Source: a virus | Taxonomy: Duplodnaviria > Caudoviricetes | Length of the DNA stretch: 64,000 nt | Strand: one strand, 5' to 3' | IMG/VR virus record: IMGVR_UViG_3300013426_000019 | Span: 64,001 to 128,000 of that record | In this document: positions 1 through 64,000 of the stretch, one piece after another | How the letters are laid out: every line of letters begins with the position of its first letter | Numbering within the stretch: the first letter of the stretch is position 1 | The notes under the pieces: model-generated | Seen by the model: the letters and a program-made list of their open reading frames with translations, nothing else | Told to the model about the DNA's origin: nothing | Databases searched by the model: none | Position numbers and translations under genes: made by a program

Positions 1-1
1 C

Positions 2-82
2 ATTGCAAGTCTTGACACGGCCGTAGGTAAAATCCCAACAGCAGACATTGCAGGTATTGTAGCAGGTACAACTACGGAATAA
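2..82 (+). CDS. 3' end of an upstream gene (partial)
   Basis: Open frame IASLDTAVGKIPTADIAGIVAGTTTE ending in TAA at 80-82, followed by a hairpin. Confidence 0.6.
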   Translation: MASLDTAVGKIPTADIAGIVAGTTTE

Positions 83-110
83 TCTTAGTGACTTAAGGTT
101 AAGATAACTA

Positions 111-132
111 AGGCCCTTCAAATGAGGGGCCT
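111..132 (+). terminator. Intergenic hairpin, terminator-like
   Basis: AGGCCCTTCA-AA-TGAGGGGCCT inverted repeat; no real U-tract. Confidence 0.5.
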
Positions 133-170
133 ATTGTTATGGTCACGTAAACAAACTAATTGCTATAGAG

Positions 171-1670
171 GTGAACTCAGTGGCAAACAATTACCATTAT
201 CTAGGACAAGACAGCCTAGCCCGACTATGGGACAATATAAAGGAATATTACAGTAGTGACATAAACTCCATACACATAGGAGACAACACAACAGCCACTA
301 CAAGAGACATATACTTAGAGGGCACAGACAACATAGCCACAACCAAATACGTCAAGGACTTAGTACTAGACACCCTAACAGGAGGACTAGCAGCAATACC
401 TGTAGTAGATGTAGAGGTTAATGGTGGATCGGTGTTAGACAATAGAGTAGCCAAAGTAGACATCCCAATAACGGCGATAAATGTCAAAGAGGGCAAGGTA
501 GTAGTCAACAATAGAACAGCCTACATTACACTACCAGTAACAGACATACGAGTTAAGGGTGAATCAATAGTACAGGATGGCGTAGCTACAATAGAGTATC
601 CTGATGCCCCAATACAAAGTATAAGTGTCAATGGTAACAAGCTAGAGGTAGTAGACAGCAATGTCAACGTAGTAGTACCTGCAATAAGTGTAGCAGGGAG
701 TATAAAGGAACCCACAGACAATATCATAGACATAACAATCTCAGACTTAGGAGCAGTAACAGAAGAGGAGTTAGGGACCTTAAGCAAGAAGGTAGACAAT
801 ATAGGGGCCCAACTAACACAACAAGCACTTAAAGATACAGCCTTAGAAGACTCCCTAAACGTCCAAACAGACAAACTGCAGACACTAACAGACAAGTTCG
901 GCGTGGCAGAGGGTCGACTTAACTCACTAGCGACATCAATAGGCAAACCTAGTGGCTTAGCAACATTAGGTGCAGACGGCAAACTTACAGGGAATCAGAT
1001 GCCTGATACACCTTATAAAGTATACAACACACAATCCGACTTGCCTGATCCTGGAGAATCTGGTATAATATATGTTGTCAAGGATAGTAGTAAGTTACTA
1101 ACCTGGAATGGAGAGAGCTATGCGCCGTTAGAGGGTAGGGATGAAGAGGCAGACAAAGCCATAAAGGATCACTTAGCTGATTACGACAATCCTCATAAGG
1201 TTACCAAGGATCAGGTAGGCTTAGACTTAGTAGACAACACAGCCGACTTAGACAAACCAATAAGTAGGGCTACACAAGAGGAGCTAGACAATAAGATAAA
1301 TATAACAGATGTAGTTGACTCTCTAGTAAGTCCGAGCAAAGACAAGCCTCTCAGCGCATATCAAGGAAGGGTCTTAAATGGTAAGATATCAGATACATCT
1401 AAACTTATAGAGAGCTTAGGATCTGTACTAAGGTTTAAGGGTGTACTACACAGCTTAGATGAGCTAAGAGCAGTTAAGGATCCTGAACAAGGTGATGCTT
1501 ATCAGATAAGGATAATTAATGATGATGGTACAGAGCAAGACGACAGCGGAGTGGTATATGCCTTCAATGGTAATGCATGGGTAGCTATATCGGTATCAAT
1601 ATCAGACATATCTGCTTCGATAGCAAGTACAGAAGAAGTATATCAAATAATAGAGAACTACGGAGGTTAA
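171..1670 (+). CDS. Tail fibre-like virion protein
   Basis: NPHKVTKDQVGLDLVDNTADLDKPIS and VVDSL..PLSAYQGRVL motifs typical of phage fibre proteins; N-terminal V.VNG..V repeats; coiled coil. Confidence 0.75.
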   Translation: MNSVANNYHYLGQDSLARLWDNIKEYYSSDINSIHIGDNTTATTRDIYLEGTDNIATTKYVKDLVLDTLTGGLAAIPVVDVEVNGGSVLDNRVAKVDIPITAINVKEGKVVVNNRTAYITLPVTDIRVKGESIVQDGVATIEYPDAPIQSISVNGNKLEVVDSNVNVVVPAISVAGSIKEPTDNIIDITISDLGAVTEEELGTLSKKVDNIGAQLTQQALKDTALEDSLNVQTDKLQTLTDKFGVAEGRLNSLATSIGKPSGLATLGADGKLTGNQMPDTPYKVYNTQSDLPDPGESGIIYVVKDSSKLLTWNGESYAPLEGRDEEADKAIKDHLADYDNPHKVTKDQVGLDLVDNTADLDKPISRATQEELDNKINITDVVDSLVSPSKDKPLSAYQGRVLNGKISDTSKLIESLGSVLRFKGVLHSLDELRAVKDPEQGDAYQIRIINDDGTEQDDSGVVYAFNGNAWVAISVSISDISASIASTEEVYQIIENYGG

Positions 1671-1681
1671 GGTTAACATAA

Positions 1682-4600
1682 ATGGACAAGGTACTAGGAT
1701 TAGAAGGTGCGCAGATACTATATGATGACAACCGTAAGAGAGTAGAGGATGTTAGGAAGGATCTTCAGAACATTGATAATCTTAAGGTAGACGGCGCCAG
1801 AGTATCAGAAGATGGCAAATACTTATACTTAACATCTCATGATGAAGATGTAGCAGGTCCTTACGGTCCCTTCAGTGGAGGTGGTGGGGGTGGTGGAGGC
1901 TCCGACAATGAAGCTAAACTTACAGTTATAAACCAATCAGGAGACATGCCGACAGCGGTACCTACAGGTGGCAAGTACGTTATCAAGTTATACTGGACCT
2001 CTATAGAGCAGGACATGCCAACGGGGTCAGGTACTATTGAAATTAAGGTCAACAAGGAGACTAAAGTATCGGGCAATATACCTCAAGGAGAGTATCAGAT
2101 TGACTTAATGCAATACCTAATAGTAGGTGACAACAGTATTAAGATTACAATATCAGATATCTATGAGAATGCTAGAACTGTTGCGTTCAGCGTTAGGGTA
2201 GTATCATATAGCTTAGTTGGTTCAGACAGCTTCGACCCTTCGCAGGCTTACAATAGTGCAATACCGTTCTCCTTCACAGCTAGAGGTGAAGGTACCAAGA
2301 CTATGCACTTCTTGATAGATGACAAAGAAGTCTTAACTAAGAACATAACATCAGCCAATAGAGAAGATACAGTTGAGCTGCCTAAACAATCGCATGGTGT
2401 GCACAGATTAGTTGCGTACTTCACAACAATGTTAAGTGGGGAGACTATAACATCCAACTCACTAAGTTACGACCTTATATGTTATGAAGAGGATAATCCA
2501 GCAACAATCATAGCATCATCATTGACAGATATTGAGGTTGACCAATATAGTACAATAAGCATACCCTACTACGTCTTCAATGCTCTACACAGTACAGTAG
2601 ATGTTGAGTATCTTATAAATGGTGAGGTAGTATCAACACTTACCAACGTAAGTAGATCACTGCAGACCTGGGTTAGAAGAGCTGAAGATGCCGGTGCTTA
2701 TACATATACAATAAGATCAGGTAGTGCATCTAAGGACTTCAAGGTATCTATAACTAAGCTCAACGTAGATATCTCAGCTGAGACAAGTGGTCTATCATTA
2801 CACTTAAGCTCTGAAGGTAGATCCAACAATGAGGAGCCTACTAAGAGGAGTACTTGGGAGTATGAGGGTATTAAGGCTCAGTTCAGAGGGTTCAATTGGA
2901 ACTCAGACGGTTGGGTACTAGACAATGAAGGCCACACTGTATTGAGAGCCAAGGACGATGCTAGAGTTGTTATACCATATCACCCATTCGGTACGTCTAG
3001 TGGCGACATTAAGTCAACAGGTAAGACCTTAGAGTTTGAGTTCGCCACAAGCAGTGTCTTCGATTACGATACACCTATTATAAGTTGCTTAAGTGGTGGC
3101 AAGGGGTTCCAGATTACAGCTCAACAAGCGTTGTTTGCCTCTAACGTTAGCTCCTTAAAGACACAGTATAAAGAGAATGAGCATGTTAGAATCTCGTTTG
3201 TTATTAACAATATAAGTAACAACAGACTCATATACTGCTACATTAATGGTATTATATCTGGCCTTATAACATACCCTGTTACTGATATATTCTATCAGAA
3301 CCCTGAAGTAGATATAACAATAGGCTCAGCAGATGCAGTCGTAGATGTCTACAGAATTAGAATATATGACAGAGCTCTAAGCAGGTTCCAGGTTGTAAAT
3401 AACTGGATTGCAGATATGCAGGATGGTGCTAAGTTACTTGAAGAGTATAGGCGCAATACAATATACGACGACAATGATAACTTATCTCTTGATCTAATTA
3501 AGACACACCTACCTACTCTACCTTATATAGTAGTATACACGGATGAGGTAACAGACAAGAAGGGTAACTTGGTAGGGCACTTACCTACCTACAAAGGAGA
3601 GAAGTTACTAGTAAGTGGCTATTATGTAGACCCAGTTAATCCTCAAAACTCCTTCAGTTGGAAGAACGGAGAGATAGACGTACAGGGTACCTCATCACAG
3701 GCATATCCTATTAAGAACTTCAAACTTAAGATCAAACGAGCAGATACTTATGAGGACGAGACAACTCGTAAGCCTACAGACTGCTCCGGGTTCATTATGA
3801 CTCAATTATCTGAAGAAGAAGGTAAGGAACATACAGAGAAGAAGTATCCTCTAAGAGGTTATGATGAGAGTGGCAAAGCCTTATCCATTAAGGAGAACAC
3901 GTTTGTCTTCAAGGCAGACTACGCATCTTCTGAAGGTTGTAACAACGTCGAGTTAGTAAGGTTCTACAACGATGTATGTACACAATATGTATATCCAACA
4001 CCCCCACAGCAGAAGGATAAGAAGATCCGTCAAGGCATAGACGGCTTCCCAATGGTATGGTTTGAGGTTAAGGGTGGCGAAGTTAAGTTTATAGGTAAGT
4101 ACAACTTCAACAACCACAAAGGTACAGAAGATACATATGGCCTAAGCTATGGAGGTGAGACCTTTGAAGAGACAGCAGAGAGTGATTATTATAGATCAAT
4201 AGTAGGTGCACCTGATGAATCTTGGGAAGTTACAGATAATAACAATCTTATAACATTGTGGAGAAGAGTAGCGGGAGATGCTACTAAGACGACTATAACA
4301 GACTCTGCGGGCAGACCTACAACTTATGATGTATATATCTCAGGAGATAACTTTGAGTTAGTTAAGACAAGATCTCTGGAAGCTATATACTTAGGTAGCA
4401 GTAGTAGCATAGATAAGAACGAGTATCCTAAGTACACTACATGGGCAACTGAATGGCAGAAGACTTATACAGACCTAAACAGCTGGATTACAGGCTACGC
4501 CCTGACAAGTATATATGATGCAGGTGAAGGATTAGACGATGAGACTAAAGCTCAGCGAGACCTTATAATACTCACAATGAAGAAGGATATAAGAGACTTG

Positions 4601-7600
4601 TTCAGTCTTACTGAAGTAAGTTCTCCAATAAGCCCTGAAGAAGATATGCTAGGTGAGTGGGGTAAAGGTGAAGCGGTAGCACATGCCTTTGAGGTCAGAT
4701 TCCCAGGAGAATGGTACGATGCCCACACAGAGGGTCAGCCTGAAGTAGTTAAGGTAGATAGGTTTGTTGCCTTGCAGAAGTGGGTAGTATCTACAGATCC
4801 TAATAAAGTAACAAATGAGAAGTTAGAGAAGCCAGTAACTTACGCGGGCACAACTTACGACGTAGATAACGAAGCCTATAGATTAGCTAAGTTCAAGAAT
4901 GAGTTAGGCTTATACTTCGATATTGAAGATACCTTGTTCTATTATATATACACAGAGTTGTTCCTGATGATTGACTCTCGTGTCAAGAACTCATTCCCAA
5001 CATACTACTCAATCAATCATGATGTTCAGGCCTTTGAAGCTACCACAGGAGAACCTCTATATGAGGAATGTGGTAAGAAGGATGTAATTGAAGAAGGTAA
5101 GTCCTACTTCAAATACACAGAGTCAGAAGACGGCAATGTAACATATGAGCCATTTGAAGGCAATATAGGAGATAGCGCAGTAGACAGCGATGGTAACAAG
5201 CTCTACACTTATATGATGACTCAAGCGGAGACTCTGGATAAGAATGGTTGGCCACTAGGTAGATGGTGTTGGTTGCCGTATGATATGGATACTGGTATAG
5301 GTATCAATAACGAAGGATTACTTGTCTTCGATTACAGCTTAGAAGATACTGAAGCCTTAATAGGTGATAGAGTAGTCAAGATAGGAACACCAGGCAGTGA
5401 AGATGGCGTACCTGTATTCAATGGTGCATCCTCGGTACTGTGGAATAATGTCAGGAAGTGCTTCTCAAGTGAGATAGCCGATAGATATGTAACACTGCGA
5501 GGCGGTGCTATGTTCAATTATGACACTATTGAGAAGAGATACGAAGATCACCAGTATATGTGGCCTGCAGCAATCTTCAACGAAGATGCATATTATAAGT
5601 ATATCCTACCACTCCTAACAACAGGTGAAGACAGATTAGGTATGTGCTTAGGATCTAAAGAGCAACAGCGCAAGTGGTGGATGTTCAATAGATTCAGGTT
5701 CTTGGATAGTAAGTACGTAGCAGGCGATGCAGTCAACAGTAGAATCAGCTTCAGAGTTAACGACTTAGCAGGAGACAAGACAATCAGAATCACACCTTAC
5801 ATAGACCTCTACGTTAAGGTTAAGCAAGGTGAGGCCTGGGAATCTACCCCTACTAAGGTATACAGAAACAAAGAGTTACCCGTATATATCAACGTACCAG
5901 AAGCAGGAGACACTGAAGCCTACATATACTCAGCTGATCAGATTAAGGAGATCAAGGGTCTTAACCAGAGCCTACATATAAGTACACTGGATATCTCTAA
6001 GGCAGTTAACCTACAACATCTAGACGTGTCCTCTACAGATAGTGTTAAGGGTAATACAACACTAGCACAGCTAGCAGTGGGAGCTAATACACTACTTAGA
6101 AGTATAGATGCCCGCAATTGCAGAGTATTAGGGGATATATCTCAGAAATACTTCACAACAGTAGTAGACTTATCTCAGTGTGAACAATTAGAAGAGGCCT
6201 ACTTCAATGGTACTAAGTTAGCAACAGTTATGTTACCTGAAGGAGGCAGACTTAGAACAGTATATCTACCATCCTCGATAACAACACTCAACATTGAGAA
6301 CCAGGGTAAGATCAAAGATATACAGATCCTAGACTTTGATGGTAATTGGGATACATCTAACATTGAGACTCTTATTATAGACAACGTCAATACTGAGGTG
6401 CAGTTAATAGCCCTAGATATTATACATACTCTAAAGTCAGGCAGCTTTGTTAAGTTCAGAGGGTTCGATATAACCTTAGACTCTAAAGATAAGTTCACAG
6501 AGTTCATAGATAAGTTGTTTGAGTTGAGAGGTGAAGGTGGTACAGATGTTAATGTTGCAAATATCCAGGGTACAATACATCTCAAGACAACTGAAGTAAT
6601 TGACTATGCTTACTACAAGAGAACAATAGATAGATTCAAGGACCTTATAATAGATGCAGAAGTAGCTAAGACAGTGCAGTTCTACAACTACGACGGCACA
6701 GTTAAGCTAGATACTCAGGTATCAACAGATAACTCAGCTGCTACAGGAAGAGTAGAGTACAAAGGTGAAGCACCAACCAAGCCAGATACAGTTAAAATAC
6801 ACTATGTCTTCGACGGCTGGACCTTAACTCCAGGTGGTGCCTTGGAGGAAGATATCCTAGATAATATAACAGGAGATCTTATAGTATATGCTCACTTCAA
6901 GGAGATCCCAATATATTATGTCAACTTCTACAACTATGATGGTACAGTTAAATACCACACAGGTTACACTTATGATGTGGGAGATGTTGAATATAAAGGA
7001 GATAAACCTGCGTATAACGATGAGAAGTTTGGAACAGTAGAGTTTATGGGCTGGGGCACTGTAAAGTATGGTAGTGCAAATCTAATCTATGAATCTGGCA
7101 AGATTAGAGGCGTAGATAGAGACATCGAAGCTTATGCCATAATGAACTGGCCAATTATATCGTTTGAGGTAACCAAGAACCCCGACAGGCTTAACTATTG
7201 GCCTCGCAAAGAGGAGAATGGCGAGGTACTATATGAAGGTGACTACATAGACTTAGAAGGCATAGAGGTAACATCTGTTAAGTCAACTCCTAGTGGTAAT
7301 CAAGAAGCTCAACTATTGTCTTACGATTATGAGCCTAAAACAAGACTTACCACGGATAATCACACCATTACAATATCTACTAGAGGTAGAATAGAGGGTG
7401 CTGACACAACAATAGAGAGAACTCTCAATATTGGCCTAGCAGTAAGCAGCAGACTCATGAGGGAGGCTGACAGATCCGTGTTCTTCTTAGAGGATGATTG
7501 GGATCCAGAAGGCATGGAGGTTGAATATACCTTCGATAACAGTGAGACTGAGTTAGTCCACATACCTGCTAAGACTGAAGGAGTATGCAGTTGGGTACCT

Positions 7601-8788
7601 GAGAAGATCACTGAGGTAGGCTGGAAGGGCATAGAGGTTAACTACAAAGGCTTCAAGACAATGACAAGGGCATTTGGCGTTAAGAACATAGGTAATCTTA
7701 ATGAGACGGATTGGGAGACAATCTCAGCTGTATCTCAGGCAGGTCTAGCAGCTAACTGGTGGAGTATTGGCGACACCAAGACAGTGTACCTTAAGGCGCC
7801 TAATGAGATAGGTTACAAAGAGACAACAGCCTGGCAAGGAGGGCTCAACACCTACAGGATTATAGCGTTCGATCATAACATGGATGTAGAGAGTCCTAAT
7901 AGACACACCATCACCTTTGCATTAGCAACAAGTTCAATGGACGTATACGACTATACGATAGTAGATAAGTTACCTGATAAGTTAGAAGGGGAGGAGGGGT
8001 CTAGAAAGACGTATGCAATATCCAAGGATGAGATAGGACAGTACTACGACTTATATTATTATAATAACAGCACAGAGTTCGAGGTATCTAAACACTATAT
8101 AGGTAGAGCAGAGTGCTTGAGTGGATATAATGGCAAGAAGATCATGAGAGTAGAGTTAGAGGTAGCTCATGCAGGGGGTATGATGTCTACACCTAATGAT
8201 GGTAGTGAATACAGTGGTGTTAAGTATAGCTGGGGTAAGGGATGTAATCTCAGAGAGATATGCAAGAAGTACCCTGAAGCGATGCCTAAGGATATGCAAG
8301 CAGTCCTCATAGATGTAGTTAAGAGTCAGAGAGACACGGCGCTTGAAGAGTATCCTTGGCCATTAGATGCAGCATCCTCTAATCGTTGGGACTTCAGCAC
8401 TAAGATAAGAACCCAGTATGACAGGGTATATATAGCAAGTTGGATGGAGTTAACAGGTTCTGGTAGGAGTAATCTAATGTCAGCAACACCTCCTGGACTA
8501 ACAACAATACAGGGGGCAGATGAGTCCGAATGTTGCAAGCAGTTTGAGTACTACAAGAACGGGGGTTCTACTCTGAGACTTAAGTTCGGCCAGTTAGGTA
8601 CTACAGTATATGCAACGTCTTACCCAACTAGATCTTATGAAGCGTTCAGATGGATACCAGCTTATCTGTCTACACCAGAATACTTCTCAAATTACTATGC
8701 TTGGGTAGGTTATGATGGCGACTTACAGAACTATATATGGTCAACAACAGATGCGACTGCTCCGTTTGTGCCAATCTATACTGTATAA
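1682..8788 (+). CDS. Giant multidomain virion protein (LamG-like, CotH kinase-like, LRR-like, Ig-like repeats, C-terminal DUF6273/CLec-like)
   Basis: 2368 aa; YIN G...DVYRIRIYDRAL (LamG-like); QGTSS..YPIKNF, GKYNFN, MIDSRVKN, LPYDMDTG (CotH-like); two V.FYNYDGT repeats; DWETISAVSQAG..W.IGD.K (DUF6273-like). Confidence 0.65.
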   Translation: MDKVLGLEGAQILYDDNRKRVEDVRKDLQNIDNLKVDGARVSEDGKYLYLTSHDEDVAGPYGPFSGGGGGGGGSDNEAKLTVINQSGDMPTAVPTGGKYVIKLYWTSIEQDMPTGSGTIEIKVNKETKVSGNIPQGEYQIDLMQYLIVGDNSIKITISDIYENARTVAFSVRVVSYSLVGSDSFDPSQAYNSAIPFSFTARGEGTKTMHFLIDDKEVLTKNITSANREDTVELPKQSHGVHRLVAYFTTMLSGETITSNSLSYDLICYEEDNPATIIASSLTDIEVDQYSTISIPYYVFNALHSTVDVEYLINGEVVSTLTNVSRSLQTWVRRAEDAGAYTYTIRSGSASKDFKVSITKLNVDISAETSGLSLHLSSEGRSNNEEPTKRSTWEYEGIKAQFRGFNWNSDGWVLDNEGHTVLRAKDDARVVIPYHPFGTSSGDIKSTGKTLEFEFATSSVFDYDTPIISCLSGGKGFQITAQQALFASNVSSLKTQYKENEHVRISFVINNISNNRLIYCYINGIISGLITYPVTDIFYQNPEVDITIGSADAVVDVYRIRIYDRALSRFQVVNNWIADMQDGAKLLEEYRRNTIYDDNDNLSLDLIKTHLPTLPYIVVYTDEVTDKKGNLVGHLPTYKGEKLLVSGYYVDPVNPQNSFSWKNGEIDVQGTSSQAYPIKNFKLKIKRADTYEDETTRKPTDCSGFIMTQLSEEEGKEHTEKKYPLRGYDESGKALSIKENTFVFKADYASSEGCNNVELVRFYNDVCTQYVYPTPPQQKDKKIRQGIDGFPMVWFEVKGGEVKFIGKYNFNNHKGTEDTYGLSYGGETFEETAESDYYRSIVGAPDESWEVTDNNNLITLWRRVAGDATKTTITDSAGRPTTYDVYISGDNFELVKTRSLEAIYLGSSSSIDKNEYPKYTTWATEWQKTYTDLNSWITGYALTSIYDAGEGLDDETKAQRDLIILTMKKDIRDLFSLTEVSSPISPEEDMLGEWGKGEAVAHAFEVRFPGEWYDAHTEGQPEVVKVDRFVALQKWVVSTDPNKVTNEKLEKPVTYAGTTYDVDNEAYRLAKFKNELGLYFDIEDTLFYYIYTELFLMIDSRVKNSFPTYYSINHDVQAFEATTGEPLYEECGKKDVIEEGKSYFKYTESEDGNVTYEPFEGNIGDSAVDSDGNKLYTYMMTQAETLDKNGWPLGRWCWLPYDMDTGIGINNEGLLVFDYSLEDTEALIGDRVVKIGTPGSEDGVPVFNGASSVLWNNVRKCFSSEIADRYVTLRGGAMFNYDTIEKRYEDHQYMWPAAIFNEDAYYKYILPLLTTGEDRLGMCLGSKEQQRKWWMFNRFRFLDSKYVAGDAVNSRISFRVNDLAGDKTIRITPYIDLYVKVKQGEAWESTPTKVYRNKELPVYINVPEAGDTEAYIYSADQIKEIKGLNQSLHISTLDISKAVNLQHLDVSSTDSVKGNTTLAQLAVGANTLLRSIDARNCRVLGDISQKYFTTVVDLSQCEQLEEAYFNGTKLATVMLPEGGRLRTVYLPSSITTLNIENQGKIKDIQILDFDGNWDTSNIETLIIDNVNTEVQLIALDIIHTLKSGSFVKFRGFDITLDSKDKFTEFIDKLFELRGEGGTDVNVANIQGTIHLKTTEVIDYAYYKRTIDRFKDLIIDAEVAKTVQFYNYDGTVKLDTQVSTDNSAATGRVEYKGEAPTKPDTVKIHYVFDGWTLTPGGALEEDILDNITGDLIVYAHFKEIPIYYVNFYNYDGTVKYHTGYTYDVGDVEYKGDKPAYNDEKFGTVEFMGWGTVKYGSANLIYESGKIRGVDRDIEAYAIMNWPIISFEVTKNPDRLNYWPRKEENGEVLYEGDYIDLEGIEVTSVKSTPSGNQEAQLLSYDYEPKTRLTTDNHTITISTRGRIEGADTTIERTLNIGLAVSSRLMREADRSVFFLEDDWDPEGMEVEYTFDNSETELVHIPAKTEGVCSWVPEKITEVGWKGIEVNYKGFKTMTRAFGVKNIGNLNETDWETISAVSQAGLAANWWSIGDTKTVYLKAPNEIGYKETTAWQGGLNTYRIIAFDHNMDVESPNRHTITFALATSSMDVYDYTIVDKLPDKLEGEEGSRKTYAISKDEIGQYYDLYYYNNSTEFEVSKHYIGRAECLSGYNGKKIMRVELEVAHAGGMMSTPNDGSEYSGVKYSWGKGCNLREICKKYPEAMPKDMQAVLIDVVKSQRDTALEEYPWPLDAASSNRWDFSTKIRTQYDRVYIASWMELTGSGRSNLMSATPPGLTTIQGADESECCKQFEYYKNGGSTLRLKFGQLGTTVYATSYPTRSYEAFRWIPAYLSTPEYFSNYYAWVGYDGDLQNYIWSTTDATAPFVPIYTV

Positions 8789-8803
8789 GAGGAGAAGAGA
8801 TTA

Positions 8804-9265
8804 ATGGACTATTATATATGTGTCAAGACTTATGAAGGTAGGGATCTAACGGGCAAGAAGGTTACAATACCAATTGGTTCGAGATTAGAGGCTAAGGGAG
8901 ACTTCCTGTATTGGGAGTCTATCCCCCTATGTACCTGGCGAAGTGACGTAGCTAAGAAGAACTTTGTGTGGGATGATAACTTCGAGTTAAGGGTATGGTA
9001 TCAGAATACAATCCTAGATGGAGACAGAGTAAGGACCTGGATTGAGAGGGTACCTAACTACGATGATAAGGGTAGAATTATAGGTACAAGAGAGGTTATA
9101 ATGCATGGCCCTTATAAACCAGAAGAGGTACTCTATATTAAAGAGCATTACCCTGACTTGGTACAGGCCGGTGAGGTTATAAACTACAGTGATGGGTTCT
9201 ACAAAGCTAGTATAGATAGATTAGAATCATTGGCTGAATATTGCAAGAGTATTGTGAACACTTAA
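8804..9265 (+). CDS. Hypothetical protein
   Basis: 153 aa ORF with AGGAG RBS, directly after the giant gene. Confidence 0.7.
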   Translation: MDYYICVKTYEGRDLTGKKVTIPIGSRLEAKGDFLYWESIPLCTWRSDVAKKNFVWDDNFELRVWYQNTILDGDRVRTWIERVPNYDDKGRIIGTREVIMHGPYKPEEVLYIKEHYPDLVQAGEVINYSDGFYKASIDRLESLAEYCKSIVNT

Positions 9266-9477
9266 GGTTATATTAGATAATAGAAGATGCAAGTGAGGAG
9301 GTCATACTCTCTGTCTTAAAATAGAGGGGACCTCTTAACCACACTAATTAAATGAATAAATCTTGGACGATATTGCCTTAAGTTAAAGTGAATCAATTAT
9401 GTTAAGTTTGGGAGGCTCTAAGATTAAATAAGGAGCCTCTTAGTTATTAAAGCAATATCATTAGGGAGATAAAAAAA

Positions 9478-12400
9478 GTGGCAATACCAGGCGAAGATAT
9501 ATATAAGTTCAATCCAACATCGCGCCAATATCTAGACAGAGAAGGCTTAATAGAATATACAAGTAAAATAAAGAGCAAGATTGCAGAGGATATTACAGCC
9601 GATCTTGGGAAGAAGATAACAGCGGAATCTGAAGCTCGTGCTGCAGGAGATAGTGCTCTACAACAGAGTATAAACAATCTGCCTGCTAAAGCCTACTCTA
9701 AAATAACAGCTGTATCAGGATCTACAACCACAGCCGTAGAAGCTTCGGGCAAGGATAGTGAATTAAAGTTAAAAGCTGGAAGTAATGTAGCCTTAGGCGT
9801 AGATACAACCAATAAAACAATCACAATCAATGCCACTGATACAAAATATGTCGCAGCCACTACTAGTGCTCCTGGCTTAATGTCTAAAGAGGACAAGGTT
9901 AAGTTAGATGGTATTGCTACTAATGCTAATAAGTACACCTTACTTCCTGCAACATCAGATGCACTAGGCGGTGTAATGGTTCTTGCTAACTCTGGAATAG
10001 AATTAGCTCCAGACGGTAAAATCAGCCTTACTAAAGATAAGTTAGTGCAGATGATAGGTGCCTTCGCAGGAGCAACAGCATCTACAGCAGGACAAGTAGG
10101 TCTTGTACCAGCACCTGCCAAAGGAAGTACAAGCTTATACTTAAAGAGTGATGGTACCTGGGGGACACCTACTAACACAGTATATACCCACCCAAATTCA
10201 GGAGTAAAAGAGGGTACATATAGATCAGTAACAGTTAATGCACAAGGACACGTAATAGAAGGTACTAATCCTACAACACTTGATAAGTATGGTATTACTG
10301 ATGCCAAGATAGTAAGTGGTACTATAACATTAGGTACAGCCACAATTACCCCTCTAACAAGTAGCAGTGTTACGGCCACAAACAATACTGCAAGTTGGGG
10401 AAGTGCTGTAGTAGTAGGCAAGGTAGGAAGCACTGACCTCAAGTTCATAATGCCTGCTAAAGTAGCAGCGTCTATTATAGATGGCACGCTTGCCGATGCG
10501 CAGATACCTAAGCTTGCACTAGGTAAAATAAATTCTGGGGCCATAGCTCTAACAGGCGGTGCTATAGGTACTCAAAATCTCAGCGGCAGTAATAGTGTAT
10601 CTATAAATGTATCAGAAGTTAAAGAAGGATACTTAACTTGGGGAGGTAAGAACCTCATGGGCGGCTTCGGTCCTATAGATGCAGCTATGATCCCAACCTT
10701 AGGGGCTAACAGACTAGAAGCTTGTAAGGCTGCTGGTATTACAGTAGAGTATTCAAGAGATGGAGGTTCTACTTGGACTGATTATGGGCTGAGTGATATA
10801 GAAAAGAGAAGGCTCTTAGGTTCTTATAGTTCTTCTATTAAGGTGGGCAAGGCTACTAATAGCGACCAGTATAAGGCAAATTATCAAGTAAGAGTAACTT
10901 TAGATACATCGAAGTGTGGTGTATATACAAATTTAAATAAATTTGCAATATATATATCCACAGGAGGAATGCCAGGGACTTACTGCACCATAGAGGCCGC
11001 ACCTAAGGCAAGTCCAACAGCTTGGGAAGTTAAAGTTAATAAACAAGCAATATCTGGTTGGAGTGGTTGGAATATAATAAATACACCTACAATTACTACT
11101 ACTAATGGTTCCTCTTATTATGGTTGGATAAGGTTTACCTTTGGGGGCACTGGAGTAAATACCACACATCCTGAACAGGGCTTGAGTATCTTCAATATTC
11201 TGGGCTTCGGGGGTGTAGGATGGGCTACGCCATCTACATGTGCAAAATACGGGGTACCTTATAAGTATTACGCTGTAGATGCTTCTAGTGAGCCTACAAC
11301 AGAGTTCTCGGGACCAGTAAAGGTATCCAACCTCTCAGCTACAACTGTTACCACTACAACTGTCATAGGCTCCTTAGGTAGTTCAGATGGCACCATGAAG
11401 ATCTACGCCGAAAAGAATAATGAGCTTAACTTCGGTGGAAATAATGTTGGAAATAATACCATCTTCTTCGGTTTTAGAGCTAAAGACTCCAAAGCAATAC
11501 CTGCTAAGTTCGTTATGGGGGGAACCTCAGGAACAGCAGAAGTAGTAGCTACTAAGTTCACGGGTGCTCTAAATGGCAATGCAACAACGGCGACAGCCTT
11601 AACCTCTAAAGGTATAGGATCTGAAATACAACCTGTATACTTCGATGCAAACGGTAAACCTGTAGCTATAAGTTATACAATAGAAAAGAGCGTACCTTCA
11701 GGTGCGGTGTTTACGGATACCCACTTCACAACAGGATTAGTAACAAGTAACTCTGCAACGGGAACATCTAATGCAGCTGCTACTGATGGCAATGTATACC
11801 TCAACTTAAAGGATAACTCTACAATCCGTAACTCCCATAAGATTATAGGAAGTGGGGCAACCACCGTAACTAGTGATGCTAGTGGCACAATCACTATTGC
11901 ATCAACTAATACAACATACTCCGCAAGTACCGGAATATCCCTTAGTGGTACTACCTTCAGTAACTCAGGTGTTAGAGCTATCAACCCAGGCTCTGCTAAT
12001 GGTACTATATCAGTTAATACTAATGGTACTGTAGCAGATGTAGCAGTAAAGGGCCTAGGCACAGCCGCCTATGAAGCAAAAACAGCCTTCGCTCTTGCAG
12101 ACCACTCACATAGTAATTACGCCTCCTCAGTTAAAACAACAGGAACAGGAAATGCCATTACAACTATCACTCAGAGTGGAAATGAAATAACTGCAACCAA
12201 AGGCTCTACGTTCTTGACATCACATCAAGATATAAGTGGCAAAGCCAATCTCAGCGGGGCCACCTTTACGGGTGCTGTCGCTATTACGAATACTACAGCC
12301 AGCTCCAGCACAACTACAGGTGCTCTTAGAGTATCAGGAGGTATTGGCGCTCAGGGATCTATTTATGGGGCAAGGGTCTACAATGCAGTTTGGAATGACT

Positions 12401-12804
12401 TAGCAGACTGTATCCCTGTAGATGATGATGTAGAATTAGAACCAGGAAGGTGTTATTGCTTCAATGGCACAAACTACCACAAGTCCAATAAATACTTAGC
12501 AGACGGCATAATAGGAATCCACTCTGATACTTACGGCATGCATATGGGAGCCAAGCAAGGCGTTAAACAAATGGATGTTGCAGTAGCTGGGTTTGTTCTT
12601 GCATATGTAGACCAGGAATATCCAGTAGGTACTCCTCTGACATGTGGGCCAGATGGTATGTTGGTTAAAATAGAGAGAGAAGATAAGATTGAGTATCCTG
12701 AAAAAATTATAGCTACATACTGGAAAAAAGAAACAGAGGAATACTGGGGAAGTGAAACTCAAAAAGTCAAAGTTAATGGTAGAAAGTGGGTTAAGATAAA
12801 GTAA
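9478..12804 (+). CDS. Tail fibre with C-terminal intramolecular chaperone (Peptidase_G2-like) domain
   Basis: GLMSKEDKVKLDGI, YTHPNSGV..GTYRSVTVNAQGHV and TTGALRVSGGIG fibre motifs; C-terminal NAVWNDLAD...VNGRKWVKIK domain shared with 39746. Confidence 0.85.
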   Translation: MAIPGEDIYKFNPTSRQYLDREGLIEYTSKIKSKIAEDITADLGKKITAESEARAAGDSALQQSINNLPAKAYSKITAVSGSTTTAVEASGKDSELKLKAGSNVALGVDTTNKTITINATDTKYVAATTSAPGLMSKEDKVKLDGIATNANKYTLLPATSDALGGVMVLANSGIELAPDGKISLTKDKLVQMIGAFAGATASTAGQVGLVPAPAKGSTSLYLKSDGTWGTPTNTVYTHPNSGVKEGTYRSVTVNAQGHVIEGTNPTTLDKYGITDAKIVSGTITLGTATITPLTSSSVTATNNTASWGSAVVVGKVGSTDLKFIMPAKVAASIIDGTLADAQIPKLALGKINSGAIALTGGAIGTQNLSGSNSVSINVSEVKEGYLTWGGKNLMGGFGPIDAAMIPTLGANRLEACKAAGITVEYSRDGGSTWTDYGLSDIEKRRLLGSYSSSIKVGKATNSDQYKANYQVRVTLDTSKCGVYTNLNKFAIYISTGGMPGTYCTIEAAPKASPTAWEVKVNKQAISGWSGWNIINTPTITTTNGSSYYGWIRFTFGGTGVNTTHPEQGLSIFNILGFGGVGWATPSTCAKYGVPYKYYAVDASSEPTTEFSGPVKVSNLSATTVTTTTVIGSLGSSDGTMKIYAEKNNELNFGGNNVGNNTIFFGFRAKDSKAIPAKFVMGGTSGTAEVVATKFTGALNGNATTATALTSKGIGSEIQPVYFDANGKPVAISYTIEKSVPSGAVFTDTHFTTGLVTSNSATGTSNAAATDGNVYLNLKDNSTIRNSHKIIGSGATTVTSDASGTITIASTNTTYSASTGISLSGTTFSNSGVRAINPGSANGTISVNTNGTVADVAVKGLGTAAYEAKTAFALADHSHSNYASSVKTTGTGNAITTITQSGNEITATKGSTFLTSHQDISGKANLSGATFTGAVAITNTTASSSTTTGALRVSGGIGAQGSIYGARVYNAVWNDLADCIPVDDDVELEPGRCYCFNGTNYHKSNKYLADGIIGIHSDTYGMHMGAKQGVKQMDVAVAGFVLAYVDQEYPVGTPLTCGPDGMLVKIEREDKIEYPEKIIATYWKKETEEYWGSETQKVKVNGRKWVKIK

Positions 12805-12826
12805 GGAGTTCTTATCTTAAAAAAAA

Positions 12827-14351
12827 GTGAACTACTCTTCAGCTAAAGACTGAAGAGCTTCTTTTCAAAGCATCACCACTTTGATTTTCTACTTCGTAGG
12901 ATACTCCACAAATCTCTGAGTTACAAAGATTTATTTCCATATCCTCCATAGACATGACTTCTTGCTGTTCCAGCAATAGAGTTGATTTTAAATCATCAAC
13001 TAGGATTCTAATTGCGTTTTCTTTTAAATTTTGAGCCGCATTTTGATCGCGTATGATTTTTGTTCCACATTCCGGACAAATCCAAACTCGATCTTTTAAT
13101 GTTAGCTCTTTATTAACGTAACCACAATGATTACAAGTTTTACTTGAAGGATAGAACCTATCAGATTTAATCACAAGACAATTATTAAACTTAGCTTTTT
13201 GCTCAAGTCTAGTTACAAATGTATACCAACTAGTATCTACATAATTTTTGGCATTATGACTGAACTTCATCATACCTCGAAGGTTAAGATCTTCAATTCC
13301 AATTACATCGTAATTCTGAACTAATCTTAAAGTTTCTTTCTCCCTGTAATCTTTTCTAATATTAGCAATATGATTCTCAAATCGAGCAAGCTTGATTCTC
13401 GCTTTTTCTCTATTTTTTGAATCTTTTTGTTTTCTTGCTAATCTTCGTTGTAGTCTTGTTAATTTTCTATTGTTTTCTTGTTTGGCTTTTTTGAAGTTTG
13501 GAGCTTCCTCATTTAAATCATTTATATATAACGAATTAGGACTGAAGTCTAAGCCGATTGCTTTATCTAACTTAATCGTTGAATAAACATCTTGTTCTTT
13601 TTCAAACAAGATTGAACACCAGTATTCCCCACAGGCATTTTTGGAGATAGTCATGTGTTTTGGAATAGCTTCTTTGAACCAACTTATCCATTTTTTAGAT
13701 TTATCTTCAGCGTGTCTAAATCTGACTTGCTTAAGTTTGGGAATAGTTACCAGCCTATGATCCCAATCTAGACAATTTTTAGGAAGCATGAAAAGTGAAA
13801 AGCTGTCCTTGTGTTGCTTCTTAGATTTGAATTTTGGAAAACCTACTTTCTTGCCTTTTCTTTGTTTGGTTATAGATTTAAAGAAGTTGCTGAATGCTTG
13901 TTCACAGTTTCTTTGACTTTGAATCAAAGGTTCAGCTATAGCATCACTTAAGAACTCATACTTCTCTTCTCTAAGTTGTTTTGGAAGTTTGCCTTTGAAT
14001 TTGTTTCTTTGATCTTTAGGCAAATCTTTGTTTGCATTGTACCACTCAATATGTTCAGCCAATCTTTCATTATAGAGTAATCTACAACAACCAAACGTTT
14101 TATTTAGGAGAATTTTTTGATTTTCGTCAGGATATAGTCTGATTTTTAAAGACCTATGAATTATACTAATTTTATCAGACATTGATCAAACTCCTTACTA
14201 GTTTGGTTTTTGTTTGGGGATATTTTAGAACTGCAATTCTAGAATATCCTGTTTTTATTTTTATACTATAATTAGTGACCAGGGTTTAAAAGGTTGAAAT
14301 CGCTGCATCCCTTAGACTAAAGACCTAAGAGTTTTAGCGATTTGGGTTTTT
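12827..14351 (-). mobile_element. Non-autonomous IS200/IS605-family element (tnpB only, IS1341-like)
   Basis: Subterminal hairpins with TCTTTAG loops at both ends; right end CTCTTCAGTCTTTAGCTGAAGAGTAGTTCAC; left end preceded by TTTAT (candidate TAM); left boundary approximate. Confidence 0.8.
12839..14182 (-). CDS. tnpB: TnpB RNA-guided endonuclease
   Basis: N-terminal KIRLYP..Q..LL.KTFGCCR HTH; RuvC residues IGLDF, IEDL, RDQNAA; CNHCG/CPECG zinc ribbon. Confidence 0.95.
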   Translation of the reverse strand: MSDKISIIHRSLKIRLYPDENQKILLNKTFGCCRLLYNERLAEHIEWYNANKDLPKDQRNKFKGKLPKQLREEKYEFLSDAIAEPLIQSQRNCEQAFSNFFKSITKQRKGKKVGFPKFKSKKQHKDSFSLFMLPKNCLDWDHRLVTIPKLKQVRFRHAEDKSKKWISWFKEAIPKHMTISKNACGEYWCSILFEKEQDVYSTIKLDKAIGLDFSPNSLYINDLNEEAPNFKKAKQENNRKLTRLQRRLARKQKDSKNREKARIKLARFENHIANIRKDYREKETLRLVQNYDVIGIEDLNLRGMMKFSHNAKNYVDTSWYTFVTRLEQKAKFNNCLVIKSDRFYPSSKTCNHCGYVNKELTLKDRVWICPECGTKIIRDQNAAQNLKENAIRILVDDLKSTLLLEQQEVMSMEDMEINLCNSEICGVSYEVENQSGDALKRSSSVFS

Positions 14352-14375
14352 ATAAAATTATGTTGTATTAAATGC

Positions 14376-14404
14376 TTGACCTTATCTACAAAATAGAGTA
14401 ATAT
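14376..14404 (+). promoter_or_regulatory. Sigma70-like promoter
   Basis: TTGACC-17nt-TAATAT. Confidence 0.5.
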
Positions 14405-14483
14405 ATAGATGTAAATAAGGAAAAAGCAAATTATATCAAAAAAAAAATGCGACTTATTATATAGTTCAGAATCTTATAAGGAG

Positions 14484-14987
14484 ATGAATAATAAAATGTC
14501 AGATTGGAAAACAGACAGAAGAAAAGCAGGAAAAGCAGCAGGTACAGAGGCCTGGAATGCACAGGTAGATCTTATTAATTTAGATGAGACAGCAAGACAG
14601 TTAGGTTATGCTCTTGCAGATAAGTACGGCTTCGGCGCCGGCAGTGAGGAAGGGTTACTTCTTGCAGGTTATGCATTGAGTGTTATTGGGGGCTATGATC
14701 TTGGTGAGTTCTCTAAAGATAAGGTGACCAAAGCAAATCAGATCTTCAACTCTATGGATAAAGCAGATGTCAAAAACTTCAAAGATGCTCTTAATAATCT
14801 CAAGGTTCAGCATGATGCTGCCTATGAAGTCTACAAACCAAAGGCAGCTAGACAGTTCTCCATGCAGGACTTCAATAAGGCTCTTGGATCAATTAAAAAA
14901 GGTCTCGATAGACTTGGGCTTACCGCTGACGAAGCAGAGGATGCCCTTGATAAAATTATAGATATCTTGGATACTTACTTAGACTAA
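14484..14987 (+). CDS. Hypothetical protein, paralog of 15013 (start may be 14496)
   Basis: MSDWKTDRRKA and FNKALGSIKKGL shared with the next ORF. Confidence 0.8.
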   Translation: MNNKMSDWKTDRRKAGKAAGTEAWNAQVDLINLDETARQLGYALADKYGFGAGSEEGLLLAGYALSVIGGYDLGEFSKDKVTKANQIFNSMDKADVKNFKDALNNLKVQHDAAYEVYKPKAARQFSMQDFNKALGSIKKGLDRLGLTADEAEDALDKIIDILDTYLD

Positions 14988-15012
14988 AGACAAGGCGAGG
15001 ACAAATAGAGAA

Positions 15013-15531
15013 ATGTCAGACTGGAAGGCTAATAGAAGAAAAGCAGTAACTGCCCTAACAAAAGCTGGAAGATATGGATACAGCTTTGCTTACGGTAAAG
15101 CATGCAAAGCTTATGGTCTGGCAAATGCCCTTGCCTATAAATATGGTTATAAAGGTGAAAGTGTACCAGGAAGTAAGAGAACAGAACGAGAGATCCTGGC
15201 AGACTACGTAACCTCTATAATATATGAGAGGCCTCTTGAAAATGACCCTATCAACAATCCCAATAAAGGTGAAAGGTTAAATAAAATCTTTGAGTCTATG
15301 GATCCTGAAGATGTTAAGGACTTCAAAGAGGAACTTAAAGAGCTCAAAAAGGACTATGATGAAGGCTATACCGAATACAAGGTAAAGATAGGCAAAAGAG
15401 ATGTTATGGCTAACTTCAATAAAGCTATAAGTGCTATAACAAAGGGTCTAGAAGGATTAGATATAGAGGAAACACGGAAAGTAAGCGTAATGGATGAGAT
15501 CTCAAATATCTTAGAAGGCTTACTAAATTAG
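15013..15531 (+). CDS. Hypothetical protein, paralog of 14484
   Basis: MSDWKANRRKA and FNKAISAITKGL. Confidence 0.8.
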   Translation: MSDWKANRRKAVTALTKAGRYGYSFAYGKACKAYGLANALAYKYGYKGESVPGSKRTEREILADYVTSIIYERPLENDPINNPNKGERLNKIFESMDPEDVKDFKEELKELKKDYDEGYTEYKVKIGKRDVMANFNKAISAITKGLEGLDIEETRKVSVMDEISNILEGLLN

Positions 15532-15793
15532 AGAGGGGGTTGTTCATGATAAAACATGGGAACTCATTGATGAAGATAGAGGTATCCTTGCTGAATAAGT
15601 ATAGCGCTTAGAAGAGCTTGAAAAAATCTATTGAAATATAGTGAAAACTTCAAGACCTAAGGTTATACTATATATGATCAAGGAAGAAAGGAGGGGTTGG
15701 TTCTTCAGATTCTAGAAGATGAAGAGGAGTCAACCCATTGTTAGTTAAATTAGGAATAAGGTATGTTAGGAGGGGAGGGCTTATGCCTGGATT

Positions 15794-16873
15794 ATGTTGA
15801 GAGGATTAGAAAATCTTAAAATAAGATTCAAGTTAAAGCTGCATGCTTCGAGCTTCTTTTTATTTCCTAGAAAAAATAATATTATAACCAATATTATTAA
15901 TCTCCCTAAAAATATAGAAAATTTAAATGCCTCTAGAAATAAAGTTACTATTGAATTAAATTTAAAGTGCAATGCAAATTGTATTTTTTGCAGCAGAGAT
16001 GCTTCGGGGGCTAATAGAGGCTTTTCCTTAAGTTTTGAAGAAGTAAAGAATATTATTGAGACTTCTAAAAGATCAGGCACGCGCATGATAGAATTTACAG
16101 GAGGTGAGGCCCTTTTAGATTCTCTTCTGCCAGATTATTTAGATTACACTCATGAATTGGGAATGCAGACTCAGCTCATTACAAATACCCTTGGATTTAG
16201 CAATCCTATTTTATGCGAGCGACTTTTACCTAAATTAGATTCAATTGAAATGTCTGTACCTTGCGTTAATGAAAATACTTATAATAAATTGACAGGAAAA
16301 AAAGCATATTTTCAATTAATAACTGCTTTAAATAATATTAAAAAATCAGATTGCCAAAAGCAAGTATTTATAATAGCCCTTAAAAGTAATCTTCCTTATT
16401 TACTAGATACCCTGGAATTTTTTAAAGATTTTAGAAATTTAAACTACATATCTATAGTGTATCCTTTATTAGAGGGAAGAATGCATTCTCTTTTTGATGA
16501 ATATCTCTCTTTTTCGGAATTCAGATTTTATATTATACCTTTTTTAAAAAGAGCAAAAGATCTAGGTATTAATATAGTAGGAAGTAAGATACCTCTGTGT
16601 GCTTTTTTTCCTTATGAAAATTTTATTTTTATAAATTCAAAAGAATTTCCTTATAAAAAAAAAGTTATACGTAAATATAAAAATGAACATGTATGCGCTT
16701 ATAGGGAAGAAAATCTACTAGACGATCGAGTAAAATATTTAGAATGTAAAGAATGTATATATAAAGATTCTTGTTTAGGGGTTATAGGCGAGTATAAAAT
16801 TCTTTTTAAAAAAATAGATCCTATTACGCGAGAAAAAAATGAAAATAGATCAAAATATTTTTCAAAATTCTGA
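15794..16873 (+). CDS. Radical SAM protein, HxsC-like C-terminus (start uncertain)
   Basis: CNANCIFC, FTGGEAL, C-terminal CKECIYKDSCLG. Confidence 0.9.
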   Translation: MLRGLENLKIRFKLKLHASSFFLFPRKNNIITNIINLPKNIENLNASRNKVTIELNLKCNANCIFCSRDASGANRGFSLSFEEVKNIIETSKRSGTRMIEFTGGEALLDSLLPDYLDYTHELGMQTQLITNTLGFSNPILCERLLPKLDSIEMSVPCVNENTYNKLTGKKAYFQLITALNNIKKSDCQKQVFIIALKSNLPYLLDTLEFFKDFRNLNYISIVYPLLEGRMHSLFDEYLSFSEFRFYIIPFLKRAKDLGINIVGSKIPLCAFFPYENFIFINSKEFPYKKKVIRKYKNEHVCAYREENLLDDRVKYLECKECIYKDSCLGVIGEYKILFKKIDPITREKNENRSKYFSKF

Positions 16874-17837
16874 TTTTAAATCAATTTACAGCAGGGTGTA
16901 CAATGCTGAGAGTTTAGAAATAGGTACTCTTGAGCTAAATCTCAGGTGCAATCTTTCCTGCATCTTTTGCAGCCGAGAAGCCCATGTTTTTAAAAAAAGT
17001 GAGAATTTAATTCTTCCTGAAATTTTATCTTTTATTGAAAATAAAGACATTATAGTGTTTTGTGGGGGCGAGGCCCTGTTAGATTCTAGACTTCCTTATT
17101 TATTAGAGTATTGTAAAAAAACAGGAAAAAAGACCGCCTTAATATCAAATGGCATTCCTTTTTCAGATCCTAAAATTTGCAAAAGTATTTTAGAAAATTT
17201 GGATTTTCTTACTTTGTCTGTTACCTCCGTAGATTCTAAAATTTATAATTTTATGACGGATTCCAATCAATTTTCTCTTTTTCAAAAAGGTCTTGAAAAT
17301 ATAATGAAGGACCCTCATGAGAAAAATTTACATAAAAGTATAAATATAGTATTATTGAATTCAAATATAAACTATTTGCAAGATATTCCTTTATTTTTCG
17401 AGAAATTAGGAATGCATTCAGTTTTTCTCTACTCTCTTTTATACCCTATATATTTAGGTCGTCTATTAGACTTCCCTCAGGAATTTCCTAATCCAACTTC
17501 GGAAATTTTTCAAAAAAATTTAATGAATTTATGTAATCTTTTAAAGTCAAAAAATAAAATAATTAGATTTGAAAATATGTCGAGCTGTTTTATCCCAGAA
17601 ATAGACGCGGATTTTGTGGATTCCGAAGAAAATTACGGCAAACACTCTTTTTATTTAAAAAAAATTAATAATAAATTGATATCCTACACTAGAGATAGTA
17701 TTGTTGGAACTTATAAAAAGTCTTTTCGGTGTGAGTCCTGTTTGAAAAAAAATTATTGCAGAGGTTTACCGGAAGTAGCAAAAATATTATTTGAAAATAA
17801 AATTACCCCCTTCAAGAGGGGCAATAAGGAAAAATAA
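16839..17837 (+). CDS. Radical SAM protein, paralog of 15794
   Basis: ELNLRCNLSCIFCSR, FCGGEALLDS, CESCLKKNYCRG. Confidence 0.9.
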   Translation: MKIDQNIFQNSDFKSIYSRVYNAESLEIGTLELNLRCNLSCIFCSREAHVFKKSENLILPEILSFIENKDIIVFCGGEALLDSRLPYLLEYCKKTGKKTALISNGIPFSDPKICKSILENLDFLTLSVTSVDSKIYNFMTDSNQFSLFQKGLENIMKDPHEKNLHKSINIVLLNSNINYLQDIPLFFEKLGMHSVFLYSLLYPIYLGRLLDFPQEFPNPTSEIFQKNLMNLCNLLKSKNKIIRFENMSSCFIPEIDADFVDSEENYGKHSFYLKKINNKLISYTRDSIVGTYKKSFRCESCLKKNYCRGLPEVAKILFENKITPFKRGNKEK

Positions 17838-19109
17838 ATGTATAGTTTAAAACTAGGTTCTGCTTGCAACAATGACTGCATTCATTGTAATGTAAATTCA
17901 GAAGATAATATTGAAAATTTAATTTTTGAGGAAATTCGGGAGATAGTTGATGATATTCCTCAAGGGGAAATAATTTGTCTAGAAGGAGGGGAACCAACTC
18001 TAAGAGAAGACTTTTTTGATATAGTAGAGTATTGTGGTTTAAAAGGGCATAAAATAATACTCCAAACCAACGGCACGGGCCTCACGGAAGAAATCACCCA
18101 AAAAATAAAGCCTTTTGTAAAAAAAGTATATATATCTATATATTCTTCTAATTCTTATATTCATAATTTAATTACTAGAACTCATAATGAAAAAAGTACA
18201 TTTGAAAAAACAATACAAGCCTTAAAAAATCTCTATAGGTATTCTATTCCATTCAATACGCAAACAGTTATTTCTAAAATTAATATGGCTTCTTTATATG
18301 ATACTTTCTCCTTTATTCAAAAAGAATGCCCTGGTATTTTTATGTGTCTCACTTATCCTCATCCTATTAAAAATATTTGGGAAAATAAAATTTTAACATG
18401 TGTTTCTTTTAAGGAATTGAAGCCCTTTATTCAGCCTTGCTTCAGAGATTTCGGTCCTTTTTTAATAGTAGAGTCAATTCCTCCCTGTTATATATTTCCT
18501 TTTTATCAAAATATAGGATATAATTTAGACGCTATTATTAAAAATAAACTTTTAAAAAACGAGAATTACTATAAATATGGGGATGTAGAAAAATATCCAG
18601 TTAAAAACTTTAATTTTAAAAGAAAGGGCCCTAAATGTGTGGACTGCTTTTATTTTGAGGAATGTCTAGGTGTTTGGAAAGAATATGTAGATTTGTATAG
18701 ATTACATTTCGATCTTTTTCCTATAGATATAAAAACCCCCTGGAATATTTCTTTGGATAATTTTCTACAACTTGAGATAGATGATTTTTCTTATGAGGAT
18801 ATAAAAAAGATCCTAGAAAATAATAAAAATTATAAGCCTGTTTTAATTAAGATTAAAGATTTTTCAAAAAATCTTTCAATTAAATTGAATAGGGCAAAAG
18901 CAATATCTCAGATAGTAGACAATTATTCTTTCCCAATATCTTTTTTAGATATCCCTAAATGTTATTTAGAGCCCTTTACTGGAGTAATCAACACTTATCA
19001 AAAAAATTTTGAAAAAAATTCAGACAAATGTAAAAATTGCAATTTTAGAAAGGAGTGCTTTGGCTTTGATTTCAAATTAATTGATTCCAAGATGAAGGAT
19101 TGGAAATGA
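17838..19109 (+). CDS. Radical SAM protein, HxsC-like, with duplicated C-terminal Cys motif
   Basis: CNNDCIHC, GGEPTLR, LQTNG; CVDCFYFEECLG and a second CKNCNFRKECFG. Confidence 0.9.
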   Translation: MYSLKLGSACNNDCIHCNVNSEDNIENLIFEEIREIVDDIPQGEIICLEGGEPTLREDFFDIVEYCGLKGHKIILQTNGTGLTEEITQKIKPFVKKVYISIYSSNSYIHNLITRTHNEKSTFEKTIQALKNLYRYSIPFNTQTVISKINMASLYDTFSFIQKECPGIFMCLTYPHPIKNIWENKILTCVSFKELKPFIQPCFRDFGPFLIVESIPPCYIFPFYQNIGYNLDAIIKNKLLKNENYYKYGDVEKYPVKNFNFKRKGPKCVDCFYFEECLGVWKEYVDLYRLHFDLFPIDIKTPWNISLDNFLQLEIDDFSYEDIKKILENNKNYKPVLIKIKDFSKNLSIKLNRAKAISQIVDNYSFPISFLDIPKCYLEPFTGVINTYQKNFEKNSDKCKNCNFRKECFGFDFKLIDSKMKDWK

Positions 19110-19134
19110 AGCTATCTTAAAATAGGAGTGAAAA

Positions 19135-19824
19135 ATGCTAAGAATTTCTTTAGAAAAAGGTGAGGAAGGGTTTGAAATCTTAAAAAATTCTTTAATTGAG
19201 GACAGAGAATCTTTTTTAGAAAATAATTTTATAAAAAATAGAAAAGATATAATCACATTGATTCTTTTGGATAGAAATGTTATTTTTGAAAGGGTTCCTG
19301 AAAAAAGTAGCTCTTTTATAAAAGATAATATTTTCTGGATTAAAGCTCAGTACCCCGCTGTGCTTTCTTCTTCCCTTGCAGGAAGATATGAAAAGCCTTC
19401 TTTATTTCCAAAAGGAGAATTTCTTATAAGTTATTTTCGCTCTTTCACCTCTGAATCCCTTGCTAAAAGGGACTGGATTATTAATGAAATTCCTTATGCT
19501 CTTATTAATTCTATTTTAAAATTAAAAGGAAATGAGGAGTATAAAAATATTCAGTTAAGGGGGCATACAGTTCTCTATAAAAATAAAAAAGTTTTAGCAG
19601 AAGAAACTTTTTATAATTCTTCTTCAGTATTTTTTGATTGTCAGATTCATCTAGATTGGAATCAGGAAAGTTGGGATATTTATGATAAATATTGTAGTGA
19701 ATTTAAAAGTGCATATGAAAAGGGAAATCTTTTATCTTTATTAAATATTTCCAGAGAAGAATTTTTAAAAGTTTTTATATCCGAATTGGAAAATTTGGAA
19801 TATTTTATTAAAATAATGGAGTGA
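19135..19824 (+). CDS. Hypothetical protein, possible divergent lipoate/biotin ligase (LplA-like) fold
   Basis: IQLRGHTVLYKNKKVLAE resembles the ND(I/L)..NGKK(I/V)SG segment of BPL/LPL ligases; weak. Confidence 0.35.
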   Translation: MLRISLEKGEEGFEILKNSLIEDRESFLENNFIKNRKDIITLILLDRNVIFERVPEKSSSFIKDNIFWIKAQYPAVLSSSLAGRYEKPSLFPKGEFLISYFRSFTSESLAKRDWIINEIPYALINSILKLKGNEEYKNIQLRGHTVLYKNKKVLAEETFYNSSSVFFDCQIHLDWNQESWDIYDKYCSEFKSAYEKGNLLSLLNISREEFLKVFISELENLEYFIKIME

Positions 19825-19834
19825 ATTAAATTTT

Positions 19835-20107
19835 ATGGATGAAATTTGTACACGATGCGGAAAAAAGATAGAAAATACAAAAATAGAAATTAATTTAGGC
19901 TTTTCTGTTTTTAAAAGAGAAAATAATGTTTGGGGATTGTCTTTGGATCTTAATCAAAAATCTGTTGAAATTTTATGTGCAAATTGTTTTGATAATTTTT
20001 GCAATACTTTATTTATTAAAAATAATAATGAATTTTTAAAGAATTTTAATACATCTAAAAAAAATAAAGATCCTGTTGAAATTGACGGAAATGTGGACTA
20101 TAACTAG
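19835..20107 (+). CDS. Small zinc-finger protein
   Basis: CTRCG ... LCANC. Confidence 0.65.
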   Translation: MDEICTRCGKKIENTKIEINLGFSVFKRENNVWGLSLDLNQKSVEILCANCFDNFCNTLFIKNNNEFLKNFNTSKKNKDPVEIDGNVDYN

Positions 20108-20132
20108 TTAATTTTTTTAACAGACTTAAGCA

Positions 20133-20166
20133 AGAAATCCCTTTGCTTTAGTCAAAGGTTATTCAC
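20133..20166 (+). mobile_element. Orphan IS200/IS605-type right-end remnant
   Basis: AGAAATCCCTTTG-CTTTAGT-CAAAGG-TTATTCAC has the same layout (stem, CTTTAG loop, TTCAC end) as the right end at 12827-12860. Confidence 0.55.
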
Positions 20167-20210
20167 ACTAAAGATTAAGTCTTAAAAATTTTGAAGGAGG
20201 GTTTTAAGTA

Positions 20211-21077
20211 ATGTTTGAATTTTTAACAGACACAGGATCTGAAATAGATAATTACCTTAGAGAATCCTTAAATATAGGCCTTCTCAGGACGGGTGTTACT
20301 TTAAAAACAAGAGAGATCTTTTCAGATGCGAATTGGGATAATGTAAATGCTTTTGAATTTTTCAAAGATTTAGAAGAGGGCGTAGTAAGCATATATCAGC
20401 CCGCAATGAATTACTGGAAAGATATTGTAGAAGAGATATTTAAGAAGGGTAAAGACGTATTATTTTTAGGTATGTCCTCCAGATTTACAGGGGGAATCAA
20501 AAATCTTAACATTATTAAAATGCTTCTGAGTCCTATTTATCCTGACAGAAAATTAGTAATTTTGGACTCAGGGCTTGTTGCAGGAGGCGAGAAATGTCTA
20601 GTATTAGCTGTAGCAGAGTATTTAAAGGATAAAAGAGAAGAAGATGTAGAAAAAATAGCCTCTGAAATAAAAATCAAGTTTTTAGGCAGAGGAATAACTT
20701 ATTGGATTTTAGATTCTTTAAAATTCTATATGAAGGCTAATAGAGGTTTAGATTCTTTTAAAGATTTGAATATTCCTAAAGGTTATCCTATAATAAAATC
20801 TGAGAATGGCAGCTTTTTTTTAAAAGGATTATTTAATTCAAAAGAAGATGCTTTGGAAGCACTAATAGGGGATATAAAACTCTCATCTATAGAGACTTTG
20901 GAGTTTACTTACTCTCCGGACTGGGATTTAAAAAAGATAAGAGAAGTAGTAAATCAGCTGGAATCTAATTTAAATATTATTATTAATCATAATATTACTT
21001 ATCAGAGCCCGTCAGTTACTGCTGTAACAGGGCCTTATTCTTATAGTATAGGAGTTTTAAAAAATGTTACTTTTTAA
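20211..21077 (+). CDS. DegV/FakB-family fatty-acid-binding protein
   Basis: LTDTGSEI, YQP, MSSRFTG, ILDSGLVAGG, LDSLKFY...NR, SPSVTAVTGP match the DegV motif order; 288 aa. Confidence 0.8.
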   Translation: MFEFLTDTGSEIDNYLRESLNIGLLRTGVTLKTREIFSDANWDNVNAFEFFKDLEEGVVSIYQPAMNYWKDIVEEIFKKGKDVLFLGMSSRFTGGIKNLNIIKMLLSPIYPDRKLVILDSGLVAGGEKCLVLAVAEYLKDKREEDVEKIASEIKIKFLGRGITYWILDSLKFYMKANRGLDSFKDLNIPKGYPIIKSENGSFFLKGLFNSKEDALEALIGDIKLSSIETLEFTYSPDWDLKKIREVVNQLESNLNIIINHNITYQSPSVTAVTGPYSYSIGVLKNVTF

Positions 21078-21241
21078 TGAAGCTTTTAAATCTTGTTAAA
21101 AAACCTCTAATCCTTAGAAGATCAAAGGGTATTCTTTTTTTAATACTTCCTTATACTAATTATATATAATAAGTCAACATAATATTTCTTATGTAAATAA
21201 TTAATTTTGGTAATTGACATCTAATTTAGGAAGGATATAAT

Positions 21242-21517
21242 ATGAAGGATACAAATATTGAATTGTCTGCAGAAGACAGACAAGATATAAATCTGTCTTT
21301 AGAGGTTATTAATACCGCAGAATTTGAATTGAGGAATATATCGGGATTTGAGAATCTCAAAGAAGAAGAAGTACGAAATATTTACCAAGGGGCTTGTGAT
21401 GCCCTGATAGAAGGGAGAGTAATGCTACATCTTCTTCGCCAAGAATTTGTAAAAAAATATAATATTCCATATGATTTTATTTCCATCGATGGTCATATTT
21501 ATTTACAAGAGGATTAA
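21242..21517 (+). CDS. CXXX-repeat peptide modification system protein-like (TIGR04116-like)
   Basis: 91 aa, ELSAEDRQDI ... KKYN....IDGHIYL; next to CXXX substrates and maturase. Confidence 0.55.
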   Translation: MKDTNIELSAEDRQDINLSLEVINTAEFELRNISGFENLKEEEVRNIYQGACDALIEGRVMLHLLRQEFVKKYNIPYDFISIDGHIYLQED

Positions 21518-21520
21518 ATA

Positions 21521-22537
21521 ATGGCGGTTATCCCTGACAATCAAAATTTTTTATCTACAGACAAGAATACCCCCCTAAAGGAAGCACAATTAAAATCTTT
21601 ACTAGCACAAGCTATTACAGCGAGAGCTAAAAGAGGTTGGACTACTTCTGAAGACAGTATCAGTCTCTATACTCATAGGGTGTCCCTTTCTCAGATGAAT
21701 GATATGTCAAACGTTATTATTGACAAGTCATCCGATCAGCATATTCCTTATAGTAGTTCACCTTATCCTAAAGCAATTTCCTCAGGGTCGAAAGTTTTTG
21801 CTAAAGCTACAGATTATAATGAATTGCAACAAGCAGTAAATGATATATCTAATAATATTATGTGCGAAGGTTGTAGTAATACTTGTTATGCAAGCTGTGC
21901 AAATTCTTGTGCTTCAAGTTGCACTAGTACTTGTGTTAATTTATGTACAGATAATTGTGGCTCTTCCTGCACAGACACTTGTAACAGCATAAGTTGTAAT
22001 AATGCAAATTGTTCTGCGGCTAATTGTTCTTCGGTAGCTTGTACAAAAACCAACTGCTCCTCAGGAAGTTGTTCTTTCGGTGCTTGTAATGCCTCGGGAT
22101 GTGATAAAGGCTCTTGCGAGAATGGTTCATGTCATCAAAGTTCTTGTGAGAGATCAGGATGCAACTATGATAGTTGTGATTCTACTTCCTGTGATTCTGG
22201 TTCTTGTGATACAGGCTCTTGTAGTCAGAAGACATGCAGCGATTCCGGGTGTAGTAAAGATACATGTGGCAAGGCCACCTGTTCTAGTGGGGCCTGCAAC
22301 GGTGGTGAATGCAATTCAGGAGCTTGCGCGAGAAGTGGCTGCGACGCTTCTAATTGTTCCACGGATAGTTGTGATGACGCAGACTGCAATGCGGACCCTT
22401 GCAGCAATAATACATGCAATAGCACGGGCTGCAGCCACGATAGCTGCTCTAATAACACTTGTGACTCTGATGATTGTAGCACTGCCACTTGTTACAGCGG
22501 GGATTGCAATGGTGGATCTATGAATAAATCACATTAA
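21521..22537 (+). CDS. Cys-repeat protein: 114-aa Cys-free N-domain plus 46 periodically spaced Cys
   Basis: One Cxx, then 9 Cxxx units, then 36 Cxxxx units, counted from the translation. Confidence 0.9.
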   Translation: MAVIPDNQNFLSTDKNTPLKEAQLKSLLAQAITARAKRGWTTSEDSISLYTHRVSLSQMNDMSNVIIDKSSDQHIPYSSSPYPKAISSGSKVFAKATDYNELQQAVNDISNNIMCEGCSNTCYASCANSCASSCTSTCVNLCTDNCGSSCTDTCNSISCNNANCSAANCSSVACTKTNCSSGSCSFGACNASGCDKGSCENGSCHQSSCERSGCNYDSCDSTSCDSGSCDTGSCSQKTCSDSGCSKDTCGKATCSSGACNGGECNSGACARSGCDASNCSTDSCDDADCNADPCSNNTCNSTGCSHDSCSNNTCDSDDCSTATCYSGDCNGGSMNKSH

Positions 22538-22551
22538 AGGAGATTTTTAAA

Positions 22552-22746
22552 ATGGGTATATGCTCAGGATGCTGGGGAAATTGCAATAAGGGCTGTTCTG
22601 GTGATTGTAATAATAAATGTATTTCCACTTGCACCGGATCTTGTGTAGGATCATGTTCAGGATTATGTGAAAATACATGTACAGATACCTGTATTAATAC
22701 TTCTAAAAATGATACTCGTATTACTTCTTTTGTCGTAAAATTTTAA
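22552..22746 (+). CDS. CXXX-repeat radical SAM target peptide (TIGR04114-like)
   Basis: 64 aa with 12 Cys in Cxx then Cxxx register; AAGGAG RBS; directly upstream of the maturase. Confidence 0.9.
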   Translation: MGICSGCWGNCNKGCSGDCNNKCISTCTGSCVGSCSGLCENTCTDTCINTSKNDTRITSFVVKF

Positions 22747-22755
22747 GGGGTTTAA

Positions 22756-23940
22756 ATGATTAAAAAATGGAATGCCTTTAGTGGTTATAATATAACAATC
22801 AATACTACTGAAGATTGTAATTTAAGATGCAAATATTGTTACGAGATATATAAAAAACCTGGAAATATAGATCTTAATACAGCTAAGAAATTTATAGATT
22901 TTATTTTCGATGATCCCGACCCTACCAATATAAAAGATGAAAGGCCAGATGCTTATGATGGATTGATTTTAGACTTAATTGGGGGTGACGCCCTAATGAA
23001 TGCTGATATTTTAGATGATATTTTTAAATATGTAAATACTCGTTGGGCTTTAAGTGATAAATTCAAAAAACATGGTTGGAGATCCTCAATATCTTCAAAT
23101 GGTACGCTATTCTACAAAAAGGAAGTTCGAGATTTTTGTGAAAAATGGCAAGACCACTTAAGTTTAGGGGTGTCAATTGATGGTTGTCCCACTATTCATA
23201 ATAAGAATAGAATATTTTGTGATGGTAGGGGGAGTATGTCTACTATTCTAGAGTGGTGGCCCTGGTATAGAAAAATATTCCCCGTAAATTCTTTAGAGAC
23301 AAAGGCAACTTGCAATAAAGACTCTATTCCTTATTTATATGAATCTTTGAAATGGATGCATGAGGAATTAGGGTTAAGATGGATTAATCAGAATTTTATT
23401 GGGGAAAACATGGATCTCATCGAAAAGGATCTTCAAGAATTAGACAAACAACTTGAAAAGTGCTGTGATTATTGTTTAAAACATAAAGAAGATCTTTATT
23501 GGTCAATTCTAGGAGAGAGATTCCAATTTCCACGCAATGAAAAATATGATTCTACCTTTGCTACTGCAAGTTGTGGAGCAGGACAGATGCCCGCTTGTTC
23601 TATTAAAGGTGATTTATATCCTTGTTTTAGATGGCTGCCTCAATCTCAGGGGGATAAATTTGCAAAATATAAAATTGGAAATATCCATGGTAAATTAAAT
23701 AAAAACCTCTTTAAGGAGGTCAGAACTTTAGCAAGGGCTTCTAATTGCACAAAGGAAAATAAATGCTTAGAATGTGAGTATTCTTCAGCTTGTGTTTGGT
23801 GTGTAGCTGGCTCTTTCGCAGAGTATGATGATTTTATTAGACAAACTCATATATGTGAGGTAACAAAACTCCAATGTAAATGGGCAAAAATTTATGTAGA
23901 GAAATTAAAGGAGAGTTTAAATGAAAATACAAAAGTTTGA
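22756..23940 (+). CDS. Radical SAM/SPASM peptide maturase, CXXX-repeat target family (TIGR04115-like)
   Basis: TEDCNLRCKYCY, LIGGDAL, VSIDG..IHNKNR.FCDGRGS; SPASM CGAG..GDLYPCFR..CLEC..SACVWC...HIC. Confidence 0.9.
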   Translation: MIKKWNAFSGYNITINTTEDCNLRCKYCYEIYKKPGNIDLNTAKKFIDFIFDDPDPTNIKDERPDAYDGLILDLIGGDALMNADILDDIFKYVNTRWALSDKFKKHGWRSSISSNGTLFYKKEVRDFCEKWQDHLSLGVSIDGCPTIHNKNRIFCDGRGSMSTILEWWPWYRKIFPVNSLETKATCNKDSIPYLYESLKWMHEELGLRWINQNFIGENMDLIEKDLQELDKQLEKCCDYCLKHKEDLYWSILGERFQFPRNEKYDSTFATASCGAGQMPACSIKGDLYPCFRWLPQSQGDKFAKYKIGNIHGKLNKNLFKEVRTLARASNCTKENKCLECEYSSACVWCVAGSFAEYDDFIRQTHICEVTKLQCKWAKIYVEKLKESLNENTKV

Positions 23941-24325
23941 GGGAATGATAGGGCCTTGCGGAATATTTGATGATAGTCTAGGTATGACTAATGATGAAGT
24001 TCCTGTTTCCTTAGAAAATAATGTTTATAGTGACGCTATGAACTTAGATGGATGTAATTATACCGCCCTATTATTAGATTCTTTAGATTTAAATCTCCTT
24101 AGACCTAATTTAAGATCCTACATAAGGAATGCTATTTTAAATAAGGCGCAGACTTCTTTTGTATATGGTGAACTCTTACGCCCTTTCAATAAAGCCTGTA
24201 AAGAACTGGGGATTGAATGTAACCCTCACATTACCCCTGATGGAATATTTATTAATATGGAAGATTATTTTACTTGGCAGAAATTATATTTCCATCATCC
24301 AACAAAAAGTGAAAAGAGAGCTTAA
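23921..24325 (+). CDS. Hypothetical protein in the maturase operon
   Basis: Overlaps the maturase stop; GGAG RBS. Confidence 0.7.
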   Translation: MKIQKFEGMIGPCGIFDDSLGMTNDEVPVSLENNVYSDAMNLDGCNYTALLLDSLDLNLLRPNLRSYIRNAILNKAQTSFVYGELLRPFNKACKELGIECNPHITPDGIFINMEDYFTWQKLYFHHPTKSEKRA

Positions 24326-24333
24326 ATTAAAAT

Positions 24334-24621
24334 ATGGAAGAAATAAGTGAAAAAAAAGAAATTACTAAAGAGTATCTAATATTTTTGTATTCAAAATTAA
24401 AAAAAGAATTGAATGAAGCTTTTCAAAGTTTCCAGGAAAATTTAAAAGCTGAAGATATAAGAGAATTAAATACTAAAGTAGCAGACATACAATCCAGGGC
24501 TCGATTATTAATTATGTTTATAATTTCTAATTGTGAATTAGATAATTTATCTACCACTATAGCTAATGTTAAAAAATGGCAAGAGGAAATTACTTGTGAG
24601 CAGCTATTTTCTCAGAATTAA
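24334..24621 (+). CDS. Hypothetical helical protein
   Basis: 95 aa ORF, last gene with island-like composition. Confidence 0.6.
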   Translation: MEEISEKKEITKEYLIFLYSKLKKELNEAFQSFQENLKAEDIRELNTKVADIQSRARLLIMFIISNCELDNLSTTIANVKKWQEEITCEQLFSQN

Positions 24622-24682
24622 TTTTTAATGTTTTAGAGGAGCTTTGGAGCTCCTCTTTATATTATATATGGAGGCCGTTGGT

Positions 24683-25489
24683 ATGCATTACTTAACATCC
24701 ATTCTCGACAAGCTCAAAGAGCATGAAGTACAACTCAATAACATAAACGTCTTTCCTATAGCAGACAAGGATACCGGAACCAACCTCTTCAAGACCTTAA
24801 ATGTAGAGGTAGATGCCACTAACTTCAGAGACTTCCTATTCAAGTTATCTGACAAGGTTCTTTACTCAGCCAGGGGCTCCAGTGGCAACATACTAGCACT
24901 ATACCTCCTTGGCCTCAAGGAGAACTACAATGATAACATAGTAGAGACCTGTAGGGGCGCAGCCCAGTTTACATGGAACACGATGTATGAGCCTCAAGAG
25001 GGTACGATACTCACAGCCATGAAGGCCTATCCAACAATCTTTGAAGGCCCTAAACAATACATAGGAGACTTCTACAACAACGTTTTAGATTGCCTTATGA
25101 GAGGACCAGACTTACTACCTATTTTAAAGCAGCACAACACAATAGACTCAGGAACCTTAGGGTTTACATACATCTTACAAGGACTATATGAGGCCATAGT
25201 AGGCGAATCCTTACCAACACCAGAACTCACTTTATCCCCTGTAGATACCTCAATCACACCGGAAGAGAAGACTTACTGTGTAGAGTTATTACTAGAGGGC
25301 AACCACAAGGAGGAGCTAGGATTCCTTAAAGATTATGGTGATGAGTTGATAATCCTCACCTTAAACAACGAAGCCACCAAGCTCCACATACACACAGACA
25401 ATTATCAAGAGGTTATACGTAGAGTAGAAGGGGTGGCACAAATTAAGGCCACAAAGGTAGACAACATGAAGGAACAAGGCAAGGCTTGA
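24683..25489 (+). CDS. DAK2-domain fatty acid kinase subunit A-like protein (short form lacking the C-terminal domain)
   Basis: NVFPIADKDTGTNL, ARGSSGNIL, PQEGTILT, DSG, YCVELLL, KLHIHT, KVDNMKEQ are FakA/YloV motifs; start moved to the ATG after GGAGG. Confidence 0.88.
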   Translation: MHYLTSILDKLKEHEVQLNNINVFPIADKDTGTNLFKTLNVEVDATNFRDFLFKLSDKVLYSARGSSGNILALYLLGLKENYNDNIVETCRGAAQFTWNTMYEPQEGTILTAMKAYPTIFEGPKQYIGDFYNNVLDCLMRGPDLLPILKQHNTIDSGTLGFTYILQGLYEAIVGESLPTPELTLSPVDTSITPEEKTYCVELLLEGNHKEELGFLKDYGDELIILTLNNEATKLHIHTDNYQEVIRRVEGVAQIKATKVDNMKEQGKA

Positions 25490-25514
25490 CAATTTTAAGG
25501 TGTTGTAATATAAT
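25486..25514 (+). promoter_or_regulatory. Consensus sigma70 promoter
   Basis: TTGACA-17nt-TATAAT. Confidence 0.85.
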
Positions 25515-25534
25515 TATATTAGAGAGGTGATATA

Positions 25535-26294
25535 GTGAGCAAAGCAAAGACCCTAACTAACTTAGAGCCTCAGCACAATACATGGATGCGAGAGTATCAG
25601 CGACTCTTATATGAGGAGAGAAGATTCGATGAGGGCTCGCTCAACACTATTATGACTCAAAGCAAGAAGGGTATGATAATTATATCAACAGGGCGAAGTT
25701 CTGTCAATAGTAGTATCCCTGGGAACGACTTATCTGAAGAGTTTGAAGCATGGTGTTACAAGACAAAGAGAAGACCTAACAAAGCATCCGAAGATAAATA
25801 TTTAGAGGAGAGGAATGCTCAAGCCGATAGAGAACTTAAAGAGGAATTGAAGAGCGGTGATAACCCTTATGTATATATACCTGTATATGGTGCTTACAAA
25901 GGCAAGGATGAAGTAGTAGATGAGAGTGAGAAGTCTTACATAATCTTCAACTCCTACAATCGTTATAAGGGTAAACAAGGATCCTGGGAAGACTTATATG
26001 AGAGAGCATTAGAGTGGTGTATTAAGTATAAGCAGGACTCTGTCTTTGTGCAACCTCCCAACCAACCCCCCCTATTATGCAAACCAACAAGGCCAAAGGA
26101 TAAGCAAGAGTAGTTCAGGGAAGTTCAAGTTCAATGTTGAGAGTGAGACATACTTCACAACTATTAAGAGGAAGAAGTCTGCTCCTAACTTCACAGCAGA
26201 TATTATATTTGAGAACTATATAAGAAGGGATCTACCAGCATCTCTAATTGATAAGATGAGGAGAACACAATATGGGGAACTTTGGAAGTTATGA
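25535..26294 (+). pseudogene. SAM lyase (T3 SAMase)-like gene split by a frameshift at a C7 run (26066-26072)
   Basis: ORFs 25535-26113 and 26046-26294 join as ..VQPPNQPPYYANQQ.. if one C is removed; motifs IISTGRS, N....RELKEEL, GAY, EKS, KQDSVFV. Confidence 0.55.
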
Positions 26295-26358
26295 CACTCA
26301 AAAACTTCTAAAAATGTTATGCTTTTTAAAAAATAGAGACGGGGAGTAGTATACAACA

Positions 26359-26646
26359 ATGGAACCATACAGCCTAACAATACACAACTTAACCTTCAAC
26401 ATAGAGCTAACCTCTGAAGAGAGTAGGTTTGACTTACAGACATTAACTATATACTTAAACAGGGATTTACCTATACAGAATAAGAGATATAATCTAACAC
26501 AAGGGATTACGCGTGCCTACTTACTAGCTACGGGACACGACTTCCAGGATACCTTCACATTAGATCAACTCTGCGCTATTGTAGCATCCTTAGGTGATGA
26601 GATCCTCAGTGAAGTAGACAATGCTATCATGTACTTCGAGCAATAG
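26359..26646 (+). CDS. Hypothetical protein, degenerate metallopeptidase-like
   Basis: TIYLNRDL...TLTQG-like segment at the position where HExxH is expected; motif absent. Confidence 0.5.
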   Translation: MEPYSLTIHNLTFNIELTSEESRFDLQTLTIYLNRDLPIQNKRYNLTQGITRAYLLATGHDFQDTFTLDQLCAIVASLGDEILSEVDNAIMYFEQ

Positions 26647-26658
26647 AGGTTAATTGAG

Positions 26659-27549
26659 TTGCGTAAATTCAGACCTCCTAAACCTCCAAGAGTCAACCAT
26701 AAACCTGACACTTCCTTAATACAGCACGGCACAAGTAAGGAGGAGTTAGATCTCCACAAGACTATCAATCTCCTAATACCAGGGATTAGAACCATTAAGG
26801 GTGACAGGGCAGTATTAGAGGGTAGGGAGATAGACATATATATACCCAAATATAGATTAGGAGTAGAGTACGACGGCCTAGCATATCACTCAGAAGGCAA
26901 GACCCAAGACTATCATCTCTGGAAGACTATAACAGCAGCCAAGAAGAGGGTGAGGATTATACACATATGGTCAGACCTGTGGACCAATCGAAGAGCTCAA
27001 GTTGTAGACTTCTTAAGTAAGGTATTAGGCAGGACAACGATATTACCTTACAGCGAGTGTACTATTGGTGAAGTAAGTGCAGCTGAGGGTAGTAAGTTCC
27101 TCAATGCAACACACATCACGGGCTGTGATCCAAGAGCACGGGTATTTATAGGTATATATTACAAGAACTATCTAATAACAGTGGCATCATTTACAAGGGA
27201 TGAGACAAGCTGGACATATCTTCAGAAGGCGGATAGAGCCACATGTTGTATAGAGGACGACTTAGCACACATATTTGAGTATATAAGGGCTCACTACAAT
27301 GTTGTGACCTTTAGAGCTACTATAGATAGGTCCCTATTTGATGGCAGTGATTTAAGGCAACTTGGTTTTAGAGTAACAGAGTGTACCCCTCCCAATGCCC
27401 ATTGGACTCAGAATTACAAGTCTCGAGTACTACAGGAGGGATACACAGATGATCAGATGATAAGCAAGGGATATCATAGATTCTATGATTGTGGTGAACT
27501 TATATTAGAGTGGTGTCCTATTATTCAAAGAAGTAATCCCAAGTCTTAG
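26659..27549 (+). CDS. Vsr/DUF559-like (Hef-like) endonuclease with C-terminal GNAT-like domain
   Basis: EIDIYIP...GVEYDGLAYHS, IIHIWSD.W, FLNATHITG, LGF, GYHRFYDCG. Confidence 0.75.
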   Translation: MRKFRPPKPPRVNHKPDTSLIQHGTSKEELDLHKTINLLIPGIRTIKGDRAVLEGREIDIYIPKYRLGVEYDGLAYHSEGKTQDYHLWKTITAAKKRVRIIHIWSDLWTNRRAQVVDFLSKVLGRTTILPYSECTIGEVSAAEGSKFLNATHITGCDPRARVFIGIYYKNYLITVASFTRDETSWTYLQKADRATCCIEDDLAHIFEYIRAHYNVVTFRATIDRSLFDGSDLRQLGFRVTECTPPNAHWTQNYKSRVLQEGYTDDQMISKGYHRFYDCGELILEWCPIIQRSNPKS

Positions 27550-28015
27550 TAACACTAGCATCAGGATCAGACATCCACTCATAAGCTATCATATCAACGC
27601 TATCGGAGTTCATCATACAACTGCACCAATAATCAGCCAAGCACATAGCTAGTACTACATAGTAGTCATAATCAGTGAAGGTGCTATTAAGTTCAGGTGC
27701 TGAGAACCCTTGCTGCATTGCATGGTCTCTTGCTGTACTATAAGCTCTTTGGACCCTAGATCTAGCTTCACTAGGTGTTATACCTTCGAGTAGTTCATGC
27801 ATAGATTTAGTAGCAGGTACCATATGATCTATTACATACTTAGAGGTAGTCTCATCGAAGTGTTTATCATTGAATATGCCACACTGTCTTATGATTTCCT
27901 TTTCGACAACTTCAGGCATATCTTTATGTAGTCTATCTAGTAAGCGCGACATAGATTCTACAGAGCATTTCATTTTAGGACTATTTAGATCTACAATTTC
28001 TATATATTTTGTCAT
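27521..28015 (-). CDS. Hypothetical protein
   Basis: 164 aa; last gene of a four-gene minus-strand cassette. Confidence 0.7.
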   Translation of the reverse strand: MTKYIEIVDLNSPKMKCSVESMSRLLDRLHKDMPEVVEKEIIRQCGIFNDKHFDETTSKYVIDHMVPATKSMHELLEGITPSEARSRVQRAYSTARDHAMQQGFSAPELNSTFTDYDYYVVLAMCLADYWCSCMMNSDSVDMIAYEWMSDPDASVTKTWDYFFE

Positions 28016-28038
28016 TTTTAGGATTTTCCTTTTACATT

Positions 28039-28392
28039 TTAATAGATGCCCGCTACAGTACCCTTAATTAATTTATACAGTGTTTCTATATCTTTTGAAG
28101 ATAAGGTGAGCGATCCTATAATAGGTACAGGCTGATTTATAGGTCCAACCTTTTCAGCTATTTCGTGGAACGTATCATACAAACCATCTAGTTCGATATT
28201 ATTATTCTCATCTAAGTATCCACTACTCATTAAGGTTGTTCTATTCTTATTTATATAATCCTTAGCTGTTGGCGCAAAGATTCTAACCGCAGCAGGTATG
28301 CACCATTTTCTCCAGTCATCTATTTTAGGACATAATTCTTGCACAGCGAACGCATATGCACCATCTTCGAAGTTCTTTATACTTACTTTCAT
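28039..28392 (-). CDS. Hypothetical protein
   Basis: 117 aa, AGGAG RBS. Confidence 0.75.
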   Translation of the reverse strand: MKVSIKNFEDGAYAFAVQELCPKIDDWRKWCIPAAVRIFAPTAKDYINKNRTTLMSSGYLDENNNIELDGLYDTFHEIAEKVGPINQPVPIIGSLTLSSKDIETLYKLIKGTVAGIY

Positions 28393-28481
28393 TCTTAATT
28401 AATCTCCTAGTAGCGGGTTTATTATTCTTTAATCATAAGAGGAGGTGTTAGCTCCTCTTATTTTTCCTTCTAGACTTTTTC

Positions 28482-28997
28482 TTAAGTCGTTGAACCTGTT
28501 GTTGTTGAGGTTGGATTGGTCCAGCTATTGTATAGGGGCATTGGATTTGGACAAACATTACCAGATGGGATAACCATTTTAGTTAGACTCTGTAACTGAG
28601 CAACCTGACCCTGTAAGCATCCAATATTAGCAGTATTTGTAGCATTATATACAGCCTGCTGAGTGAACTTATTATTATAATCTGCTTCGAACTGTCTTCT
28701 CCAAGTATCGAAGTAAGTATAGATCTCCAATCCTTTTTGATCGACTGCCTTCTCTGCTTTTCCTAATGCGATTTCCTGTTCAAGTTTAGCAATCTGCATA
28801 TCCTTAGCAGAGTCATATCTTGTAACATATTCATCTTCTGCATGAAGAGGTGTGCCATTAACCATCCCTCTGCCTCCAAACATATTACCTAAGCCATTAA
28901 GTAGATTAGGACCTAATACCCCAAGACCTGTTCCAATTGCACCTAATGTAACACCGAGATTACCTTTGCCATTACTAGCATAATTAATTTCTGCCAT
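28482..28997 (-). CDS. Conserved gut-phage protein with Gly-rich hydrophobic N-terminus and coiled coil
   Basis: YASNGKGNLGVTLGAIGTGLG..., QAVYNAT, LQSLTKMVIP..NVCP. Confidence 0.75.
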   Translation of the reverse strand: MAEINYASNGKGNLGVTLGAIGTGLGVLGPNLLNGLGNMFGGRGMVNGTPLHAEDEYVTRYDSAKDMQIAKLEQEIALGKAEKAVDQKGLEIYTYFDTWRRQFEADYNNKFTQQAVYNATNTANIGCLQGQVAQLQSLTKMVIPSGNVCPNPMPLYNSWTNPTSTTTGSTT

Positions 28998-29216
28998 TTT
29001 CTTCCTTTCTCCTTTAGAGTTTCTCGTAGAGATTCTATTTCTCCCTTCTAGCTAGCTATTACTTCTCTCTACATTATATTTGGTCTTTTTTGGATCCTAG
29101 ATAGTGGCATGTGTTTTTATTTTTGTTTTAAGTTTGTGTTAGATTTATTTAAGTATTGTTTTAATTTTGCAACATTGTTGATTTAAGAACACCTCATTTT
29201 CAGAGGTGTTTATATT

Positions 29217-29495
29217 CTATACAGGGTAATCTATTAACTTTAGGTAATTCCAGAGTCTCTTAGCAACTCTTTCCTTATTATAGTTGAACTGACTTATTGA
29301 CATATTTAAGGTGTTGGCTATCTCTGCTATACCTTTCATATCATAGATGTAGGCAGTGATAGCATACGTCTCTCTATCAGACATTTCACATTCAATGCAT
29401 AATCTTCTTAATTCAACTTTAGGTAGGTATCGTATACTTCTTATAAACTCTTTAAGATCGAAGTTTTCTGACATATTTCTCGTATTTTTGCGCAA
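29217..29495 (-). CDS. Small HTH (sigma region 4/LuxR-like) regulator
   Basis: MSDRE....YIYDMKGIAEIANTLNMS. Confidence 0.65.
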   Translation of the reverse strand: MRKNTRNMSENFDLKEFIRSIRYLPKVELRRLCIECEMSDRETYAITAYIYDMKGIAEIANTLNMSISQFNYNKERVAKRLWNYLKLIDYPV

Positions 29496-29880
29496 ACTTT
29501 TCCCTTAGTTTTGCGATATTTAGGTAGTTTAACTTTTTCACTTTGCATTTAAGGTTCTTTAATATAGCACAATATATACAAGTCGGAGCATCAATAGTAA
29601 GTCCTCCTAATACTATCTCAGTGATTCTTCATTTGTTTTTCTTGAGTTTTACTCTTCTCCCCTATTATTATTAGTGCTATTTAAGCCACCTCAACCCTAT
29701 GATTTTAAGCTGTTTTTAAGACTTTTTCTCAATTAATTTTCAAGGATTATTCAATTAAGAGTTAGGGTGTCTATTATCTTTTGTTTTGCATTTTAACAAT
29801 TTAAGAACTTCTTGAAGATCCTCTGAGGCCAACACTAGCGTGGCCTCTTCTATTATTCTTTTCATTTTTCTTTGACTCAT

Positions 29881-30456
29881 TTAACTATTTCCTCCCCATC
29901 CTACAATTTCACTTCCATCAAGATACTCATAGTGTAACATTAACTCCAAGCCATCTGCTGTTGCCAGAGTATTACTTAGTACTGCTTTAGGTATGAGGAC
30001 AATTACACCAGATGATTCTTCAAGCCCTATAAACCCTACAATTCTAATCTCGTCAGGACGGCATTCCCCATTATTCAGGCTAGTTAAGGTTTTGCGTCTA
30101 ATCCACTTGCCTCTCAGTTTATCCCTTACTTCCTTCTTGGATAAGTTGAGAGCTCTACCCTCACCTCTATCTATAATTATAGCAGCTACGCAGTGGGTAT
30201 GTTTGGAGCGCTCCACCTCATTATCTTTGTATGCATTCTCTACTACGCAGAAGGGAGAGTACTCTCCTAAGCTTAAGTCAGTGTTCACATGTTTAAGGGT
30301 ATGCCTGTAGACATCTCTGTCGGAGTAACTATTATTAGCCATAGACAACAACTCAGCAACATCATCAGAGGCAAAGACTGTTGTACCTATAGCGTCTTTA
30401 AGCCTATAATCCAGAGGGTTGAGTATGACGTCATTATAAGTATATTTATATCTCAT
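29881..30456 (-). CDS. Hypothetical protein; C-terminal half paralogous to 30453
   Basis: LNLSKKEVRDKLRGKWI..IVGF..YLDGSEIVG. Confidence 0.75.
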   Translation of the reverse strand: MRYKYTYNDVILNPLDYRLKDAIGTTVFASDDVAELLSMANNSYSDRDVYRHTLKHVNTDLSLGEYSPFCVVENAYKDNEVERSKHTHCVAAIIIDRGEGRALNLSKKEVRDKLRGKWIRRKTLTSLNNGECRPDEIRIVGFIGLEESSGVIVLIPKAVLSNTLATADGLELMLHYEYLDGSEIVGWGGNS

Positions 30457-30719
30457 TCGCTTAGAACCTTCTTACCTATAGTTGAACCATCTAGGAACGT
30501 ACAGGCATTGAACAACTCCTCTGCGGTATAGTACTCTTCATTGCCTAACAGGACTCTTACGTCCTCCTTGGCTTCATCGTTCTCGTAGACTATATCATAA
30601 GTGAATCCTATTATCATATATTCACTATTACTTGCTTTAAGCTTAACCCACTCCTTATCCTTTAAGTACTTCCTATCTACAGGACTACTTAAGTCCAGTG
30701 CTACCCAATTGTTCTTCAT
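30453..30719 (-). CDS. Hypothetical protein
   Basis: LDLSSPVDRKYLKDKEWV..IIGF..FLDGSTIG; GGAGG RBS. Confidence 0.75.
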   Translation of the reverse strand: MKNNWVALDLSSPVDRKYLKDKEWVKLKASNSEYMIIGFTYDIVYENDEAKEDVRVLLGNEEYYTAEELFNACTFLDGSTIGKKVLSE

Positions 30720-30730
30720 CCTATTCCTCC

Positions 30731-31096
30731 TTAATGTAGGTTATATACTTCTAAGGGCTTACCACCCCACTTACCTCTTGATGTATAGTAGGGGCAAGGC
30801 TTAATGATCATTGTGTCTCCTATTAGGTTGTAAGTTACAGCCTTAACGGGTCCAATCTTAACAGGCTTCTTGTCTCTATATAGTGGTTGGCAATGTTGAG
30901 GAGCATTGAAGTAATGGGGACCTTCTAGGCCATCATCGTAAGTTGTAATACACTCAATCTCTTGAACCTTAACCCTCTTAGCTGTGTAACCCTCAACAGA
31001 GTAGAACTTATACCCCAGAATCTCCGAGTCATATGTAAACTTGGCTGCTATAATAGATCCTTTAGATAATAATCCTTCAGATACCCGCGCTGTCAT
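30731..31096 (-). CDS. Hypothetical early protein
   Basis: AAGGAG RBS and sigma70-like promoter upstream. Confidence 0.75.
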   Translation of the reverse strand: MTARVSEGLLSKGSIIAAKFTYDSEILGYKFYSVEGYTAKRVKVQEIECITTYDDGLEGPHYFNAPQHCQPLYRDKKPVKIGPVKAVTYNLIGDTMIIKPCPYYTSRGKWGGKPLEVYNLH

Positions 31097-31124
31097 ATTA
31101 TATGATCTCCTTATCTATATATAT

Positions 31125-31153
31125 ATAATATAATATTTGGGGAGTAAGGTCAA
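31125..31153 (-). promoter_or_regulatory. Sigma70-like promoter, leftward
   Basis: Minus strand TTGACC-17nt-TATTAT. Confidence 0.65.
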
Positions 31154-31188
31154 CCCCTGGGTTGATATTATTATAAGAGAGGTACACT

Positions 31189-31341
31189 ATGAAGAGTGTT
31201 GCAGCGGAGGTATTGATGGAGTTGCTTAATCGAGGAGGGGGTAGAGTAGAGGAAGACGAACTTAGGGATCTCATAGATCTTAAGAGGCAAGAACTTAACT
31301 TAGAACTTAACACAAACCCACTTGAATCTTCTAAGCATTGA
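31189..31341 (+). CDS. Small hypothetical protein (50 aa, not in ORF track)
   Basis: GAGAGG RBS; MKSVAAEVLMELLNRGGGRVEEDELRDLIDLKRQELNLELNTNPLESSKH. Confidence 0.55.
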   Translation: MKSVAAEVLMELLNRGGGRVEEDELRDLIDLKRQELNLELNTNPLESSKH

Positions 31342-31356
31342 GGTTATATTATAGAT

Positions 31357-32133
31357 ATGTGCAGTACAGTAAGAAGAGAGTTTATAATGTGTCGTAATTG
31401 CCCACAGCGAACACAAGGCAAACCATCTAACATACCAGATGGTTATTATTATGATACCCTTAATGGAGTACAGATCCTTAAAGAGTGTTCTTGTCATATT
31501 AAGTGGCGCAAGGCTAACGAAGTATACTATAAGTTAATCAATGCTAACCTTAAGGATAATCCTTATGGCTTTGAGGATTATAAGGGCACAAAGAGCCTAG
31601 AGGATGTAAGAGCTTTAGAGTATGTGTCTCAACACTTCGACAAGTTCCTAACTCGTAAGATGATATACCTATATGGTCCTAATGGCACCCAGAAGACTTC
31701 TATGTCGCAGGTCTTAGGTAAGTCCTTAATCGAGCAGGGTTATAAGGTGCAGTATATCTTAATGCAGGAACTTCTCAATAACCTTATGCCTGACTTCGAT
31801 GAGACAGATAATGATAAGAAGGCAGTCATTAAAAGGTATATGGAGACTGATCTCCTAATCATAGATGAAGCCTTCGATAAGAGTAAGGTGACTTTGTATA
31901 ACTCAGGCTATCAGATCCCGTTCCTAGATAACTTCTTGAGAACACGCTTCGAGATCAATAAAGGTTCTATATTGTTTATAAGTAATAAGAAGCCCGAAGA
32001 GATAAGTAGTCAGGGATTTGGGGAGTCATTGCAGAACTTTGTGATTAGGAATACAAGAGGCTCTTATCTTATATTCGAAGATAAGTATATTGAAAATACC
32101 TGCCCCGTAGATAGACTGAGCTTGTTCAAGTAA
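31357..32133 (+). CDS. DnaC/IstB-like helicase loader ATPase
   Basis: CRNC..ECSC zinc site, variant Walker A GPNGTQKTS, Walker B LLIIDE, FISN; directly before dnaB. Confidence 0.85.
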   Translation: MCSTVRREFIMCRNCPQRTQGKPSNIPDGYYYDTLNGVQILKECSCHIKWRKANEVYYKLINANLKDNPYGFEDYKGTKSLEDVRALEYVSQHFDKFLTRKMIYLYGPNGTQKTSMSQVLGKSLIEQGYKVQYILMQELLNNLMPDFDETDNDKKAVIKRYMETDLLIIDEAFDKSKVTLYNSGYQIPFLDNFLRTRFEINKGSILFISNKKPEEISSQGFGESLQNFVIRNTRGSYLIFEDKYIENTCPVDRLSLFK

Positions 32134-32154
32134 GAGAAGGAGAATTGAGTTATT

Positions 32155-33582
32155 ATGGTACAAGAGAAGAAGAGAGCGTCTTATGATACTGTGAGATTAG
32201 CTGAATATAGATTACTCAATGCATTAGCCAAGAATCCTGCTTATATAGAAGATCCAAGAGTGTCAGTTGAACTCTTTGTAGATGAACCAGCAAAGTCTGC
32301 GTATAACGCGATTATAGCGCTCGTAGAACAGAAGATAAACATCACACCCGCTAGCTTATGGCAGGCAGCAAGTAACATTGACTACCATGTAGATCAGCGT
32401 ACTGTACAATGTATATGGAATATAGACAGTGAAGGAGCCTCTAGTTTAGATGATATCTTAGGTATCTTAAAAACTGCACAACTCAAGAATAACCTTTTAG
32501 ATAAAGTTGACGACCTTAAAGAACAACTCGAACAACCTGGTGATCTAGATGGAGGTACCTTACTGTCTAATATATACGGCCTAGATGAGATGCTCCAAAA
32601 ATCATCTAGAGGAGACTCCCCCCTAATTAGCTTCTCTGAATGGGCTGATATGTATATTGAAGACCTCAAACTTAGGAAGGCAGGAAGGAAGTATAGTTAT
32701 GGTGATCCCTTATTAGATGAGTATCTGTATAAAGGAGCTTATCCTGGTGCTATAACTATGATCTGTGCAGGAACCAATATGGGTAAGTCAACTTATGTAT
32801 TATCCCTAATTAATAACTTATTAGAGAACAATCAGCCTTGCATGTACTTGTCACTTGAGATGTCAGGAACGGATACTATGGATAGACTTATCTCTATGAG
32901 GTGTGGTATCCCTAACGAAGAACTATATAACCCAGATCCTACTAACATAGATCACCTCATTGACTTGGTTGAGAAGGAGAAGCAGGCCCTGCTCAATAGA
33001 AAGAACTTTATGTTCTGTGAAGACCCTGATATAGATATGCCTAAGCTTAGGAAGTTGATTAAGGAGTTTAAGCAGCGCTCTAAGTCAGATTATTGCTTGG
33101 TCGCTATTGACCTCCTAACTCAAATGAAGAACTTCATGTCATCTAAAAATAATTCTAATACCGCTACGGCTATGGAAATAGCTATGAATGATTTGAACGC
33201 TCTGGCTAAAAGTGAGAACGTGCATATAGTAGGCGTTGCACAGCTTAATAGAGAAACAGATAATGTTAAAATTAGAGATTTGCAGGATATTGAAGATTGT
33301 AGACCCAATTTGGCTTCTATTAAGAACTCAGGTGCACTCGCGGAAAGATCAAGAGTGGTATTAGTATGTTTTAGAAATCGCTTTTTTATTGATAGGTACT
33401 TGCAGGATGATGAGCAAGCACAAGCCCAACCAGATATTATGGATGTGCAAGTACTTAAAAATAGTAATGGACCTTCAGGCAAGAAGCTTAAATATATGTT
33501 TGACTCTGATCATTTTAAGTTATTACCCTTAGCAGATGAAGAGCAGGCCAAACTTGACTCCTTAAGAGAAATCGACTTCTGA
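32155..33582 (+). CDS. dnaB: Replicative DnaB-like helicase
   Basis: AGTNMGKST, YLSLEM, VAIDLL, AQLNRE, RPNLASIKNSGALAE, KNSNGP. Confidence 0.93.
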   Translation: MVQEKKRASYDTVRLAEYRLLNALAKNPAYIEDPRVSVELFVDEPAKSAYNAIIALVEQKINITPASLWQAASNIDYHVDQRTVQCIWNIDSEGASSLDDILGILKTAQLKNNLLDKVDDLKEQLEQPGDLDGGTLLSNIYGLDEMLQKSSRGDSPLISFSEWADMYIEDLKLRKAGRKYSYGDPLLDEYLYKGAYPGAITMICAGTNMGKSTYVLSLINNLLENNQPCMYLSLEMSGTDTMDRLISMRCGIPNEELYNPDPTNIDHLIDLVEKEKQALLNRKNFMFCEDPDIDMPKLRKLIKEFKQRSKSDYCLVAIDLLTQMKNFMSSKNNSNTATAMEIAMNDLNALAKSENVHIVGVAQLNRETDNVKIRDLQDIEDCRPNLASIKNSGALAERSRVVLVCFRNRFFIDRYLQDDEQAQAQPDIMDVQVLKNSNGPSGKKLKYMFDSDHFKLLPLADEEQAKLDSLREIDF

Positions 33583-35192
33583 TTGAGGAAGATTACAGAG
33601 CTTTGAGTTATATTATATATAATATGACAGTGCAAGAAGCGAAGGATATATTACTCAACAATAAGATAATAACACCTCTAACTAAGGGTGATGTGGGGTT
33701 CAAAGTTAACCCCTCTCTAATAAGACACAATATACCCTTAGAAGAGAAGTTATTAGAATACCCTGAGCTCTATAAATATCTCCTAACATTCCCCTCTATA
33801 AAGGAGGGGTTATATAGATGCTATCATCTACTGGATAAGACTCCTACCTGTAAGTATTGTGGCAAAGACTTATACTTCACTAAGGTGAAGTACTCAAGAA
33901 CATGTGGATCAAAAGAGTGTGTGTTCAAGTTAAACTTAGAGTCTAAACTTAAAAACAACCCAGATGATCCTTACAATACTAAAAAGCAAAAAGAAACAGC
34001 TAAGAATAAAACAGCGGAGCAACAGGCCACCATAATAGAGAAGAGGAAAAAAACCAAGCTCGAAAAATATGGGGATGCTAATTACAACAACTCTGAAAAA
34101 AACAAGGAGACTTGTTTGAAAAAATATGGAGTGACTAACCCTTCATTAGTGCAGGAATTCAAAGATAAAAGAACTCAAACCAATCTGGAAAAGTTTGGGG
34201 AAACTTCAGTCTTCAAAACAGATAGGTTCAAAGAAAAACTCAAGAAGAATAATCTCGAAAAGTATGGAACAGAGTATGCATCACAATCAGAGATAATAAA
34301 AAACAAGATGAAACAAACTTGTCTCGAAAAGTACGGTGTGGAATATGCGTTCCAAGCTGAGGAGGTTAAGACCCATATTAAGCAAACTCTGGAAAGTAGA
34401 ACACCTGAACAAATAGCAGCTACTATAGAAAAAACGGAAAAAACTAATCTTGAAAAATATGGAGTTAAGTGTGTCTTAAGTAGTCCTGAAATAAAGGATA
34501 AAGCTAGAAAAACCATAGAGAAGAAAGTTGAGGAAGACCCTGAATATTGGAAGAAAATAAAAGAGAAGGGTCTCGGCACCCTAAAAGAAAAATACGGTTC
34601 TCTGGAAAAATATTATGAGGTAATTCGAGCAAAAACAAGAGATACTCTAATTAAAAATTATAGCTCCTTAAAAAAATGCTATGAAGAAAGGAGTGAAAAA
34701 GCAAAGGAGAGTAGTTATCAAAAATATGGTGTTGCACATTATAGGAATACAGAAGAGTATAGAGAGAAGGATAAGGAAATAAGAGAAGCTCAGTACTTGA
34801 AGTTCAGAGAAGAAAATCCTACAGTTATATCACTCTTCGAATTAGAGGAAGCCAATAAAGGGTTCTTTGAGAGTCATGGAGTGAATAAAAATAGAGAACC
34901 TATCCTAATAAAGGAGAGTATAGAAGCCCTGGGCTATGAGATAAAAGATTATAACTTCGGTAATGGTGATGTATCTAAACACTTCCTAGGAATAGACTTA
35001 AAAGGCAAGCCTATCGAGGAGTTCCTGAAAGTCTTCGAGGATATACTCAAAATTAAGTTCAAAGAGTTTATAGCAGGAGCCTATAGATCTAAGGGTGAAA
35101 AAGAAGTATATGATTAAACCTCAAAAATATAGAAACCTCTCATATAGTATTGTTAATTTTAATCTTTAATATATTTAACTACTAATATTAGT

Positions 35193-35798
35193 ATGAAAGC
35201 AAATGAAGTGATGAAATTATTAAATATCAAAAGCAGGAACACCTTGAGCAGTTATGTAAAGGAGGGTTTAATAAAAGTAGCTACTACTCCGAGGGGAAGA
35301 TATATCTACGATGAAGATTCCGTATATAGATTTATAGGACTTAAAAAAGAAAAGAAAAATAAAATAAATATATCTTATTCTAGAGTTTCTACGCCCTCTC
35401 AAAAAAATCAATTGAAAGAACAAACAAAAAGAATATATGAGTCTTGCTTATCTAAAGGCATACAACTAGATTTGCAATTAGAAGACGTGAAGTCAGGGAT
35501 GAATTCAGATAGAAGGGGATTTCAAGAATTAATACAAAGGGTGATAAAAGGGGAAGTGGAATTAGTAATTGTAGAAAATAAAGATAGGCTAATTCGCTTT
35601 AATTTTGATCTGTTGGAAAATATTTTTAAATATTTTGGAACAAGAATTGTTGTTCTAAGTGAATCTCTAGATAATAAAAGTTATGAGCAAGAATTAACAG
35701 AGGATCTTATTTCTATAATTCATCATTTTTCTATGAAATCGTATTCTCATAGGAGAAAACTAAATAAAATTAGAAAAGAATTAGAGGAAAATAATTAA
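35193..35798 (+). CDS. tnpA: IS607 serine transposase
   Basis: N-terminal MerR-like HTH, YSRVST..QK..L, SGMN..R, ENKDRL.RF, ELTEDL.SIIH.FS. Confidence 0.95.
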   Translation: MKANEVMKLLNIKSRNTLSSYVKEGLIKVATTPRGRYIYDEDSVYRFIGLKKEKKNKINISYSRVSTPSQKNQLKEQTKRIYESCLSKGIQLDLQLEDVKSGMNSDRRGFQELIQRVIKGEVELVIVENKDRLIRFNFDLLENIFKYFGTRIVVLSESLDNKSYEQELTEDLISIIHHFSMKSYSHRRKLNKIRKELEENN

Positions 35799-35844
35799 CT
35801 CCCTAATTAATCCATACTAATTAATATATAAAGGTATATAAAGA

Positions 35845-37215
35845 GTGAAGACAATAAAGTTGCCTTATAAATCAGAAGGTAAAGAAAGAATCCTATCTTA
35901 TGTGAATAATTTCAATTCCGTATTGAGATTCACATATAATAGAATAACTGATTCTGAAAAAGGCTTATCTACGAAGGAACTTACTAAATTCCAAAAAAGC
36001 ATGAATAATGTCTTCATTGACTCTCACTTTAAAAATTCTGCTATTTTCAAAGCTAAAGCTTTACATACGAGAAATCCAAATAAAAAAATATTATTTGGTG
36101 GGAAAAAGATATTTGAGCAGAGGAGAAAAAATACTTTAAGTAAGGAAGAGTTTAAAGCTTTGAGGTATGCTCCCTTATGTTCTATAGGGGAAGCAGATAA
36201 AAAAGGAAATAGGAAATTCCAAATAGTTTCTGATTCCAAAATTCTATTTAAACCCAACAGAAAAGAACATATAGAATTAATCCTCCCAAAACTTAGAAAT
36301 AATTATAGAAAAGAATTACTAAAATTAATGTCTTTTCAAAATTCTAAGACTATCTCCATTACATATGAATTAGATTGCAACTACATATATATTTCTTATG
36401 ATCTTCCCGCAGGAGAATCTTCTACGAAAAAGAATAGTATCCTTAAGGATAGGATTTTTGCGATCGATTTAAATCCCAATTATATAGGATGGTCCATAGT
36501 AGATTGGAATAGTGGTGAAGAATATAGATTAGTGGCCTCTGGTTTGGGATCCACCAAGGATCTTAATGATTGCGATTTTTCTCTAAAAGGCAAGGGGCTA
36601 AATTCTTCCTCAAAAGAAAGAAAATACATTTCAAATAAAAGGAAACATGAACTTGTAGAGATATCTTCTTATCTCACTTCACTGGCTTATCACTATCATT
36701 GTCAAATTTTTTCTATGGAGGATCTAACTATAAAATCCTCTAACAAAGAAAAAGGACATAAATACAATAAATTAATCAATAACTGTTGGAATAGAAATCT
36801 TCTTACAAATCAAATAGAAAAAAGATGCAAGTTATTGGGTCTCGAATTTTTAAAAGTCAAAGCAAATTACAGCTCTTTTGTAGGTAACTTAGCTTATCGA
36901 AGAGAGAATAGACCCGATATGATTCTTTCAAGTATTGAGATTAGTAGAAGAGGCTATGAGTTCTACCATCAGTACATAAAGAAAGATAAAGAAAAACAAA
37001 AGAACATAATTTTCAATGAAAGCAAATCTAATAAAATTCTCATAAAGAAATCGTTGGAAGAATTGAAGTATGAGAAAGATTTCACATCCATCGAAAAATT
37101 ATATAAAGAAATAAAAACTCTAAATTTGAGATATAGAGTTTCTTTAAATGAAAATTTAAAGTTTTTCAGTTTAAAATCTAATAAATCTAAAATTAATTGT
37201 TATAATTATATATAG
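35845..37215 (+). CDS. tnpB: IS607-associated TnpB lacking the zinc ribbon
   Basis: RuvC IFAIDLNP, MEDL, PDM..S.EI.RR; no CxxC pairs after YSS. Confidence 0.85.
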   Translation: MKTIKLPYKSEGKERILSYVNNFNSVLRFTYNRITDSEKGLSTKELTKFQKSMNNVFIDSHFKNSAIFKAKALHTRNPNKKILFGGKKIFEQRRKNTLSKEEFKALRYAPLCSIGEADKKGNRKFQIVSDSKILFKPNRKEHIELILPKLRNNYRKELLKLMSFQNSKTISITYELDCNYIYISYDLPAGESSTKKNSILKDRIFAIDLNPNYIGWSIVDWNSGEEYRLVASGLGSTKDLNDCDFSLKGKGLNSSSKERKYISNKRKHELVEISSYLTSLAYHYHCQIFSMEDLTIKSSNKEKGHKYNKLINNCWNRNLLTNQIEKRCKLLGLEFLKVKANYSSFVGNLAYRRENRPDMILSSIEISRRGYEFYHQYIKKDKEKQKNIIFNESKSNKILIKKSLEELKYEKDFTSIEKLYKEIKTLNLRYRVSLNENLKFFSLKSNKSKINCYNYI

Positions 37216-38124
37216 ATTGTTATGTTTTAGATATCTTATGTTAAATCTATTGTAGCCGATGAAGTATACTATCAGAATAGGGGTATCATCAAAAATCCAG
37301 ATAATGACAAGCATCTTGAATTAGACATATATATCCCCTCTAAGAAAATAGCAATTGAATATAATGGGAGTTACTGGCACTCAAGATGTGATAAGAACTA
37401 TCACTTAAATAAGACCTTAGCTTGTGAGAAGTTAGGCATAAGACTCATACATATATGGGACTATGAGTGGATATACCAACAAGACTTAATTAAAGGATTC
37501 TTGAAAAACCTCCTCACCTCTAAAATCAAAATAGGTGCCAGGAAGTGTGTAGTGAAGAAGGTGGAGTTAAAAGAGGAAAAAGAGTTCTTGAATACTTATC
37601 ATCTTCAAGGCTACCAGAAATCTATGGTATGTTATGGCCTATATTACAAAGGAGAGATCCTACAACTAATGAGCTTCAGCAAATCTAGATATAGAAAATC
37701 TATACCTTACGAGCTACTCAGATTGTGCACCAAAGAAGGTTATACTATAATAGGAGGATCTAACAAGCTGCTTAGGGAGTTTGAAAGAGAATATAGTCCT
37801 AGTAGCATTGTATCTTATTGCAATAGAGATAAGTTCAGGGGAGATGTATATACTCAATTAGGATTTGAAGCTGAAAAGTTAAAACCTACGGCGTTCTACG
37901 TCAAATTAAAGGAGAGTAGCTATTCAAGATTCTCTGCTAGTTCATTAGCTAAAGTTGGCGCTGACAAACTTATAGGTACTTGTGATGGTAAAGGATCAAA
38001 TAATGAAGAGATTGCCTTAAGAGAAGGCTACTTCAAATTGTGGGGTACAGGGCAACAAACTTATGTGAAAACTATTGAAAAGTAAGGGCCAATTGCTTAT
38101 ACTATATACAAAGAGGAACCTTAA

Positions 38125-38433
38125 ATGTCTAGAAGCACAAAAAAACCTTATATACATTATACATCGTTCGATCCCAAAACTCAGAGAGCCTTCAGAAACT
38201 TGTCTAGAAGGCTTATAAGGCGTAAAGGTAAGTTGAGCGTTAAGGCATGTATGAGCGCAAGAGACTTAGAGGACGTAGAAGATGTATATCATAAAGGCAC
38301 CTCCTTTAAAGATGGTTATGATGAGTGGACCCTGCCCTCAGATGGTCATCAGCACTACTATAATATAAAGTCTGGGAGTTGCTTAACTGAAGAAGAACTT
38401 AGGGAAGATAGAAAAAAATCTATGAGGAAGTAG
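38125..38433 (+). CDS. Small basic phage protein
   Basis: MSRSTKKP...MRK; GAGG RBS; promoter motif upstream. Confidence 0.7.
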   Translation: MSRSTKKPYIHYTSFDPKTQRAFRNLSRRLIRRKGKLSVKACMSARDLEDVEDVYHKGTSFKDGYDEWTLPSDGHQHYYNIKSGSCLTEEELREDRKKSMRK

Positions 38434-38456
38434 TAGCTCAAACTAATTAAAACAAT

Positions 38457-39749
38457 ATGATCATATGCAATGAAGTCACGGAAGGGAAGCCTCTTAAGAT
38501 AAACACAAAAACAGGGGTTATAGAGTGTCAGAAGCTAATAGTGGACAGCACTCTAAACAATACCATCATAGACACAAAGAATGACACAATTAGGACTGAC
38601 TACTGCTATGTTCGGGAATACATGGAAGAGATTCAATCGAGTTCAGAGAGTCCTATTATAATCTCAAGTCCGACCATAGAGAAGGCGATTAAGTTATGTA
38701 GTCTTAAGAGACCTAAAGCAGATACGGGCCCTACTGTCTGGCTATCATTAAAAGAGCCAACACTTAAATATATAGACTTCGGAGATGCTAATAGAACCAC
38801 TCTAAATATAAAGTATCAGGAGATCTCAGAAGACAATTATCCTAAAGGGCAACCTAAATGGATAGTGTGGCAATCAGGAGCCTCATTAAGCCTGGATATA
38901 ATAAATAAGATATCTGCCTACGATATATATGATCTCTGGAATACTCTATATAGATATCATGGCTTCAGGGGCTTTGATGGTGAATATAAAGGTTACATAG
39001 CTCAAATAATACTAAATGCAATAGCAAGCAATGAGGACTCAAACCTATCTGAAGAGTTAATAACGTTTCCAATAGACCTTGATTATTGTAATATAATCTA
39101 CTCAAGCGCTGATCAAATGGAGAAATTTGAGTTCTATAGCTGGAATATCTGGAAGGTTCTAGTACCCCAAATGTTTGGGCTAGAAATTGACGATAAAGGC
39201 GAAATCACCTACCTAGAAGGCTCAGAATTGTTCTACAGCAAAGACAGTGATTGCAGAGTATCATTGCCAATACCTTCAGTATACATAGGACTAGAAAATA
39301 ATAAGGGCAAGGCAACACCCTACATAGAAATATCTATACCCGCAAATGATACGAGAAAACCACAAATAGAGTGGGCATGGAGAAGTACCTACAGCTCCTC
39401 ATTAGAAGAGGACAAGTGGAATCATGCAGATGCAGGAACTACTACTATAAAGTTAACAGACGCTCAGTACTTCGATATGGGCGACGGAAATAAATACACA
39501 GGCAAGTTCAAAGGACAACTACTAGTAAGAACGCACAAAACTTACGACTTCACGAAAGGCTTCGGTTCTATAAGAGAAGTATACTCTGATATAAGGTCCA
39601 TTACACCGGAAGGTTCAGAAGATATAAGAGGTAAGAATATACAAGTAGGTGCAACCTTAGATACTTCGGGCAAGGTTATATTGGGTAACCTTGCAGTAAA
39701 GAAAAATGATACTCTAACAGATATACTAATAGGTGAGAATGCAAGATGA
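38457..39749 (+). CDS. Hypothetical, probable virion protein
   Basis: 430 aa, translationally coupled (ATGA) to the fibre-like gene 39746. Confidence 0.6.
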   Translation: MIICNEVTEGKPLKINTKTGVIECQKLIVDSTLNNTIIDTKNDTIRTDYCYVREYMEEIQSSSESPIIISSPTIEKAIKLCSLKRPKADTGPTVWLSLKEPTLKYIDFGDANRTTLNIKYQEISEDNYPKGQPKWIVWQSGASLSLDIINKISAYDIYDLWNTLYRYHGFRGFDGEYKGYIAQIILNAIASNEDSNLSEELITFPIDLDYCNIIYSSADQMEKFEFYSWNIWKVLVPQMFGLEIDDKGEITYLEGSELFYSKDSDCRVSLPIPSVYIGLENNKGKATPYIEISIPANDTRKPQIEWAWRSTYSSSLEEDKWNHADAGTTTIKLTDAQYFDMGDGNKYTGKFKGQLLVRTHKTYDFTKGFGSIREVYSDIRSITPEGSEDIRGKNIQVGATLDTSGKVILGNLAVKKNDTLTDILIGENAR

Positions 39750-41059
39750 GTTTGTTAATTAATGACTTAAAATCACTAGAAAAAGCAGAAAAAGACACTG
39801 TGTTCTTAGTGAGACACACAGATGGATTAGAACATAAGTACTCCTTCGAGACATTAGCCAAGGATGTATTAGAGAATATTGTTACTGATAATGCTGACAC
39901 TACTAGTTTAGGATCTCAGACAAAGCCTATAACCTTAGTATATGCTCAGACAGTTGTGGCTAATACTTATAATGGTCATACGTTAGGTAAGTTCGACGAC
40001 ATGACAAGTGCTAGTAGTCCTGAAGCGTCAGCTACTGGTACAGTTGTGCAAATGCTAAATGAGAAGATGACGCCACTGGTATCAGGAACAACTCTTAATC
40101 GACATGATAATATTGAAATTAGATTAGATGAATTAAGTAGTGATGGTACCCTTAAACAAGCCCTTAAGTATGTACCTGCAACAATTAAAGGTACCTATAA
40201 AGAGGTAGGATATAGCTCCCCAAGAAGCTTGGGCATAAAGATAGGAAACTACTATTTAGGGTCAGCAGCAACCTTCGGCGTTAAGAGACAATTTATATAT
40301 GGGGCTTCTACTACAATTGAGGAATATCCTAAAGAAGCCTACGAAGAAGACAGTAAATACCTTGCTACTTATGCAGATCTTGCCTACAATACAAAAGAGC
40401 TAATCAAAGAGATCTCAAGTAATGTCAAAACTGAAAGCGACAAGCTCACAACCAACAATGCGTATACTCTCACTACAAACAACAAAGCCCAGAAATTCTA
40501 CGTTGTAGGCAAAAAAGAAGCAGCAGGAACTACTCAAACTGATAATGAGCGCCGTAAGTTCTATGTCAGTAAAAACGATGCAAATGCTGTGACAGTAACA
40601 ATAGATACGGACAACTCCTCCACACTATCAGCAACATATGTAGCCAATGCAATCTGGAACGATATTGCGGACTACTTAGAGGTAGATGAGGACTTAGAAG
40701 TTATATATGGTCGAACATATACAAGAGATCCAGAGACCTTAAAGATTAGGCTAGCACAAAAGAATGAACCAATAATAGGAATAGCATCAGATACTTGTGG
40801 CTTCAAAGTAGGAAGGAATACAGACATACATCAAATCCCGATTGCAATTGGAGGATGGGTCTTGGCTTATGTAGATAACGCCTACAAGCCTGGAACACTG
40901 CTTAAGGTAGGTGACGACGGTATCTTAACTAAAGCGACTAAGAGGGATGAAATCTTCAATGCCTTCAGGATTGCAGCAAGTTATGATAGACCTGAACCTC
41001 AAGAATCCTGGCATGGTAAAGAAGTTAAAGGTAGACACTGGGTCAAGGTTAGATCTTAA
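39746..41059 (+). CDS. Tail fibre/spike-like protein with C-terminal chaperone domain
   Basis: NAIWNDIAD..IIGIASDT.G..IAIGGWVLAYVD..VKGRHWVKVR, homologous to the C-terminus of 9478. Confidence 0.8.
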   Translation: MSLLINDLKSLEKAEKDTVFLVRHTDGLEHKYSFETLAKDVLENIVTDNADTTSLGSQTKPITLVYAQTVVANTYNGHTLGKFDDMTSASSPEASATGTVVQMLNEKMTPLVSGTTLNRHDNIEIRLDELSSDGTLKQALKYVPATIKGTYKEVGYSSPRSLGIKIGNYYLGSAATFGVKRQFIYGASTTIEEYPKEAYEEDSKYLATYADLAYNTKELIKEISSNVKTESDKLTTNNAYTLTTNNKAQKFYVVGKKEAAGTTQTDNERRKFYVSKNDANAVTVTIDTDNSSTLSATYVANAIWNDIADYLEVDEDLEVIYGRTYTRDPETLKIRLAQKNEPIIGIASDTCGFKVGRNTDIHQIPIAIGGWVLAYVDNAYKPGTLLKVGDDGILTKATKRDEIFNAFRIAASYDRPEPQESWHGKEVKGRHWVKVRS

Positions 41060-41127
41060 AAATAATAGTAGAAATCCCCTCAAATAAGAGGGGAATATTA
41101 TTGCTCAGGGGTTATATTATATACAAT

Positions 41128-42627
41128 ATGAATATATATGAAACATCCCAAGCAACAATAAAAACTGTTGCACCAGAAGTATCAGCTATTATAGATCAAG
41201 AATTACAAGATCAACGCAACTATCTTAAAATGATAGCAAGTGAAAACTACTGCTCTGCTGCTGTTATGGCTGCTCAGAGTTCAATCCTAACAGATATATA
41301 CTCAGAAGGCTATCCTGAACATAGATATTATGCAGGCTGTGAGAACATAGATAAACTAGAGGAATTAGGTCAGCAATATGCCTGTGAGTTGTTTGGAGCT
41401 GAACATGCATATCTACAGCCCTCAACAGGCAGTGATTGCAACTTAGCAGCTTATTGGGCAATCTTAAAGGCCAAAATTATTGATCCTATGTTTAAATACA
41501 TACAGGAACAATACAGCCCGTTCTCTTACTCAGCTCAAGGAATTAAGTACGAAGAAAATGAGGCTCCACGAACCTTAAGTGACTTAACAAAATCTCAGTG
41601 GGATACAATAAGGCGTGCATGTCATAGTCAAAAACTTCTGGCAATGGATTATAGTTGTGGGGGACACCTAACACATGGTTATAGGCAGAATATATCAGCA
41701 CAGATGTTTGACGTATATCAATACGGAGTAACAACAGATAGAGAAAGCCCTAACTATGGTCTAATAGATTATGAGGCCTTAGAAGCAGAGGCGATGAGAA
41801 TCAAACCTCTAATCCTCTTAGCAGGTTACTCAGCCTATCCCCGCAAGCTCAACTTCAAGAAGTTTAGGGACATAGCAGATAAGTGTGGGGCCGTCTTAAT
41901 GGTAGATATGAGTCACTTTGCAGGGCTAGTAGCTGGTAAGGTGTATGAAGGAGAATATAATCCTGTACCTTATGCTGACATAGTAACTACAACAACCCAT
42001 AAAACCTTCAGGGGTCCTAGAGGGGCCATGATACTATGCAAGAGATGGCTAGCTGAATATGTAGACAGTTCATGTCCAACCTGTATGGGAGGACAACTAC
42101 CACAAATACTTGCAGCTAAAGTAGTAGCGCTTAAGGAGGCCATGTCAGAAGATTACAAAGACTATGCCAAACAAATAATCCTGAACTCCAAAGCACTAGC
42201 CAAATCACTTATAAATAATGGCATTAAAGTATGTACAGGAGGCTCTGATAATCATATAGTACTTATAGATGTAAGCCCTCTGAACTTAAATGGTAGGCAA
42301 GCTGAAAATATCTTAAGAGAGTGTCACATAACAGTTAATCGTAATGCTCTACCCAATGATCCTAATGGCCCTTGGTATACTAGTGGTATTAGATTAGGTA
42401 CGGCTGCTCTGACAACCTTAGGGATGAAAGAAGCTCAAATGATGGAGATAGGAGAGTACATAGCTAATATCTTAAAAAATGCTCAACCTTATACTATGAA
42501 AAGTGGAAATAAAAGTAAAGTAAAGGTTATATTAAATATAGATACAAAGGAAGATATAACAAGTAAGGTTGTGGAACTTATAAGAGAGTATCCTGCCTAT
42601 AAGGAGCTAAGTAGCTATGAGCAATGA
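41128..42627 (+). CDS. glyA: Serine hydroxymethyltransferase (long type)
   Basis: MIASEN, YSEGYP.HRYYAGCE, GGHLTHG, DMSHFAGLVA, TTTTHKTFRGPRG, SGIRLGT; start moved to the first ATG after the promoter motif. Confidence 0.97.
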   Translation: MNIYETSQATIKTVAPEVSAIIDQELQDQRNYLKMIASENYCSAAVMAAQSSILTDIYSEGYPEHRYYAGCENIDKLEELGQQYACELFGAEHAYLQPSTGSDCNLAAYWAILKAKIIDPMFKYIQEQYSPFSYSAQGIKYEENEAPRTLSDLTKSQWDTIRRACHSQKLLAMDYSCGGHLTHGYRQNISAQMFDVYQYGVTTDRESPNYGLIDYEALEAEAMRIKPLILLAGYSAYPRKLNFKKFRDIADKCGAVLMVDMSHFAGLVAGKVYEGEYNPVPYADIVTTTTHKTFRGPRGAMILCKRWLAEYVDSSCPTCMGGQLPQILAAKVVALKEAMSEDYKDYAKQIILNSKALAKSLINNGIKVCTGGSDNHIVLIDVSPLNLNGRQAENILRECHITVNRNALPNDPNGPWYTSGIRLGTAALTTLGMKEAQMMEIGEYIANILKNAQPYTMKSGNKSKVKVILNIDTKEDITSKVVELIREYPAYKELSSYEQ

Positions 42628-42988
42628 GAATATCTTAGGCATTACCTTAAGGAATGGTTATGCACTATACTACAATAATAACTTCGATAGGCTTAGGTCT
42701 GAGACTATTAAAGAAACCTTAATAGATGCTAAGTGGAAGTATAGTGAGGAAGATAACACAATAGTACTTAAAAAGAAAGATATAATCTTAGAGTTAAGCT
42801 CGACAGGTGTTAGGGCTTATATAGGTAAAATGTGGGAATCACATCGCAAGTATTGGAGAGTAGAAATCAACCTTACAAACTATGAAGATGTCGAGATAGA
42901 TAAAGATAAGGGAACCTTAGAGTTCCTAGGTGAAAGTAGTGAAACACAAACAGGAAGATGCATTATAGCAATTATATATTACAAGTAG
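42617..42988 (+). CDS. Hypothetical protein
   Basis: 123 aa, overlaps the glyA stop, AAGGAG RBS. Confidence 0.7.
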   Translation: MSNENILGITLRNGYALYYNNNFDRLRSETIKETLIDAKWKYSEEDNTIVLKKKDIILELSSTGVRAYIGKMWESHRKYWRVEINLTNYEDVEIDKDKGTLEFLGESSETQTGRCIIAIIYYK

Positions 42989-43012
42989 AGTGTGTTGTAC
43001 TAAATAAACAGT

Positions 43013-43087
43013 GAGAGGGTCATCCAAATAGGATAGGAGCTCCTACTATGTGAGTAGAGAATGTGGGTTCAAACCCCGCCCCCCTTA
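43013..43087 (+). tRNA. tRNA-like element / pseudo-tRNA, anticodon not assignable
   Basis: Acceptor GAGAGGG/CCCCCTT (one mismatch); T-arm GTGGG-TTCAAAC-CCCGC; D-arm with GG; irregular anticodon arm CTAC-TATGTGA-GTAG lacking U33. Confidence 0.6.
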
Positions 43088-43110
43088 ATGCCTCCCATGT
43101 CAACGGCAAA

Positions 43111-43210
43111 TTGGGTATAGACAGCAAAAATTATTCTGGAAACTTAGACATAGACAAATCTAAGAGAAGATAGGCCCTAGTTGGTCTATCAAACACAAAA
43201 ACGTACCCAG
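43111..43210 (+). ncRNA. Candidate structured ncRNA (Y-RNA-like)
   Basis: Closing stem TTGGGTAT/GTACCCAG; internal hairpins CTTAGA/TCTAAG and GATAGGCC/GGTCTATC; own terminator; directly upstream of a TROVE-like gene. Confidence 0.6.
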
Positions 43211-43218
43211 TCTTATTT

Positions 43219-43252
43219 GAGAGTTAGGTTATCCCTAACTCTCTTCTTGTTT
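43219..43252 (+). terminator. Intrinsic terminator
   Basis: GAGAGTTAGG-TTATC-CCTAACTCTC followed by TTCTTGTTT. Confidence 0.8.
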
Positions 43253-43299
43253 AAGAATCCACCAAGTTCTGGTTATATTATATATAAGGAGCCAACACA

Positions 43300-44829
43300 A
43301 TGTCTAAACTAATAGAAGCAGCTTCAAATTATACAACTACTGAAAATGGTGCTAAAACATACAAATCTACTACAGATAAAATACTAGACCTCTTCGCTAT
43401 GGGGGGTGCTCTAAGGAATGCAGATAGTACAAGGATTGTAGAGATGGTAACAAAGGCCTACAAGAAGGATCCTATTAAAACTCTACAAGTACTACTATAC
43501 TTAAGAGATATTAGACAAGGACAAGGAGAGAAGAGGGTATATAGAGAAGCTCTTAAAGAGATCTTAAGGCCCTATATACCAACTAAAGGGGATATACCTC
43601 GCAAACACAGAGCCATACTTGAAAAAGTGTATAATACAACTATAGAGTTAGGCAGCTGGAAAGATATAACAGATACCTTGCCTGTAAATGCCTATGCCTT
43701 CTATGTTAAGAAGCATATGAGAGATGAGAACTCCCTAATGTTCAAATGGTTACCCTCTATATCAGGTCCAAGAAATAGCAAAGCCGAAAGCTTAGCCAAG
43801 TACTTAGGAATGACTCCTAAACAATATAGAAAATGGCTATCCTCTAAGAGAGCCGAACTTAAGTTAGTAGAAACCTCTCTGTGCAAGAAAGAGTGGGATA
43901 AGATTGAATATGATAAGATACCATCACAAGCTAGTCTTAGGTACCGAGAAACCTTTGAGAGACATGATGGGCGTAGGTACAAAGAATATCTGTGCAAGGT
44001 TAAAAATAACCTCAAAGAGGTTAAAATCAATACCTCTACACTATCACCCAGCCAGGTAGTTAAGGAGTGCCTAAATCTAAATTATGAGGACGAAGCCTTA
44101 GAGGTATTGTGGTCTAATCTACCCAACTATAAGAACAAGGATAATGCGTTGGTTATAGCAGATACTTCAGGATCCATGTATGATAATAGCCAGGGTCCTC
44201 TATCAATAGCGCTAAGCTTAGCCCTATACTTTGCGGAACATAATACAGGTATCTTCAAGGATGAGTTCATCACGTTCTCAGAGTGGCCAGAGTTCTTGAA
44301 AGTAGATAGATCAAAATCACTATATGAAAGACTTACAATAGCTAAAGATGCTAATTGGGGTATGAATACAAACTTCAAGGCTGTGTTCGATATGATCCTA
44401 AAAACAGCTATAGAATATAATATCCCAGAAGAAGAGATGCCTAAGACCCTATACTGTGTAAGTGATATGGAGTTCGATGAAGCAACTATGGTAAAGGAGA
44501 GTACCAACTTTGAAGCTATCACCAAAGCATATACTAGAGTGGGGTATTGCATGCCTAAAATAGTGTTCTGGAATGTAAACTCACGTCAAAACAATGTCCC
44601 TGTTAAATACAATGATAAAGGTGTGGCACTAGTATCAGGGAGTTCGCCATCAGTGTTCAGCATGGTAGTGAGTGGTGACTTAGATCCTATTAAGTTCATG
44701 GAATCTGCTATCAATAAACCCCGCTACCTAAATCCTGCTATGGAAATAGTAGCCGAAATTAAAAAGGCTAAGCAACGCCCTAAGAGAAAGGCTAAAAAAT
44801 TAAAGAGAACCCGGATTGACAGGAAGTAA
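43300..44829 (+). CDS. DUF2828-family TROVE/Ro60-like protein with C-terminal vWA domain
   Basis: TENGA..Y.ST...LDLF, LRDIRQGQGEKR, GSWKD, KWLPS, DTSGSM (MIDAS), WGMNTNF, VSDMEFD, IVFWNV, ALVSG.SP. Confidence 0.9.
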   Translation: MSKLIEAASNYTTTENGAKTYKSTTDKILDLFAMGGALRNADSTRIVEMVTKAYKKDPIKTLQVLLYLRDIRQGQGEKRVYREALKEILRPYIPTKGDIPRKHRAILEKVYNTTIELGSWKDITDTLPVNAYAFYVKKHMRDENSLMFKWLPSISGPRNSKAESLAKYLGMTPKQYRKWLSSKRAELKLVETSLCKKEWDKIEYDKIPSQASLRYRETFERHDGRRYKEYLCKVKNNLKEVKINTSTLSPSQVVKECLNLNYEDEALEVLWSNLPNYKNKDNALVIADTSGSMYDNSQGPLSIALSLALYFAEHNTGIFKDEFITFSEWPEFLKVDRSKSLYERLTIAKDANWGMNTNFKAVFDMILKTAIEYNIPEEEMPKTLYCVSDMEFDEATMVKESTNFEAITKAYTRVGYCMPKIVFWNVNSRQNNVPVKYNDKGVALVSGSSPSVFSMVVSGDLDPIKFMESAINKPRYLNPAMEIVAEIKKAKQRPKRKAKKLKRTRIDRK

Positions 44830-44844
44830 CAAATCAGTTATATT
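44816..44844 (+). promoter_or_regulatory. Sigma70-like promoter
   Basis: TTGACA-17nt-TATATT. Confidence 0.7.
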
Positions 44845-44888
44845 ATATATGTAAATAAAGAAAACACAACACACAGGAGAAACCTAAT

Positions 44889-45290
44889 ATGGAAGCTAAG
44901 AAAATTAGAACAGTTGAAAGTAGAATTATGGAACTTGAAGCAAATAGTGATGCTGATGCAGAACTCCTCAGCAGTGCGCTTGCTAGTATATATGAATTAA
45001 CAGCTAAGGTAAATAAGCTAGAAGAAAAGGTAGCTAAGTTAGAAAAGGAAAATGAAAATCTCAATACATATGTAGAACAGGATATTGACACCAGACTTGA
45101 AGATGTTGAGTATGTTCTAGGAATGTATGAGGACCTCGAAGATCTTAATGAAGAAGATGAAGATTGTGGTGAAGGAGACTTTGGAGAAGAAGAAGCAGAA
45201 GATGAACACCATAAATCTGTAGCATCAATCTTAGGCGCATGCGAAGATGTTATTAAGAGTGTCAAGGAGTATCTTAAGGAGGATAAATGA
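44889..45290 (+). CDS. Acidic coiled-coil protein
   Basis: Heptad repeats followed by a D/E-rich tract; AGGAG RBS. Confidence 0.75.
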   Translation: MEAKKIRTVESRIMELEANSDADAELLSSALASIYELTAKVNKLEEKVAKLEKENENLNTYVEQDIDTRLEDVEYVLGMYEDLEDLNEEDEDCGEGDFGEEEAEDEHHKSVASILGACEDVIKSVKEYLKEDK

Positions 45291-46459
45291 AAATAAGAAG
45301 TGGCTTTGTGAGCAATAGTTCAAGTTCTAGCTTCATCTTAACTTATGATAAAAAAGGTGTAATAGACTCAGCCTCTAAGATTGTAGAGTATCTAAAGAAT
45401 ACAAAGGACAACTCTCGATTATACTTCAGAGGAAGAGAACTAAACGAAGGTGAAGATATCTTTGAGTTAGAAGACGAAGATGCTAGACTCATTAGATTAT
45501 TCAGTGAACAGTTTGAAGATATAAATGAAGGAACGGAATCTAGAACGGATTACAGCTCTCCAGAGGAGTATACTGAGATAAATGTACCTAAGGTAAGACT
45601 ATACACTAAAGCAGTCTTAAGTGCGGATCCTGCTGGCTTTGAATACTACAATTATGGTAAATATAATAATATTGTAGATATGTCTGACGTGGAACATCTA
45701 AAGCATGATATATCCTTAGCTGTACTAATAAATGGTCCAACTGACGAAGATAGGCAGAAAAATCCTCATATCGATGAAGATATTAAGGAGCAGAAAGAGT
45801 ATGAGAGAATCTTCGAGAAGAGAATCACAGAATATAGACAGCAAAGAGTTAAGAATGTTAAAAACGAAGACACTCTATATCTTGTAAAGAATGGTTCCAA
45901 TGTTAATGATATTGTAAGTGAGTTTGTAGATATTGATAATGAAGCCTTAGGAGATTGCTCAGCATCTTGGGAAGACTTCTCAGAGAGATACTTAGAGGAT
46001 CCTACAATAGATCCTGAAGACTATAATCCTGACTACTACAAAGCTGCTCATAAATATATCCTAAAGGGTGATAACTATAAACTTAATAAGAGCTATATAG
46101 TTGTATACGATGAACTCCTCGAAGATAAAAATAAGATAATGGAGTATCTTAAAGATAATCTAGATAAAGACAACTACTTGGTATGGACTAACCCTGCTCT
46201 TAATGTTAAAAAGGAAGTCGTTGAAACTATCCTATACAATGTAGGTGGGGAAGAATATGAAGTACTTGAAAAACTTAACTTCAAAAATTGTAAGAAAAAA
46301 GCATACTTATATACTAATGCGGTTATATTATATAATGTAGAAGGCACAATAAGTAAGACAGGATCCTATATGTTAGGAGAAGGAAAAATTGCTTGTGTAC
46401 CTAAAGGTGGGGACTTAAAAGACTTCAGGAAATACATGAAGGAAGAATCTACCTTGTAA
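45287..46459 (+). CDS. MKIRxGFVSNSSSSSF-motif protein
   Basis: N-terminal MKIRSGFVSNSSSSSFI, shared with 63222. Confidence 0.8.
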   Translation: MKIRSGFVSNSSSSSFILTYDKKGVIDSASKIVEYLKNTKDNSRLYFRGRELNEGEDIFELEDEDARLIRLFSEQFEDINEGTESRTDYSSPEEYTEINVPKVRLYTKAVLSADPAGFEYYNYGKYNNIVDMSDVEHLKHDISLAVLINGPTDEDRQKNPHIDEDIKEQKEYERIFEKRITEYRQQRVKNVKNEDTLYLVKNGSNVNDIVSEFVDIDNEALGDCSASWEDFSERYLEDPTIDPEDYNPDYYKAAHKYILKGDNYKLNKSYIVVYDELLEDKNKIMEYLKDNLDKDNYLVWTNPALNVKKEVVETILYNVGGEEYEVLEKLNFKNCKKKAYLYTNAVILYNVEGTISKTGSYMLGEGKIACVPKGGDLKDFRKYMKEESTL

Positions 46460-46580
46460 CGTTAAAAATATATGGTAATGTGTGAAGCCATATAAATCAT
46501 CTCCTTAAAAAGTTTATAGTCCCCTCTTGATCTTAGGAGGGGATTATATTATAATATAGTAAAGGAGAGTAGGAAAAACT

Positions 46581-47675
46581 ATGAAGATTGTTGAATCTAA
46601 AAATACGAACTTGTATAAGTATGAAGTAGCAGAAGACTCTAACTACAAGATCTTTGAGAGTGATAAAGCCCACTACGTCTTCGATAAGAAGACGGGGGTA
46701 ATGATGAGTTGGGGAGAGACTATGACAGACGATCCTCAGGAGTTCCCTGTACCTACTATCCTAGATTTAGAGGTATCTACTAAGTGTAATAAGCCAGTAC
46801 CTTGTAAGTTCTGCTACAAGAGCAATACACATAATGGGGATATAATGTCTCTAGACACCTTCAAGAAGATTATAGATACTATGAGTAGAGGCCTAACTCA
46901 AGTAGCACTAGGTTCGGGTTACTATGGTATAGAGAATCCTTATATCTTCGATATGATGGATTATGCTCGACTTAAAGGAATTATACCTAATATAACAGTT
47001 GGATGTGTTAGAGAAGACTTGGCTGACGACTATGCTAAAAGAGTAGGGGCAATTGCAATCAGTCGCTACGAGGACTCTGTAAACGATTGCTATAACTCTG
47101 TTAAAAGAATGACAGATAGAGGAATAACACAAACCAACATACATTATATGATCTGTGAAGAAACCTATAAGGGAGCTCTGCAAACATTAGAAGATGCCAA
47201 AACGGATCCTCGTCTTAAAAAGTTAAATGCAATAGTCTTCTTGTCTCTAAAAACTAAAGGAAGAGGCAATAGAGGGTTCACACCTCTAAGTCAAGATAAG
47301 TTCGATAATCTAGTAAATAAGGCAAAGGAATATAATATTGGTATAGGCTTCGACTCTTGCTCATCACTTAAGGCGTTCAAGGCTTATAAAGGAGATGCAA
47401 GTGTATCTAAATTGATTGAACCTTGTGAGTCAGGAAGTATAAGCTCCTATATAAATGTAAAAGGGATATATTATCCCTGCTCGTTCGCCGAAGGAACTAA
47501 AACAAATAATCTAAATTGGTCTGAAGGTATAGATGTACTGAGCTGTAAAGATACCAATGAGTTCTTGACTAAGGTGTGGTATAATAAAAAAACCAAGGAG
47601 TTCAGGAAGGCCTTGCGGGAATCTAGAAAGTGCAATGAATATGATTGTAGAGAGTGTCCTCTCTATAATGTGTAG
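46581..47675 (+). CDS. Radical SAM protein with atypical Cx5Cx2C motif
   Basis: CNKPVPCKFCY; PCESG..YINVKG.YYPCSF; C-terminal CRECPLY. Confidence 0.85.
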   Translation: MKIVESKNTNLYKYEVAEDSNYKIFESDKAHYVFDKKTGVMMSWGETMTDDPQEFPVPTILDLEVSTKCNKPVPCKFCYKSNTHNGDIMSLDTFKKIIDTMSRGLTQVALGSGYYGIENPYIFDMMDYARLKGIIPNITVGCVREDLADDYAKRVGAIAISRYEDSVNDCYNSVKRMTDRGITQTNIHYMICEETYKGALQTLEDAKTDPRLKKLNAIVFLSLKTKGRGNRGFTPLSQDKFDNLVNKAKEYNIGIGFDSCSSLKAFKAYKGDASVSKLIEPCESGSISSYINVKGIYYPCSFAEGTKTNNLNWSEGIDVLSCKDTNEFLTKVWYNKKTKEFRKALRESRKCNEYDCRECPLYNV

Positions 47676-47746
47676 GGTATAGTTGGGATATTAAGAACAA
47701 CTTATGGAAAAAACCGAACTATATATAATAATTAAAGAGGTGAGAT

Positions 47747-47971
47747 ATGAACTTCGAGTTAGTAATGGCTTGTATGTGGGTATTGACGGGGGCGTTAATA
47801 GGAGGCTTAGGAACTCATAGAATTAGAGCTAGTAAGAAAAAAGGAATCCTCTTGGATAAGAAGAAAGCTGATAACTATGAGGTTATGAAAGGTATAGGAT
47901 TAAGCTTGTGCTTGTTGGCTATACTGTTCTGGTTGCCTATGAGCTGCGTAGTGAAGACACTACATAAATAG
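47747..47971 (+). CDS. Small two-TM membrane protein
   Basis: Two hydrophobic segments; GAGGTG RBS. Confidence 0.65.
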   Translation: MNFELVMACMWVLTGALIGGLGTHRIRASKKKGILLDKKKADNYEVMKGIGLSLCLLAILFWLPMSCVVKTLHK

Positions 47972-48118
47972 GAAAAAAACTAGCGAAAATTATCTCCGAA
48001 ATATCTCTGTGCTGAAAATTAACTAAACCAGGTTAGGAGGAGGTACTTGAAAAAGTACCTTAAAATAATCAGTCGACTTAGAGAAAAATATCAATATTAA
48101 AGTTATAATATATAATAT

Positions 48119-48194
48119 AGGGGCGAACCCAAGTCGGTAGCAAGGGACTGCCTTATAAGCAGTGTATAGGAGGGTCCAACTCCCTCGGCTCCTA
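48119..48194 (+). tRNA. tRNA-Ile (anticodon TAT)
   Basis: Anticodon arm ACTGC-CTTATAA-GCAGT; T-arm GAGGG-TCCAACT-CCCTC; acceptor AGGGGCG/GGCTCCT (6/7 paired); no encoded CCA; promoter motif just upstream. Confidence 0.75.
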
Positions 48195-48284
48195 ATAATC
48201 TAAAAAAAGTGGTAACTGCTTTGGATTGGAAATCCTAGAATGTTCCCACTCCTTAAATTAAAGTAAATAGGAGAAGTAAAGAAA

Positions 48285-49124
48285 ATGGCTTATGAGAAAG
48301 TAGGGAAGTTCCACCCTGACAAACTAGCCGATAGAATTGCTGGTGCAATCGTAGACTTAGCTTACACTAAGAATGACAATCCTAAGGTAGCCGTAGAGGC
48401 ACTATTGGGTCATGGAGTATGTGATGTTATAGTAGAGACATCTGAAGTACTAAGCCATGAAGACATCAAAGCTATTGTACATAGAATAGCTGGTGATAGT
48501 GTTGATGTTATTGTTAGAACATATCCTCAAGATACTCACCTTGCAAATAATCAGAAAGGTGAAATTAGATGTGGTGATAATGGGATCTTCAAAGGCATGC
48601 CACCTACAGAAGAAGAGAAAACCTTATCTAAGATAGCAAGAGAGATTAATGAAGAGTACCCTTATGATGGTAAGTATATCCTGGATGAGAAGACTAAAAA
48701 GTTAATTATATGTCAGAGTAACATTAAGCCAGAAGACGAAGAAAAGCTTAAGGAAAAATACTCTGCCTGGGGATATGATGTGGTAGTTAATCCAATAGGG
48801 TCCTGGACAGGTGGTATCGATGTAGATGCAGGCGCGGTCAATAGAAAACTTGGCTCGGATATGGGAAGAGGGGTTACTGGAGGCGGTATTAATGGTAAAG
48901 ATATCTCTAAAGCTGATGTCGCTTGTAATATATGGGCAGCTGTTAGAGCTATGGAGTACAATAAGCCTGTAGAACTATACTGTGCAATTGGTGATACTGA
49001 AGTTACAGGCAGAATAGGACATAAAAAAATTAGAGTGCCTTATAAAGAGATTGCCGACTTTGCAAAAAGCTACGTAGATGGCTTAGGTGGGTTTGAGGCT
49101 CTATCAGAATGGGGCTTGTTGTAA
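48285..49124 (+). CDS. metK: S-adenosylmethionine synthetase, short phage type
   Basis: HPDKLADRI, GDNGIF, GG.DVDAG..NRK, GGG..GKD.SKAD. Confidence 0.9.
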   Translation: MAYEKVGKFHPDKLADRIAGAIVDLAYTKNDNPKVAVEALLGHGVCDVIVETSEVLSHEDIKAIVHRIAGDSVDVIVRTYPQDTHLANNQKGEIRCGDNGIFKGMPPTEEEKTLSKIAREINEEYPYDGKYILDEKTKKLIICQSNIKPEDEEKLKEKYSAWGYDVVVNPIGSWTGGIDVDAGAVNRKLGSDMGRGVTGGGINGKDISKADVACNIWAAVRAMEYNKPVELYCAIGDTEVTGRIGHKKIRVPYKEIADFAKSYVDGLGGFEALSEWGLL

Positions 49125-49362
49125 TTCAGTGAAATAGTGGAGTCATCAAGAAGTTCGATGGGGAATTAAAGGAAATATAAGAAATGCAAAAAGAGGAGAG
49201 CGTAAAAACTCTCCTCTATTATTCTAGAAAAGGATTGATCTAATAGATAAAGTATGTTATGATTATATTGTGAGGGAAAGGTAAGAAGAATAGGTGAAGA
49301 AAAGGACTAGACAAATCCTAAAGTAAGAATTATAATATATTATATAGGAGAAAGGCAAAGAC

Positions 49363-49716
49363 GTGGGAACAACTATGACCATAAAAGACTTAAGAGATTG
49401 GCTTGATAAAAACAAAAACTTCGATGATGAAGAACTAGTAGTATATCTACCTGAAGGAGGCGACTACTCAACTGCCTCTATATCTAATGTAGGAATATCC
49501 CCGACAGGGAAACTAGCTCTAATAAGTGACGATGATTATATTATGGGATTTGGGTATCCAGAAGACAGTGAGGAATACAACGAGGAGTTCAACAGCTTCA
49601 GGGATTGTGTAGATGAGAATGCTGTGGACAGAGTAGAAGATTATGCCAATAAGGGTAAAGCTCTATGTGAGGAGTTAGTTAACCTATTATCTGCAATTCT
49701 AGATGAAGTAGAGTGA
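49363..49716 (+). CDS. Hypothetical acidic protein
   Basis: 117 aa ORF after a promoter-like motif. Confidence 0.65.
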   Translation: MGTTMTIKDLRDWLDKNKNFDDEELVVYLPEGGDYSTASISNVGISPTGKLALISDDDYIMGFGYPEDSEEYNEEFNSFRDCVDENAVDRVEDYANKGKALCEELVNLLSAILDEVE

Positions 49717-49732
49717 AAGAGGAGAAGGAATT

Positions 49733-50362
49733 ATGTACGCAAATGAACTAGCTAACAAAAAAATAAGTATGACGAGTTATGATACTAAGCAGCTTGACAA
49801 CATAGCTACTAATGCATACCCTAATACAGTAGTAGACAATCGTTATAGCGATGCCTCCTATAATACAACTGTAAATCCAAAATCAGGTAAGTTTGATATC
49901 TTCGGCAAAGATAAACATGAAGAAAATAAGACAGCTAAGTATGAGATGACTGTAAAGGACCTCCTAAATATAATCAAGGCAATAGAGACAGGCAGGTTGG
50001 AAGGTGTCATAGAGTGTTGCGATAGAAGGAATTATGAAGAATTGGGTGAGGATGCTTGGTATCCAATATCTAAAGCAACTCTACTAGAAAGTGACTTAAC
50101 TAGAAACTACTACCGCATTAGAGAAGTAGGTAATGAGGATAAAGATAATCTAATGAATCACTACGAACTAGCAAGATGGTTAGCAGCTAATAAAGGTGAA
50201 TATAGAAATAATCATGGATTAACAGGTACAAGTTTAGACTACTTAGATGATGAGGAAACCAAAGTTGCTAAAGAATATAGAGTAAGACCTTGGGGGTCTA
50301 AATTGTGGATTAAACCTTATAAGACCTTATATACAGAAACCTTCGGAGATAAAGAAGTATGA
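49733..50362 (+). CDS. Hypothetical protein
   Basis: 209 aa, RBS, coupled to the next gene. Confidence 0.7.
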   Translation: MYANELANKKISMTSYDTKQLDNIATNAYPNTVVDNRYSDASYNTTVNPKSGKFDIFGKDKHEENKTAKYEMTVKDLLNIIKAIETGRLEGVIECCDRRNYEELGEDAWYPISKATLLESDLTRNYYRIREVGNEDKDNLMNHYELARWLAANKGEYRNNHGLTGTSLDYLDDEETKVAKEYRVRPWGSKLWIKPYKTLYTETFGDKEV

Positions 50363-51318
50363 AAATATCACACGAGTTCCCCTTGCAGTTCTACCTTAAC
50401 GGTGTGGCAGAAAGCTTAACAGATTATGACTATTGTCTAGTACATAGATATATTGAAAATAAAGAATATAGAGACTATATGAGAGGCCAGGTAGCTAAGG
50501 GTAGAACAGTGTACCTGGATAACTCCCTCTATGAATTAGGTAAGGCTTGGAATGATAGAGAGTATGCTAAAATTATAGAAGAGTTAAAACCTACATGTTA
50601 TATGCTACCTGATGTCTTCAATGATTGTGAGGCTAATATTAAGTCTCAGGTAGAGTTCTATGAGAAGTATAAGTTCCTGGAAAGCACCCCTATTGCAATA
50701 CCTCATGCAAGCTCCATGACAGAGATGATCTTAGCTACCCACAAATTGTGTAAAGTAATGTCTCCTGAAGTTATGATTGCTATACCATTTGCTGATAAGT
50801 CCTTCAAAAATGATCAGAGATTGTCAGGTAGATACTTCAAACCAGAAGATGTACCTTATATCCCTCTGAGGCAGGCTCTTAATCGTAAGGTGTTCCTGGA
50901 AGTTACGGCTAGTGAACTTAAAACACGTAAAGTACACTTGCTAGGTTGTAAATCACTGGAAGAGTTCAGCTTGTGGAAAAGTTTAAAGTCTTATGATAAG
51001 AGCTTTGTGGCATCCGTAGATACAAGTCACCCCGTTGCTATGACTCTGGAAACTAAAGAAACTGCCCTCCTTAGAAATACCTACGAAGGAATAAGCGAAG
51101 GAGATTATCTAACTGGGACGTTCACGTCGACTACAAGAGCTCAGGACTTTGAAGGTGTGGATGCTAAAGAAATTAAGATGCCTATGAGTGTCTATAAGCC
51201 TATATACCTAATAGATAAACACTTTGAGGATCACTTCGATATGACTAATGTGTTGCCTAGACTTAATAAGAATGTGGAGTACTTCAGAGAAAAAATAAGA
51301 GAGTGGGAGATGAGTTAA
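50359..51318 (+). CDS. TGT/DpdA-like transglycosylase, putative DNA 7-deazaguanine insertase
   Basis: VYLDNS.YE, LPDV, VHLLGC, SVDTS follow the TGT-fold motif order; lies ahead of the que cluster. Confidence 0.7.
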   Translation: MKISHEFPLQFYLNGVAESLTDYDYCLVHRYIENKEYRDYMRGQVAKGRTVYLDNSLYELGKAWNDREYAKIIEELKPTCYMLPDVFNDCEANIKSQVEFYEKYKFLESTPIAIPHASSMTEMILATHKLCKVMSPEVMIAIPFADKSFKNDQRLSGRYFKPEDVPYIPLRQALNRKVFLEVTASELKTRKVHLLGCKSLEEFSLWKSLKSYDKSFVASVDTSHPVAMTLETKETALLRNTYEGISEGDYLTGTFTSTTRAQDFEGVDAKEIKMPMSVYKPIYLIDKHFEDHFDMTNVLPRLNKNVEYFREKIREWEMS

Positions 51319-51348
51319 AAAGTATGAATGAATTGTATGAGAGGGTGA
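51312..51348 (+). repeat. 37-bp direct repeat, copy 1
   Basis: GAGTTAAAAAGTATGAATGAATTGTATGAGAGGGTGA. Confidence 0.9.
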
Positions 51349-51563
51349 AAGAATGTAAGAAACAAGGATTATCGGATGAAATAATAGTTATTAAACTCTT
51401 AGATAAAAATACATCTTCTAGAGATATCCTTGAAGAACTTAAAGAATATAATAATAGAGAAAAGTTAGCCTCACACTTAAAAGTTTGGGCAAGAACTCAA
51501 AAAATAGTAAATAAGCACAATGAATATGGAATCCCAATGATAGATAAAGATGAGGATTGGTGA
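51324..51563 (+). CDS. Hypothetical protein, possible antitoxin
   Basis: Starts inside repeat copy 1 and overlaps the PemK-like gene. Confidence 0.55.
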   Translation: MNELYERVKECKKQGLSDEIIVIKLLDKNTSSRDILEELKEYNNREKLASHLKVWARTQKIVNKHNEYGIPMIDKDEDW

Positions 51564-51984
51564 AATGTATATGTCAATTAAGCTCCATGAGATGGCAAAA
51601 TATGAATATACTCTTGAAGAGGTTTTAGATTATGAGAAAAATAATAAAAATAGTTTGAGAGGATGTAATACATATGAGATATACTACGCTTATATAGGGA
51701 GATATGATCAGCCGGGGGTATATGATAAAAGGCCTTGTGTTGTAATAGAAGACTTAGGAGAAAATGTACTTGTGGCTAAAATTACAAGTAAGAGCAAAAA
51801 TAGTCCTAGGAGATACTTAATTAAAAATTACAGAGGGCTGAATATAGAAAATCCTAGTTATATAAAACTGGACGAAGAATTATATACAATAAGTAAAAAA
51901 TGGCTGACACTCTTTTGTGGAGATATAAAATATTCAGATGCCTTAGAGATAGAAAAATTGATAGGAGTTAAAAAGTATGAATGA
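51550..51984 (+). CDS. PemK/MazF-like protein
   Basis: KRPCVVI, VAKITSK, GL....SYIKLD...TI. Confidence 0.75.
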   Translation: MRIGEMYMSIKLHEMAKYEYTLEEVLDYEKNNKNSLRGCNTYEIYYAYIGRYDQPGVYDKRPCVVIEDLGENVLVAKITSKSKNSPRRYLIKNYRGLNIENPSYIKLDEELYTISKKWLTLFCGDIKYSDALEIEKLIGVKKYE

Positions 51985-52001
51985 ATTGTATGAGGGGGTG
52001 A
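51965..52001 (+). repeat. 37-bp direct repeat, copy 2 (36/37 identical)
   Basis: GAGTTAAAAAGTATGAATGAATTGTATGAGGGGGTGA. Confidence 0.9.
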
Positions 52002-52068
52002 CTTCACCATAATATAGGACTTAGAGGAAAATTGCTGAGCTTAATCGTTATATTAATATAAAGGAGCC

Positions 52069-52638
52069 TTGAAAATGAAAAATATACATATATCCTTAAC
52101 AGGTGCAGCTTGTTCAGGTAAAACAACGCTTATGAATGCCTTGGCAAAAGAGTATCCTGAATTTGAAGTACAGAATGAAAGTGTTAGATATCTTAAAAAT
52201 CAATATGGCATGGACTTCAGGTCAGGTAATGCAGCGTTGCAGTTATCTCTATTACATCTACAAACTAAGTACCTCCTAACTCCAGGGTATTATCTATTAG
52301 ATCGCTCAAGTGTAGACTCTTGGTCTTATACTCAGTATTATAAGGATAGAGGTCAGAGCGATATTGAATCCAATGTACTTAAATATGTGGAAGATGAATC
52401 TAGAAAAAATGCCCAGGAACTAATTGATCTCATTATATATCTTAGACCGGGCGACTTCGAGTTAGTGGAAGATGGGGTAAGAATTACAGATAAAGATTAT
52501 ATTAAGAATACCGATCTAGAAATGGAGAAGACTATTAAGAGGTGGAGGCTTGAAAATAAAGTAATTGAACCTCATGGATCTGTGGAAGAAAGAGTTGAAT
52601 ATTGTAAAAAATATATTGATGAATTAATTGCAAAATAA
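52069..52638 (+). CDS. P-loop nucleotide kinase (AAA_28/NadR-like)
   Basis: TGAACSGKTTL, LLDRS.VD...Y, VEDGVR, GSVEERV. Confidence 0.8.
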   Translation: MKMKNIHISLTGAACSGKTTLMNALAKEYPEFEVQNESVRYLKNQYGMDFRSGNAALQLSLLHLQTKYLLTPGYYLLDRSSVDSWSYTQYYKDRGQSDIESNVLKYVEDESRKNAQELIDLIIYLRPGDFELVEDGVRITDKDYIKNTDLEMEKTIKRWRLENKVIEPHGSVEERVEYCKKYIDELIAK

Positions 52639-52683
52639 GGGAAGACTACTTAGGTAGTCCCTTATATTATATATATCATCGCG

Positions 52684-52776
52684 TTTTTTGGGAAGCTTTA
52701 GCGCGTTAAATCAAACAAATCCCGCTTATATGGAATGTTATTCCTTTGCGGCGAATTAAAACTTACCCAAAGGAAT
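52684..52776 (+). promoter_or_regulatory. Structured 5' leader of queC, riboswitch-like
   Basis: Mutually exclusive pairings that involve the AAAGGA RBS. Confidence 0.4.
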
Positions 52777-52783
52777 TAATAAT

Positions 52784-54688
52784 ATGGAGAAAATTGATAA
52801 GATTATCAAATATGATGATCGCTCCAGTACAGTGGATAATCCTTTTGGGATTGTTAAGAAGGCCGTTTGCTTGGTATCAGGAGGCATGGACTCCGCTACA
52901 GTATTATGGCATACGGTTAAGAATTTAGGGGCTGATAATGTTAAGGCTCTATCTATCCATTATGGCCAAAAAGGGTCTATCGAATTACAGCATGCTAAAA
53001 AAGAATGTGAGCAGCTTGGCGTTGAAAGATTTGAAATGGATCTCTCTGATATCTTTAAGTATAATAAAGATTACTCCTCTTATATAAAAGGATCCTCAAA
53101 AGAAATTGAAAGTAAGGGTTACTCAGAACTTATAGAAGAAAAGTTGTCTAAAGGAGAAGCTCCTATCAGCCCAGAATATATCCCCGCTAGAAACCCTCTA
53201 CTCCTTAACGTAGCTGCTTCAATTGGATTACAATTATTCAATAATCAGAAATTTGCTATTGTTCAAGGTATACATGCAGATGATGTTATGAAGGATTCAG
53301 TAGGCAACTCTGCTCCTGTATACCCTGATGCAGTGGCAGCCGGCTCTAAAATTTACATGGTTGATGGATCTTCTAAAAACATTGAAGATGTAGAAATAGG
53401 CGATGCTGTTTGGGGTTTTGATGAAAACACTCAAAAAATCAGTAGATCTATAGTTGTGGACAAAATAGATCAGGGTATTAGACCAGTATATCAGGCAGGC
53501 CCTACAAAAGTTTCTGAAAATCATTTAATGTGGATGAAAGGAAAGAATTTTCCTATCTTTAGAAGATACTCAGAATTAAAGAGAAAAGACCCTTACTATG
53601 AAGGCTGGTCTTGGGATGCAGAGCCTTTTAATGTTGAAAATGAGGAAGATTATATTAACGGCTACTTGAGGGGTTTTCTCGATGGCGATGGTTATATAGG
53701 ATCGAACGGATACATTTCAATAAGTCAGAAGGATAAATCAGTTCTCGAGGAGTGGTTACAATTAGCAGATTTAACAAATTTAGCTTTAGATTCTTCAGCA
53801 AAGGGTAGACTCCGCTCGATTTCACGAAAGATTAATGGTATATACGAATGCTACATTTCAAGAGAAGCTTCCGATCTCTTAAGAAGGATTGAATATAAAG
53901 ATAGTAGGGATTATGCTGCAGGTTATTTAAATGGTATGATAATTGCTGAAGGTAATTACACATATAATCCTAGCTCAAATATGGGTGCTTTGGTCTTTTG
54001 TCAATCAGTAGAAGTTAATCCTCAAAAAGTAGATCTAATAGATAAGTACTTAGCTATTGTAGGATGGCATTGTAATACCTATATAGATAATCACCATTGT
54101 AAAAATTGGAAATTTTCTAAGGCTTGGAGGATTCCTCTTAAATATGGAGCTGGAAAATTAAATATATTAAGATCTAAAATGGAGGATCATTTAAAGGTAA
54201 AAACCTTAAAAGGTATAAGAATATTAGGAATTAATCAGCAAGAATCACTAGGCGAGGAACATTGCTATGACTTAACTACTACATCAGGCTCTTTTATTTC
54301 CGATGGGCTGTTAGTTCACAATTGTTCTCAGGACTTTGCGAATGCATATAATAAAATGATTCAATATGCAACTGCTGGACTTGTATATATCTACACTCCT
54401 CTTGCTAATAAGACAAAAGCACAGGTAGCAGAATTTGGTATTGCAAATGGTATGACTAAGGCTGACTTTAAAAATACATGGTCTTGTTATAGCGGAGCTA
54501 CACATTATGACGCTAAAGAAGGGGAAAACGACCCTAAAACAGAAGATTCTTATTTATGTGCAACTTGCCAGGATAAATTGAGAGCTCTCGTTAAAGGTGC
54601 AAATTATACCGTTGAGGATATTCTAAGTCAATTTGATGTTCCAAGGGAATATGCAGAATTAAAATATAAAGAATATAAGGGAGTCTGA
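52784..54688 (+). CDS. queC: 7-cyano-7-deazaguanine synthase with an intein
   Basis: SGGMDSAT, YGQK, YIPARN, YPD|intein|C, TPL...K, TWSCY, CATC. Confidence 0.95.
   Translation: MEKIDKIIKYDDRSSTVDNPFGIVKKAVCLVSGGMDSATVLWHTVKNLGADNVKALSIHYGQKGSIELQHAKKECEQLGVERFEMDLSDIFKYNKDYSSYIKGSSKEIESKGYSELIEEKLSKGEAPISPEYIPARNPLLLNVAASIGLQLFNNQKFAIVQGIHADDVMKDSVGNSAPVYPDAVAAGSKIYMVDGSSKNIEDVEIGDAVWGFDENTQKISRSIVVDKIDQGIRPVYQAGPTKVSENHLMWMKGKNFPIFRRYSELKRKDPYYEGWSWDAEPFNVENEEDYINGYLRGFLDGDGYIGSNGYISISQKDKSVLEEWLQLADLTNLALDSSAKGRLRSISRKINGIYECYISREASDLLRRIEYKDSRDYAAGYLNGMIIAEGNYTYNPSSNMGALVFCQSVEVNPQKVDLIDKYLAIVGWHCNTYIDNHHCKNWKFSKAWRIPLKYGAGKLNILRSKMEDHLKVKTLKGIRILGINQQESLGEEHCYDLTTTSGSFISDGLLVHNCSQDFANAYNKMIQYATAGLVYIYTPLANKTKAQVAEFGIANGMTKADFKNTWSCYSGATHYDAKEGENDPKTEDSYLCATCQDKLRALVKGANYTVEDILSQFDVPREYAELKYKEYKGV
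53330..54322 (+). mobile_element. 331-aa LAGLIDADG intein starting with Ala
   Basis: AVAAGSKIYMVDGSSKNIEDVEIGD; SENH block B; YLRGFLDGDG and YLNGMIIAEG; CYDLT..F..DGLLVHN/C. Confidence 0.92.
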
Positions 54689-54690
54689 AA

Positions 54691-55407
54691 ATGAACGAAA
54701 CTAAAACAACAAAATCTTCGGATGTTAAGTTTGTAGAATTATCGCTATGTATTGCCTTTGTGGTTATTAGTATTGTATCTAACGTAATTGCTGGTAAAGT
54801 AATTAAGTTACCATTTGGTCTTACAGTAGCAGGTGCAAGTTTGTTGGTACCGTTCTATTGTATCTTAGATGACCTCAATACTAACTGCTTAGGATACGGC
54901 TCGGCCAAACGATGGACCTGGCTATCCTCAGCAGCTAACATCTTCATGTCATGTATGTTTGCTCTTATATGTATCTGGCCAAGCCCTGAATATATTGACT
55001 CAAATGCATATAGTACAGTATTAGGCCAGTCTATTAGAGTAGTAGTAGCCTCTCAACTTGCGTTCCTAGTATCATCGTTCCTCAATAGTTATATTGTATC
55101 TAAGATGAAGGCTAGTTATGTTGATAAGGGCGGTGATACTAAAGACAAGTGGCATATCTTCTTCAGAACATTTGGATCCTCAATTCCCGCAGTATTAGTG
55201 GATGCCTTCATCTTCAACCTTATTGCGTTCACAGGTAATATGCCTATGAGTACGGTTCTGGCTATGGCCCTTACTCAGTGGGGAGTTAAATTACTCGTAG
55301 AGCTTGTAATGCAACCTGTCTTGGTTAATATCATACCTTGGTTCATTAAAAAGACAGGTAAGGATGTCATTGACAGAGAAGGATTCAATCCATTCAAAGT
55401 TGATTAG
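54691..55407 (+). CDS. yhhQ: Queuosine precursor (preQ0/preQ1) transporter, YhhQ/DUF165
   Basis: SNVIAGK, GYG.AKR, RVVVAS..AFLVS...N, RT.GS..VD..IF..IAF. Confidence 0.88.
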   Translation: MNETKTTKSSDVKFVELSLCIAFVVISIVSNVIAGKVIKLPFGLTVAGASLLVPFYCILDDLNTNCLGYGSAKRWTWLSSAANIFMSCMFALICIWPSPEYIDSNAYSTVLGQSIRVVVASQLAFLVSSFLNSYIVSKMKASYVDKGGDTKDKWHIFFRTFGSSIPAVLVDAFIFNLIAFTGNMPMSTVLAMALTQWGVKLLVELVMQPVLVNIIPWFIKKTGKDVIDREGFNPFKVD

Positions 55408-55471
55408 TGGCGAACTAATATGAAGTTATATTAATATATACAAGGGAGATAGTAGATCTCCCTTATAATAT

Positions 55472-55521
55472 AGGTGGTGTTTTGACTTCGGTATTCCACC
55501 TCAAAAAAACAGCTAAAGGAG
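55472..55521 (+). promoter_or_regulatory. Candidate preQ1-I-like pseudoknot riboswitch
   Basis: Stem AGGTGG/CCACCT; loop TGTTTT can pair with AAAACA in the A-rich tail; AAGGAG RBS follows. Confidence 0.45.
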
Positions 55522-55527
55522 AAAATA

Positions 55528-56277
55528 ATGATTAGCAATCACAAGATCCCTATAATGGAGATCTTTAAATCAATTGATGGGGAGGCTTTTCATTCTGGAC
55601 AAGCTACCGTATTTGTACGCACTTTTCAATGTAATCTAAGATGCGTTTATTGTGATACCAAATCCTGTTGGAATCTAAAAGAGTATGAGAAAGTCTATCA
55701 TAAAGAACCTCAAATGATGACTGCTAGAGAAATTTTAGATAAAGTAGAAGAATTAGAAAAAGATTTTAAATATAAATCTATTTGTCTGACAGGCGGTGAA
55801 CCTCTCTTGGAAGAAAATCAAGATTTTATAATTGAACAATTAATCCCTCTATTCCTAGAAAAAAACTACGCAGTAAATATTGAGACAAATGGAGCTGTAG
55901 ATTATAAAAGAATCAAAGATACTTTTGGAAATCCGGAAATTTTGGATAGTTATGGTAATAGAAAAGGTGTAACATTAATCACCGATTGGAAATTGTATTC
56001 TTCTAAAATGTCTAGAAAAATGATTGAAAACAATCTTAAGATTCTCTCTGAGTATGACCTTATTAAGTGTGTTATTTCTGATAAGGAAGAAGATTGGGTA
56101 GGATTCGAAAGAATATGTAAATCTGGAACAAAAGCTAAGATATACCTATCTCCTATGTTTGGAGAAGTTACAATGCATAGGATACCAGAATTTGTATTCA
56201 ATCATCCTCAATATGATATAACTTGTCAGCTTCAACAGCATAAGTTTTTTTGGGATCCTAATCGGGTTTCTGTGTGA
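55528..56277 (+). CDS. queE: 7-carboxy-7-deazaguanine synthase
   Basis: EIFKSIDGE, VFVR..CNLRCVYCDT, LTGGEPL, IETNG, QLQQHK. Confidence 0.95.
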   Translation: MISNHKIPIMEIFKSIDGEAFHSGQATVFVRTFQCNLRCVYCDTKSCWNLKEYEKVYHKEPQMMTAREILDKVEELEKDFKYKSICLTGGEPLLEENQDFIIEQLIPLFLEKNYAVNIETNGAVDYKRIKDTFGNPEILDSYGNRKGVTLITDWKLYSSKMSRKMIENNLKILSEYDLIKCVISDKEEDWVGFERICKSGTKAKIYLSPMFGEVTMHRIPEFVFNHPQYDITCQLQQHKFFWDPNRVSV

Positions 56278-56296
56278 AGAGGGGAGATAAAAAATT

Positions 56297-57415
56297 ATGT
56301 ATACTCTAACTACAGAAATAGAATTGCCTATAGCTCATTGTCTTTATAATGGTGCTTATTCAGGATTATGCGTAGGTAATGTTTACAGAGATAAAACCAA
56401 TGATGGGGATTCAGATAGGTACGATTTAGGAGAAAATATCCTTCCCGTATTGCATGGCCATCAATATTTTATTACAGTTGATCTTATTATGGATGATAAT
56501 AAGCTCAATGAGGATAGCATGCTTATTGATTTTAAATTATTTAAAAAAATAATTAATAAACATTTAGGTAAATATGATCATAGTATGATTTTATCAATGA
56601 ATAATCCTTTAATTAAAATTTATGCACAAAATTTTAAAGACAACGGAGTAGACTTGAGTAGATCACGCCTTTATATATGGGGAGAAAAAGAAAATCCAAC
56701 AGCAGAATATATGGCGAGAAGATGGTGGTTTGAACTTTTTTCAGAATTTCAAAGACATCAAGTCCCTTTGAAAAATTTAAAAATTTCAGTGGGAGAAACC
56801 CCTAACAATATATGTTCTTTTAGCTTATCTGAAAATGAAGCCGAATATTACTCTAAAACACCAACATACATAGATCAGATAGTTTGTGGTATTTATAAAA
56901 TTTCAAATTTAAAAACAGGGAAATCTTATATAGGAAGATCCTCAGATATTTTAAATAGGTGGAGACATCATTTAAAAGAAGGGACTAAAGGGAATCCTTT
57001 CGACTTTATTTTAAGAGAAAATTTTAATCCTTTCGATTGGGATTTTTCTATTTTAGAAGAATGCAATCCTTCAGAATTAAATGAGAAAGAAATTATTTGG
57101 GAAAATCTTTATGGCACAATAGAAAATGGTTATAATGAAGCTGCCTGCGGTAAAGGAAAACCTTATTTAGAAGTAAAATCTTCAGAGGGAATAAAAGAAA
57201 GAAGAATAAAAAATAATAGAGAAGCTTGTAAAAAGAAAAGATTAGCACACCCGGAGGTAAGAAGAGCATCTGATAAAAAATATGAAAATACTCCTTGTAA
57301 GGATCCAGTATCTAATGAAAATGTCACACTGACAGCTCTTCGGCGCAGAATGAAAGATCACCCAGAAAGATATAAAGGATATAAAACGGCTCCTTATTAT
57401 AAAATAACAAAATAA
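56297..57415 (+). CDS. queD: QueD fused to a C-terminal GIY-YIG endonuclease
   Basis: AHCL, LHGH.Y, DF, DH, NPTAE, ETPN; then GIYKISN..TGKSYIG.S.DI..RW..H and GYN. Confidence 0.88.
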   Translation: MYTLTTEIELPIAHCLYNGAYSGLCVGNVYRDKTNDGDSDRYDLGENILPVLHGHQYFITVDLIMDDNKLNEDSMLIDFKLFKKIINKHLGKYDHSMILSMNNPLIKIYAQNFKDNGVDLSRSRLYIWGEKENPTAEYMARRWWFELFSEFQRHQVPLKNLKISVGETPNNICSFSLSENEAEYYSKTPTYIDQIVCGIYKISNLKTGKSYIGRSSDILNRWRHHLKEGTKGNPFDFILRENFNPFDWDFSILEECNPSELNEKEIIWENLYGTIENGYNEAACGKGKPYLEVKSSEGIKERRIKNNREACKKKRLAHPEVRRASDKKYENTPCKDPVSNENVTLTALRRRMKDHPERYKGYKTAPYYKITK

Positions 57416-57429
57416 AGAGGTTAATAAAA

Positions 57430-58107
57430 ATGGAAAGAAATTATAAAATAACAGAAAAAGAAATAGTTACAAAAAATATATTCAACGAAAAAGATGAGAA
57501 GATGGTTAATCACTTAATCCACAAAATGCTGGGGTTAGACGACTCAGTTGAATTAGATGATAATCTCAAGGAATCACCTCATCGCTGGTGTAAGCTCTGG
57601 ACTGAAATGACAGAGGGTTATAGAACAGATCCAAAATCTTATTTGGAAAAGTGCTTCCCATTGGACACACCTAACATGGCAGACGATCCTGAAAAGTTCA
57701 ATGAAGAAAAAACAGCATCTCTATACCAGAACGGCATAGTAATGGTATCTACAGAAGCTTGGTCGAATTGCATACACCACCTAGCTCCTATGCATGGGGA
57801 AATATTTGTTCTCTATATACCTGATAAAAAGGTAGTTGGTCTCTCTAAGATTGTTAGAATGGTTAAAATGTACGGAAGAAGATTAAATCTTCAAGAGGGC
57901 TGGATGAATAATATAGCAGATGCTATGATGGAAGTACTCGAGCCACTAGGAGTTATGGTGTACTTCAGAGATATGACTCATAGTTGTGTAGCAATGCGAG
58001 GAAGTGCTGAGCAGACGAGCAGAACAAATTCAATAGCTGTGCGAGGTGTCTTCATTGATCCTAAAGTAAAAAATGAAGGATTGATGTTAGTTAATAATTC
58101 AAAATAA
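57430..58107 (+). CDS. folE: GTP cyclohydrolase I
   Basis: ESPHR, SNCIHHL.P, VVGLSK..R, RLNLQE, HSCVAMRG. Confidence 0.95.
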   Translation: MERNYKITEKEIVTKNIFNEKDEKMVNHLIHKMLGLDDSVELDDNLKESPHRWCKLWTEMTEGYRTDPKSYLEKCFPLDTPNMADDPEKFNEEKTASLYQNGIVMVSTEAWSNCIHHLAPMHGEIFVLYIPDKKVVGLSKIVRMVKMYGRRLNLQEGWMNNIADAMMEVLEPLGVMVYFRDMTHSCVAMRGSAEQTSRTNSIAVRGVFIDPKVKNEGLMLVNNSK

Positions 58108-58239
58108 TTTATTGCAAAATAATTTATTGAGGCGGGGATGTCACAATGTTTATGATAGGTGAACATGTTTGTGAAAAAATTTCCACTAAATAAATAAGGA
58201 GAAGGGCCTATGATGTCTCAATAGGCCCTAAAAATTATT

Positions 58240-60324
58240 TTGGATAAAATATTAGTTGCAAATTTAATGGAAGAATTAAATTCCTTAGGATACAAATTCC
58301 GAGGATATTTTTTCAGAAAAAGCCTATCGTCAAATGTCAATATTATTGAAGAAAACAATCAATATTATATTGAAAAGAAAGACTATGATCTTATGAAGAA
58401 TTTTTATAAGGCCCATAAGGAAAATAGTTTACTATCAAAAGCAGAGTTTGTTAAAGCCTTAGGCGGAGCTTTATTTTGTGAAAAAAATAATTTTTTCAAT
58501 ATAAAGCCTTCTTTTGAATTAAAAAAAGGAGATTTTTTTCTTAAAAGTGATTTAGAAAAAGCCCATAATTATATTGATGAAAAATTAAAGAATATTGAAA
58601 TTGCAGACTCTTCCTGGACCCCTCTCAGTAAATTCTTAAGGAGTAGTCACATGGATAAATCCGTAATAATTTCCAGCATAAGTTACCTTGGATATGAAAA
58701 AGAAGATGTTATAAAAAAATTACGCAAAGAAAATTCTGGAAAATTATTTTTAGCTATAAAAGAAAGTGTCTCCCAGGAAATTTTAACCCTAAAAGAAAAA
58801 TACTCAGTGGCTGAGCTCAGCGAATTAAAAAGAAGAGATTCATGTCTCAAAAGATTTGGGGCTATTAATAATTCATGTACAGCCTCTTGGAGGGAACAAG
58901 TCAAAGAAACCTCCTTGAAAAATTGGGGCACAGAACATCCCTGCCAAAGTGAAGAAATCAAAGAAAAAACAAAAGAAAATTGTCTGAAATTATATGGGGT
59001 GGAATCAACAAATCAGCTCGAGTGGAAAAAAGAAAAAATAAAAAAAGCTGTTAAAGAAAAATATGGAGTTGATAATATTTTACAAGTTCCTGAAATACGT
59101 CAAAAAGGTCTAGAAACAAAAAGAAAAAAATACGGAGAAAATTTTGAAGTATTAACAGCAAGTCAAATACAGCTTCGAGAGAAAAATAAAAGAAAAGAGC
59201 AAGAAAAATTACAAGAAAAATTGGGCTTCAGTTTAATTTCAATTATAGATGCAGGAAATTCATTGCACAGAGATACTCCTACTTTAAGAAATAAAATTAA
59301 ATTATGGGATTTTAAAATTTATAAAGGAAAATTAAATCAATATATATCTTTTTCAGATTTTGAAATTATAAGAAAAAAATATGATTTAAGTGCGCACTCT
59401 TCAAGCTCTACTGAGGAATTAGATCTATTAGAATTTGTAAAGAGTATTTATAAAGGAAAAATAAAACATAATTGCTGGGATGTAATTAAGCCTTTAGAAT
59501 TAGACATCTATATACCCAACAAAAATATAGCTATAGAATACAATGGACTGTATTGGCACAGTGATGCTTCGAATCTTAAAAAAGGGGAAATACCTGATAA
59601 AGAAAAAATATCTAAAAATATAAATAGGCATTTAATCAAAACAATAGATTGTGAGAAAAAAGGTATAAAACTTCTGCATATCTTTAGCGATGATTGGGAA
59701 TATAAAAAAGAAATAGTAAAATCGATAATTGCCACTTCTCTGGGAGTATTTGCAAGAAAACTAAATGCAGAGGACTGTAGAATTGAAAAAATTCCTTTAG
59801 AAATTTATAAAAATTTTTTAAACAAAAATCATCTCCAGGGTTATGCTTACGCTAACATAAGAGTGGGGCTTTACTATAAGGGGGAATTGGTGCAATTATT
59901 AGGAATTAATTCAAAAGGTAACCACTCTAAAAAACCTGAATTAGTTAGGGTAGCAAACTCTCTTAATGTTCAAGTTGAAGGAGGATTTTCAAAATTATTA
60001 AATTATATAGACAGTACTTTTTCCTTCAAAGAAATAACATCTTATATTAATAGATCCCTATATTTAGAAAATAGCTATCAGATTAATAATTTTAAAATAG
60101 AAAAATATAATAAACCCTCCTATTCTTATATAAACCAATCTTCTCCTGAAAAAATTCGTATTCCTTATTATAATTTTATGAAAGAAAAAATAAAGAAAGC
60201 ATATGAAAAAGGAGAATTAAAATATTGGGATTCAGAAGAAACGGAAGCTCTTAATATGTATAAAAATGGCTACTATAGAATATATGATTGTGGGACAATT
60301 CAAGTAACAAGATCCTTGAACTAA
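58240..60324 (+). CDS. KYG-repeat Vsr-like (Hef-like) endonuclease with GNAT-like C-terminus
   Basis: KYGV repeats, SSTEE, LELDIYIP..IAIEYNGLYWHS, FLNKNHLQG, GGFSKLL, GYYRIYDCG. Confidence 0.82.
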   Translation: MDKILVANLMEELNSLGYKFRGYFFRKSLSSNVNIIEENNQYYIEKKDYDLMKNFYKAHKENSLLSKAEFVKALGGALFCEKNNFFNIKPSFELKKGDFFLKSDLEKAHNYIDEKLKNIEIADSSWTPLSKFLRSSHMDKSVIISSISYLGYEKEDVIKKLRKENSGKLFLAIKESVSQEILTLKEKYSVAELSELKRRDSCLKRFGAINNSCTASWREQVKETSLKNWGTEHPCQSEEIKEKTKENCLKLYGVESTNQLEWKKEKIKKAVKEKYGVDNILQVPEIRQKGLETKRKKYGENFEVLTASQIQLREKNKRKEQEKLQEKLGFSLISIIDAGNSLHRDTPTLRNKIKLWDFKIYKGKLNQYISFSDFEIIRKKYDLSAHSSSSTEELDLLEFVKSIYKGKIKHNCWDVIKPLELDIYIPNKNIAIEYNGLYWHSDASNLKKGEIPDKEKISKNINRHLIKTIDCEKKGIKLLHIFSDDWEYKKEIVKSIIATSLGVFARKLNAEDCRIEKIPLEIYKNFLNKNHLQGYAYANIRVGLYYKGELVQLLGINSKGNHSKKPELVRVANSLNVQVEGGFSKLLNYIDSTFSFKEITSYINRSLYLENSYQINNFKIEKYNKPSYSYINQSSPEKIRIPYYNFMKEKIKKAYEKGELKYWDSEETEALNMYKNGYYRIYDCGTIQVTRSLN

Positions 60325-60483
60325 AACAGCTACACTACATGGTAGGCTCAGAACCGTAAGTGATCTTAGAAAAGAGTTCTACTCACTACTAGAAAAATAA
60401 GTGAATAATCAAAAGAAAAAAGGGGGAGAGAAATCTCCCCCCTTAATTATGGATCAAAATTGTGAATAATTACAAATAGGGGC

Positions 60484-60512
60484 TTGACATAAAAATAGTA
60501 GTGAGGTATAAT
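60484..60512 (+). promoter_or_regulatory. Consensus sigma70 promoter
   Basis: TTGACA-17nt-TATAAT. Confidence 0.85.
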
Positions 60513-60549
60513 TATATCATAATTAAGAGGAGGTTCAAAAATATAAATT

Positions 60550-61017
60550 ATGAGCAATGTAGAAGAGATTATCAGACTGTATAATAAAGCCCAAAATCAT
60601 TTAGAGGATGAGTCACTTAAAAAGGAAGATGGTGAGTATCTTAGCAGATTCTATGAAGGTCTTAAGAGTAGCTTCGAATACTTAATAGAGCAATTTGGTG
60701 GGAATGTAACTTATGATAGAAACCATAGAATGACTGAATTACGGTTACCTAACATTAAAGAGGCTGACTCATCTGCTATAAATTCTATTATAGATATGGC
60801 AGAGGAAAACGGTAAGTTCTACTGCTCAAAGGAATGTCACTCTCTAAATCGTAGAATGAAAATCTCTGAGTTAATCAGATCTCTAGAGGAAGCTAAAAAG
60901 GAACACGGAAACATAGAAGTCAGAGTACAATATAGAGATGATACCATGGACTACGAAGGTAAGGATATGTTAATAAAAGACTACTACGATGAAGAAGAAA
61001 ACATCTACGTATTGTAA
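60550..61017 (+). CDS. Chimeric early protein (modules A + partial B + C)
   Basis: N-terminal half matches 61071; C-terminal half matches 61724 and 61559. Confidence 0.8.
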   Translation: MSNVEEIIRLYNKAQNHLEDESLKKEDGEYLSRFYEGLKSSFEYLIEQFGGNVTYDRNHRMTELRLPNIKEADSSAINSIIDMAEENGKFYCSKECHSLNRRMKISELIRSLEEAKKEHGNIEVRVQYRDDTMDYEGKDMLIKDYYDEEENIYVL

Positions 61018-61070
61018 GGGTCTTAAAGGTAGCTTTGGGCATCTGATAAATAAAGGAGAATCATTAAAAC

Positions 61071-61499
61071 ATGACTAATGTAAAAGCAATTACAAGAGTA
61101 TATAACAGAGCGATAGATCACTTAGAAAAAGAAGAGTTAAGAAGAGAAGATGGCAAGTATATCAGCAGATTCTACGTAGGCTTAAAAGACAGCTTTGAAT
61201 ACCTAATAAAGTACTTTGAGGGCAGGGTAACCTATGATGCTTATCATAAGATAGTAGAATTATATATACCTGAAATTAAGAAAGTAGATCCCTCTATTGT
61301 AGAGCTCTTCATGAAAAATCATATTGTTGCCGCTAAATTCAATACCCCTCAATATGAAGAAAGATACGGAAATGAAGGTTATCCTAGAGGCTTCTCCCAT
61401 AATGTATTACAGTTCATGGAGTTTGTAGGTTATAGTCCAAAGTGGAAGAGTGAAGTATCTAAAGATGTACTATTAGGGTTCGTTGCAAAGAATAAGTGA
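61071..61499 (+). CDS. Hypothetical early protein (module A)
   Basis: EDG.Y.SRFY.GLK.SFEYLI shared with 60550. Confidence 0.8.
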   Translation: MTNVKAITRVYNRAIDHLEKEELRREDGKYISRFYVGLKDSFEYLIKYFEGRVTYDAYHKIVELYIPEIKKVDPSIVELFMKNHIVAAKFNTPQYEERYGNEGYPRGFSHNVLQFMEFVGYSPKWKSEVSKDVLLGFVAKNK

Positions 61500-61507
61500 A
61501 GCAGGGC

Positions 61508-61536
61508 TTGACAAAGATCATATAATATAGTATTAT
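61508..61536 (+). promoter_or_regulatory. Sigma70-like promoter
   Basis: TTGACA-17nt-TATTAT. Confidence 0.75.
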
Positions 61537-61558
61537 ATAATTGTAAGGAGATAACGAA

Positions 61559-61717
61559 ATGAGATTATCTAAGTTAATTGAAATATTAGAAGATGCAAAA
61601 GAAGAACATGGTGATATAGAAGTTAGAATACAGTATATTGATGAGTCTGGGTTCAGTCGCAAAGGCGATAATATTAACAACTACTACGATGAGGAAGATG
61701 GAACTTATACCCTCTGA
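61559..61717 (+). CDS. Small protein, module C alone (52 aa, not in ORF track)
   Basis: AAGGAG RBS; MRLSKLIEILEDAKEEHGDIEVRIQYIDESGFSRKGDNINNYYDEEDGTYTL. Confidence 0.8.
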   Translation: MRLSKLIEILEDAKEEHGDIEVRIQYIDESGFSRKGDNINNYYDEEDGTYTL

Positions 61718-61723
61718 GGGAGA

Positions 61724-62083
61724 ATGAATATGGCAAATACAACAAATGATAATGTAGTAGTTACAAAGATGGTTAAAAAGTGTGCTTGGTGCCATGAAGA
61801 CATCGATGTGCAAGAGTTCAGAAGTGAGAATCCTAAATACTGCTACTACACAGGAAATTATATAGCAGAAGAAGACGGTAAGTTCTACTGTTCAAAGGAG
61901 TGCTACTCTCTGAGTCACAGAACGAAAATCTCTGAGTTAATTAAATCCTTAGAAGAGGCTAAAAAGAAGTATGGGGACGTAGAGGTCAGAGTGCAATATA
62001 GAGATGATACTATATTCTATGAGGGCATGGATATGGTAGTGGAGAACTACTTCGATGAAGAAGACAACGTCTACGTATTATGA
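61724..62083 (+). CDS. TRASH-like zinc finger plus module C
   Basis: CAWC...FYCSKEC, then KISELIKSLEEAKK. Confidence 0.8.
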   Translation: MNMANTTNDNVVVTKMVKKCAWCHEDIDVQEFRSENPKYCYYTGNYIAEEDGKFYCSKECYSLSHRTKISELIKSLEEAKKKYGDVEVRVQYRDDTIFYEGMDMVVENYFDEEDNVYVL

Positions 62084-62095
62084 GGAGTTAAAAAA

Positions 62096-62824
62096 ATGTT
62101 TATAGTGCTAGAACATATAGATGGGGCAGGGGGGACAACACAAGCAAAAGCCTTAGCCACTTACTTAAAGAATATAGAAATCCCTGTAGAAGTAACAGCC
62201 GAACCTACGACTGAAAGTAAGTATGGTAGAGTTCTAAGACTAATGCAGAGGGGATATGAGTTAAAAGAAGCAATGGATAACCTAGCCCTAAAAGAGGAGG
62301 ATATGGAAATTGCAACCCTTATAGAGCTCCTATATAAAAAGTATGATGTATCAAACAAACAGATCCTCTATAGTACCCTCTACACCTTAGATAGAGCTCA
62401 GCATATTAGAAAGATTAAATCTCTATTAAATAGAGGTACCTGGGTTATATGTGATAGATATAAGTTATCGTCACTGGCATATCAAGGTATTGCGAAAATA
62501 GGAGAATCTGAAGAATCTACTCGTCTAAAACAAGAAGGCATTATGGAAGCAAATAGCGGGTTTAGAGATCCTGATCTCAGCATCCTCCTAGATATTCCTG
62601 TTGAAGAGTCCCTTAGAAGAATAGATAAAAGAGGGGAGACTAAAGAGATCTTTGAGAATAAAAAAACTCTAGAAGCTGCTTATAATATATATAAAGACTA
62701 CTTTGAGGACAGTAATAATTGGAGTGACACTAAAAAGAGATGTATAATAGATGCAACTCAGACACCTGAGAAGGTAACAAAAGAAATTATAAGACAGATT
62801 TGCGCTAACTTCGGGAGGGATTAA
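62096..62824 (+). CDS. tmk: Thymidylate kinase with variant P-loop
   Basis: FIVLEHIDGAGGTTQ, TAEP, DR.QH, VICDRY..SSLAYQG, PDL.ILLD. Confidence 0.9.
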   Translation: MFIVLEHIDGAGGTTQAKALATYLKNIEIPVEVTAEPTTESKYGRVLRLMQRGYELKEAMDNLALKEEDMEIATLIELLYKKYDVSNKQILYSTLYTLDRAQHIRKIKSLLNRGTWVICDRYKLSSLAYQGIAKIGESEESTRLKQEGIMEANSGFRDPDLSILLDIPVEESLRRIDKRGETKEIFENKKTLEAAYNIYKDYFEDSNNWSDTKKRCIIDATQTPEKVTKEIIRQICANFGRD

Positions 62825-62826
62825 AA

Positions 62827-63060
62827 ATGCATGACTGGGACTTCGATATAACGTTCTGCAATGGTGAGACTACTAAAAAAGTATGTCCTGTGAGAGATAC
62901 TTGTAAAAGATACTGGACTGAAAAACATACGGGGGAAGCAGAGAGGCTGGGATTAAAGTATCACTCCTTCTTCTTGTGGGATAATCCAGACGAGATTACT
63001 GATAAAGGTTGCAAATACTATTGGGAGAAGCCTAATAATGAGGCTAACCGAAACGAGTAG
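62827..63060 (+). CDS. Small Cys-containing phage protein
   Basis: DITFC...CP.RDTCKRY...C.YYW. Confidence 0.7.
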   Translation: MHDWDFDITFCNGETTKKVCPVRDTCKRYWTEKHTGEAERLGLKYHSFFLWDNPDEITDKGCKYYWEKPNNEANRNE

Positions 63061-63221
63061 TCTGTATAAGCTTAAAGATATCTTAAGATATCCTCTACAG
63101 CAGAAAGCAAAACTCTCAGGTACTTGTGGGGGTATGGTAGTGAGCATATACTAACAAAAGTTCAGGAAGAAGAAAGCTCTAGGAATATAAGAAGTGCACT
63201 CATAAAGGGAGGGAATAAAAA

Positions 63222-64000
63222 ATGAAAATAAGAAATGGCTTTGTAAGTAATAGTTCAAGCTCTAGCTTCATTGTATACAAGAAAAGTAATATAGGTAACT
63301 TCGATTATAAATCTGCCAAGTCTTATCTGGGAGAAAAATGTGACAGTCTCTGCACTTACTTCAAATGTATTGAAAATGATCATAACTTCAAAGAATACTC
63401 TATGATACTCCCAATAAGTAAAAAGGGCGTTAACAAAAACTTCGGCTGGGAGTTCGAAAGATATTATAGCTTTGAAGACAAAGTCAACTTCATGTATCTC
63501 CAAATGCAAGAAATCTTAAAAATAACAAACATAAAGTTATTATATCTCAGAGATGGCGATGGTCATTGGGAAGATCCTAAATATCTTGAACTTGAGAACT
63601 TAAATGATAAGGTAGGTAATGTCCTAACCTCATTAGGTTGTGCCTTAAAAGAGATATGTGTTGGATGTAATGATCTTGACAGAAAGGAAGAAAATAATAA
63701 GTGGTGCTTCGATATATATACAGATTATAACCAACTATACGGAGACTCTGCTTGCATGGTAGATCCCTCCTTTGAGCCCTTCGAGATTGATCATCAATCA
63801 TTATGGACTGATAAAATGCACTTCGAGGAATTAATGACCTTCTTGGACAAGCTAACCACTAAAGAAGGTATACTAAATTATCTACTAGGCGACTCATACA
63901 TACAAGGTGGAAACGACAACGAACCTGCAGAAGACTTAACCCCTGAATATATAGAATCCAAGAGGTATGTGAAAAAATACCTAGAGGAGACATGTGGTAA
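63222..64000 (+). CDS. MKIRxGFVSNSSSSSF-motif protein (partial, runs off the window)
   Basis: Hand-translated open frame MKIRNGFVSNSSSSSFIV...IDHQS...GGNDN; GGAGG RBS. Confidence 0.85.
   Translation, partial: MKIRNGFVSNSSSSSFIVYKKSNIGNFDYKSAKSYLGEKCDSLCTYFKCIENDHNFKEYSMILPISKKGVNKNFGWEFERYYSFEDKVNFMYLQMQEILKITNIKLLYLRDGDGHWEDPKYLELENLNDKVGNVLTSLGCALKEICVGCNDLDRKEENNKWCFDIYTDYNQLYGDSACMVDPSFEPFEIDHQSLWTDKMHFEELMTFLDKLTTKEGILNYLLGDSYIQGGNDNEPAEDLTPEYIESKRYVKKYLEETCG

Follow-up and report, generated by a model that had tools for sequence, protein, structure and literature searches.

Avoidance of T-runs on the message strand of resident genes in a myovirus lineage

Organization of the window

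The window (the whole 64,000-nt stretch analysed here) is part of a 159-kb contig that represents ~74% of a roughly 215-kb myovirus genome. ORFs were divided into two classes: "core" (39 ORFs, 36.3 kb, in the window; 91 ORFs, 97 kb, in the contig) and "island" (23 and 54 ORFs, respectively). The island class consisted of IS607, TnpB, and homing-endonuclease or intein genes, radical-SAM cassettes, and a PemK toxin cassette. Features of the window are as follows; expected numbers are given after "vs".

1–12804, + strand: core block of a tail-fibre-like 499-aa gene and of 2368-aa, 153-aa, and 1108-aa genes; TTTT 1 vs ~22 (codon shuffles), out-of-frame TTT 5 vs 106
12839–14182, − strand: TnpB/OrfB_IS605 transposon gene, T-run-normal; out-of-frame TTT 17 vs 22; GC 0.32
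14484–15531, + strand: two small core genes, T-run-free; out-of-frame TTT 1 vs 10.3
15794–24621, + strand: radical-SAM/Cys-repeat cassette, T-runs at or above expectation; GC 0.23–0.33, except Cys-repeat gene 21521–22537 (GC 0.41)
25535–27549, + strand: core genes avoiding T-runs and A-runs
27521–31313, − strand: core block with its spacers, pattern flipped (+ strand TTTT 55, AAAA 0 in 27521–31096)
31357–35117, + strand: core DnaC-like, DnaB-like, and DUF7487 (homing-endonuclease-like) genes, nearly T-run-free; patch of T-runs at the 3′ end of the DnaB-like gene
35193–37215, + strand: IS607-type element, T-run-normal; serine resolvase gene (Pfam), then a 456-aa ORF without Pfam match, taken as the TnpB partner of the resolvase
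37501–51318, + strand: 14-kb core block avoiding T-runs only; SHMT, Ro60/DUF2828, SAM-synthetase-like, and other genes; TTTT 0, AAAA 209 (+ strand counts over 37501–51549, spacers included)
51303–51984, + strand: PemK/MazF-type toxin cassette (86-aa and 144-aa ORFs), T-run-normal; GC 0.30
52069–52638, + strand: core kinase-like gene, T-run-free
52784–60324, + strand: mosaic 7-deazaguanine cluster; T-run-normal QueC with LAGLIDADG intein, QueE, QueD–GIY-YIG fusion, and DUF7487 ORF, interleaved with T-run-free Vut_1/YhhQ (54691–55407) and FolE (57430–58107)
60550–64000, + strand: core block again, T-run-free, running past the window end

In the first block, the 2368-aa and 153-aa genes avoided both T-runs and A-runs, and the 1108-aa gene avoided T-runs only. 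No tRNA genes were found in the 159-kb contig. The phage collection searched contained no match to the contig by DNA or by sheath protein, and scans of genome contigs with TnpB or the DegV-like protein revealed no relative. The phage has strong Shine-Dalgarno sites and FakA/DegV-type genes, which hint at a Gram-positive host.

Depletion of sense-strand T-runs in core genes

Expected word counts were obtained from shuffles that preserved the protein and codon usage of each gene (300 shuffles in the window). In core ORFs of the whole contig, sense TTTT occurred 11 times (263 expected), TTTC 20 times (315 expected), and TTT 442 times (1336 expected). Core ORFs of the window had 2 sense TTTT vs 77.4 ± 8.0 expected, with a shuffle minimum of 57, and 127 TTT vs 445 expected. 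Island ORFs of the window had 276 TTTT vs 252 expected, and the 54 island ORFs of the contig likewise showed no depletion of T-runs in the shuffle control. The depletion is therefore real and very strong: ~25-fold under codon-preserving shuffles.

An earlier sequence-only reading had reported by eye the absence of TTTT from the + strand before ~11470. The earliest + strand TTTT is at 11472, and ~42 are expected from base composition in 1–11471 (T = 24.6%). The same reading had described Phe codons as mostly TTC, and this is correct for core genes: TTT accounted for 33% of their Phe codons vs 76% in island genes, and other two-fold T-ending codons were used at 58–67% in core genes. The reading had placed the pattern in positions 1–52640; depletion is indeed present there, but it does not stop at 52640 and extends along the entire 159-kb contig.

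Strand, frame, and spacer behaviour

All three frames were depleted. Out-of-frame TTT in core genes was at 0.07 and 0.13 of expectation in the two registers, and the 2368-aa gene had none vs 70.8 expected. In-frame TTT was preserved much better than TTT in the other two registers, chiefly where the next base is G and a TTC codon would generate CpG. In the non-coding spacers within core blocks, TTT occurred 20 times (69 expected) and TTTC was absent (10 expected), with AAA as expected. Depletion in all frames and in spacers indicates that the effect is not translational. Slippery-site avoidance and tRNA choice were rejected, since both out-of-frame registers were equally depleted and spacers were depleted as well: frame dependence and confinement to coding DNA, which avoidance of frameshift-prone sites would entail, were not observed. 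These findings demonstrate that long-resident genes and their spacers are nearly purged of T-runs of at least 3 nt on the message strand.

The ban reversed with gene orientation across >20 strand switches, including that of a 3.6-kb block, which argues against a replication cause; a replication-strand effect was rejected because the flip occurred at each switch. The flip previously reported for 27521–31096 was confirmed by direct counts. Restriction evasion through a Type III or BREX-like one-strand site bias was also rejected, because word orientation is not constant along the DNA but flips with gene strand. The depletion thus survived both the amino-acid- and codon-preserving shuffles and the test of strand symmetry. 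The claim of strand specificity needs one qualification. The bias follows transcription direction; however, the asymmetry is incomplete: a weaker avoidance of sense-strand A-runs was seen in roughly half of the core genes, together with their spacers. A-runs were abundant (up to 10 nt) in the remaining 46 core genes. Half of the core genes are rich in the reverse-complement words, and avoidance of restriction or PAM-type sites in the DNA itself was rejected for this reason. An assembly or sequencing artefact was rejected on the basis of the strand-specific pattern, the intact A-runs, and the presence of identical proteins in many independent assemblies.

Word specificity

In core genes, TTTC was far rarer than TTTA, and TTTG was spared; ATTC was depleted and ATTA was not. 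Interrupted T-rich words were hardly depleted (TT[ACG]TT 0.80, TTGTT 1.14 of expectation), so the signal lies in a short unbroken word and not in T-rich sequence as such. U-runs were avoided far more than A-runs, and G-runs and C-runs were not avoided (GGG and CCC at expectation in core genes). Gram-positive NusG recognises TTNTTT on the non-template strand (10.1101/2022.10.28.514324). TTNTTT was at 0.32 of expectation and TTT at 0.33, i.e., there was no depletion beyond that of TTT itself, as avoidance of this NusG-dependent pause motif would require. The motif TATATTATA is located before core and island genes alike.

T-run content marks mobile DNA

The islands that the sequence-only reading had named as full of T-runs (15.8–24.6 kb, IS607, the QueC intein gene, queE/queD, and the ORF at 58240) were all T-run-normal. 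Its further suggestion that the signal marks acquired genes was also upheld: T-run-rich genes of the window belong to IS607, TnpB, intein/homing-endonuclease, radical-SAM, and toxin cassettes, and a 13.6-kb island (island B) elsewhere in the genome is absent from a 93%-identical relative. Because this relative lacks island B, co-divergence of islands with core was dropped. Divergence at four-fold sites between genomes G000 and L008 was 0.26–0.38 in core and 0.38–0.61 in island genes. The trait was found only in phages with at least 81% sheath identity, and was absent from six syntenic relatives at 38–50% identity. T-run content thus marks mobile, recently imported DNA in this lineage.

Inteins within the essential terminase gene were T-run-free; the intein in the accessory queC gene was not. 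Such a difference would be expected if the effect acts in cis, on the transcript itself. In this phage, T-run content sharply separates long-resident from mobile or recently converted DNA at sub-gene resolution, e.g., intein from extein, or tracts beside homing endonucleases. The avoiding clade and its syntenic sisters that lack the trait constitute a natural experiment for finding the agent. ENA assemblies include contigs of 193–221 kb for the avoiding clade, and the sister clade is represented by a 245-kb contig among others.

Terminators and RNA polymerase

T3–5 tails were found directly behind strong hairpins, in the sense direction, at four unit ends (genome positions 131375, 136879, 152660, and 7749). 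Most unit boundaries, including some convergent ones, had interrupted tails only. Hairpins between co-directional genes had ATTATT-type sense tails; several of them had canonical T-run tails in the antisense direction.

41075–41094, + strand: example of an inter-gene GC-rich hairpin; sense tail interrupted (ATATTATT), antisense tail beginning TTTC
111–132: inter-gene hairpin
43219–43243: inter-gene hairpin
46515–46548: inter-gene hairpin
49192–49217: inter-gene hairpin

The hairpin-plus-T tails at unit ends and the antisense tails suggest that the polymerase reads hairpin-plus-U terminators. The terminators look bacterial in kind: a hairpin and then a U tail. Within genes, folding energy upstream of residual TTT was the same as in controls and there was no shortage of upstream hairpins; cryptic hairpin-plus-U terminators were rejected as the specific target on this basis. 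The T-run-rich queE and queD genes lie directly upstream of T-run-free folE, with a spacer of 14 nt. Single runs evidently cannot be strong blocks.

The sequence-only reading had proposed selection against oligo-U in transcripts, with a phage RNA polymerase as one possible agent. The dependence on transcription direction, the independence of frame, and the depletion in spacers agree with the first part. The second part found no support: a search of the 159 kb (74% of the genome) revealed no Rpb1, Rpb2, or T7-type Pfam match (PF00562, PF00623) and no DxDGD motif, and the terminators appear bacterial. A PF00940 search also gave no match; this result has little weight because none of the control genomes gave one either. 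PHROG, Pfam, and Atlas searches gave no lead for a 2339-aa protein.

Proposed selection against U-runs during elongation

The explanation that we favour, at a probability of roughly 40%, is cumulative selection against U-runs, at which a host-type polymerase would elongate slowly or break off. The agent would be transcription elongation or termination, and the polymerase most likely that of the host. Each U-run of a transcript, corresponding to T on the non-template strand, would cost phages of this lineage a little, and the costs would add up: elongation would slow down or end too soon. The enzyme concerned would most likely be the bacterial-type RNA polymerase of the host, acting with its elongation factors. 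Long-resident genes and co-transcribed spacers would have been recoded, almost wholly through synonymous third-position changes of T to C or G, and T-runs of at least 3 nt, above all TTTT and TTTC, would nearly have vanished in this way. T-runs would have been kept mainly as tails behind hairpins, where stopping is intended. Late arrivals by transposition, homing, or cassette exchange from unconstrained sources would retain normal T-runs.

RNA:DNA hybrids are weakest in U-runs, followed by A-runs, relative to G/C-runs. The order of avoidance in the phage (U-runs far above A-runs, G/C-runs spared) supports the elongation explanation. The ~25-fold depletion that follows gene orientation through all frames and spacers, the T3–5 tails behind hairpins, the lack of a detected polymerase gene, the contrast between inteins, and the slower divergence of core four-fold sites support it as well. 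RNA polymerase of Clostridioides difficile pauses at T-rich sequence, and sense strands of that organism are T-poor (bioRxiv 10.64898/2026.05.06.723315).

Several findings count against an elongation cost. The neighbour effects are predicted neither by hybrid stability nor by the E. coli pause consensus, and an elongation cost does not explain why half of the core genes, with their spacers, avoid A-runs in mirror image. The barely depleted interrupted T-rich words, the upstream hairpins of residual TTT, the position of queE/queD before folE, and the occurrence of TATATTATA before both gene classes are also unfavourable. If a polymerase, elongation factor, or nuclease of some bacterium does penalise U-runs so strongly, the ban would be a hidden layer of code, to which phages are forced to adapt and which would restrict heterologous expression and gene transfer as well as the choice of codons.

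Oligo-T serves as a termination signal in poxvirus early genes (T5NT), for RNA polymerase III (T4+), and in archaea. The phage resembles these systems in sense-only loss of T-runs within units and in T-runs at some unit ends. It differs from them in having Shine-Dalgarno sites, bacterial-type hairpin terminators, and no polymerase of its own found in 159 kb; it also purges runs as short as 3–4 nt, and most of its unit boundaries lack a T-run. A polymerase that stops at oligo-T without a hairpin was not found in the 159 kb. Our literature searches found no description of a T-run ban in phages.

Alternative explanations

A less probable cause, with perhaps one chance in five, is an endoribonuclease that is active during infection and cleaves single-stranded RNA at U-runs (about UUUY, AUUY); core transcripts would escape it for lack of the word. 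The enzyme could be of host origin (a toxin-antitoxin or abortive-infection nuclease) or a tool of the phage for host shut-off. The avoided element, as would be expected of such an enzyme, is a fixed four-letter word with sharp neighbour rules, unlike general T-richness, and the ban is frame-independent, sense-strand-specific, and present in spacers. MazF/PemK enzymes cut RNA at short words, which are U-rich in some cases, and the phage encodes a PemK/MazF-family toxin gene (51550–51984; PF02452, 25.5 bits vs cut-off 23.1), a candidate sequence-specific RNase. However, only near-identical strains were found to carry the PemK cassette, whereas the avoidance is common to relatives at 81% identity, and the PemK gene itself contains TTTT. 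The enzyme would also cut the T-run-rich cassettes of the phage, and would not explain why half of the core genes avoid A-runs.

A broader proposal seems to us comparably doubtful: a factor of phage or host, e.g., an oligo-U-directed nuclease or a termination factor, may destroy or terminate any RNA that contains U3–4Y, to which essential phage transcripts would have been made invisible. Self and non-self RNAs would then be told apart by word content, and the targets would be T-run-rich genes of an AT-rich host and newly arrived genes. From the weaker mirror ban in half of the genes it would follow that antisense RNAs of these genes are important as well.

A lineage-specific, transcription-strand-biased mutation process that destroys non-template T-runs, with imported DNA not yet at equilibrium, is improbable. 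It would produce a pattern that is genome-wide, frame-independent, present in spacers, and absent from sister clades and mobile DNA, as observed. However, ~25-fold loss of one word demands an extreme context bias, and we know of no process with a bias of that size. The preferential retention of in-frame TTT, mainly before G, resembles a compromise between features under selection. Behind hairpins at unit ends, T-runs persist; gene sets differ in A-run avoidance, and synonymous sites evolve more slowly in core than in island genes; all these observations argue against mutation.

Slightly less probable still is avoidance of Rho-dependent termination on untranslated ("runaway") transcripts. Rho of Bacillota acts on RNA rich in pyrimidines and T, and its avoidance would drive phage sense strands to be purine-rich and T-poor. 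Rho targets in B. subtilis are defined by C excess and T-richness; the purine bias there tracks transcription and not replication, and without recoding, foreign genes undergo termination (PMC13323073). These published features, the higher A+G content of the phage sense strand (about 0.56 vs 0.53 in relative L009), and the hints at a Gram-positive host noted above are in favour of such avoidance. However, C took the place of over half of the T lost at third positions (C3 increased from 0.09 to 0.20), the CT-rich words CTTC, CTCT, and CCTC were enriched, and the signal is a contiguous 3–4-mer rather than a composition over at least 100 nt. Replacement of pyrimidines as a class by purines, which a Rho-avoiding purine bias would entail, was not observed. 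The phage shares with the published Gram-positive biases (10.64898/2026.05.06.723315; 10.1101/2022.10.28.514324; PMC13323073) a transcription-linked asymmetry, T-poor sense strands achieved through synonymous codons, and unadapted foreign DNA. Those biases are modest shifts in composition; in the phage, a short word is nearly eliminated (0.03–0.09 of expectation) in one sub-lineage only, and T is replaced largely by C, not by purines.

Mononucleotide repeats are under-represented in coding DNA through codon choice against homopolymer runs (Ackermann & Chao 2006, PMC1378130), and both A-runs and T-runs are avoided in half of the core genes; however, general avoidance of slippage-prone homopolymers for fidelity of replication, transcription, or translation is very improbable and largely refuted by the strand asymmetry and the normal G-/C-runs, since repeat avoidance of that kind is strand-symmetric and covers all four bases, whereas the avoided runs in the phage are as short as 3 nt, spacers and all frames are affected, and the other core genes are rich in A-runs of up to 10 nt.

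Sense-strand depletion of T-runs

Both observations of the sequence-only reading, that TTTT is lacking on the + strand before ~11470 and that the pattern flips in a minus-strand block, were reproduced. The earliest + strand TTTT was at 11472, with ~42 expected in window 1-11471 from base composition alone, and the minus-strand block (window 27521-31096) contained 55 TTTT and no AAAA on the + strand; the counts in window 37501-51549 were 0 and 209, respectively. The pattern extended over the whole contig and switched with gene orientation. Of 159 called ORFs, 91 (97 kb) formed the core set of T-run-depleted genes and 54 (45 kb, mostly GC 0.27-0.35) the island set. Within each gene, synonymous codons were shuffled so that neither the encoded protein nor codon usage changed. 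Core ORFs had 442 TTT vs. 1336 expected on the sense strand, 11 TTTT vs. 263, and 20 TTTC vs. 315, whereas every T-word was at shuffle expectation in island ORFs. The per-gene ratio was bimodal (0-0.2 of expectation for most core genes; 0.9-1.4 for islands). The gene encoding a 2368-aa protein had no out-of-frame TTT vs. 70.8 expected. In the window, TTTT was observed twice; the lowest of 300 shuffles gave 57, and none came near the observed value. The depletion thus withstood codon-preserving shuffling and is not symmetric between strands.

Sense-direction counts in 47 spacers separating co-directional core genes (4.0 kb in total) were 20 TTT vs. 69 expected, 2 TTTT vs. 18, and no TTTC vs. 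10, with AAA exactly at expectation; island spacers were rich in T-runs and A-runs alike. Depletion in non-coding core spacers rules out a translational cause. T-runs were present upstream of divergent promoters, e.g., T9 at genome (whole-contig) position 151885. These findings indicate that what is subject to the ban is transcribed sense sequence rather than DNA as such.

Words avoided

Depletion was strongest for TTTT and TTTC (0.03-0.09 of expectation), followed in this order by ATTT, TTTA, ATTC, and CTTT/GTTT; ATTA, ATTG, and CTTC were normal or enriched. TTTTT was absent from the 97-kb core sense strand. Interrupted T-rich words were almost normal (TT[ACG]TT 0.80, TTGTT 1.14), and TTNTTT was not depleted beyond TTT. 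G-runs and C-runs were at expectation. In the two out-of-frame registers, TTT was reduced to 0.07 and 0.13 of expectation. Phe codons kept in-frame TTT in 33% of cases, and two-thirds of these precede G, where TTC would make CpG. CpG is likewise avoided by the genome: over the whole contig, its ratio to the codon-shuffle expectation was 0.64 for core genes and 0.81 for islands. Retention of Phe TTT mainly before G suggests a trade-off between CpG avoidance and T-run avoidance.

Sense-strand A-runs were also avoided in 45 core genes, namely structural genes and those for primase, exonuclease, SbcD, topoisomerase, and GroEL. Examples are:
Window 171-9265: A-run-avoiding core genes
Window 25535-27549: A-run-avoiding core genes
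Window 29881-32133: A-run-avoiding core genes
In these 45 genes AAAA and GAAA were at 0.26 and AAAT at 0.47 of expectation, in approximately the rank order of the complementary T-words, and their spacers had 20 AAA vs. 46 expected. A-runs were at expectation in the remaining 46 core genes, including the class-2 window blocks at 37.5-52.6 kb and from 60.5 kb onward. This distribution is compatible with a weaker A-run penalty answered by the most strongly selected genes only.

Distribution among relatives

Relatives identified by tail sheath protein sit on 200-385 kb contigs. T-run avoidance was common to L008 (81% identity, 221-kb contig) and L011 (93%). It was absent from syntenic L009, L012, and L013 (48-50%) and from L010, L014, and L015 (38-41%), in which out-of-frame TTT was 0.73-1.08 of expectation. 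By this distribution, the avoidance is a derived trait of a single sub-lineage. Relative to L009 orthologues the change was almost purely synonymous: T3 fell from 0.48 to 0.31, C3 and G3 rose (0.09 to 0.20 and 0.11 to 0.18, respectively), A3 was unchanged, and Phe content fell merely from 5.0% to 4.0%.

T-run-normal islands

T-run-normal genes of the window were:
51303-51984: PemK/MazF-family toxin (144 aa) with upstream 86-aa partner; GC 0.30, PF02452 above cut-off
52784-54688: QueC with LAGLIDADG intein inside
56297-57415: QueD (PTPS) fused to GIY-YIG endonuclease domain
QueE
TnpB gene
IS607-type element, resolvase and second ORF taken as TnpB
Radical-SAM/Cys-repeat cassette
DUF7487 ORF

T-run-free YhhQ-like and FolE genes were interspersed among them, and in the DnaB-like gene a T-run patch adjoined a homing-endonuclease-like gene. 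This patch and the interleaving look like co-conversion tracts from constraint-free donors, and the tracts around QueD-GIY-YIG and the QueC intein like homing-associated co-conversion. Inteins within the essential terminase gene were T-run-free. L011 was collinear with the genome (92-93% nucleotide identity) and had ~38 nt in place of the 13.6-kb radical-SAM island (genome 32261-45840; L003:12261-20000 plus L004:1-5840, pieces of the contig); in L008 this site was occupied by a diverged cassette. These differences suggest that the site may be a hot spot of cassette exchange. Shared cassettes were at first read as co-divergence of islands with the core; this was dropped once L011 proved to be without the island. 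The mobile or cassette nature of T-run-normal genes and the L011 gap bear out the earlier proposal that the T-run signal marks acquired DNA.

Terminators and promoters

Many spacers held strong GC-rich hairpins. Between co-directional genes the sense-side tails were ATTATT-like, and several of these hairpins carried a canonical T-run tail when read in antisense. Hairpins with a canonical T-run tail on the antisense side only and an interrupted sense tail (ATTATT) were:
Window 41075-41094
Window 49192-49217
Window 60419-60441
L007:14331-14357
Such hairpins may block antisense transcription and let sense transcription read through. Some transcription-unit ends had a hairpin followed by a T3-5 tail in the sense direction (genome 131375, TTTTT; 136879, TTTATTGTTTTC; 152660; 7749). 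The motif TATATTATA(TA) recurred just past such hairpins and 5-30 nt before start codons of core and island genes alike.
Window 30123, 41113, 43274, 46545, 49336, 52663, and many more genome-wide: TTATATTATATA-type motif, often right after a GC-rich hairpin
The TTATATTATATA-type motifs lay 5-30 nt ahead of start codons, some of them so near that mRNAs would be leaderless. Motif and hairpin together look like a terminator-promoter module preceding core and island genes.

The sequence-only reading had named a phage RNA polymerase as one example of a cause; searches of the 158,768-bp contig (74% of the genome) revealed neither an RNA polymerase domain nor a DxDGD motif. Together with terminator anatomy, this points to transcription by a polymerase of bacterial type, which recognizes hairpin-plus-U terminators.

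Possible cause

Our leading, still tentative explanation (probability roughly 0.4) is cumulative selection against U-runs that impair elongation by the transcribing polymerase complex. U-runs would cause pausing or premature termination, and T-runs would then be kept for sites of intended transcription stop. Elongation impairment is favored by the strand, frame, and spacer behavior of the depletion, by much stronger avoidance of U than of A with G and C unaffected, by terminator anatomy, by the cis logic of the T-run-free terminase inteins, and by published evidence of pausing at T-rich sequence in Gram-positive bacteria of low GC (bioRxiv 10.64898/2026.05.06.723315; 10.1101/2022.10.28.514324). 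Against it count the resemblance of the signal to a fixed short word, unexpected neighbor rules, a null hairpin test, and tolerance of T-run-rich queE and queD just upstream of folE.

A U-run-directed RNase is an unlikely cause. The PemK-like protein, a candidate phage-borne sequence-specific RNase, provides a lead; however, its gene seems too recent. Every near-identical strain recovered carried the cassette, and a word-indexed search revealed no other homologue. Strand-biased mutation as the source of the depletion is improbable. Avoidance of Rho (PMC13323073) is doubtful at best, because lost T was replaced mostly by C, and generic homopolymer avoidance (PMC1378130) is very improbable.

Full-text literature searches revealed no account of phage genomes in which T-runs are banned. 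We class the ban with known transcription-linked word avoidance on the sense strand, from which it differs in its extremity, its restriction to one lineage, and its second layer of A-run avoidance.

Gene content and occurrence

The contig (158,768 bp, estimated 74% complete; the window is its bases 64001-128000) encodes tail sheath, tail-fibre-like giants (2368 and 2339 aa), an intein-interrupted terminase, GroEL, topoisomerase II, DnaG-type primase, DnaB-like helicase, SHMT, a Ro60/DUF2828 protein, a 7-deazaguanine cluster (QueC/D/E, FolE), and several radical-SAM cassettes. Shine-Dalgarno sites were strong; the contig had no tRNAs and no Rfam matches. A mostly non-coding 1.5-kb stretch with dense T5-T7 runs (genome 20384-21906; L003:384-1906) separates divergent gene blocks, is conserved in relatives, and could be an origin or control region. 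Identical proteins occurred in dozens of independent assemblies (L016-L025), one contig having ~1585-fold coverage. In its habitat, the phage is abundant and recurrent.

Follow-up and report, generated by a model that had tools for sequence, protein, structure and literature searches.

Do four radical SAM (rSAM) genes, two Cys-repeat protein genes and a DegV/DAK2 pair that lie together in a phage genome belong to one protein modification system? The question is raised by positions 15794–25489 of the window, a 64,000-nucleotide stretch of a 158,768-bp IMG/VR virus contig from a metagenome, whose completeness is estimated at 74% (phage genome size ~215 kb). All ORFs that an earlier note on this DNA had listed were found where it placed them, and the island lies entirely on the + strand. 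What could be established directly is the gene content, how the proteins relate to known families, how they are conserved and that the catalytic motifs are intact. The modules of the island form a mosaic, not a single obligate system, and on balance we lean towards reading the region as a three-module mosaic in a giant phage, consisting of a core operon, an upstream module and a fatty acid kinase. The analysis suggests that a protein of the phage, probably one of the virion, undergoes a hitherto undescribed enzymatic finishing. We found no paper describing phage modules of rSAM and Cys-repeat fibre genes; the kinase link, the Cx4 register and the genome with 11 radical SAM matches are new. Most core-bearing phages carry only 1–5 rSAM genes, and the density in other giant phage records is ~1 per 80 kb. 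All four rSAM proteins of the island scored above the Pfam gathering threshold, and CX3CX2C is present in each.

Core operon for Cys-repeat proteins

The core comprises a helper gene, the genes for a 338-aa and a 64-aa Cys protein, and a maturase gene (21242–23940); the core operon extends to two further ORFs (21242–24621). The earlier note had recognised a phage-borne CXXX-type maturation module for Cys-repeat proteins, a reading well supported by homology and conservation, and both Cys-repeat proteins were confirmed. The larger one (338 aa, 46 Cys; 21521–22537) starts with a Cys-free N-domain of 114 aa, alignable in 10 loci, followed by a Cys ladder of 215 residues, and its cysteines are spaced once as Cx2, nine times as Cx3 and 35 times as Cx4. 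The repeat region contains 21% Cys with Ser/Asn/Asp/Gly spacers, and AF2 was unable to fold it (pLDDT ~30). The version in locus L005 has six Cx4 units fewer. The smaller protein (64 aa, 12 Cys; 22552–22746) keeps a Cx3 register (Cx2, then ten Cx3) from its first Cys at residue 4, is 88–91% identical in L004 and L005, and gave weak TIGR04117 and TIGR04114 matches below cut-off.

The rSAM/SPASM maturase (394 aa; 22756–23940) is of the CXXX-repeat target type. TIGR04115 was by far its best family match (E = 3.4e-64), which argues for the preferred reading, with a score of 217.6 bits that lies below the cut-off of 350; PapB (146 bits), QhpD (76 bits) and SCIFF (67 bits) also scored below their cut-offs. 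The N-terminal recognition domain is absent. Many of the 674 maturase homologues lie on contigs of 180–390 kb, and over 28 homologues neither CX3CX2C nor the SPASM cysteines vary, except for C353S in this phage. The helper (91 aa; 21242–21517) had been described as TIGR04116-like. The ORF itself gave no match. Of 13 aligned family members, three did (best E-value 1.1e-8), which assigns the helper to TIGR04116 by transitivity. Its AF2 model (pLDDT 94.4) shows a strand, two long helices and a beta-hairpin, with no fold match in the PDB. The two further ORFs, of 134 aa (23921–24325, overlapping the maturase stop) and 95 aa (24334–24621), matched no family, in line with their earlier listing as unknown, and occur only in L004 and L005 (93% and 88% identity, respectively).

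The helper/Cys-protein/maturase trio was found in eight loci (L004, L006, L008, L010, L016, L017, L018 and L035), the L011 helper, used for alignment only, being outside this count; L040 is a ninth. Maturase identity across the trio loci is 47–58%, and across distant phages the maturase is strictly co-located with Cys proteins and a TIGR04116-family helper. Most likely, the radical SAM enzyme staples the 46-Cys protein. The maturase would act on two substrates, the 338-aa protein and the leaderless 64-aa Cys ladder, with the small TIGR04116-family protein assisting it. By analogy with its nearest characterised relatives, PapB and other thioether-forming SPASM enzymes, from which we infer the chemistry, it would install many short-range Cys thioether staples, and the result would be a rod braced by covalent bonds, made from a sequence without predictable fold. 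Two observations count against this reading, namely the maturase score below the TIGR04115 cut-off and the Cx3/Cx4 spacing of both Cys proteins, which leaves no regular Asp/Glu acceptor of the kind present in PapB substrates. Thioethers would be sensible for a phage whose assembly and life take place under reducing, anoxic conditions, since disulfides do not hold there.

Upstream radical SAM module and fatty acid kinase pair

The upstream module begins with rSAM1 (359 aa; 15794–16873; PF04055, 54.6 bits), rSAM2 (332 aa; 16839–17837; 45.5 bits) and rSAM3 (423 aa; 17838–19109; 75.1 bits), the first two overlapping by 35 nt. Their description as HxsC-like held, in that HxsC/HxsC4 were among the best NCBIfam matches, though far below cut-off; the best named relative of the rSAM3 family is likewise HxsC/HxsC4, below cut-off. 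In addition to CX3CX2C, rSAM1 (85% identical in L004) has a C-terminal CxxCx5C, and two such motifs are present at the rSAM3 C-terminus. rSAM3 shares 46% identity with the final rSAM of a His/Ser-repeat cluster in the same genome and has homologues (36–37% identity) in L037 and L038, beside S74 fibre-like proteins and DegV–DAK2. An rSAM2 homologue in L039 (43% identity) also adjoins DegV–DAK2. The next ORF (229 aa; 19135–19824), conserved only in L004 (87%), has no detectable family; its proposed likeness to LplA was not borne out by Pfam, NCBIfam or PHROGs, in which it had no match, and Atlas scores were ≤0.79. The reported zinc finger is a Zn-ribbon protein (90 aa; 19835–20107) with two CxxC pairs, 41% identical to a paralogue at the end of the His/Ser-repeat cluster; homologues are present in L005 and L038, and a similar CxxC ORF was recognised by eye in L037. 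Among the core-bearing records compared, the rSAM1–3 set was found only in the closest relative, and rSAM1–3 follow DegV/DAK2, not the Cys core. Together with the 229-aa ORF and the Zn-ribbon, they may form a swappable accessory cassette.

Both kinase assignments were upheld. The DegV/FakB-like fatty-acid-binding protein (288 aa; 20211–21077) scored 63.7 bits against PF02645 (cut-off 27) and gave weak matches to solved FakB1 structures. In the DAK2 protein (268 aa; 24683–25489), Dak2 and FakA-like_M domains were detected (PF02734, PF21645), corresponding to the N (Dak2) and L (middle) domains of FakA without FakA_C. It aligns to solved FakA 7w7h (E = 5e-20), retains the Mg-binding and phosphate motifs DKDTGTN and ARGSSGN as well as the FakA_L HxH, and belongs to a family of 52 short homologues, four of them on contigs of 147–278 kb. 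A TTG start at 24644 was replaced by the ATG at 24683, which has GGAGG upstream, fits the homologue length and, from sequence, is most likely the gene start. [quoted passage not shown] The DegV and FakA N+L proteins would constitute a minimal fatty acid kinase, which should make acyl-phosphate.

The co-occurrence of DegV, DAK2 and rSAM1–3 with the CXXX module, as proposed earlier, held only in part. It is missing from most relatives: DegV is absent from all five other viral records with a related maturase (four of them 88–100% complete), and DAK2 from 4/4 records tested. However, three diverged lineages, namely the window clade, L035 and L040, have DegV and DAK2 beside the Cys core, flanking or preceding it. 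L008, although syntenic with L040, lacks both genes; in L040, DegV–DAK2 is inserted between otherwise syntenic genes. Moreover, the two genes, which the Cys operon separates here but which elsewhere lie next to each other, adjoin HxsC-like rSAMs in L037, L038 and L039, and an rSAM lies within ~7 kb in six of seven DAK2 lineages sampled. The kinase pair is thus rare in relatives yet repeatedly beside the Cys core or HxsC-like rSAMs, indicating that the coupling is optional, not accidental. Kinase–core coupling is therefore recurrent but accessory.

A less probable but serious alternative is that the modules share a variable accessory region but are independent of one another, with a self-sufficient Cys core and a kinase pair unrelated to the Cys proteins. 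DegV/FakA N+L would then be an auxiliary metabolic pair that, during infection, channels fatty acids of the host towards phospholipid synthesis, in keeping with the known role of Fak in providing acyl-phosphate for PlsX/PlsY (PMC9136124), and it may act with the HxsC-like rSAMs on lipid. Consistent with this, most core-bearing genomes lack DegV and DAK2, and DAK2 is solitary amid 7-deazaguanine genes in L036, both of which also count against the preferred reading; in L039, DegV–DAK2 is accompanied by a single rSAM2-like gene, with no repeat protein in the stretch inspected. The DegV subtype (35% identity in L004, 25% in L005, 45% in L035) is swapped between close relatives independently of the core. 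DegV, core operon and DAK2 are also set apart by terminator-like hairpins (consensus matches only), one in the gap that separates DegV from the core operon (21104–21128), with a T-run on either side, and one with a 9 bp stem and T-rich tail at the operon end (24635–24656, +), and GC3 breaks from 0.15–0.30 (rSAM1 to the 95-aa ORF) to a backbone-like 0.49 in the DAK2 gene, which again tells against the preferred reading as well. In contrast, independence does not readily explain the three diverged lineages in which DegV–DAK2 immediately adjoins the Cys core, including the L040 insertion, nor L037, in which the pair immediately neighbours a His-rich S74 protein, nor L038, in which one gene cluster contains both the pair and an S74 protein; such a pattern is hard to obtain by chance. 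The kinase pair recurs next to repeat or fibre proteins that rSAMs would modify. In the three-module mosaic, it may feed activated lipid into the same finishing pathway or, alternatively, act together with the HxsC-like rSAMs on lipid. No acyltransferase candidate was identified, and acylation of the Cys proteins would be pure conjecture.

Virion association and alternative roles of the Cys proteins

Many phage contigs contain the core, and tail genes are often its neighbours. A tail protein (phrog_3267, E = 2e-57) lies immediately upstream of it in L011, and baseplate wedge genes ~2.5 kb downstream in L016; L008 has a fibritin-like gene. The analogous His-rich protein of L037 carries a Peptidase_S74 tail-fibre chaperone domain and is tail-fibre-like by PHROG, and the L038 cluster likewise starts with an S74 protein (domain assignment only). 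Since the core lies among tail, baseplate and fibre genes in unrelated phages, we infer from these neighbourhoods that its product is most likely virion-associated. The window encodes a tail-fibre-like protein at 171–1670; its nearest recognisable tail-like gene is ~14 kb away, past a TnpB element, which counts against this reading. In our view, the product is somewhat likelier than not to be a Cys-repeat protein stapled by thioethers, probably associated with the virion and optionally decorated with lipid-linked or other groups.

It is quite unlikely that the Cys-repeat proteins are instead intracellular or envelope-targeted effectors, acting in superinfection exclusion or anti-defence or as a RiPP-like toxin freed at lysis. 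Repeat proteins matured by rSAM enzymes can be effectors, as is HxsA in the bacterial HXS defence, which stops phage DNA entry (PMC13128918); rSAM1–3 are HxsC-like, the same phage has a His/Ser-repeat protein with six rSAMs, and the 64-aa peptide is within RiPP size. However, no signal peptide was found in the island, and family searches of the neighbourhood revealed no protease or exporter, an arrangement unlike a secreted bacteriocin system, as the earlier note had said. Furthermore, the substrates are large, with a conserved ~110-aa N-domain, and the core recurs in tail and baseplate neighbourhoods. The His/Ser cluster has no HxsA–D model match at E ≤ 1e-12, the HxsB match of the 423-aa rSAM is weak (59.5 bits vs. 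a 370-bit cut-off), and PADLOC matches were to generic viperin-type rSAM only. A metallothionein-like role in metal or iron–sulfur binding or storage, for example providing clusters for the phage rSAMs, with the maturase otherwise employed, would suit the Cys content and spacers, the missing predictable fold of the repeat region alone and the 11 radical SAM matches, but is very improbable given a maturase within the peptide-modifying SPASM clade, its strict tie to Cys proteins and helper in distant phages, and the few rSAM genes of most core-bearing phages.

Comparison with known systems

The closest parallel is the CXXX-repeat system (TIGR04114 target, TIGR04115 maturase, TIGR04116 associated protein), which has the same three-part make-up, in which targets with Cys at every fourth position are joined by a small associated protein and a SPASM maturase that lacks the N-terminal recognition domain. 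The phage set differs in being phage-borne and below all curated cut-offs, in its main target of 338 aa with a 114-aa N-domain and 35 Cx4 rather than Cx3 spacings, and in the added accessory rSAMs and fatty acid kinase. To our knowledge, the bacterial system is predicted only, with no experimental work.

The phage maturase is also related to the SPASM radical SAM enzymes of PapB/freyrasin and of ranthipeptides and sactipeptides (CteB/SCIFF, QhpD), which form Cys thioether crosslinks in Cys-rich substrates. In contrast to the PapB/freyrasin type, the phage substrates have no regular C-X3-D/E acceptor motif and, instead of short leader-bearing peptides, are proteins whose Cys number reaches 46 (92 elsewhere), and the island has neither protease nor exporter.

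With Firmicutes FakA/FakB, the phage pair shares a DegV-family binder and a Dak2 kinase with FakA middle domain and HxH. Unlike FakA, the phage kinase lacks FakA_C, the FakB-binding domain; the phage DegV does not reach the NCBIfam cut-offs for DegV and FakB1, and the genes are phage-borne and linked to rSAM clusters, not to plsX/plsY.

Finally, HxsC/HxsC4 of the HxsABCD system (PMC13128918) is the nearest named family of rSAM1–3, and the theme of rSAM enzymes maturing a repeat protein is common to both, the same genome having a His/Ser-repeat protein and several rSAMs. rSAM1–3 score 42–68 bits, far under the 268-bit cut-off, the island lacks HxsA, HxsB and HxsD, and the His/Ser cluster does not match Hxs models; moreover, the genes here are phage-encoded, whereas HXS is a bacterial anti-phage defence.

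The cysteine core

The phage origin of the window is clear. The IMG/VR record that contains it at bases 64001–128000 is 158,768 bp long and 74% complete by CheckV, which corresponds to a genome of ~215 kb. PHROG matches in the window comprised tail-fibre-like, DnaB helicase, homing endonuclease and QueC-like proteins, and a 2368-aa protein is a member of a phage-only family. TnpB elements were also present, and no tRNA gene was found within the 64-kb window. All genes listed for the island (15794–25489) by the earlier note were recovered on the plus strand; four island proteins passed the Pfam Radical_SAM threshold, and DegV scored above its own. That description was therefore largely right, apart from the label "LplA-like" for the ORF at 19135–19824, which had no Pfam, NCBIfam or PHROGs match and only chance-level Atlas scores. 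An LplA/BPL identity was rejected, as no family was detectable in any library. The island had no megablast match in GenBank phages, PADLOC returned only generic viperin-type radical SAM (rSAM) similarity, and the phage motif CACTAATTATA showed no enrichment.

The best NCBIfam match of the maturase (22756–23940) was TIGR04115, the CXXX-repeat target maturase, with an E-value of 3.4e-64 and 217.6 bits, below the cut-off of 350; against the PapB model NF047865 it scored 146.2 bits, below the cut-off of 340. The CX3CX2C motif (C21/C25/C28) and the SPASM cysteines C273, C290, C331, C337, C340, C346, C349 and C367 were invariant in 28 homologues. Other SPASM peptide maturases align to the window enzyme only from their residue 80–100 on, so it lacks their N-terminal recognition domain, which makes a separate helper protein plausible. 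Residue 353 is Cys in 26 of the 28 homologues, and Ser replaces it only in this phage and the relative at 95% identity; the clade with C353S is also the clade whose large substrate has Cx4 (Cys, then four residues to the next Cys) rather than Cx3 spacing.

By direct count, the 338-aa protein (21521–22537) contains 46 Cys, spaced by one Cx2, nine Cx3 and then an uninterrupted 35 Cx4, and the 64-aa protein (22552–22746) contains 12 Cys, with one Cx2 followed by 10 consecutive Cx3. Four positions past each Cys, Cx3 units have the following Cys and Cx4 units mostly Ser, Thr or Gly, and a residue count showed no regular C-X3-D/E motif of the PapB substrate type in either window protein. Against TIGR04114 (mark 20 bits), the 64-aa protein scored 17.6 bits and the 338-aa protein had no match; a search of five virus records with this model was uninformative, since the controls were silent too. 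Proteins with such tandem stretches (Cys ladders) usually carry a Cys-free N-domain of ~100–125 residues, which is alignable between loci; searches with this domain found no match in a large protein collection or in GenBank phages. Because Cx3 spacing prevails in the other loci, a long run of Cx4 sets the clade of the window apart. In one of the two closest loci, L005, the large Cys protein (8856–9782) is exactly six Cx4 units shorter than that at 21521–22537 (308 vs. 338 aa), and this difference between near-identical phages shows that repeat number is variable. The AF2 model of the 338-aa protein had a mean pLDDT of 42, with ~30 in the repeat region, and was too poor for a fold search; the missing predictable fold fits a structure that depends on modification.

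The candidate helper orf91 (21242–21517) did not itself match TIGR04116, although three of its 13 aligned homologues did, with a best E-value of 1.1e-8. Its model (pLDDT 94.4) consists of a strand, two long helices and a beta-hairpin; Foldseek found nothing in the PDB at E ≤ 0.001, and a PqqD-like RRE fold was likewise absent. The predicted complex of orf91 with the N-domain of the 338-aa protein reached a score of 0.21 (mark 0.32), which speaks neither for nor against binding.

The core occurs widely and is self-contained. At E ≤ 0.001 the maturase had 674 homologues, and the best 120 of these were 47–95% identical, many of them on contigs of 180–390 kb; in a scan of viral contigs, a single maturase query found nothing and a profile query did find relatives. 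Loci on other contigs were examined at maturase identities of 95% (L004 and L005), 47–58% (L006, L008, L010–L018 and L035) and 54% (L040). A maturase, a small orf91-type protein and at least one Cys-ladder protein occur together in L004, L006, L008, L010, L016, L017, L018, L035 and L040. L011–L014 contain a Cys protein and a candidate helper, and the L015 contig ends just upstream of the maturase. An rSAM of Erwinia and Salmonella jumbo phages was 24–26% identical, and the one neighbouring ORF translated there was not Cys-rich. No paper on phage rSAM/Cys-repeat modules was found in the literature. In L006, from a Hadza-gut giant phage, a second, different rSAM/Cys-protein pair lies 2–4 kb from the core (13272–15509, minus strand); the rSAM has 411 aa, and its partner, of 330 aa, combines 46 Cys in a mixture of CxC and CxxC patterns with a Cys-free C-terminal domain.

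Structural genes recur beside the core. In L011–L014, one of which (L013) is classed as a provirus, a tail protein (phrog_3267, E = 2e-57, scanned in L011) and an 1105-aa protein lie directly upstream. Baseplate wedge genes follow the core within ~2.5 kb in L016, a fibritin-like gene is downstream in L008, and three proteins with tail-fibre-style N-termini are downstream in L010. The window itself has two giant proteins and a tail-fibre-like protein 3–20 kb upstream, on the far side of a TnpB element. The island showed no signal peptide, protease or exporter. We infer that the product of the Cys core is virion-associated, probably tail-associated.

The probable fatty acid kinase pair

DegV (20211–21077) matched PF02645 over its full length (63.7 bits vs. 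a cut-off of 27) and remained below the NCBIfam cut-offs for TIGR00762 (58.8 vs. 99.7) and FakB1 (22 vs. 350). The DAK2 protein (24683–25489) matched PF02734 (35.9 bits vs. a cut-off of 27) and FakA-like_M (PF21645, 43 bits). Its start is most likely ATG 24683, given homologues of 262–290 aa with 93–95% cover of the longer reading and a GGAGG 8 nt upstream. The resulting 268-aa protein stops after the middle domain and thus has no FakA_C; its homologues span 262–325 aa, and PF13684 was found on one distant match only. Alignment to 7w7h, 7ed6 and 7rm7 showed that the Mg-binding motif DKDTGTN and the ARGSSGN motif are kept, and the FakA_L HIH aligned with HVH of 7w7h. An upstream Cys in YCVE was spotted by eye, outside any tool alignment; the catalytic residues of FakA_L are Cys/His/His (PMC9136124). 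In S. aureus, FakA_N and FakA_L restore kinase activity, and FakA_C only binds FakB (PMC9136124). Considering the kept motifs and this sufficiency, DegV and DAK2 likely form a functional enzyme that makes acyl-phosphate. DAK2 matches in GenBank "phage" records of Listeria, Enterococcus and Staphylococcus were 27–31% identical, look like bacterial FakA and were set aside.

The earlier note had coupled this pair to the Cys-repeat module, and the survey bore this out only in part. DegV was absent from all five other virus records with a related maturase, four of them 88–100% complete, and DAK2 was absent from 4/4 records; DAK2 does adjoin the core in the window clade, L035 and L040. The DAK2 family comprised 52 short FakA N+L proteins, four of them on contigs of 147–278 kb, and neighbourhoods were sampled in seven lineages, i.e. 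six besides the window clade. In L035, DAK2 has the entire island next to it; there are two DegV genes, and DAK2 is followed by a second orf91 paralogue. In L040, DegV–DAK2 directly precede the helper, maturase and Cys proteins, inserted in a gene order otherwise as in L008. In L037, the pair abuts a His-rich protein with Peptidase_S74, a tail-fibre chaperone domain; rSAMs, a Zn-ribbon and an rSAM3-like gene come next. In L038, it ends a cluster of an S74 fibre, an rSAM3-like rSAM, another rSAM, a Zn-ribbon, a glycosyltransferase and YcaO. The pair faces an rSAM2-like gene in L039, and DAK2 occurs alone in L036. The clusters with S74 proteins span 9186–17284 of L037 and 1–10819 of L038; the S74 protein whose sequence was read, that of L037, is His-rich and tail-fibre-like. 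Both clusters look like a sister toolkit for a different repeat protein.

Exchange among close relatives was also evident. L004 is 86–98% identical to the window over the core and DAK2, 83–87% over rSAM1–3 and just 35% over DegV, and L005 has, in place of the upstream cassette, different rSAMs together with two glycosyltransferases and a DegV of a third type. DegV subtype A occurs in the window and L035 (copy a), and subtype B in L004, L038 and L035 (copy b); these swapped subtypes resemble FakB isoforms. At the sampled DAK2 loci, the association of HxsC-like rSAMs with DegV/DAK2 is no looser than that of the Cys maturase. The DegV–DAK2 pair is not a chance neighbour; like the HxsC-like rSAMs, it is an optional accessory module whose association recurs and is non-random.

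The HxsC-like enzymes and the composition of the island

For rSAM1 (15794–16873), rSAM2 (16839–17837) and rSAM3 (17838–19109), HxsC and HxsC4 were among the best NCBIfam matches (42–71 bits; cut-offs 268 and 500), with respective scores of 44.5, 42.2 and 68.1 bits against HxsC TIGR03977, whose cut-off of 267.9 was not reached. rSAM3 had 1319 relatives at E ≤ 1e-10 in a library of 1.8 billion proteins, and those scanned likewise had HxsC/HxsC4 as best match below cut-off. "HxsC-like" is therefore a fair description and not a statement of membership. HxsA, HxsB and HxsD partners were not found in the island. The 159-kb record has 11 Radical_SAM (PF04055) matches, and four other giant phage records (258–388 kb) have 1–5 each.

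A second low-GC rSAM cluster lies outside the window in the same phage (G000:C1:33479–45833 of the whole record, equal to L034 3507–15833). One of its products, of 246 aa, has 13 His-x-Ser motifs at its two ends, and another is an aldo-keto reductase bearing Cys motifs of the ferredoxin type. Six rSAMs and a glycosyltransferase-like gene are also present, as is a paralogue of rSAM3 (46% identity) with a Zn-ribbon paralogue (41% identity) after it. A bona fide HxsABCD system there was unsupported, the Hxs models being unmatched. The bacterial HXS system is an anti-phage defence in which an rSAM-matured effector blocks DNA entry (PMC13128918), and this precedent keeps alive the less likely alternative that the presumed rSAM-matured repeat proteins of the phage are effectors.

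Except for DAK2, the island is compositionally foreign to the phage backbone: GC3 is 0.15–0.30 from rSAM1 to orf95 (15794–24621), 0.49 in DAK2, 0.39–0.45 downstream and 0.32–0.49 in flanking genes. Genes are tightly packed from rSAM1 to DegV. A hairpin flanked by T-runs follows DegV, and another, with a T-rich tail, follows orf95. A "perfect" sigma-70 promoter at 21214–21241 was not relied on, its -10 box lying between the orf91 RBS and ATG. Just past the DAK2 stop (25486–26113), a 12/12 sigma-70 consensus precedes a 192-aa ORF with a weak S-AdoMet lyase match (PF23780, E = 6e-4, below cut-off), and two clear S-AdoMet lyase genes lie 7–9 kb from the Cys core in L006; a SAM lyase next to many SAM-consuming enzymes is odd. 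Directly upstream of rSAM1 (14484–15531) lies a tandem pair of paralogous ORFs (167 and 172 aa), both with an M..SDWK..RRKA start, which are conserved in L004 and whose only match was DUF7399 (E = 0.0017, orf172, below cut-off). An intact TnpB (OrfB_IS605 and Cas12f-like TNB domain; 12839–14182, minus strand) sits between the giant structural-looking genes and the island, and TnpB genes also adjoin DegV–DAK2 in L039 and lie near DAK2 in L035.

Possible role and relation to known systems

The earlier interpretation of a crosslinking and possibly acylating system was partly right: its CXXX-type core stands, with thioether chemistry as the probable reaction, and the kinase pair and HxsC-like rSAMs belong to it as optional modules only. 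Acylation would draw on the product of the kinase pair. It is possible, if doubtful, that giant phages of anoxic habitats use a modular toolkit of SPASM maturases, HxsC-like rSAMs, glycosyltransferases, YcaO and a minimal fatty acid kinase to finish virion fibre proteins with dozens of Cys-ladder thioether staples and an acyl-phosphate-derived lipid. If true, this would be the first case of a virus particle component crosslinked and lipidated by enzymes, RiPP and Fak chemistry would have found a new use, and phages would be applying the radical SAM chemistry of peptide antibiotics to proteins of full size. With up to 46 staples, a chain would be braced covalently without need of oxygen or disulfides, which would be a new principle in how virions are built, and the enzymes would be a source of catalysts for protein-sized substrates. 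The recurrent link to a minimal kinase also raises the questions of how phages use acyl-phosphate and how FakA N+L finds its DegV partner. As the module is common in metagenomic giant phages, one biochemical study would annotate a large family, the maturase homologues.

The putative crosslinking core represents a diverged, phage-encoded version of the predicted CXXX-repeat system (TIGR04114–04116) with protein-sized substrates; its maturase shares TIGR04115 as best family but misses the curated cut-off. It differs from the PapB ranthipeptide system both in the maturase, which falls under the NF047865 cut-off, and in substrates without a regular C-X3-D/E motif. The DAK2 protein shares the Dak2 and FakA_L domains with FakA, but not the FakB-binding FakA_C.

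Follow-up and report, generated by a model that had tools for sequence, protein, structure and literature searches.

A 338-residue cysteine-repeat protein of jumbo gut phages as a probable substrate of a radical SAM/SPASM maturase

Thioether formation by radical SAM enzymes is familiar from short peptides guided by a leader; in PapB, QhpD and the CteB/SCIFF maturases, the closest characterised relatives of the enzyme studied here, it runs through abstraction of hydrogen from a carbon, to which the Cys sulfur is then joined. Closest to the locus described here is the CXXX-repeat system, in which targets with a Cys at every fourth position of tandem repeats (TIGR04114/04117/04118, equal to PF27846) lie beside a SPASM radical SAM enzyme (TIGR04115) and a second maturase (TIGR04119); our literature search found no experimental study of this family and nothing on CXXX-repeat maturases, TIGR04115 function or Cys-repeat proteins of phages. 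CX4 periodicity is found in a second catalogued pair, CefA/CefB (NF038108/NF038107), whose target CefA is modelled as a peptide of ~65 positions, while in freyrasin formation the six CXXXD motifs of PapA, which follow a leader, are cross-linked by PapB. The acceptor for PapB has to be an acidic residue on the C-terminal side of the Cys. Ring size makes no difference to this enzyme, which tolerates acceptors from i+1 to i+7 (PMC12373016). That a repeat protein, not a small peptide, can be matured by dedicated radical SAM enzymes has a published precedent in the HXS system (HxsA with HxsB/HxsC/HxsD), where the repeat is His-Xaa-Ser and periplasmic HxsA serves in bacterial defence (PMC13128918). 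Finally, SPN3US-like jumbo phages (SPN3US, Machina, phiEaH2, CR5 and others) have CX3/CX2 repeat proteins beside a maturase that is distantly related to the one studied here (24-26% identity, 31 matching phage records), and close homologues of the Machina enzyme occur in 62 records.

The window, i.e. the whole stretch of 64,000 nucleotides of phage DNA that we analysed, holds a new variant of a kind of cassette which is already catalogued in NCBIfam and Pfam. We put at roughly 60% the probability that its Cys protein is a protein-sized, uncleaved substrate of a thioether-type radical SAM/SPASM maturase, both being encoded in an operon conserved within one clade of as yet uncultured jumbo gut phages (Table 1). 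Relative to the CXXX-repeat system, the additions in this operon are the N-domain (114 aa), the partner (91 aa) and the CX4 block (175 residues); relative to CefA, the CX4 block comes joined to a preceding CX3 block and a probably folded domain; and relative to PapA, the presumed substrate is an entire protein of 338 aa.

Table 1. Features of the cysteine-repeat operon and its flanks (window coordinates)
Feature	Coordinates	Strand	Remarks
ACTAATT motif	21155-21161	+	87 nt before the operon's first gene; putative promoter element, judged from sequence
Sigma-70-type consensus, TTGACA-16-TATAAT	21214-21241	+	perfect; abuts the partner's ATG; consensus match only
Six-gene operon	21242-24621	+	91-aa partner, Cys protein, 64-aa CX3 peptide, SPASM radical SAM enzyme, 134-aa and 95-aa proteins
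91-aa partner	21242-21517	+	directly upstream of the Cys protein in all cases
Cys protein	21521-22537	+	stop-free translation, 338 aa, 46 Cys
N-domain, residues 1-114 of the Cys protein	21521-21862	+	Cys-free, conserved
CX2 and nine CX3 units (Cys 115-154)	21863-21982	+	spacing count; TIGR04114 match
35 CX4 intervals (Cys 154-329), 9-residue tail, stop codon	21980-22537	+	spacing count; weak CefA match
64-aa leaderless Cys peptide	22552-22746	+	first Cys at residue 4; spacings 3x1, 4x10; C-terminal follower CINTSKN...
Radical SAM/SPASM maturase, 394 aa	22756-23940	+	family profiles; two genes downstream of the Cys protein
134-aa protein	23921-24325	+	overlaps the end of the maturase gene; function unknown
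95-aa protein	24334-24621	+	last operon gene
Terminator-like hairpin	24635-24656	+	9 bp stem with 5 GC pairs, then a T-rich run; consensus scan only

Behind its Cys-free first 114 residues, the Cys protein keeps an unbroken series of Cys (residues 115-329) that are spaced by 3 (once), by 4 (nine times) and by 5 (35 times). Counting the last Cys with its tail turns the 35 CX4 intervals into 36 units, so that translation and spacing count confirm the Cys-free domain, one Cxx, nine Cxxx and 36 Cxxxx units that the sequence-only reading had described. Its further claim that the DNA of the units has diverged is borne out by Tandem Repeats Finder, which returned merely two arrays, each of ~2 copies of 15 nt, and the repeat part is composed of S (48), C (46), N (22), D (20), G (19), T (19) and A (17) among others, Lys and Arg together making up no more than eight residues. 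As also claimed, spacing rather than sequence is conserved: the CX3-then-CX4 plan is kept in three related uncultured phages, with 10 CX3 then 38 CX4 in the ~36% identical protein of L009 and with ten spacings of 4, then spacings of 5, in L007 and L010, and the Cys columns of the CX3 block are invariant in six of six aligned homologues, while the non-Cys residues of the CX4 units are no closer between the window and L009 (12% identity unit by unit) than between shuffled units (15 +/- 2.6%). Because contigs from two further samples (one study) recover the entire 3380-bp operon intact, with 17 substitutions and no indels, the ORF is not an assembly artefact; the strain variant of the Cys protein differs by five nonsynonymous changes, none at a Cys, and by no indels. 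All sequencing runs that carry the operon come from a single study, and no RNA run is listed among them. As a further form that the CX4 part may take, the sequence-only reading had named a beta-solenoid or metal ladder; AlphaFold2 modelling of the full protein from a six-sequence alignment gave a mean pLDDT of 36 and left the Cys part without a fold.

As for the enzyme, its best family is TIGR04115, the CXXX-repeat maturases (217.6 bits, cut-off 350), with further matches to PapB (146.2 bits, cut-off 340), to QhpD-type enzymes (76) and to SCIFF maturases (67). As it reaches the curated cut-off of no named family, homology does not settle which reaction it carries out. Its nearest solved structure is CteB (5WGG, E 3.5e-19), and since the alignment begins at CteB residue 101, the window enzyme seems to be devoid of CteB's N-terminal domain (~100 residues). 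On the substrate side, the CX3 block scanned alone reaches 25.4 bits on TIGR04114, above the cut-off of 20; that this match is not reported when the whole 338-aa protein is run against NCBIfam is probably due to composition filtering. The CX4 blocks of the window and of L009 score 16.7 and 27.2 bits on CefA, both under the cut-off of 30. An adjacent enzyme that best matches TIGR04115, a CX3 block that passes TIGR04114 and the shared CX3-then-CX4 plan make it very probable that the Cys protein is a radical SAM substrate, as had been suggested from the sequence, and that selection acts on its Cys spacing and not on its sequence. Nevertheless, the operon departs from a canonical cellular-type CX3 locus (L014), whose enzyme scores 630.2 bits on TIGR04115 and which includes a 321-aa protein with 235 bits on TIGR04119. 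In the window operon, neither TIGR04119 nor TIGR04116 finds a match among the 134-aa and 95-aa proteins or, at E<=10, in the partner and 10 of its homologues.

If the chemistry is of the thioether type, the maturase would act on a residue near each Cys, remove a hydrogen from one of its carbons and join the Cys sulfur there, which may convert the S/D/N/T/G-rich tail into a ladder of small thioether rings that resist reduction and proteases. In the anoxic and reducing gut, such a ladder could do what disulfides cannot. Cys-to-acid links of the PapB type would be insufficient for all Cys, because Asp/Glu are present in 20 of the 46 units and within +1 to +7 of 27 of the 46 Cys; at position +4, CX4 units have mostly S, T or G.

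We expect the product to remain a protein, with the virion or the infected cell as possible sites of action, since neither a protease nor an exporter nor a signal peptide was found in the operon; family scans of the operon proteins also gave no match to a transporter or an immunity gene. Were the Cys protein a classical RiPP precursor instead, the N-domain would be a long leader to be cleaved off and the Cys core would be released at lysis, with an antimicrobial or signalling role. The enzyme family is indeed otherwise known from RiPP pathways and the adjoining 64-aa peptide is RiPP-sized, yet this peptide is entirely leaderless, the 114-aa N-domain is long and conserved, the enzyme comes without the N-terminus of CteB, the operon has no match to the protease, transporter or immunity gene of such pathways and HxsA offers the precedent of a matured protein. 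At 215 residues, the core would moreover far exceed any known RiPP core. For these reasons we hold a classical RiPP to be very unlikely. The 64-aa peptide itself matches TIGR04117/04114 weakly and has counterparts in L009 (66 aa) and L005 (99 aa) with the common follower C[IA]N[ST]S.

The cassette was found again in uncultured phage contigs. Partner, Cys protein and maturase keep their order in L003, L005 and L009, where the enzymes are 52-63% identical to that of the window; the contigs of L006 and L007 end after the Cys-protein gene. Downstream, the 134-aa protein, for which profile scans gave no family match, is 30% identical to a 136-aa protein in the same position of L009 (E 4e-22), and small ORFs take the place of the 95-aa protein in L009 (74 aa), L005 (66 aa) and L003, a relatedness by position only. 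The partner has 11 homologues at 37-56% identity. It occupies the same position in L003, L004, L005, L006, L007 and L009 (51-52% identity in L003 and L005, 40% in L009), and its gene, set 3 nt apart from the Cys-protein gene in the window, overlaps it in L003, L005 and L009. Such a translationally coupled protein may act as a helper or chaperone. Its AlphaFold2 model is confident (pLDDT 92.8; a strand, two long helices and a hairpin), but it belongs to no known fold or family: fold searches retrieved generic helical hairpins only (Foldseek best E 0.13, VIA-align best Z 7.3) and an Atlas search unnamed viral clusters. No PqqD-like match was found for the model, a result that still leaves room for an RRE; the partner was also considered as a TIGR04116-like protein and gave no match. 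Complex prediction for partner and N-domain (score 0.30, mark 0.32) speaks neither for nor against binding.

With respect to the register change from CX3 to CX4, the sequence-only reading had proposed that the two registers are read by different radical SAM enzymes, which in the window would leave the CX3 block to the adjacent maturase and the CX4 block to one or more of three enzymes at 15794-19109. Four radical SAM genes do lie on one strand within 8 kb, and NCBIfam separates the maturase families for CX3 (TIGR04115) and CX4 (CefB). However, no enzyme of the window is CefB-like: the adjacent one scores 47.7 bits on NF038107 (cut-off 600), and CefB is outside the top 25 families of the upstream three. 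These are HxsC/AhbD-like, and their arrangement resembles a section of the separate His-Xaa-Ser island that the phage carries, being paralogous to the end of that island. In addition, the operon has one radical SAM gene and is bounded on its own, from a promoter-like region to a terminator-like hairpin, and L009 holds both registers with a single radical SAM gene within +/-10 kb. Hence, a division of labour between enzymes appears quite unlikely and the proposal is not supported. Instead, we infer that one maturase probably handles both blocks of the Cys protein and also the 64-aa CX3 peptide, which is separate and leaderless. This draws on the single gene of L009, on a sister clade in which an orthologous enzyme goes with irregular, mixed Cys spacing (3/4/5), on the boundaries of the operon and on the i+1 to i+7 tolerance of PapB. 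As for these boundaries, the sigma-70-type site sits too near the partner's ATG for a normal leader to fit between them.

A spacing-tolerant enzyme does not explain why the CX4 periodicity is strict in one clade, which hints at an extra structural or metal-binding constraint. Taken further, the Cys could form a metal- or Fe-S-binding ladder, a metallothionein-like store or scaffold, with the radical SAM enzyme in a minor or different role. In keeping with this, the protein offers 46 thiols at fixed spacing, strictly periodic in one clade, and the phage's 11 radical SAM matches all need Fe-S clusters. The canonical CX3 target of L014, too, has a twin-arginine signal and adjoins TatA/TatC, and the twin-arginine route is typical for proteins exported folded or with cofactors. 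The Cys protein of the window differs from this target in having no such signal. Against metal binding speak a His content of three residues, the irregular Cys spacing of the sister clade and the dedicated SPASM maturase that is linked to the Cys protein in every complete locus seen, and so to our minds a metal ladder is rather unlikely.

Turning to the N-domain, seven homologues align at 30-34% identity and keep A34, R35, R38-G39-W40, Q73, Y77, D108-I109 and N111 invariant, consistent with an uncleaved and probably folded recognition or anchoring domain. A word-based homologue search found none, an exhaustive phmmer search gave five matches, two of them real (P0004, P0007), a longer profile search with residues 1-114 gave two and was crowded by chance candidates, and pattern scans of IMG/VR drew a blank for the N-domain as well as for the partner. 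Some of the blank homologue searches reflect that the exact sequences of P0001, P0022 and P0019 are absent from the 15-billion-protein collection; cultured phages yielded neither a near-identical nor an N-domain match, and the clade was found to have no member in culture. A scaffold shared with the phage's His-Xaa-Ser protein was considered and dropped (BLASTP E 0.22; no paralogue in the genome for the N-domain profile at E<=1).

The sequence-only reading had suggested a cross-linked virion fibre. In such a fibre or appendage, the N-domain would dock on the particle and the Cys ladder, once cross-linked, would stand out from it as a thin rod. Some neighbours argue for it, as the more distant phage cassettes are located in tail modules: the three Cys-repeat proteins of Machina (gp175-177) come directly after the virion structural protein gp178 and precede two radical SAM genes, an endolysin and a tail assembly chaperone, and the same three ORFs of SPN3US (NC_027402; at 1630-2022, 2033-2437 and 2453-2659 of L015) come after gp167, a non-head protein detected in virions, and after gp168-170, candidates for baseplate and tail fibre (PMC5694885). 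In the window, a fibre-like gene and two giant ORFs precede the operon by ~8.4 kb, and the structures that the ESM Atlas places near the N-domain count viral fn3, Ig and Peptidase_S74 proteins among them, albeit from a poor model (pLDDT 0.46). On the other hand, scans of PHROG, Pfam and NCBIfam, with their fibre families, gave no match to the N-domain or its seven homologues, and the same scans lend no support to the segment SSGSKV..ATDYNELQQAVND, which had been likened to fibre attachment segments. Alignment to the Machina proteins is confined to the Cys repeats and does not extend to the N-terminal regions; a PHROG scan of the cassette neighbours in L009, L003 and L007 gave no structural annotation; and in the window the operon is set apart from the large ORFs by an IS transposase and the separate enzyme island, with replication genes following it. 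That the homologous genes are absent from the SPN3US virion list carries no information: two of the three ORFs have no annotation, the third was called in a different frame, and the annotation-derived protein set against which the mass spectra were read lacks their products. The ACTAATT motif, said to be shared with the tail genes, is a genuine upstream motif, with 27 of its 37 occurrences in the genome lying upstream of an ORF at no more than 150 nt; among these ORFs are the fibre-like gene at 171, a 1108-aa gene at 9478 and, at 21242, the first gene of the operon. The interval between motif and start codon, however, varies from 12 to 135 nt, and this claim stands in part. On balance, we see a virion fibre as possible but not as the probable outcome.

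A more specific and more doubtful version sees the protein attached to the virion with its 215-residue tail made into a continuous ladder of ~40 thioether rings by one radical SAM enzyme, the CX3 and CX4 parts being mechanically or structurally different segments of an element that would be redox-proof in jumbo phages of anaerobes. If true, this would be the first enzymatically stapled structural protein of a virus and the largest known product of RiPP-type chemistry. Alternatively, a non-structural effector in the manner of HxsA may be envisaged that stays in the cell or is directed to its envelope, for instance in superinfection exclusion or counter-defence. A radical-SAM-matured HXS repeat protein can block phage DNA entry (PMC13128918), and the same phage has an HxsA-like protein with six radical SAM genes. 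Nonetheless, the Cys protein is without sequence similarity to HxsA, no membrane segment is visible in it and its N-domain shows no hydrophobic, signal-like stretch, which makes an effector the least likely of the options considered.

Irrespective of its destination, the preferred reading of the Cys protein as a protein-sized maturase substrate has implications of its own. In several divergent jumbo phages, this enzyme lineage is paired with a protein of 338-350 residues in which spacing is the sole conserved feature over 215 residues, and the strictly conserved register change lends itself as a natural test of the way in which spacing is read by these enzymes. If the Cys are cross-linked, RiPP-type chemistry would extend to whole viral proteins and might be a route of protein stabilisation for phages of anoxic habitats where disulfides fail. 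The idea is directly testable, since related cassettes reside in the cultured and genetically tractable phages SPN3US and Erwinia phage Machina. The SPN3US-like cassettes, which adjoin baseplate/fibre genes, differ from that of the window in that they have two radical SAM genes and lack the CX4 block as well as any homologue of the partner; their proteins are short (68-134 aa), start with an unrelated N-terminus of ~50 aa and align to the window protein in the repeats only. In SPN3US and Machina, the substrate ORFs are unannotated or misframed.

Translation of the operon's second gene (table) and a scripted count of its Cys spacings confirm the description, in the sequence-only reading, of a 46-Cys protein that changes register. 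The reading frame is uninterrupted and codes for 338 aa; residues 1-114 (the N-domain) hold no Cys, and the 46 Cys, all between residues 115 and 329, follow one another unbroken at spacings 3x1, 4x9 and 5x35, i.e. Cys at every fourth (CX3) and then at every fifth residue (CX4), in a repeat part where S, C, N, D, G, T and A are commonest. Its DNA, in which Tandem Repeats Finder detects two arrays only (each ~2 copies of 15 nt), is no recent tandem array. Nor is the stretch an assembly artefact, as the intact operon is spanned end to end by contigs of two other samples from one study with 17 substitutions and no indels; seven of these fall inside the Cys-protein ORF, where five alter non-Cys residues and the other two are silent, in a Cys and a Thr codon. 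Scanned alone, the CX3 block passes TIGR04114 (25.4 bits, cut-off 20), and the CX4 block weakly resembles CefA, a 'Cys-every-fifth' precursor (cut-off 30), with 16.7 bits in the window and 27.2 bits in L009, a homologous cassette of the same plan. Each register thus corresponds to a radical-SAM target type that is catalogued but uncharacterised; judged by sequence, the protein would be a fusion of the two in a single polypeptide behind a folded domain.

Features of the Cys-repeat operon and its surroundings (window coordinates)
Feature	Position	Strand	Remarks
Tail-fibre-like gene	171-1670		
Giant ORF	1682-8788		2368 aa; follows tail-fibre-like gene; matches only unknown-function PHROGs (phrog_14959, 419 bits)
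Giant ORF	9478-12804		1108 aa
Transposase gene	12839-14182	-	phrog_506, 316 bits
DegV-family protein	20211-21077		flanks operon
Spacer upstream of operon			164 nt, AT-rich; ACTAATT at 21155
Sigma-70 consensus	21214-21241	+	perfect 12/12; abuts partner start codon
Six-gene operon	21242-24621		all on one strand
Operon gene 1			91-aa partner
Operon gene 2	21521-22537	+	338-aa Cys protein
Operon gene 3			64-aa peptide; first Cys at residue 4, spacings 3x1, 4x10; non-Cys C-terminal 'follower'
Operon gene 4			394-aa radical SAM/SPASM enzyme
Operon gene 5			134-aa protein
Operon gene 6			95-aa protein
Terminator-like hairpin	24635-24656		after operon
DAK2/YloV-N-like protein	24644-25489		flanks operon
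Second sigma-70 consensus	25486-25514	+	perfect 12/12; both within 4.3 kb

With the N-domain as query, an exhaustive phmmer search returned two true relatives, and a profile of the partner retrieved eleven proteins whose contigs supplied gene context. All loci that are not truncated keep the order partner, N-domain-plus-Cys protein, maturase, with identities to the window of 51-52% (L003, L005) and 40% (L009) for the partner and 52-63% for the maturase. L009 (a 109-kb contig) mirrors all six genes one for one, including a 66-aa peptide and a 136-aa protein, and L005 codes for a corresponding 99-aa leaderless Cys peptide that shares the follower motif. In the alignment of six homologues the first eleven Cys columns do not vary; beyond them, two clades diverge: clade A runs 4x9 then 5x35 (window), 4x10 then 5x38 (L009) or 4x10 then 5s only (L007 and L010, partial), and clade B (L003, L005, L006, P0025) mixes runs of 4 and 3 with an occasional 5. 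In IMG/VR, three closer relatives of the maturase accompany Cys proteins of 246-540 aa with no long CX4 run, one of which (L016) matches the N-domain profile. When the CX4 units of the window are compared with those of L009, identity at non-Cys residues is 12%, against 15 +/- 2.6% for shuffled units, so the claim that Cys spacing rather than sequence is conserved holds, and spacing and composition are all that is kept in these units.

Against NCBIfam the 394-aa enzyme scores 217.6 bits with TIGR04115 ('radical SAM peptide maturase, CXXX-repeat target family'; cut-off 350), 146 with PapB (340), 76 with the QhpD-type (453), 74 with CcpM (500), 67 with the SCIFF maturase (425) and 47.7 with CefB (600), and its closest solved structure is CteB (5WGG, E 3.5e-19). 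This places it in the thioether-forming SPASM neighbourhood, outside all curated equivalogs, and since the alignment begins at CteB residue 101, the phage enzyme lacks the N-terminal domain of CteB. That the two registers are read by different radical SAM enzymes, the second by extra genes at 15794-19109, seems to our minds very unlikely, because these three genes are HxsC/AhbD-like and, with the 229-aa and zinc-ribbon ORFs behind them, share the layout of the end of a separate island in the same phage, because L009 carries both registers with one radical-SAM gene within +/-10 kb, and because the clade B orthologues of the window's enzyme have to cope with irregular spacing. PapB, moreover, tolerates acceptors from i+1 to i+7 (PMC12373016), which counts against any need for two enzymes. 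Clade A nevertheless keeps CX4 over 35-38 units without a slip, a regularity which a spacing-tolerant enzyme does not require and which the product itself probably demands, through regular structure, packing or metal binding.

That separate island lies outside the window (L011:3506-13865, equal to G000:C1:33506-43865). It opens with a His-Xaa-Ser repeat protein of 246 aa, weakly matching HxsA4/HxsA, after which come an Fe-S aldo/keto reductase-like protein and six radical-SAM genes. Given that a bacterial HXS system has been shown to act as an antiphage defence (PMC13128918), a phage-borne HXS-like island is odd.

The N-domain has no match in Pfam, NCBIfam or PHROG, and no paralogue was found in the phage's own genome. 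The partner model (pLDDT 92.8) shows one strand, two long helices and a hairpin, with generic structural neighbours only, unnamed viral clusters among them. A classical RiPP precursor whose leader is cleaved off is argued against by several features: the N-domain is 114 aa long, conserved at specific positions (A34, R35, R38-G39-W40, Q73, Y77, D108-I109, N111) and weakly predicted to be helical, the operon's proteins include no protease, transporter or immunity match, the companion 64-aa peptide has no leader, and the Cys-protein sequence shows no signal peptide. Radical-SAM maturation of proteins has a precedent in the QhpC subunit matured by QhpD. Another is HxsA (PMC13128918).

In a canonical CXXX locus from a faecal record (MT837480.1, 'UNVERIFIED Bacteriophage sp.'), the order is target, TIGR04115 (630 bits), second maturase TIGR04119 (235 bits), with TatA and TatC next in line. 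The locus seems bacterial, not phage-derived, and the twin-arginine signal on its target suggests that the Tat route exports canonical CXXX targets. Among the window operon's proteins there is no match to TIGR04119 or TIGR04116. The finding is real and goes beyond chance; our locus is best filed as a variant of this catalogued, experimentally unstudied CXXX-repeat radical-SAM system. Unlike the canonical form it is phage-borne and protein-sized, brings an N-domain and a partner of its own, switches register from CX3 to CX4 in a strictly conserved way and lacks the canonical second maturase. What it adds is the register switch, an N-domain/partner subfamily and a setting in a phage whose whole record holds 11 radical-SAM (PF04055) matches. 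The cross-linking chemistry is inferred, and so is the place of the Cys protein, whether in the cell or in the virion.

As to the latter, association with the virion is possible yet rather doubtful. Distant phage cassettes do sit within tail modules: in Erwinia phage Machina, a virion structural protein is followed by three Cys-repeat proteins, two radical-SAM genes, an endolysin and a tail assembly chaperone, and a like arrangement in the SPN3US group adjoins gp167, a non-head protein detected in virions, and the baseplate/fibre candidates gp168-170. The Machina proteins, however, align by their repeats only, with N-termini unrelated to our N-domain, which matches no fibre family in Pfam, NCBIfam or PHROG, and its proposed likeness to phage fibre attachment segments finds no support there. 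Furthermore, genes neighbouring the cassettes in L009, L003 and L007 are without annotation, and in the window an IS transposase and the HxsC-like island separate the large fibre-like ORFs from the operon, which replication genes follow. Three Cys-repeat ORFs of SPN3US (NC_027402; L015:1630-2022, 2033-2437 and 2453-2659; 130, 134 and 68 aa) lie beside gp167. Their absence from the SPN3US virion protein list is uninformative, as two of them lack annotation and the remaining one is covered by an out-of-frame annotation (the single CDS there, L015:2106-2441, overlaps the second ORF), so that the published proteomics could not have detected them.

The IMG/VR record (158,768 bp, estimated 74% complete), of which the window covers positions 64001-128000, is that of a jumbo phage, because the exact partner sequence recurs on a contig of 234,860 bp; sample names and run records indicate metagenomes of gut or faeces. 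If used, the sigma-70 consensus abutting the partner start would yield a leaderless or internal transcript. ACTAATT is not over-represented as such within the window, but of its 37 occurrences in the genome, 27 are in sense orientation no more than 150 nt ahead of an ORF. Some 26 ORFs of the record have it upstream (window examples 155, 9343, 21155, 35816, 38442), among them the fibre-like gene at 171, the 1108-aa gene and the operon's first gene, often with C-rich bases before and A-rich bases after it. A phage-specific promoter or regulatory element common to these three is plausible. The proposed link of operon and tail genes thus stands as far as the shared motif goes, whereas 'late, structural' expression does not follow from the motif alone, as its distance to the start codon varies (12-135 nt).

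The flanking DegV-family and DAK2/YloV-N-like proteins are each like one half of a fatty-acid-kinase-type pair. On the divergent L005 contig a DegV gene (L005:3826-4641) lies ~5.4 kb upstream of the cassette, and a YcaO gene and a radical-SAM/glycosyltransferase fusion are also present. Around ACTAATT, the sequences at window 14165 and G000 59605 (G000:C1 ~59300-59605) are near-identical, a hint that the phage carries one insertion element in two copies.

What the first reader, a model, noticed from the sequence alone, without database searches (positions are those of the whole stretch)
43013..44829. tRNA-like element + closed-stem ncRNA + TROVE-like DUF2828 gene: candidate phage Ro60/Y-RNA-type system
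Seen: a degenerate tRNA, then a 100-nt RNA whose ends pair (TTGGGTAT/GTACCCAG) next to an unpaired ACAGCAA and enclose two hairpins, then a 10-bp terminator, then a separately promoted DUF2828 gene with a vWA MIDAS motif. Known: Ro60/Rsr proteins (TROVE + vWA) bind Y RNAs encoded next to them, and bacterial YrlA RNAs mimic tRNA. The canonical Ro-binding helix sequence is not evident here. Inference: a distinct RNA partner class for DUF2828 proteins, perhaps a tRNA decoy or RNA-repair scaffold against anticodon nucleases.
Basis: partly seen in the sequence, partly recalled or inferred. Interest (0 to 1): 0.8.

Follow-up and report, generated by a model that had tools for sequence, protein, structure and literature searches.

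The report
Phage Ro60-like protein with partner RNA
This phage encodes a ring-shaped relative of the RNA-surveillance protein Ro60 and, just upstream, a small RNA carrying a conserved "handle" that sits beside this gene in phages and bacteria, so the RNA is most likely the protein's partner, in a pairing I found in no paper or RNA catalogue.

Summary
At 43013-43087 there is a tRNA-shaped RNA without a usable anticodon loop. At 43111-43210 there is a 100-nt RNA whose ends pair beside an unpaired ACAGCAA. A terminator, a phage promoter motif and a DUF2828+DUF7788 gene with a complete MIDAS motif follow.

The protein model superposes on Ro60 over its full length (Z 19.7). The Pfam TROVE model does not match the sequence.

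The RNA belongs to a large family. Its handle is a 7-8 bp stem of free, covarying sequence, 2-3 nt, CAGCAA, variable cargo, an A-rich run, then the 3' arm ending in G. A covariance model gave 149 hits around 85 viral DUF2828 genes and 119 around 80 genes in cellular assemblies. All lie on the gene's strand, mostly within 250 nt of the gene. Five tRNA-rich phages without DUF2828 gave none.

Cargo often mimics tRNA parts. Rfam's YrlA and Dictyostelium Class I models do not match the window RNA.

Best reading: a Ro60/Y-RNA-type particle with a new RNA partner class. Binding and expression are untested. This scan has noted the same pairing before on other DNA (341 notes). I found no paper describing it.

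The parts
43013..43087 (+). tRNA-like RNA. It has a 7-bp acceptor stem (one A.C mismatch), a 3-bp D stem with GG in the loop, a canonical T arm (GTGGG TTCAAAC CCCGC) and a discriminator A. In place of an anticodon arm it has a hairpin with a 5-nt loop. No CCA is encoded.
   Evidence: Rfam tRNA scores 24 bits, below the 29-bit threshold. The L084 ortholog scores 33.3 bits. ARAGORN calls none. Across window, L003 and L084, 95% of cloverleaf cells pair, with one compensatory double change each in the D, anticodon-like and T stems.
43088..43110 (+). Spacer between the tRNA-like element and the handle RNA. The two are probably co-transcribed and cut apart by tRNA-processing enzymes (inferred).
   Evidence: The spacer is nearly invariant in L003 and L084. 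No terminator or promoter motif lies inside it.
43111..43127 (+). 5' half of the handle: stem arm TTGGGTAT (43111-43118), linker AGA, and the unpaired CAGCAA (43122-43127).
   Evidence: CAGCAA is invariant in 47 aligned family members. It aligns to model R1 positions 1-17.
43128..43190 (+). Variable cargo with two hairpins: 43143-43164 (6-bp stem, 10-nt loop) and 43169-43190 (8-bp stem, 6-nt loop). Neither is a canonical 7-nt anticodon-loop mimic.
   Evidence: Fold results. The stems are conserved in L003 and L084, and the substitutions and length changes fall in the loops.
43191..43210 (+). 3' half of the handle: the A-rich run AAACACAAAAAC, then stem arm GTACCCAG ending in the family's conserved G.
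   Evidence: The 3'-terminal G and the C three columns before it are at least 90% conserved in the family.
43219..43252 (+). Intrinsic terminator: 10-bp stem, 5-nt loop and a T-rich tail. It ends the RNA transcription unit.
   Evidence: Terminator scan. Conserved in L003 and L084, with changes only in the loop.
43272..43291 (+). Phage promoter-like motif GTTATATTATATA followed by the ribosome-binding site AAGGAG for the Ro60-like gene.
   Evidence: The motif recurs at least 7 times on the + strand of the genome, just upstream of genes.
43300..44829 (+). Ro60-like protein of 509 aa: a helical-repeat ring domain (DUF2828) plus a vWA domain (DUF7788) with a complete MIDAS motif.
   Evidence: Pfam. 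PHROG 850 'RNA-binding protein', 1e-129. Structure model. Ro60 matches. MIDAS residues invariant.

Best explanation
The locus encodes a Ro60/Y-RNA-type ribonucleoprotein built from divergent parts.

The 509-aa DUF2828+DUF7788 protein is a ring-plus-vWA protein of the Ro60 fold. The 100-nt RNA at 43111-43210 is its partner RNA. The handle is the closing stem with the unpaired ACAGCAA on one strand and an A-rich run on the other. I infer that the handle is the protein-binding site, by analogy with the conserved stem of Y RNAs on the outer face of Ro60.

The variable cargo between the handle halves, and the tRNA-shaped RNA just upstream, would determine what the particle meets: tRNA-handling enzymes, nucleases or tRNA-like substrates.

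The two RNAs are probably made as one short transcript that ends at the terminator and is cut by host tRNA-processing enzymes. The protein gene has its own promoter.

Shown here: the fold, the RNA family and its covariation, and the tight strand-specific linkage to the gene. Inferred: binding, processing and the biological role.
For: **Protein**
- Ro60 chains are the top ten structural matches (Foldseek E 1e-8 to 5e-7).
- VIA gives Z 19.7, rmsd 4.3 A, 401 aligned residues against 2i91_A. The next fold class (vWA only) reaches Z 9.8.
- MIDAS residues are invariant.
- PHROG 850 is named 'RNA-binding protein'. GenBank annotators call homologs 'Ro-like RNA binding protein'.

**RNA family**
- A descriptor scan found 303 same-strand hits, 48 opposite-strand hits and 27 in shuffles, in 80 viral loci.
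- Seven stem pairs covary while CAGCAA is invariant.
- Model R1 gave 149 hits at E<=0.01 in 85 loci and 119 hits in 80 loci from cellular assemblies, all on the gene's strand.

**Linkage to the gene**
- 71 of 135 upstream hits lie within 250 nt of the start codon, and 58 of 80 loci have a module within 300 nt of the gene.
- In two bacterial genomes of 3.6-5.1 Mb, the only significant hit is the one beside the gene.
- In Mycobacterium phage Jobypre (75.6 kb), the only two hits follow the Ro-like gene directly.
- There were no hits in T4, T5, Bxz1, phiCbK or CcrColossus, which are tRNA-rich and lack DUF2828.

**Modularity**
- A circularly permuted handle (hairpin + NNN + CAGCAA) occurs 70 times on the gene's strand, against 4 opposite and 3 in shuffles. 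It is often embedded in tRNA-like bodies.

**This window**
- The RNA is the top R1 hit in the whole record.
- Its specific stem is shared with L085 (44.1 bits) and L109 (32 and 28.8 bits).
Against: - There is no expression or binding data. No run on record as RNA was listed for this sequence.
- The window RNA scores only 17.1 bits (E 0.11-0.28), because of its 44-nt cargo insertion and G.U closing pairs. Its membership therefore rests on synteny and close relatives.
- The protein does not match Pfam TROVE even at E<=10, so the homology is structural only.
- The Ro-binding sequence of Y RNAs is absent.
- In KVP40 the only module lies 7 kb from the gene, so linkage is not absolute.
- The sequences used for the covariation count were chosen by a pairing filter, so the strand and shuffle controls carry the weight.
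Confidence: 0.72

Rival explanations
1. The stem-CAGCAA element is a cis-acting leader or autoregulatory operator of the DUF2828 mRNA, not a separate partner RNA.
For: Modules pile up within 250 nt upstream of the start codon. In many loci no terminator was checked between module and gene.
Against: In this window a strong terminator and a separate promoter motif lie between the RNA and the gene. Modules also occur downstream of the gene, in up to 11 copies, inside tRNA-like scaffolds, and 7 kb away in KVP40.
Confidence: 0.08
2. The elements are punctuation or processing signals of phage tRNA-array transcripts. They sit near DUF2828 only because that gene lives in tRNA arrays.
For: In more than half of the 82 viral loci scanned with ARAGORN, the gene lies among same-strand tRNA genes. 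Modules are interleaved with tRNAs.
Against: Five tRNA-rich phages without DUF2828 have no module. This phage record has no ARAGORN-called tRNA gene yet keeps one module beside the gene, and Jobypre's two modules adjoin its Ro-like gene about 2.7 kb from the one annotated tRNA in that stretch. Bacterial genomes have the module only at the gene.
Confidence: 0.07
3. The handle RNAs are trans-acting base-pairing RNAs whose invariant ACAGCAA is a seed against a conserved cellular RNA. The Ro-like protein is at most a chaperone or is unrelated.
For: The motif is single-stranded and invariant across hosts as different as Mycobacterium, Salmonella and Clostridia.
Against: No target is known. The covarying stem, the A-rich strand and the conserved 3' G are also required, which fits a protein site better than a seed. 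Co-occurrence with the gene is tight.
Confidence: 0.08
4. The tRNA-like element is a decaying tRNA pseudogene left from a lost tRNA array and has no function. Only the handle RNA matters.
For: The score is below the Rfam threshold, with an acceptor mismatch and no anticodon loop. Relatives carry a real tRNA-Gln at the same spot.
Against: The cloverleaf is kept with one compensatory double change in each of three stems among three relatives. The intergenic region is better conserved than the end of the upstream ORF.
Confidence: 0.25

Closest known systems
Ro60 (Rsr, TROVE2) with Y RNAs: bacterial and mycobacteriophage YrlA/YrlB (Rfam RF02553; Chen et al. 2014, PMC4201824), and Thermus phage phiLo Ro60 with Yrl1/Yrl2 (PMC12135203)
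   Same: Both have a ring of helical repeats plus a vWA/MIDAS domain. [quoted passage not shown] Both RNA families include tRNA-like domains. Several paralogous RNAs per genome are common.
   Different: The protein family differs at sequence level: PF11443/PF25043, with no TROVE hit at E<=10. The RNA signature differs: CAGCAA plus a free-sequence stem, instead of the bulged helix with CGAA. The YrlA model does not match the window RNA, and phages with canonical TROVE Ro60 have no CAGCAA module. In this window the tRNA-like body is a separate neighbouring element.
Class I RNAs of dictyostelid social amoebae (Rfam RF01414; Kjellin et al. 2021, PMC7919456)
   Same: Both are RNAs of 42-65 nt with a short covarying stem joining the 5' and 3' ends, a conserved single-stranded 11-nt motif next to the 5' arm, and a variable remainder. 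The paper gives T, C, C, A, A as near-invariant at motif positions 3, 6, 9, 10 and 11. That fits the phage consensus nnTAACAGCAA.
   Different: The RF01414 model gives no match to the window RNA or to four module-rich loci at E<=1. Class I RNAs conserve the 5'-most G, while the phage modules conserve the 3'-most G. The only reported direct binder is an RRM protein, Rnp1A. I did not test whether amoebae carry a DUF2828 protein.
tRNA genes and tRNA-like structures in phage tRNA arrays
   Same: The upstream element has acceptor, D and T arms. The family's cargo is enriched in anticodon-arm-like hairpins and T-loops.
   Different: There is no 7-nt anticodon loop, it scores below the Rfam threshold and ARAGORN does not call it, so it cannot decode.

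Membership tests
Ro60 / TROVE protein family (PF05731) | Sequence match to the TROVE profile | tested here: not met
   The Pfam scan at E<=10 lists only DUF7788, DUF2828 and three weak unrelated hits. A profile search of PDB sequences finds only a weak vWA match.
Ro60 / TROVE protein family (PF05731) | Ring of helical repeats followed by a vWA domain (Ro60 fold) | tested here: met
   The model (pLDDT 85.7) aligns with Ro60 over residues 7-462 at Z 17.6-19.7. vWA-only chains reach Z 9.8.
Ro60 / TROVE protein family (PF05731) | MIDAS motif (DxSxS...T...D) in the vWA domain | tested here: met
   D288, S290, S292, T357 and D389 are invariant in 33 homologs.
Y RNA / YrlA (RF02553) | Match to the covariance model | tested here: not met
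   No match at E<=10 in the whole record. Only sub-threshold hits (22.8-36.9 bits against a 69-bit threshold) occur, on tRNA-embedded forms in other loci.
Y RNA / YrlA (RF02553) | Conserved Ro-binding helix (bulged helix with the CGAA motif) | tested here: not met
   There is no CGAA or GGUCCGA in 43111-43210. The motif is as described in PMC12135203.
Y RNA / YrlA (RF02553) | 5' and 3' ends pair in a stem; RNA is encoded beside the Ro gene | tested here: met
   Fold results. The RNA ends 90 nt before the gene's start codon, on the same strand.
Y RNA / YrlA (RF02553) | Bound by the Ro protein in vivo | not testable with these tools
   This needs immunoprecipitation or a gel-shift assay.
Dictyostelid Class I RNA (RF01414) | Match to the covariance model | tested here: not met
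   The best hit in the record is 13.2 bits, lies elsewhere, and is far below the 41.5-bit threshold.
Dictyostelid Class I RNA (RF01414) | Short end-joining stem plus an adjacent conserved 11-nt motif with T, C, C, A, A at positions 3, 6, 9, 10, 11 | tested here: inconclusive
   The family consensus nnTAACAGCAA fits all five positions. The window RNA has A at position 3. The motif sequence itself is only shown in a figure of the paper, so I compared positions, not the full motif.
tRNA (RF00005) | Score at or above the gathering threshold and a 7-nt anticodon loop | tested here: not met
   It scores 24.0 bits against a 29-bit threshold. The arm has a 5-nt loop and ARAGORN is negative. The L084 ortholog reaches 33.3 bits.
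Stem-CAGCAA handle RNAs next to DUF2828 genes (model R1, built here) | Covarying 7-8 bp closing stem, 2-3 nt linker, invariant CAGCAA, A-rich 3' strand, 3' G, on the strand of a nearby DUF2828 gene | tested here: met
   All features are present. It is the only R1 hit in the window and the top hit in the record (17.1 bits). Orthologs score 26.2 bits (L003), 44.1 bits (L085) and 32 bits (L109).

The most novel reading that the evidence does not exclude
The stem-CAGCAA handle is a universal docking site for DUF2828 Ro-like rings. The exchangeable cargo (anticodon arms, T arms, whole tRNA bodies) turns the particle into a set of tRNA decoys or adaptors. Phages would use these to neutralise host tRNA-cleaving defences or to steer host tRNA enzymes. 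The same handle in the long-unexplained Class I RNAs of social amoebae would mean that this particle spans viruses, bacteria and eukaryotes.
Probability: 0.25. Interest if true: 0.9.

Novelty: new variant of a known kind. Interest (0 to 1): 0.78.

Why it matters
DUF2828/DUF7788 is a very large family of unknown function. I found more than 1,800 clusters at E<=1e-10 and 710 cultured phage records, including Felixounaviruses, mycobacteriophages, KVP40, and Listeria and Staphylococcus phages.

A defined RNA partner class would give the family a testable biochemical role. It would also add a second, independent branch to Ro60/Y-RNA biology. It could explain the unannotated gaps and 'odd tRNAs' in many phage tRNA clusters.

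The cargo's tRNA mimicry points to the contest between phages and host tRNA-targeting defences. The resemblance to dictyostelid Class I RNAs offers a concrete protein candidate for a 20-year-old puzzle.

Cultured systems are available for direct tests, for example phage Jobypre on M. smegmatis.

Tried and rejected
- ARAGORN found no tRNA or tmRNA in the window or record, also at relaxed settings.
- Rfam gave no hit at gathering threshold in the window. An E<=10 scan of 42900-43350 gave only the weak tRNA match.
- RF01414 and RF02553 do not match the RNA.
- A PDB sequence search with the family profile gave only a weak vWA hit.
- Exact pattern scans of IMG/VR gave 20 stretches, 17 of them chance matches inside coding sequence. 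Of the other three, L102 is the contig of L003, and only L091 and L095 were new module loci.
- A DNA search of cultured phages gave only a 145-nt, 70% match in Campylobacter phage homologs.
- Public runs: no RNA holder listed.
- No RtcB or Rnl2-type RNA ligase is present in the 74%-complete record, so I dropped the RNA-repair-scaffold version for this phage.
- Literature searches for DUF2828, 'Ro-like RNA binding protein', TROVE+vWA+phage+tRNA, and ACAGCAA+phage found nothing describing this RNA.
- I rejected chance, a cis-leader and array punctuation as main explanations, for the reasons given under the rival explanations.
Full report
**Setting.** The window is bases 64001-128000 of a 158,768-bp IMG/VR virus record, estimated 74% complete. 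ARAGORN finds no tRNA or tmRNA gene in the record.

**What is in the sequence.**
- 43013-43087 folds as a cloverleaf. It has a 7-bp acceptor stem with one A.C mismatch, a 3-bp D stem with GG in the loop, and a canonical T arm.
- Where the anticodon arm should be, there is a hairpin with a 5-nt loop.
- Rfam's tRNA model gives 24.0 bits, below its 29-bit threshold.
TTGGGTAT (43111-43118) pairs with GTACCCAG (43203-43210). AGA-CAGCAA follows the 5' arm and an A-rich run precedes the 3' arm. Two hairpins lie between them.
- A 10-bp terminator follows at 43219-43243.
- The motif GTTATATTATATA at 43272 recurs at least seven times before genes on this strand. It is followed by AAGGAG and the ATG at 43300, so the gene is promoted separately.

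**The protein.**
- The 509-aa product carries PF11443 (DUF2828) and PF25043 (DUF7788). It also matches PHROG 850, named 'RNA-binding protein'.
- Pfam TROVE does not match even at E<=10. A profile search of PDB sequences finds only a weak vWA hit.
- An AlphaFold model built from 33 homologs has mean pLDDT 85.7.
- Foldseek's top ten chains are all Ro60: Xenopus, human, Deinococcus Rsr and Thermus phage phiLo, at E 1e-8 to 5e-7.
- Re-alignment gives Z 19.7, rmsd 4.3 A and 401 residues against 2i91_A. The best non-Ro chains match the vWA domain only, at Z 9.8.
- The MIDAS residues are invariant.
- The protein therefore has the Ro60 fold but is not a sequence-level TROVE member.
- Homologs occur in 710 cultured phage records. 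Some are annotated 'Ro-like RNA binding protein'.

**The RNA in close relatives.**
- Relatives with 94% (L003) and 87% (L084) identical protein have the same intergenic region. It is better conserved than the end of the upstream ORF.
- Their changes strengthen pairing. U.G becomes C-G in the closing stem, and A.C becomes A-U in the acceptor stem.
- Across the three tRNA-like elements, 95% of cloverleaf cells pair. One compensatory double change occurs in each of the D, anticodon-like and T stems.
- Relatives at 56% and 54% identity (L085, L109) have two stem-ACAGCAA RNAs, with stems GGGTGC/GCACCC and variants. These are interleaved with tRNA-like elements and a tRNA-Gln.
- Two IMG/VR contigs found by an exact pattern scan carry the motif upstream of 35%-identical homologs. 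One has a T arm inside the loop.

**The RNA family.** I scanned 80 viral loci, each oriented with the DUF2828 gene on the + strand, for this descriptor: a 7-bp stem, 1-5 nt, CAGCAA, 20-260 nt, then the 3' arm.
- The scan found 303 hits on the gene's strand, 48 on the other strand and 27 in shuffled sequence. 76 of 80 loci had at least one hit.
- In an alignment of 47 short members, CAGCAA is invariant, the 3' end is G, and seven stem pairs each show two to four pair types.
- These sequences were chosen by a pairing filter, so the strand and shuffle controls are the real test.
- The covariance model R1 found 149 matches at E<=0.01 in 85 loci, all on the gene's strand.
- R1 also found 119 matches in 80 independent loci from bacterial and archaeal assemblies, again all on the gene's strand, in 66 of the 80 loci.

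**Linkage to the gene.**
- Hits concentrate at the gene. 71 of 135 upstream hits lie within 250 nt of the start, and 58 of 80 loci have one within 300 nt of either end.
- In two bacterial genomes of 3.6 and 5.1 Mb, the only significant hit is the one beside the gene.
- In Mycobacterium phage Jobypre, the only two hits fill the unannotated gap after the Ro-like gene. Salmonella phage Si3 and Vibrio phage KVP40 also have hits.
- T4, T5, Bxz1, phiCbK and CcrColossus are tRNA-rich and lack DUF2828. Two of them carry canonical TROVE Ro60. None has a hit.
- The module therefore tracks DUF2828, not tRNA arrays and not canonical Ro60.

**Modularity and cargo.**
- The handle also occurs circularly permuted, as a capped hairpin followed by NNN-CAGCAA. 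This form occurs 70 times on the gene's strand, against 4 opposite and 3 in shuffles. It often replaces the anticodon arm of tRNA-like bodies of 113-133 nt, which Rfam scores as tRNA and ARAGORN does not call.
- Of 191 distinct cargos, 81 contain a hairpin with a 7-nt loop, U at position 2 and a purine at position 6. Shuffles give 19.7 +/- 4.0. A further 27 have T-loop-like motifs.
- The window's cargo has two hairpins that are not canonical anticodon-loop mimics. Here the tRNA part is the neighbouring element.

**The window RNA as a member.** It is the only R1 hit in the window and the best in the record (17.1 bits, E 0.11-0.28). The score is lowered by a 44-nt insertion and G.U pairs. Membership rests on all defining features being present, on its position, and on its orthologs scoring 26-44 bits. 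The record holds no second convincing module.

**Comparison with known systems.**
- Ro60 with Y RNAs is the closest. Chen et al. found YrlA next to TROVE-annotated genes in more than 250 bacteria and phages. The phiLo study describes a stem-bulge-stem RNA with a CGAA motif. Neither that motif nor the YrlA model matches here.
- Dictyostelid Class I RNAs share the architecture. By the paper's text they also share five near-invariant motif positions that fit nnTAACAGCAA. Rfam RF01414 does not match, however. That lead came from earlier notes of this scan, and I tested it only partly.
- I found no paper describing this RNA class.

**Mechanism and limits.**
- The best reading is a Ro60-type particle in which the handle docks on the ring and the cargo or tRNA-like RNA sets its partners.
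- A role against tRNA-cleaving host defences is plausible from the cargo, but it is untested.
- No RtcB or Rnl2 ligase is present in this record, which weakens a repair role for this phage.
- No expression data were available.
- This scan has noted the same pairing on other DNA many times: 341 notes in at least 235 genomes. I reached the family independently, before reading those notes.

Noticed in passing
window 31343, 33607, 41111, 43272, 44837, 46322 (+ strand); also genome position 58749: The motif (G)GTTATATTATATA recurs about 15-40 nt upstream of gene starts on the + strand. It is probably this phage's own promoter consensus.
   Followed up: partly
window 41101-42627 (+): A phage-encoded serine hydroxymethyltransferase of 508 aa (PF00464, 7.6e-119), two genes upstream of the Ro-like gene. 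Synteny is kept in L084.
   Followed up: no
window 46581-47675 (+): A radical SAM / SPASM-like protein (PHROG 7293, 1.2e-89), three genes downstream. Function unknown.
   Followed up: no
L085:4597-5187, L109:4862-5452, L110:4602-5192; own genome 132078-132611 (outside the window): In the 51-56% identical relatives, an RNase_T-type 3'-5' exonuclease gene lies 0.1-0.7 kb downstream of the Ro-like gene (next, or next but one), with an SMC/AAA_23 protein after it in L085 and L109. In this phage the exonuclease gene lies about 24 kb away. This recalls Ro60's work with exonucleases.
   Followed up: partly
L109:2210-2465 (+): A structured stretch of about 250 nt between tRNA-Gln and the Ro-like gene. 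Its ends pair like an acceptor stem, and it finishes with a T arm and ACCA. Neither ARAGORN nor Rfam names it.
   Followed up: no
L043:2030-2382, L016:4317-4811, L057:1525-2178, L060:1917-2039 and others: Rfam 'tRNA' hits of 113-133 nt that ARAGORN does not call. They are tRNA bodies whose anticodon arm is replaced by the permuted CAGCAA handle. Some give sub-threshold YrlA scores (L066, 36.9 bits).
   Followed up: partly
L116:4447-4499 and 4649-4705 (PV251868.1 42300-42352, 42502-42558): Two strong handle RNAs fill the unannotated 380-nt gap after the 'Ro-like RNA binding protein' gene of the cultured Mycobacterium phage Jobypre. This is a ready experimental system.
   Followed up: yes
AY283928.2 176664-176723 (- strand): In Vibrio phage KVP40 the only model hit lies about 7 kb from the DUF2828 gene, on the same strand. 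The RNA and the gene can therefore be unlinked.
   Followed up: partly
L122, L125 (contigs binned as Promethearchaeota): DUF2828 homologs of 41% identity lie on contigs of Asgard archaeal bins. On L125 they come with handle RNAs. These may be viral contigs binned with the host.
   Followed up: no
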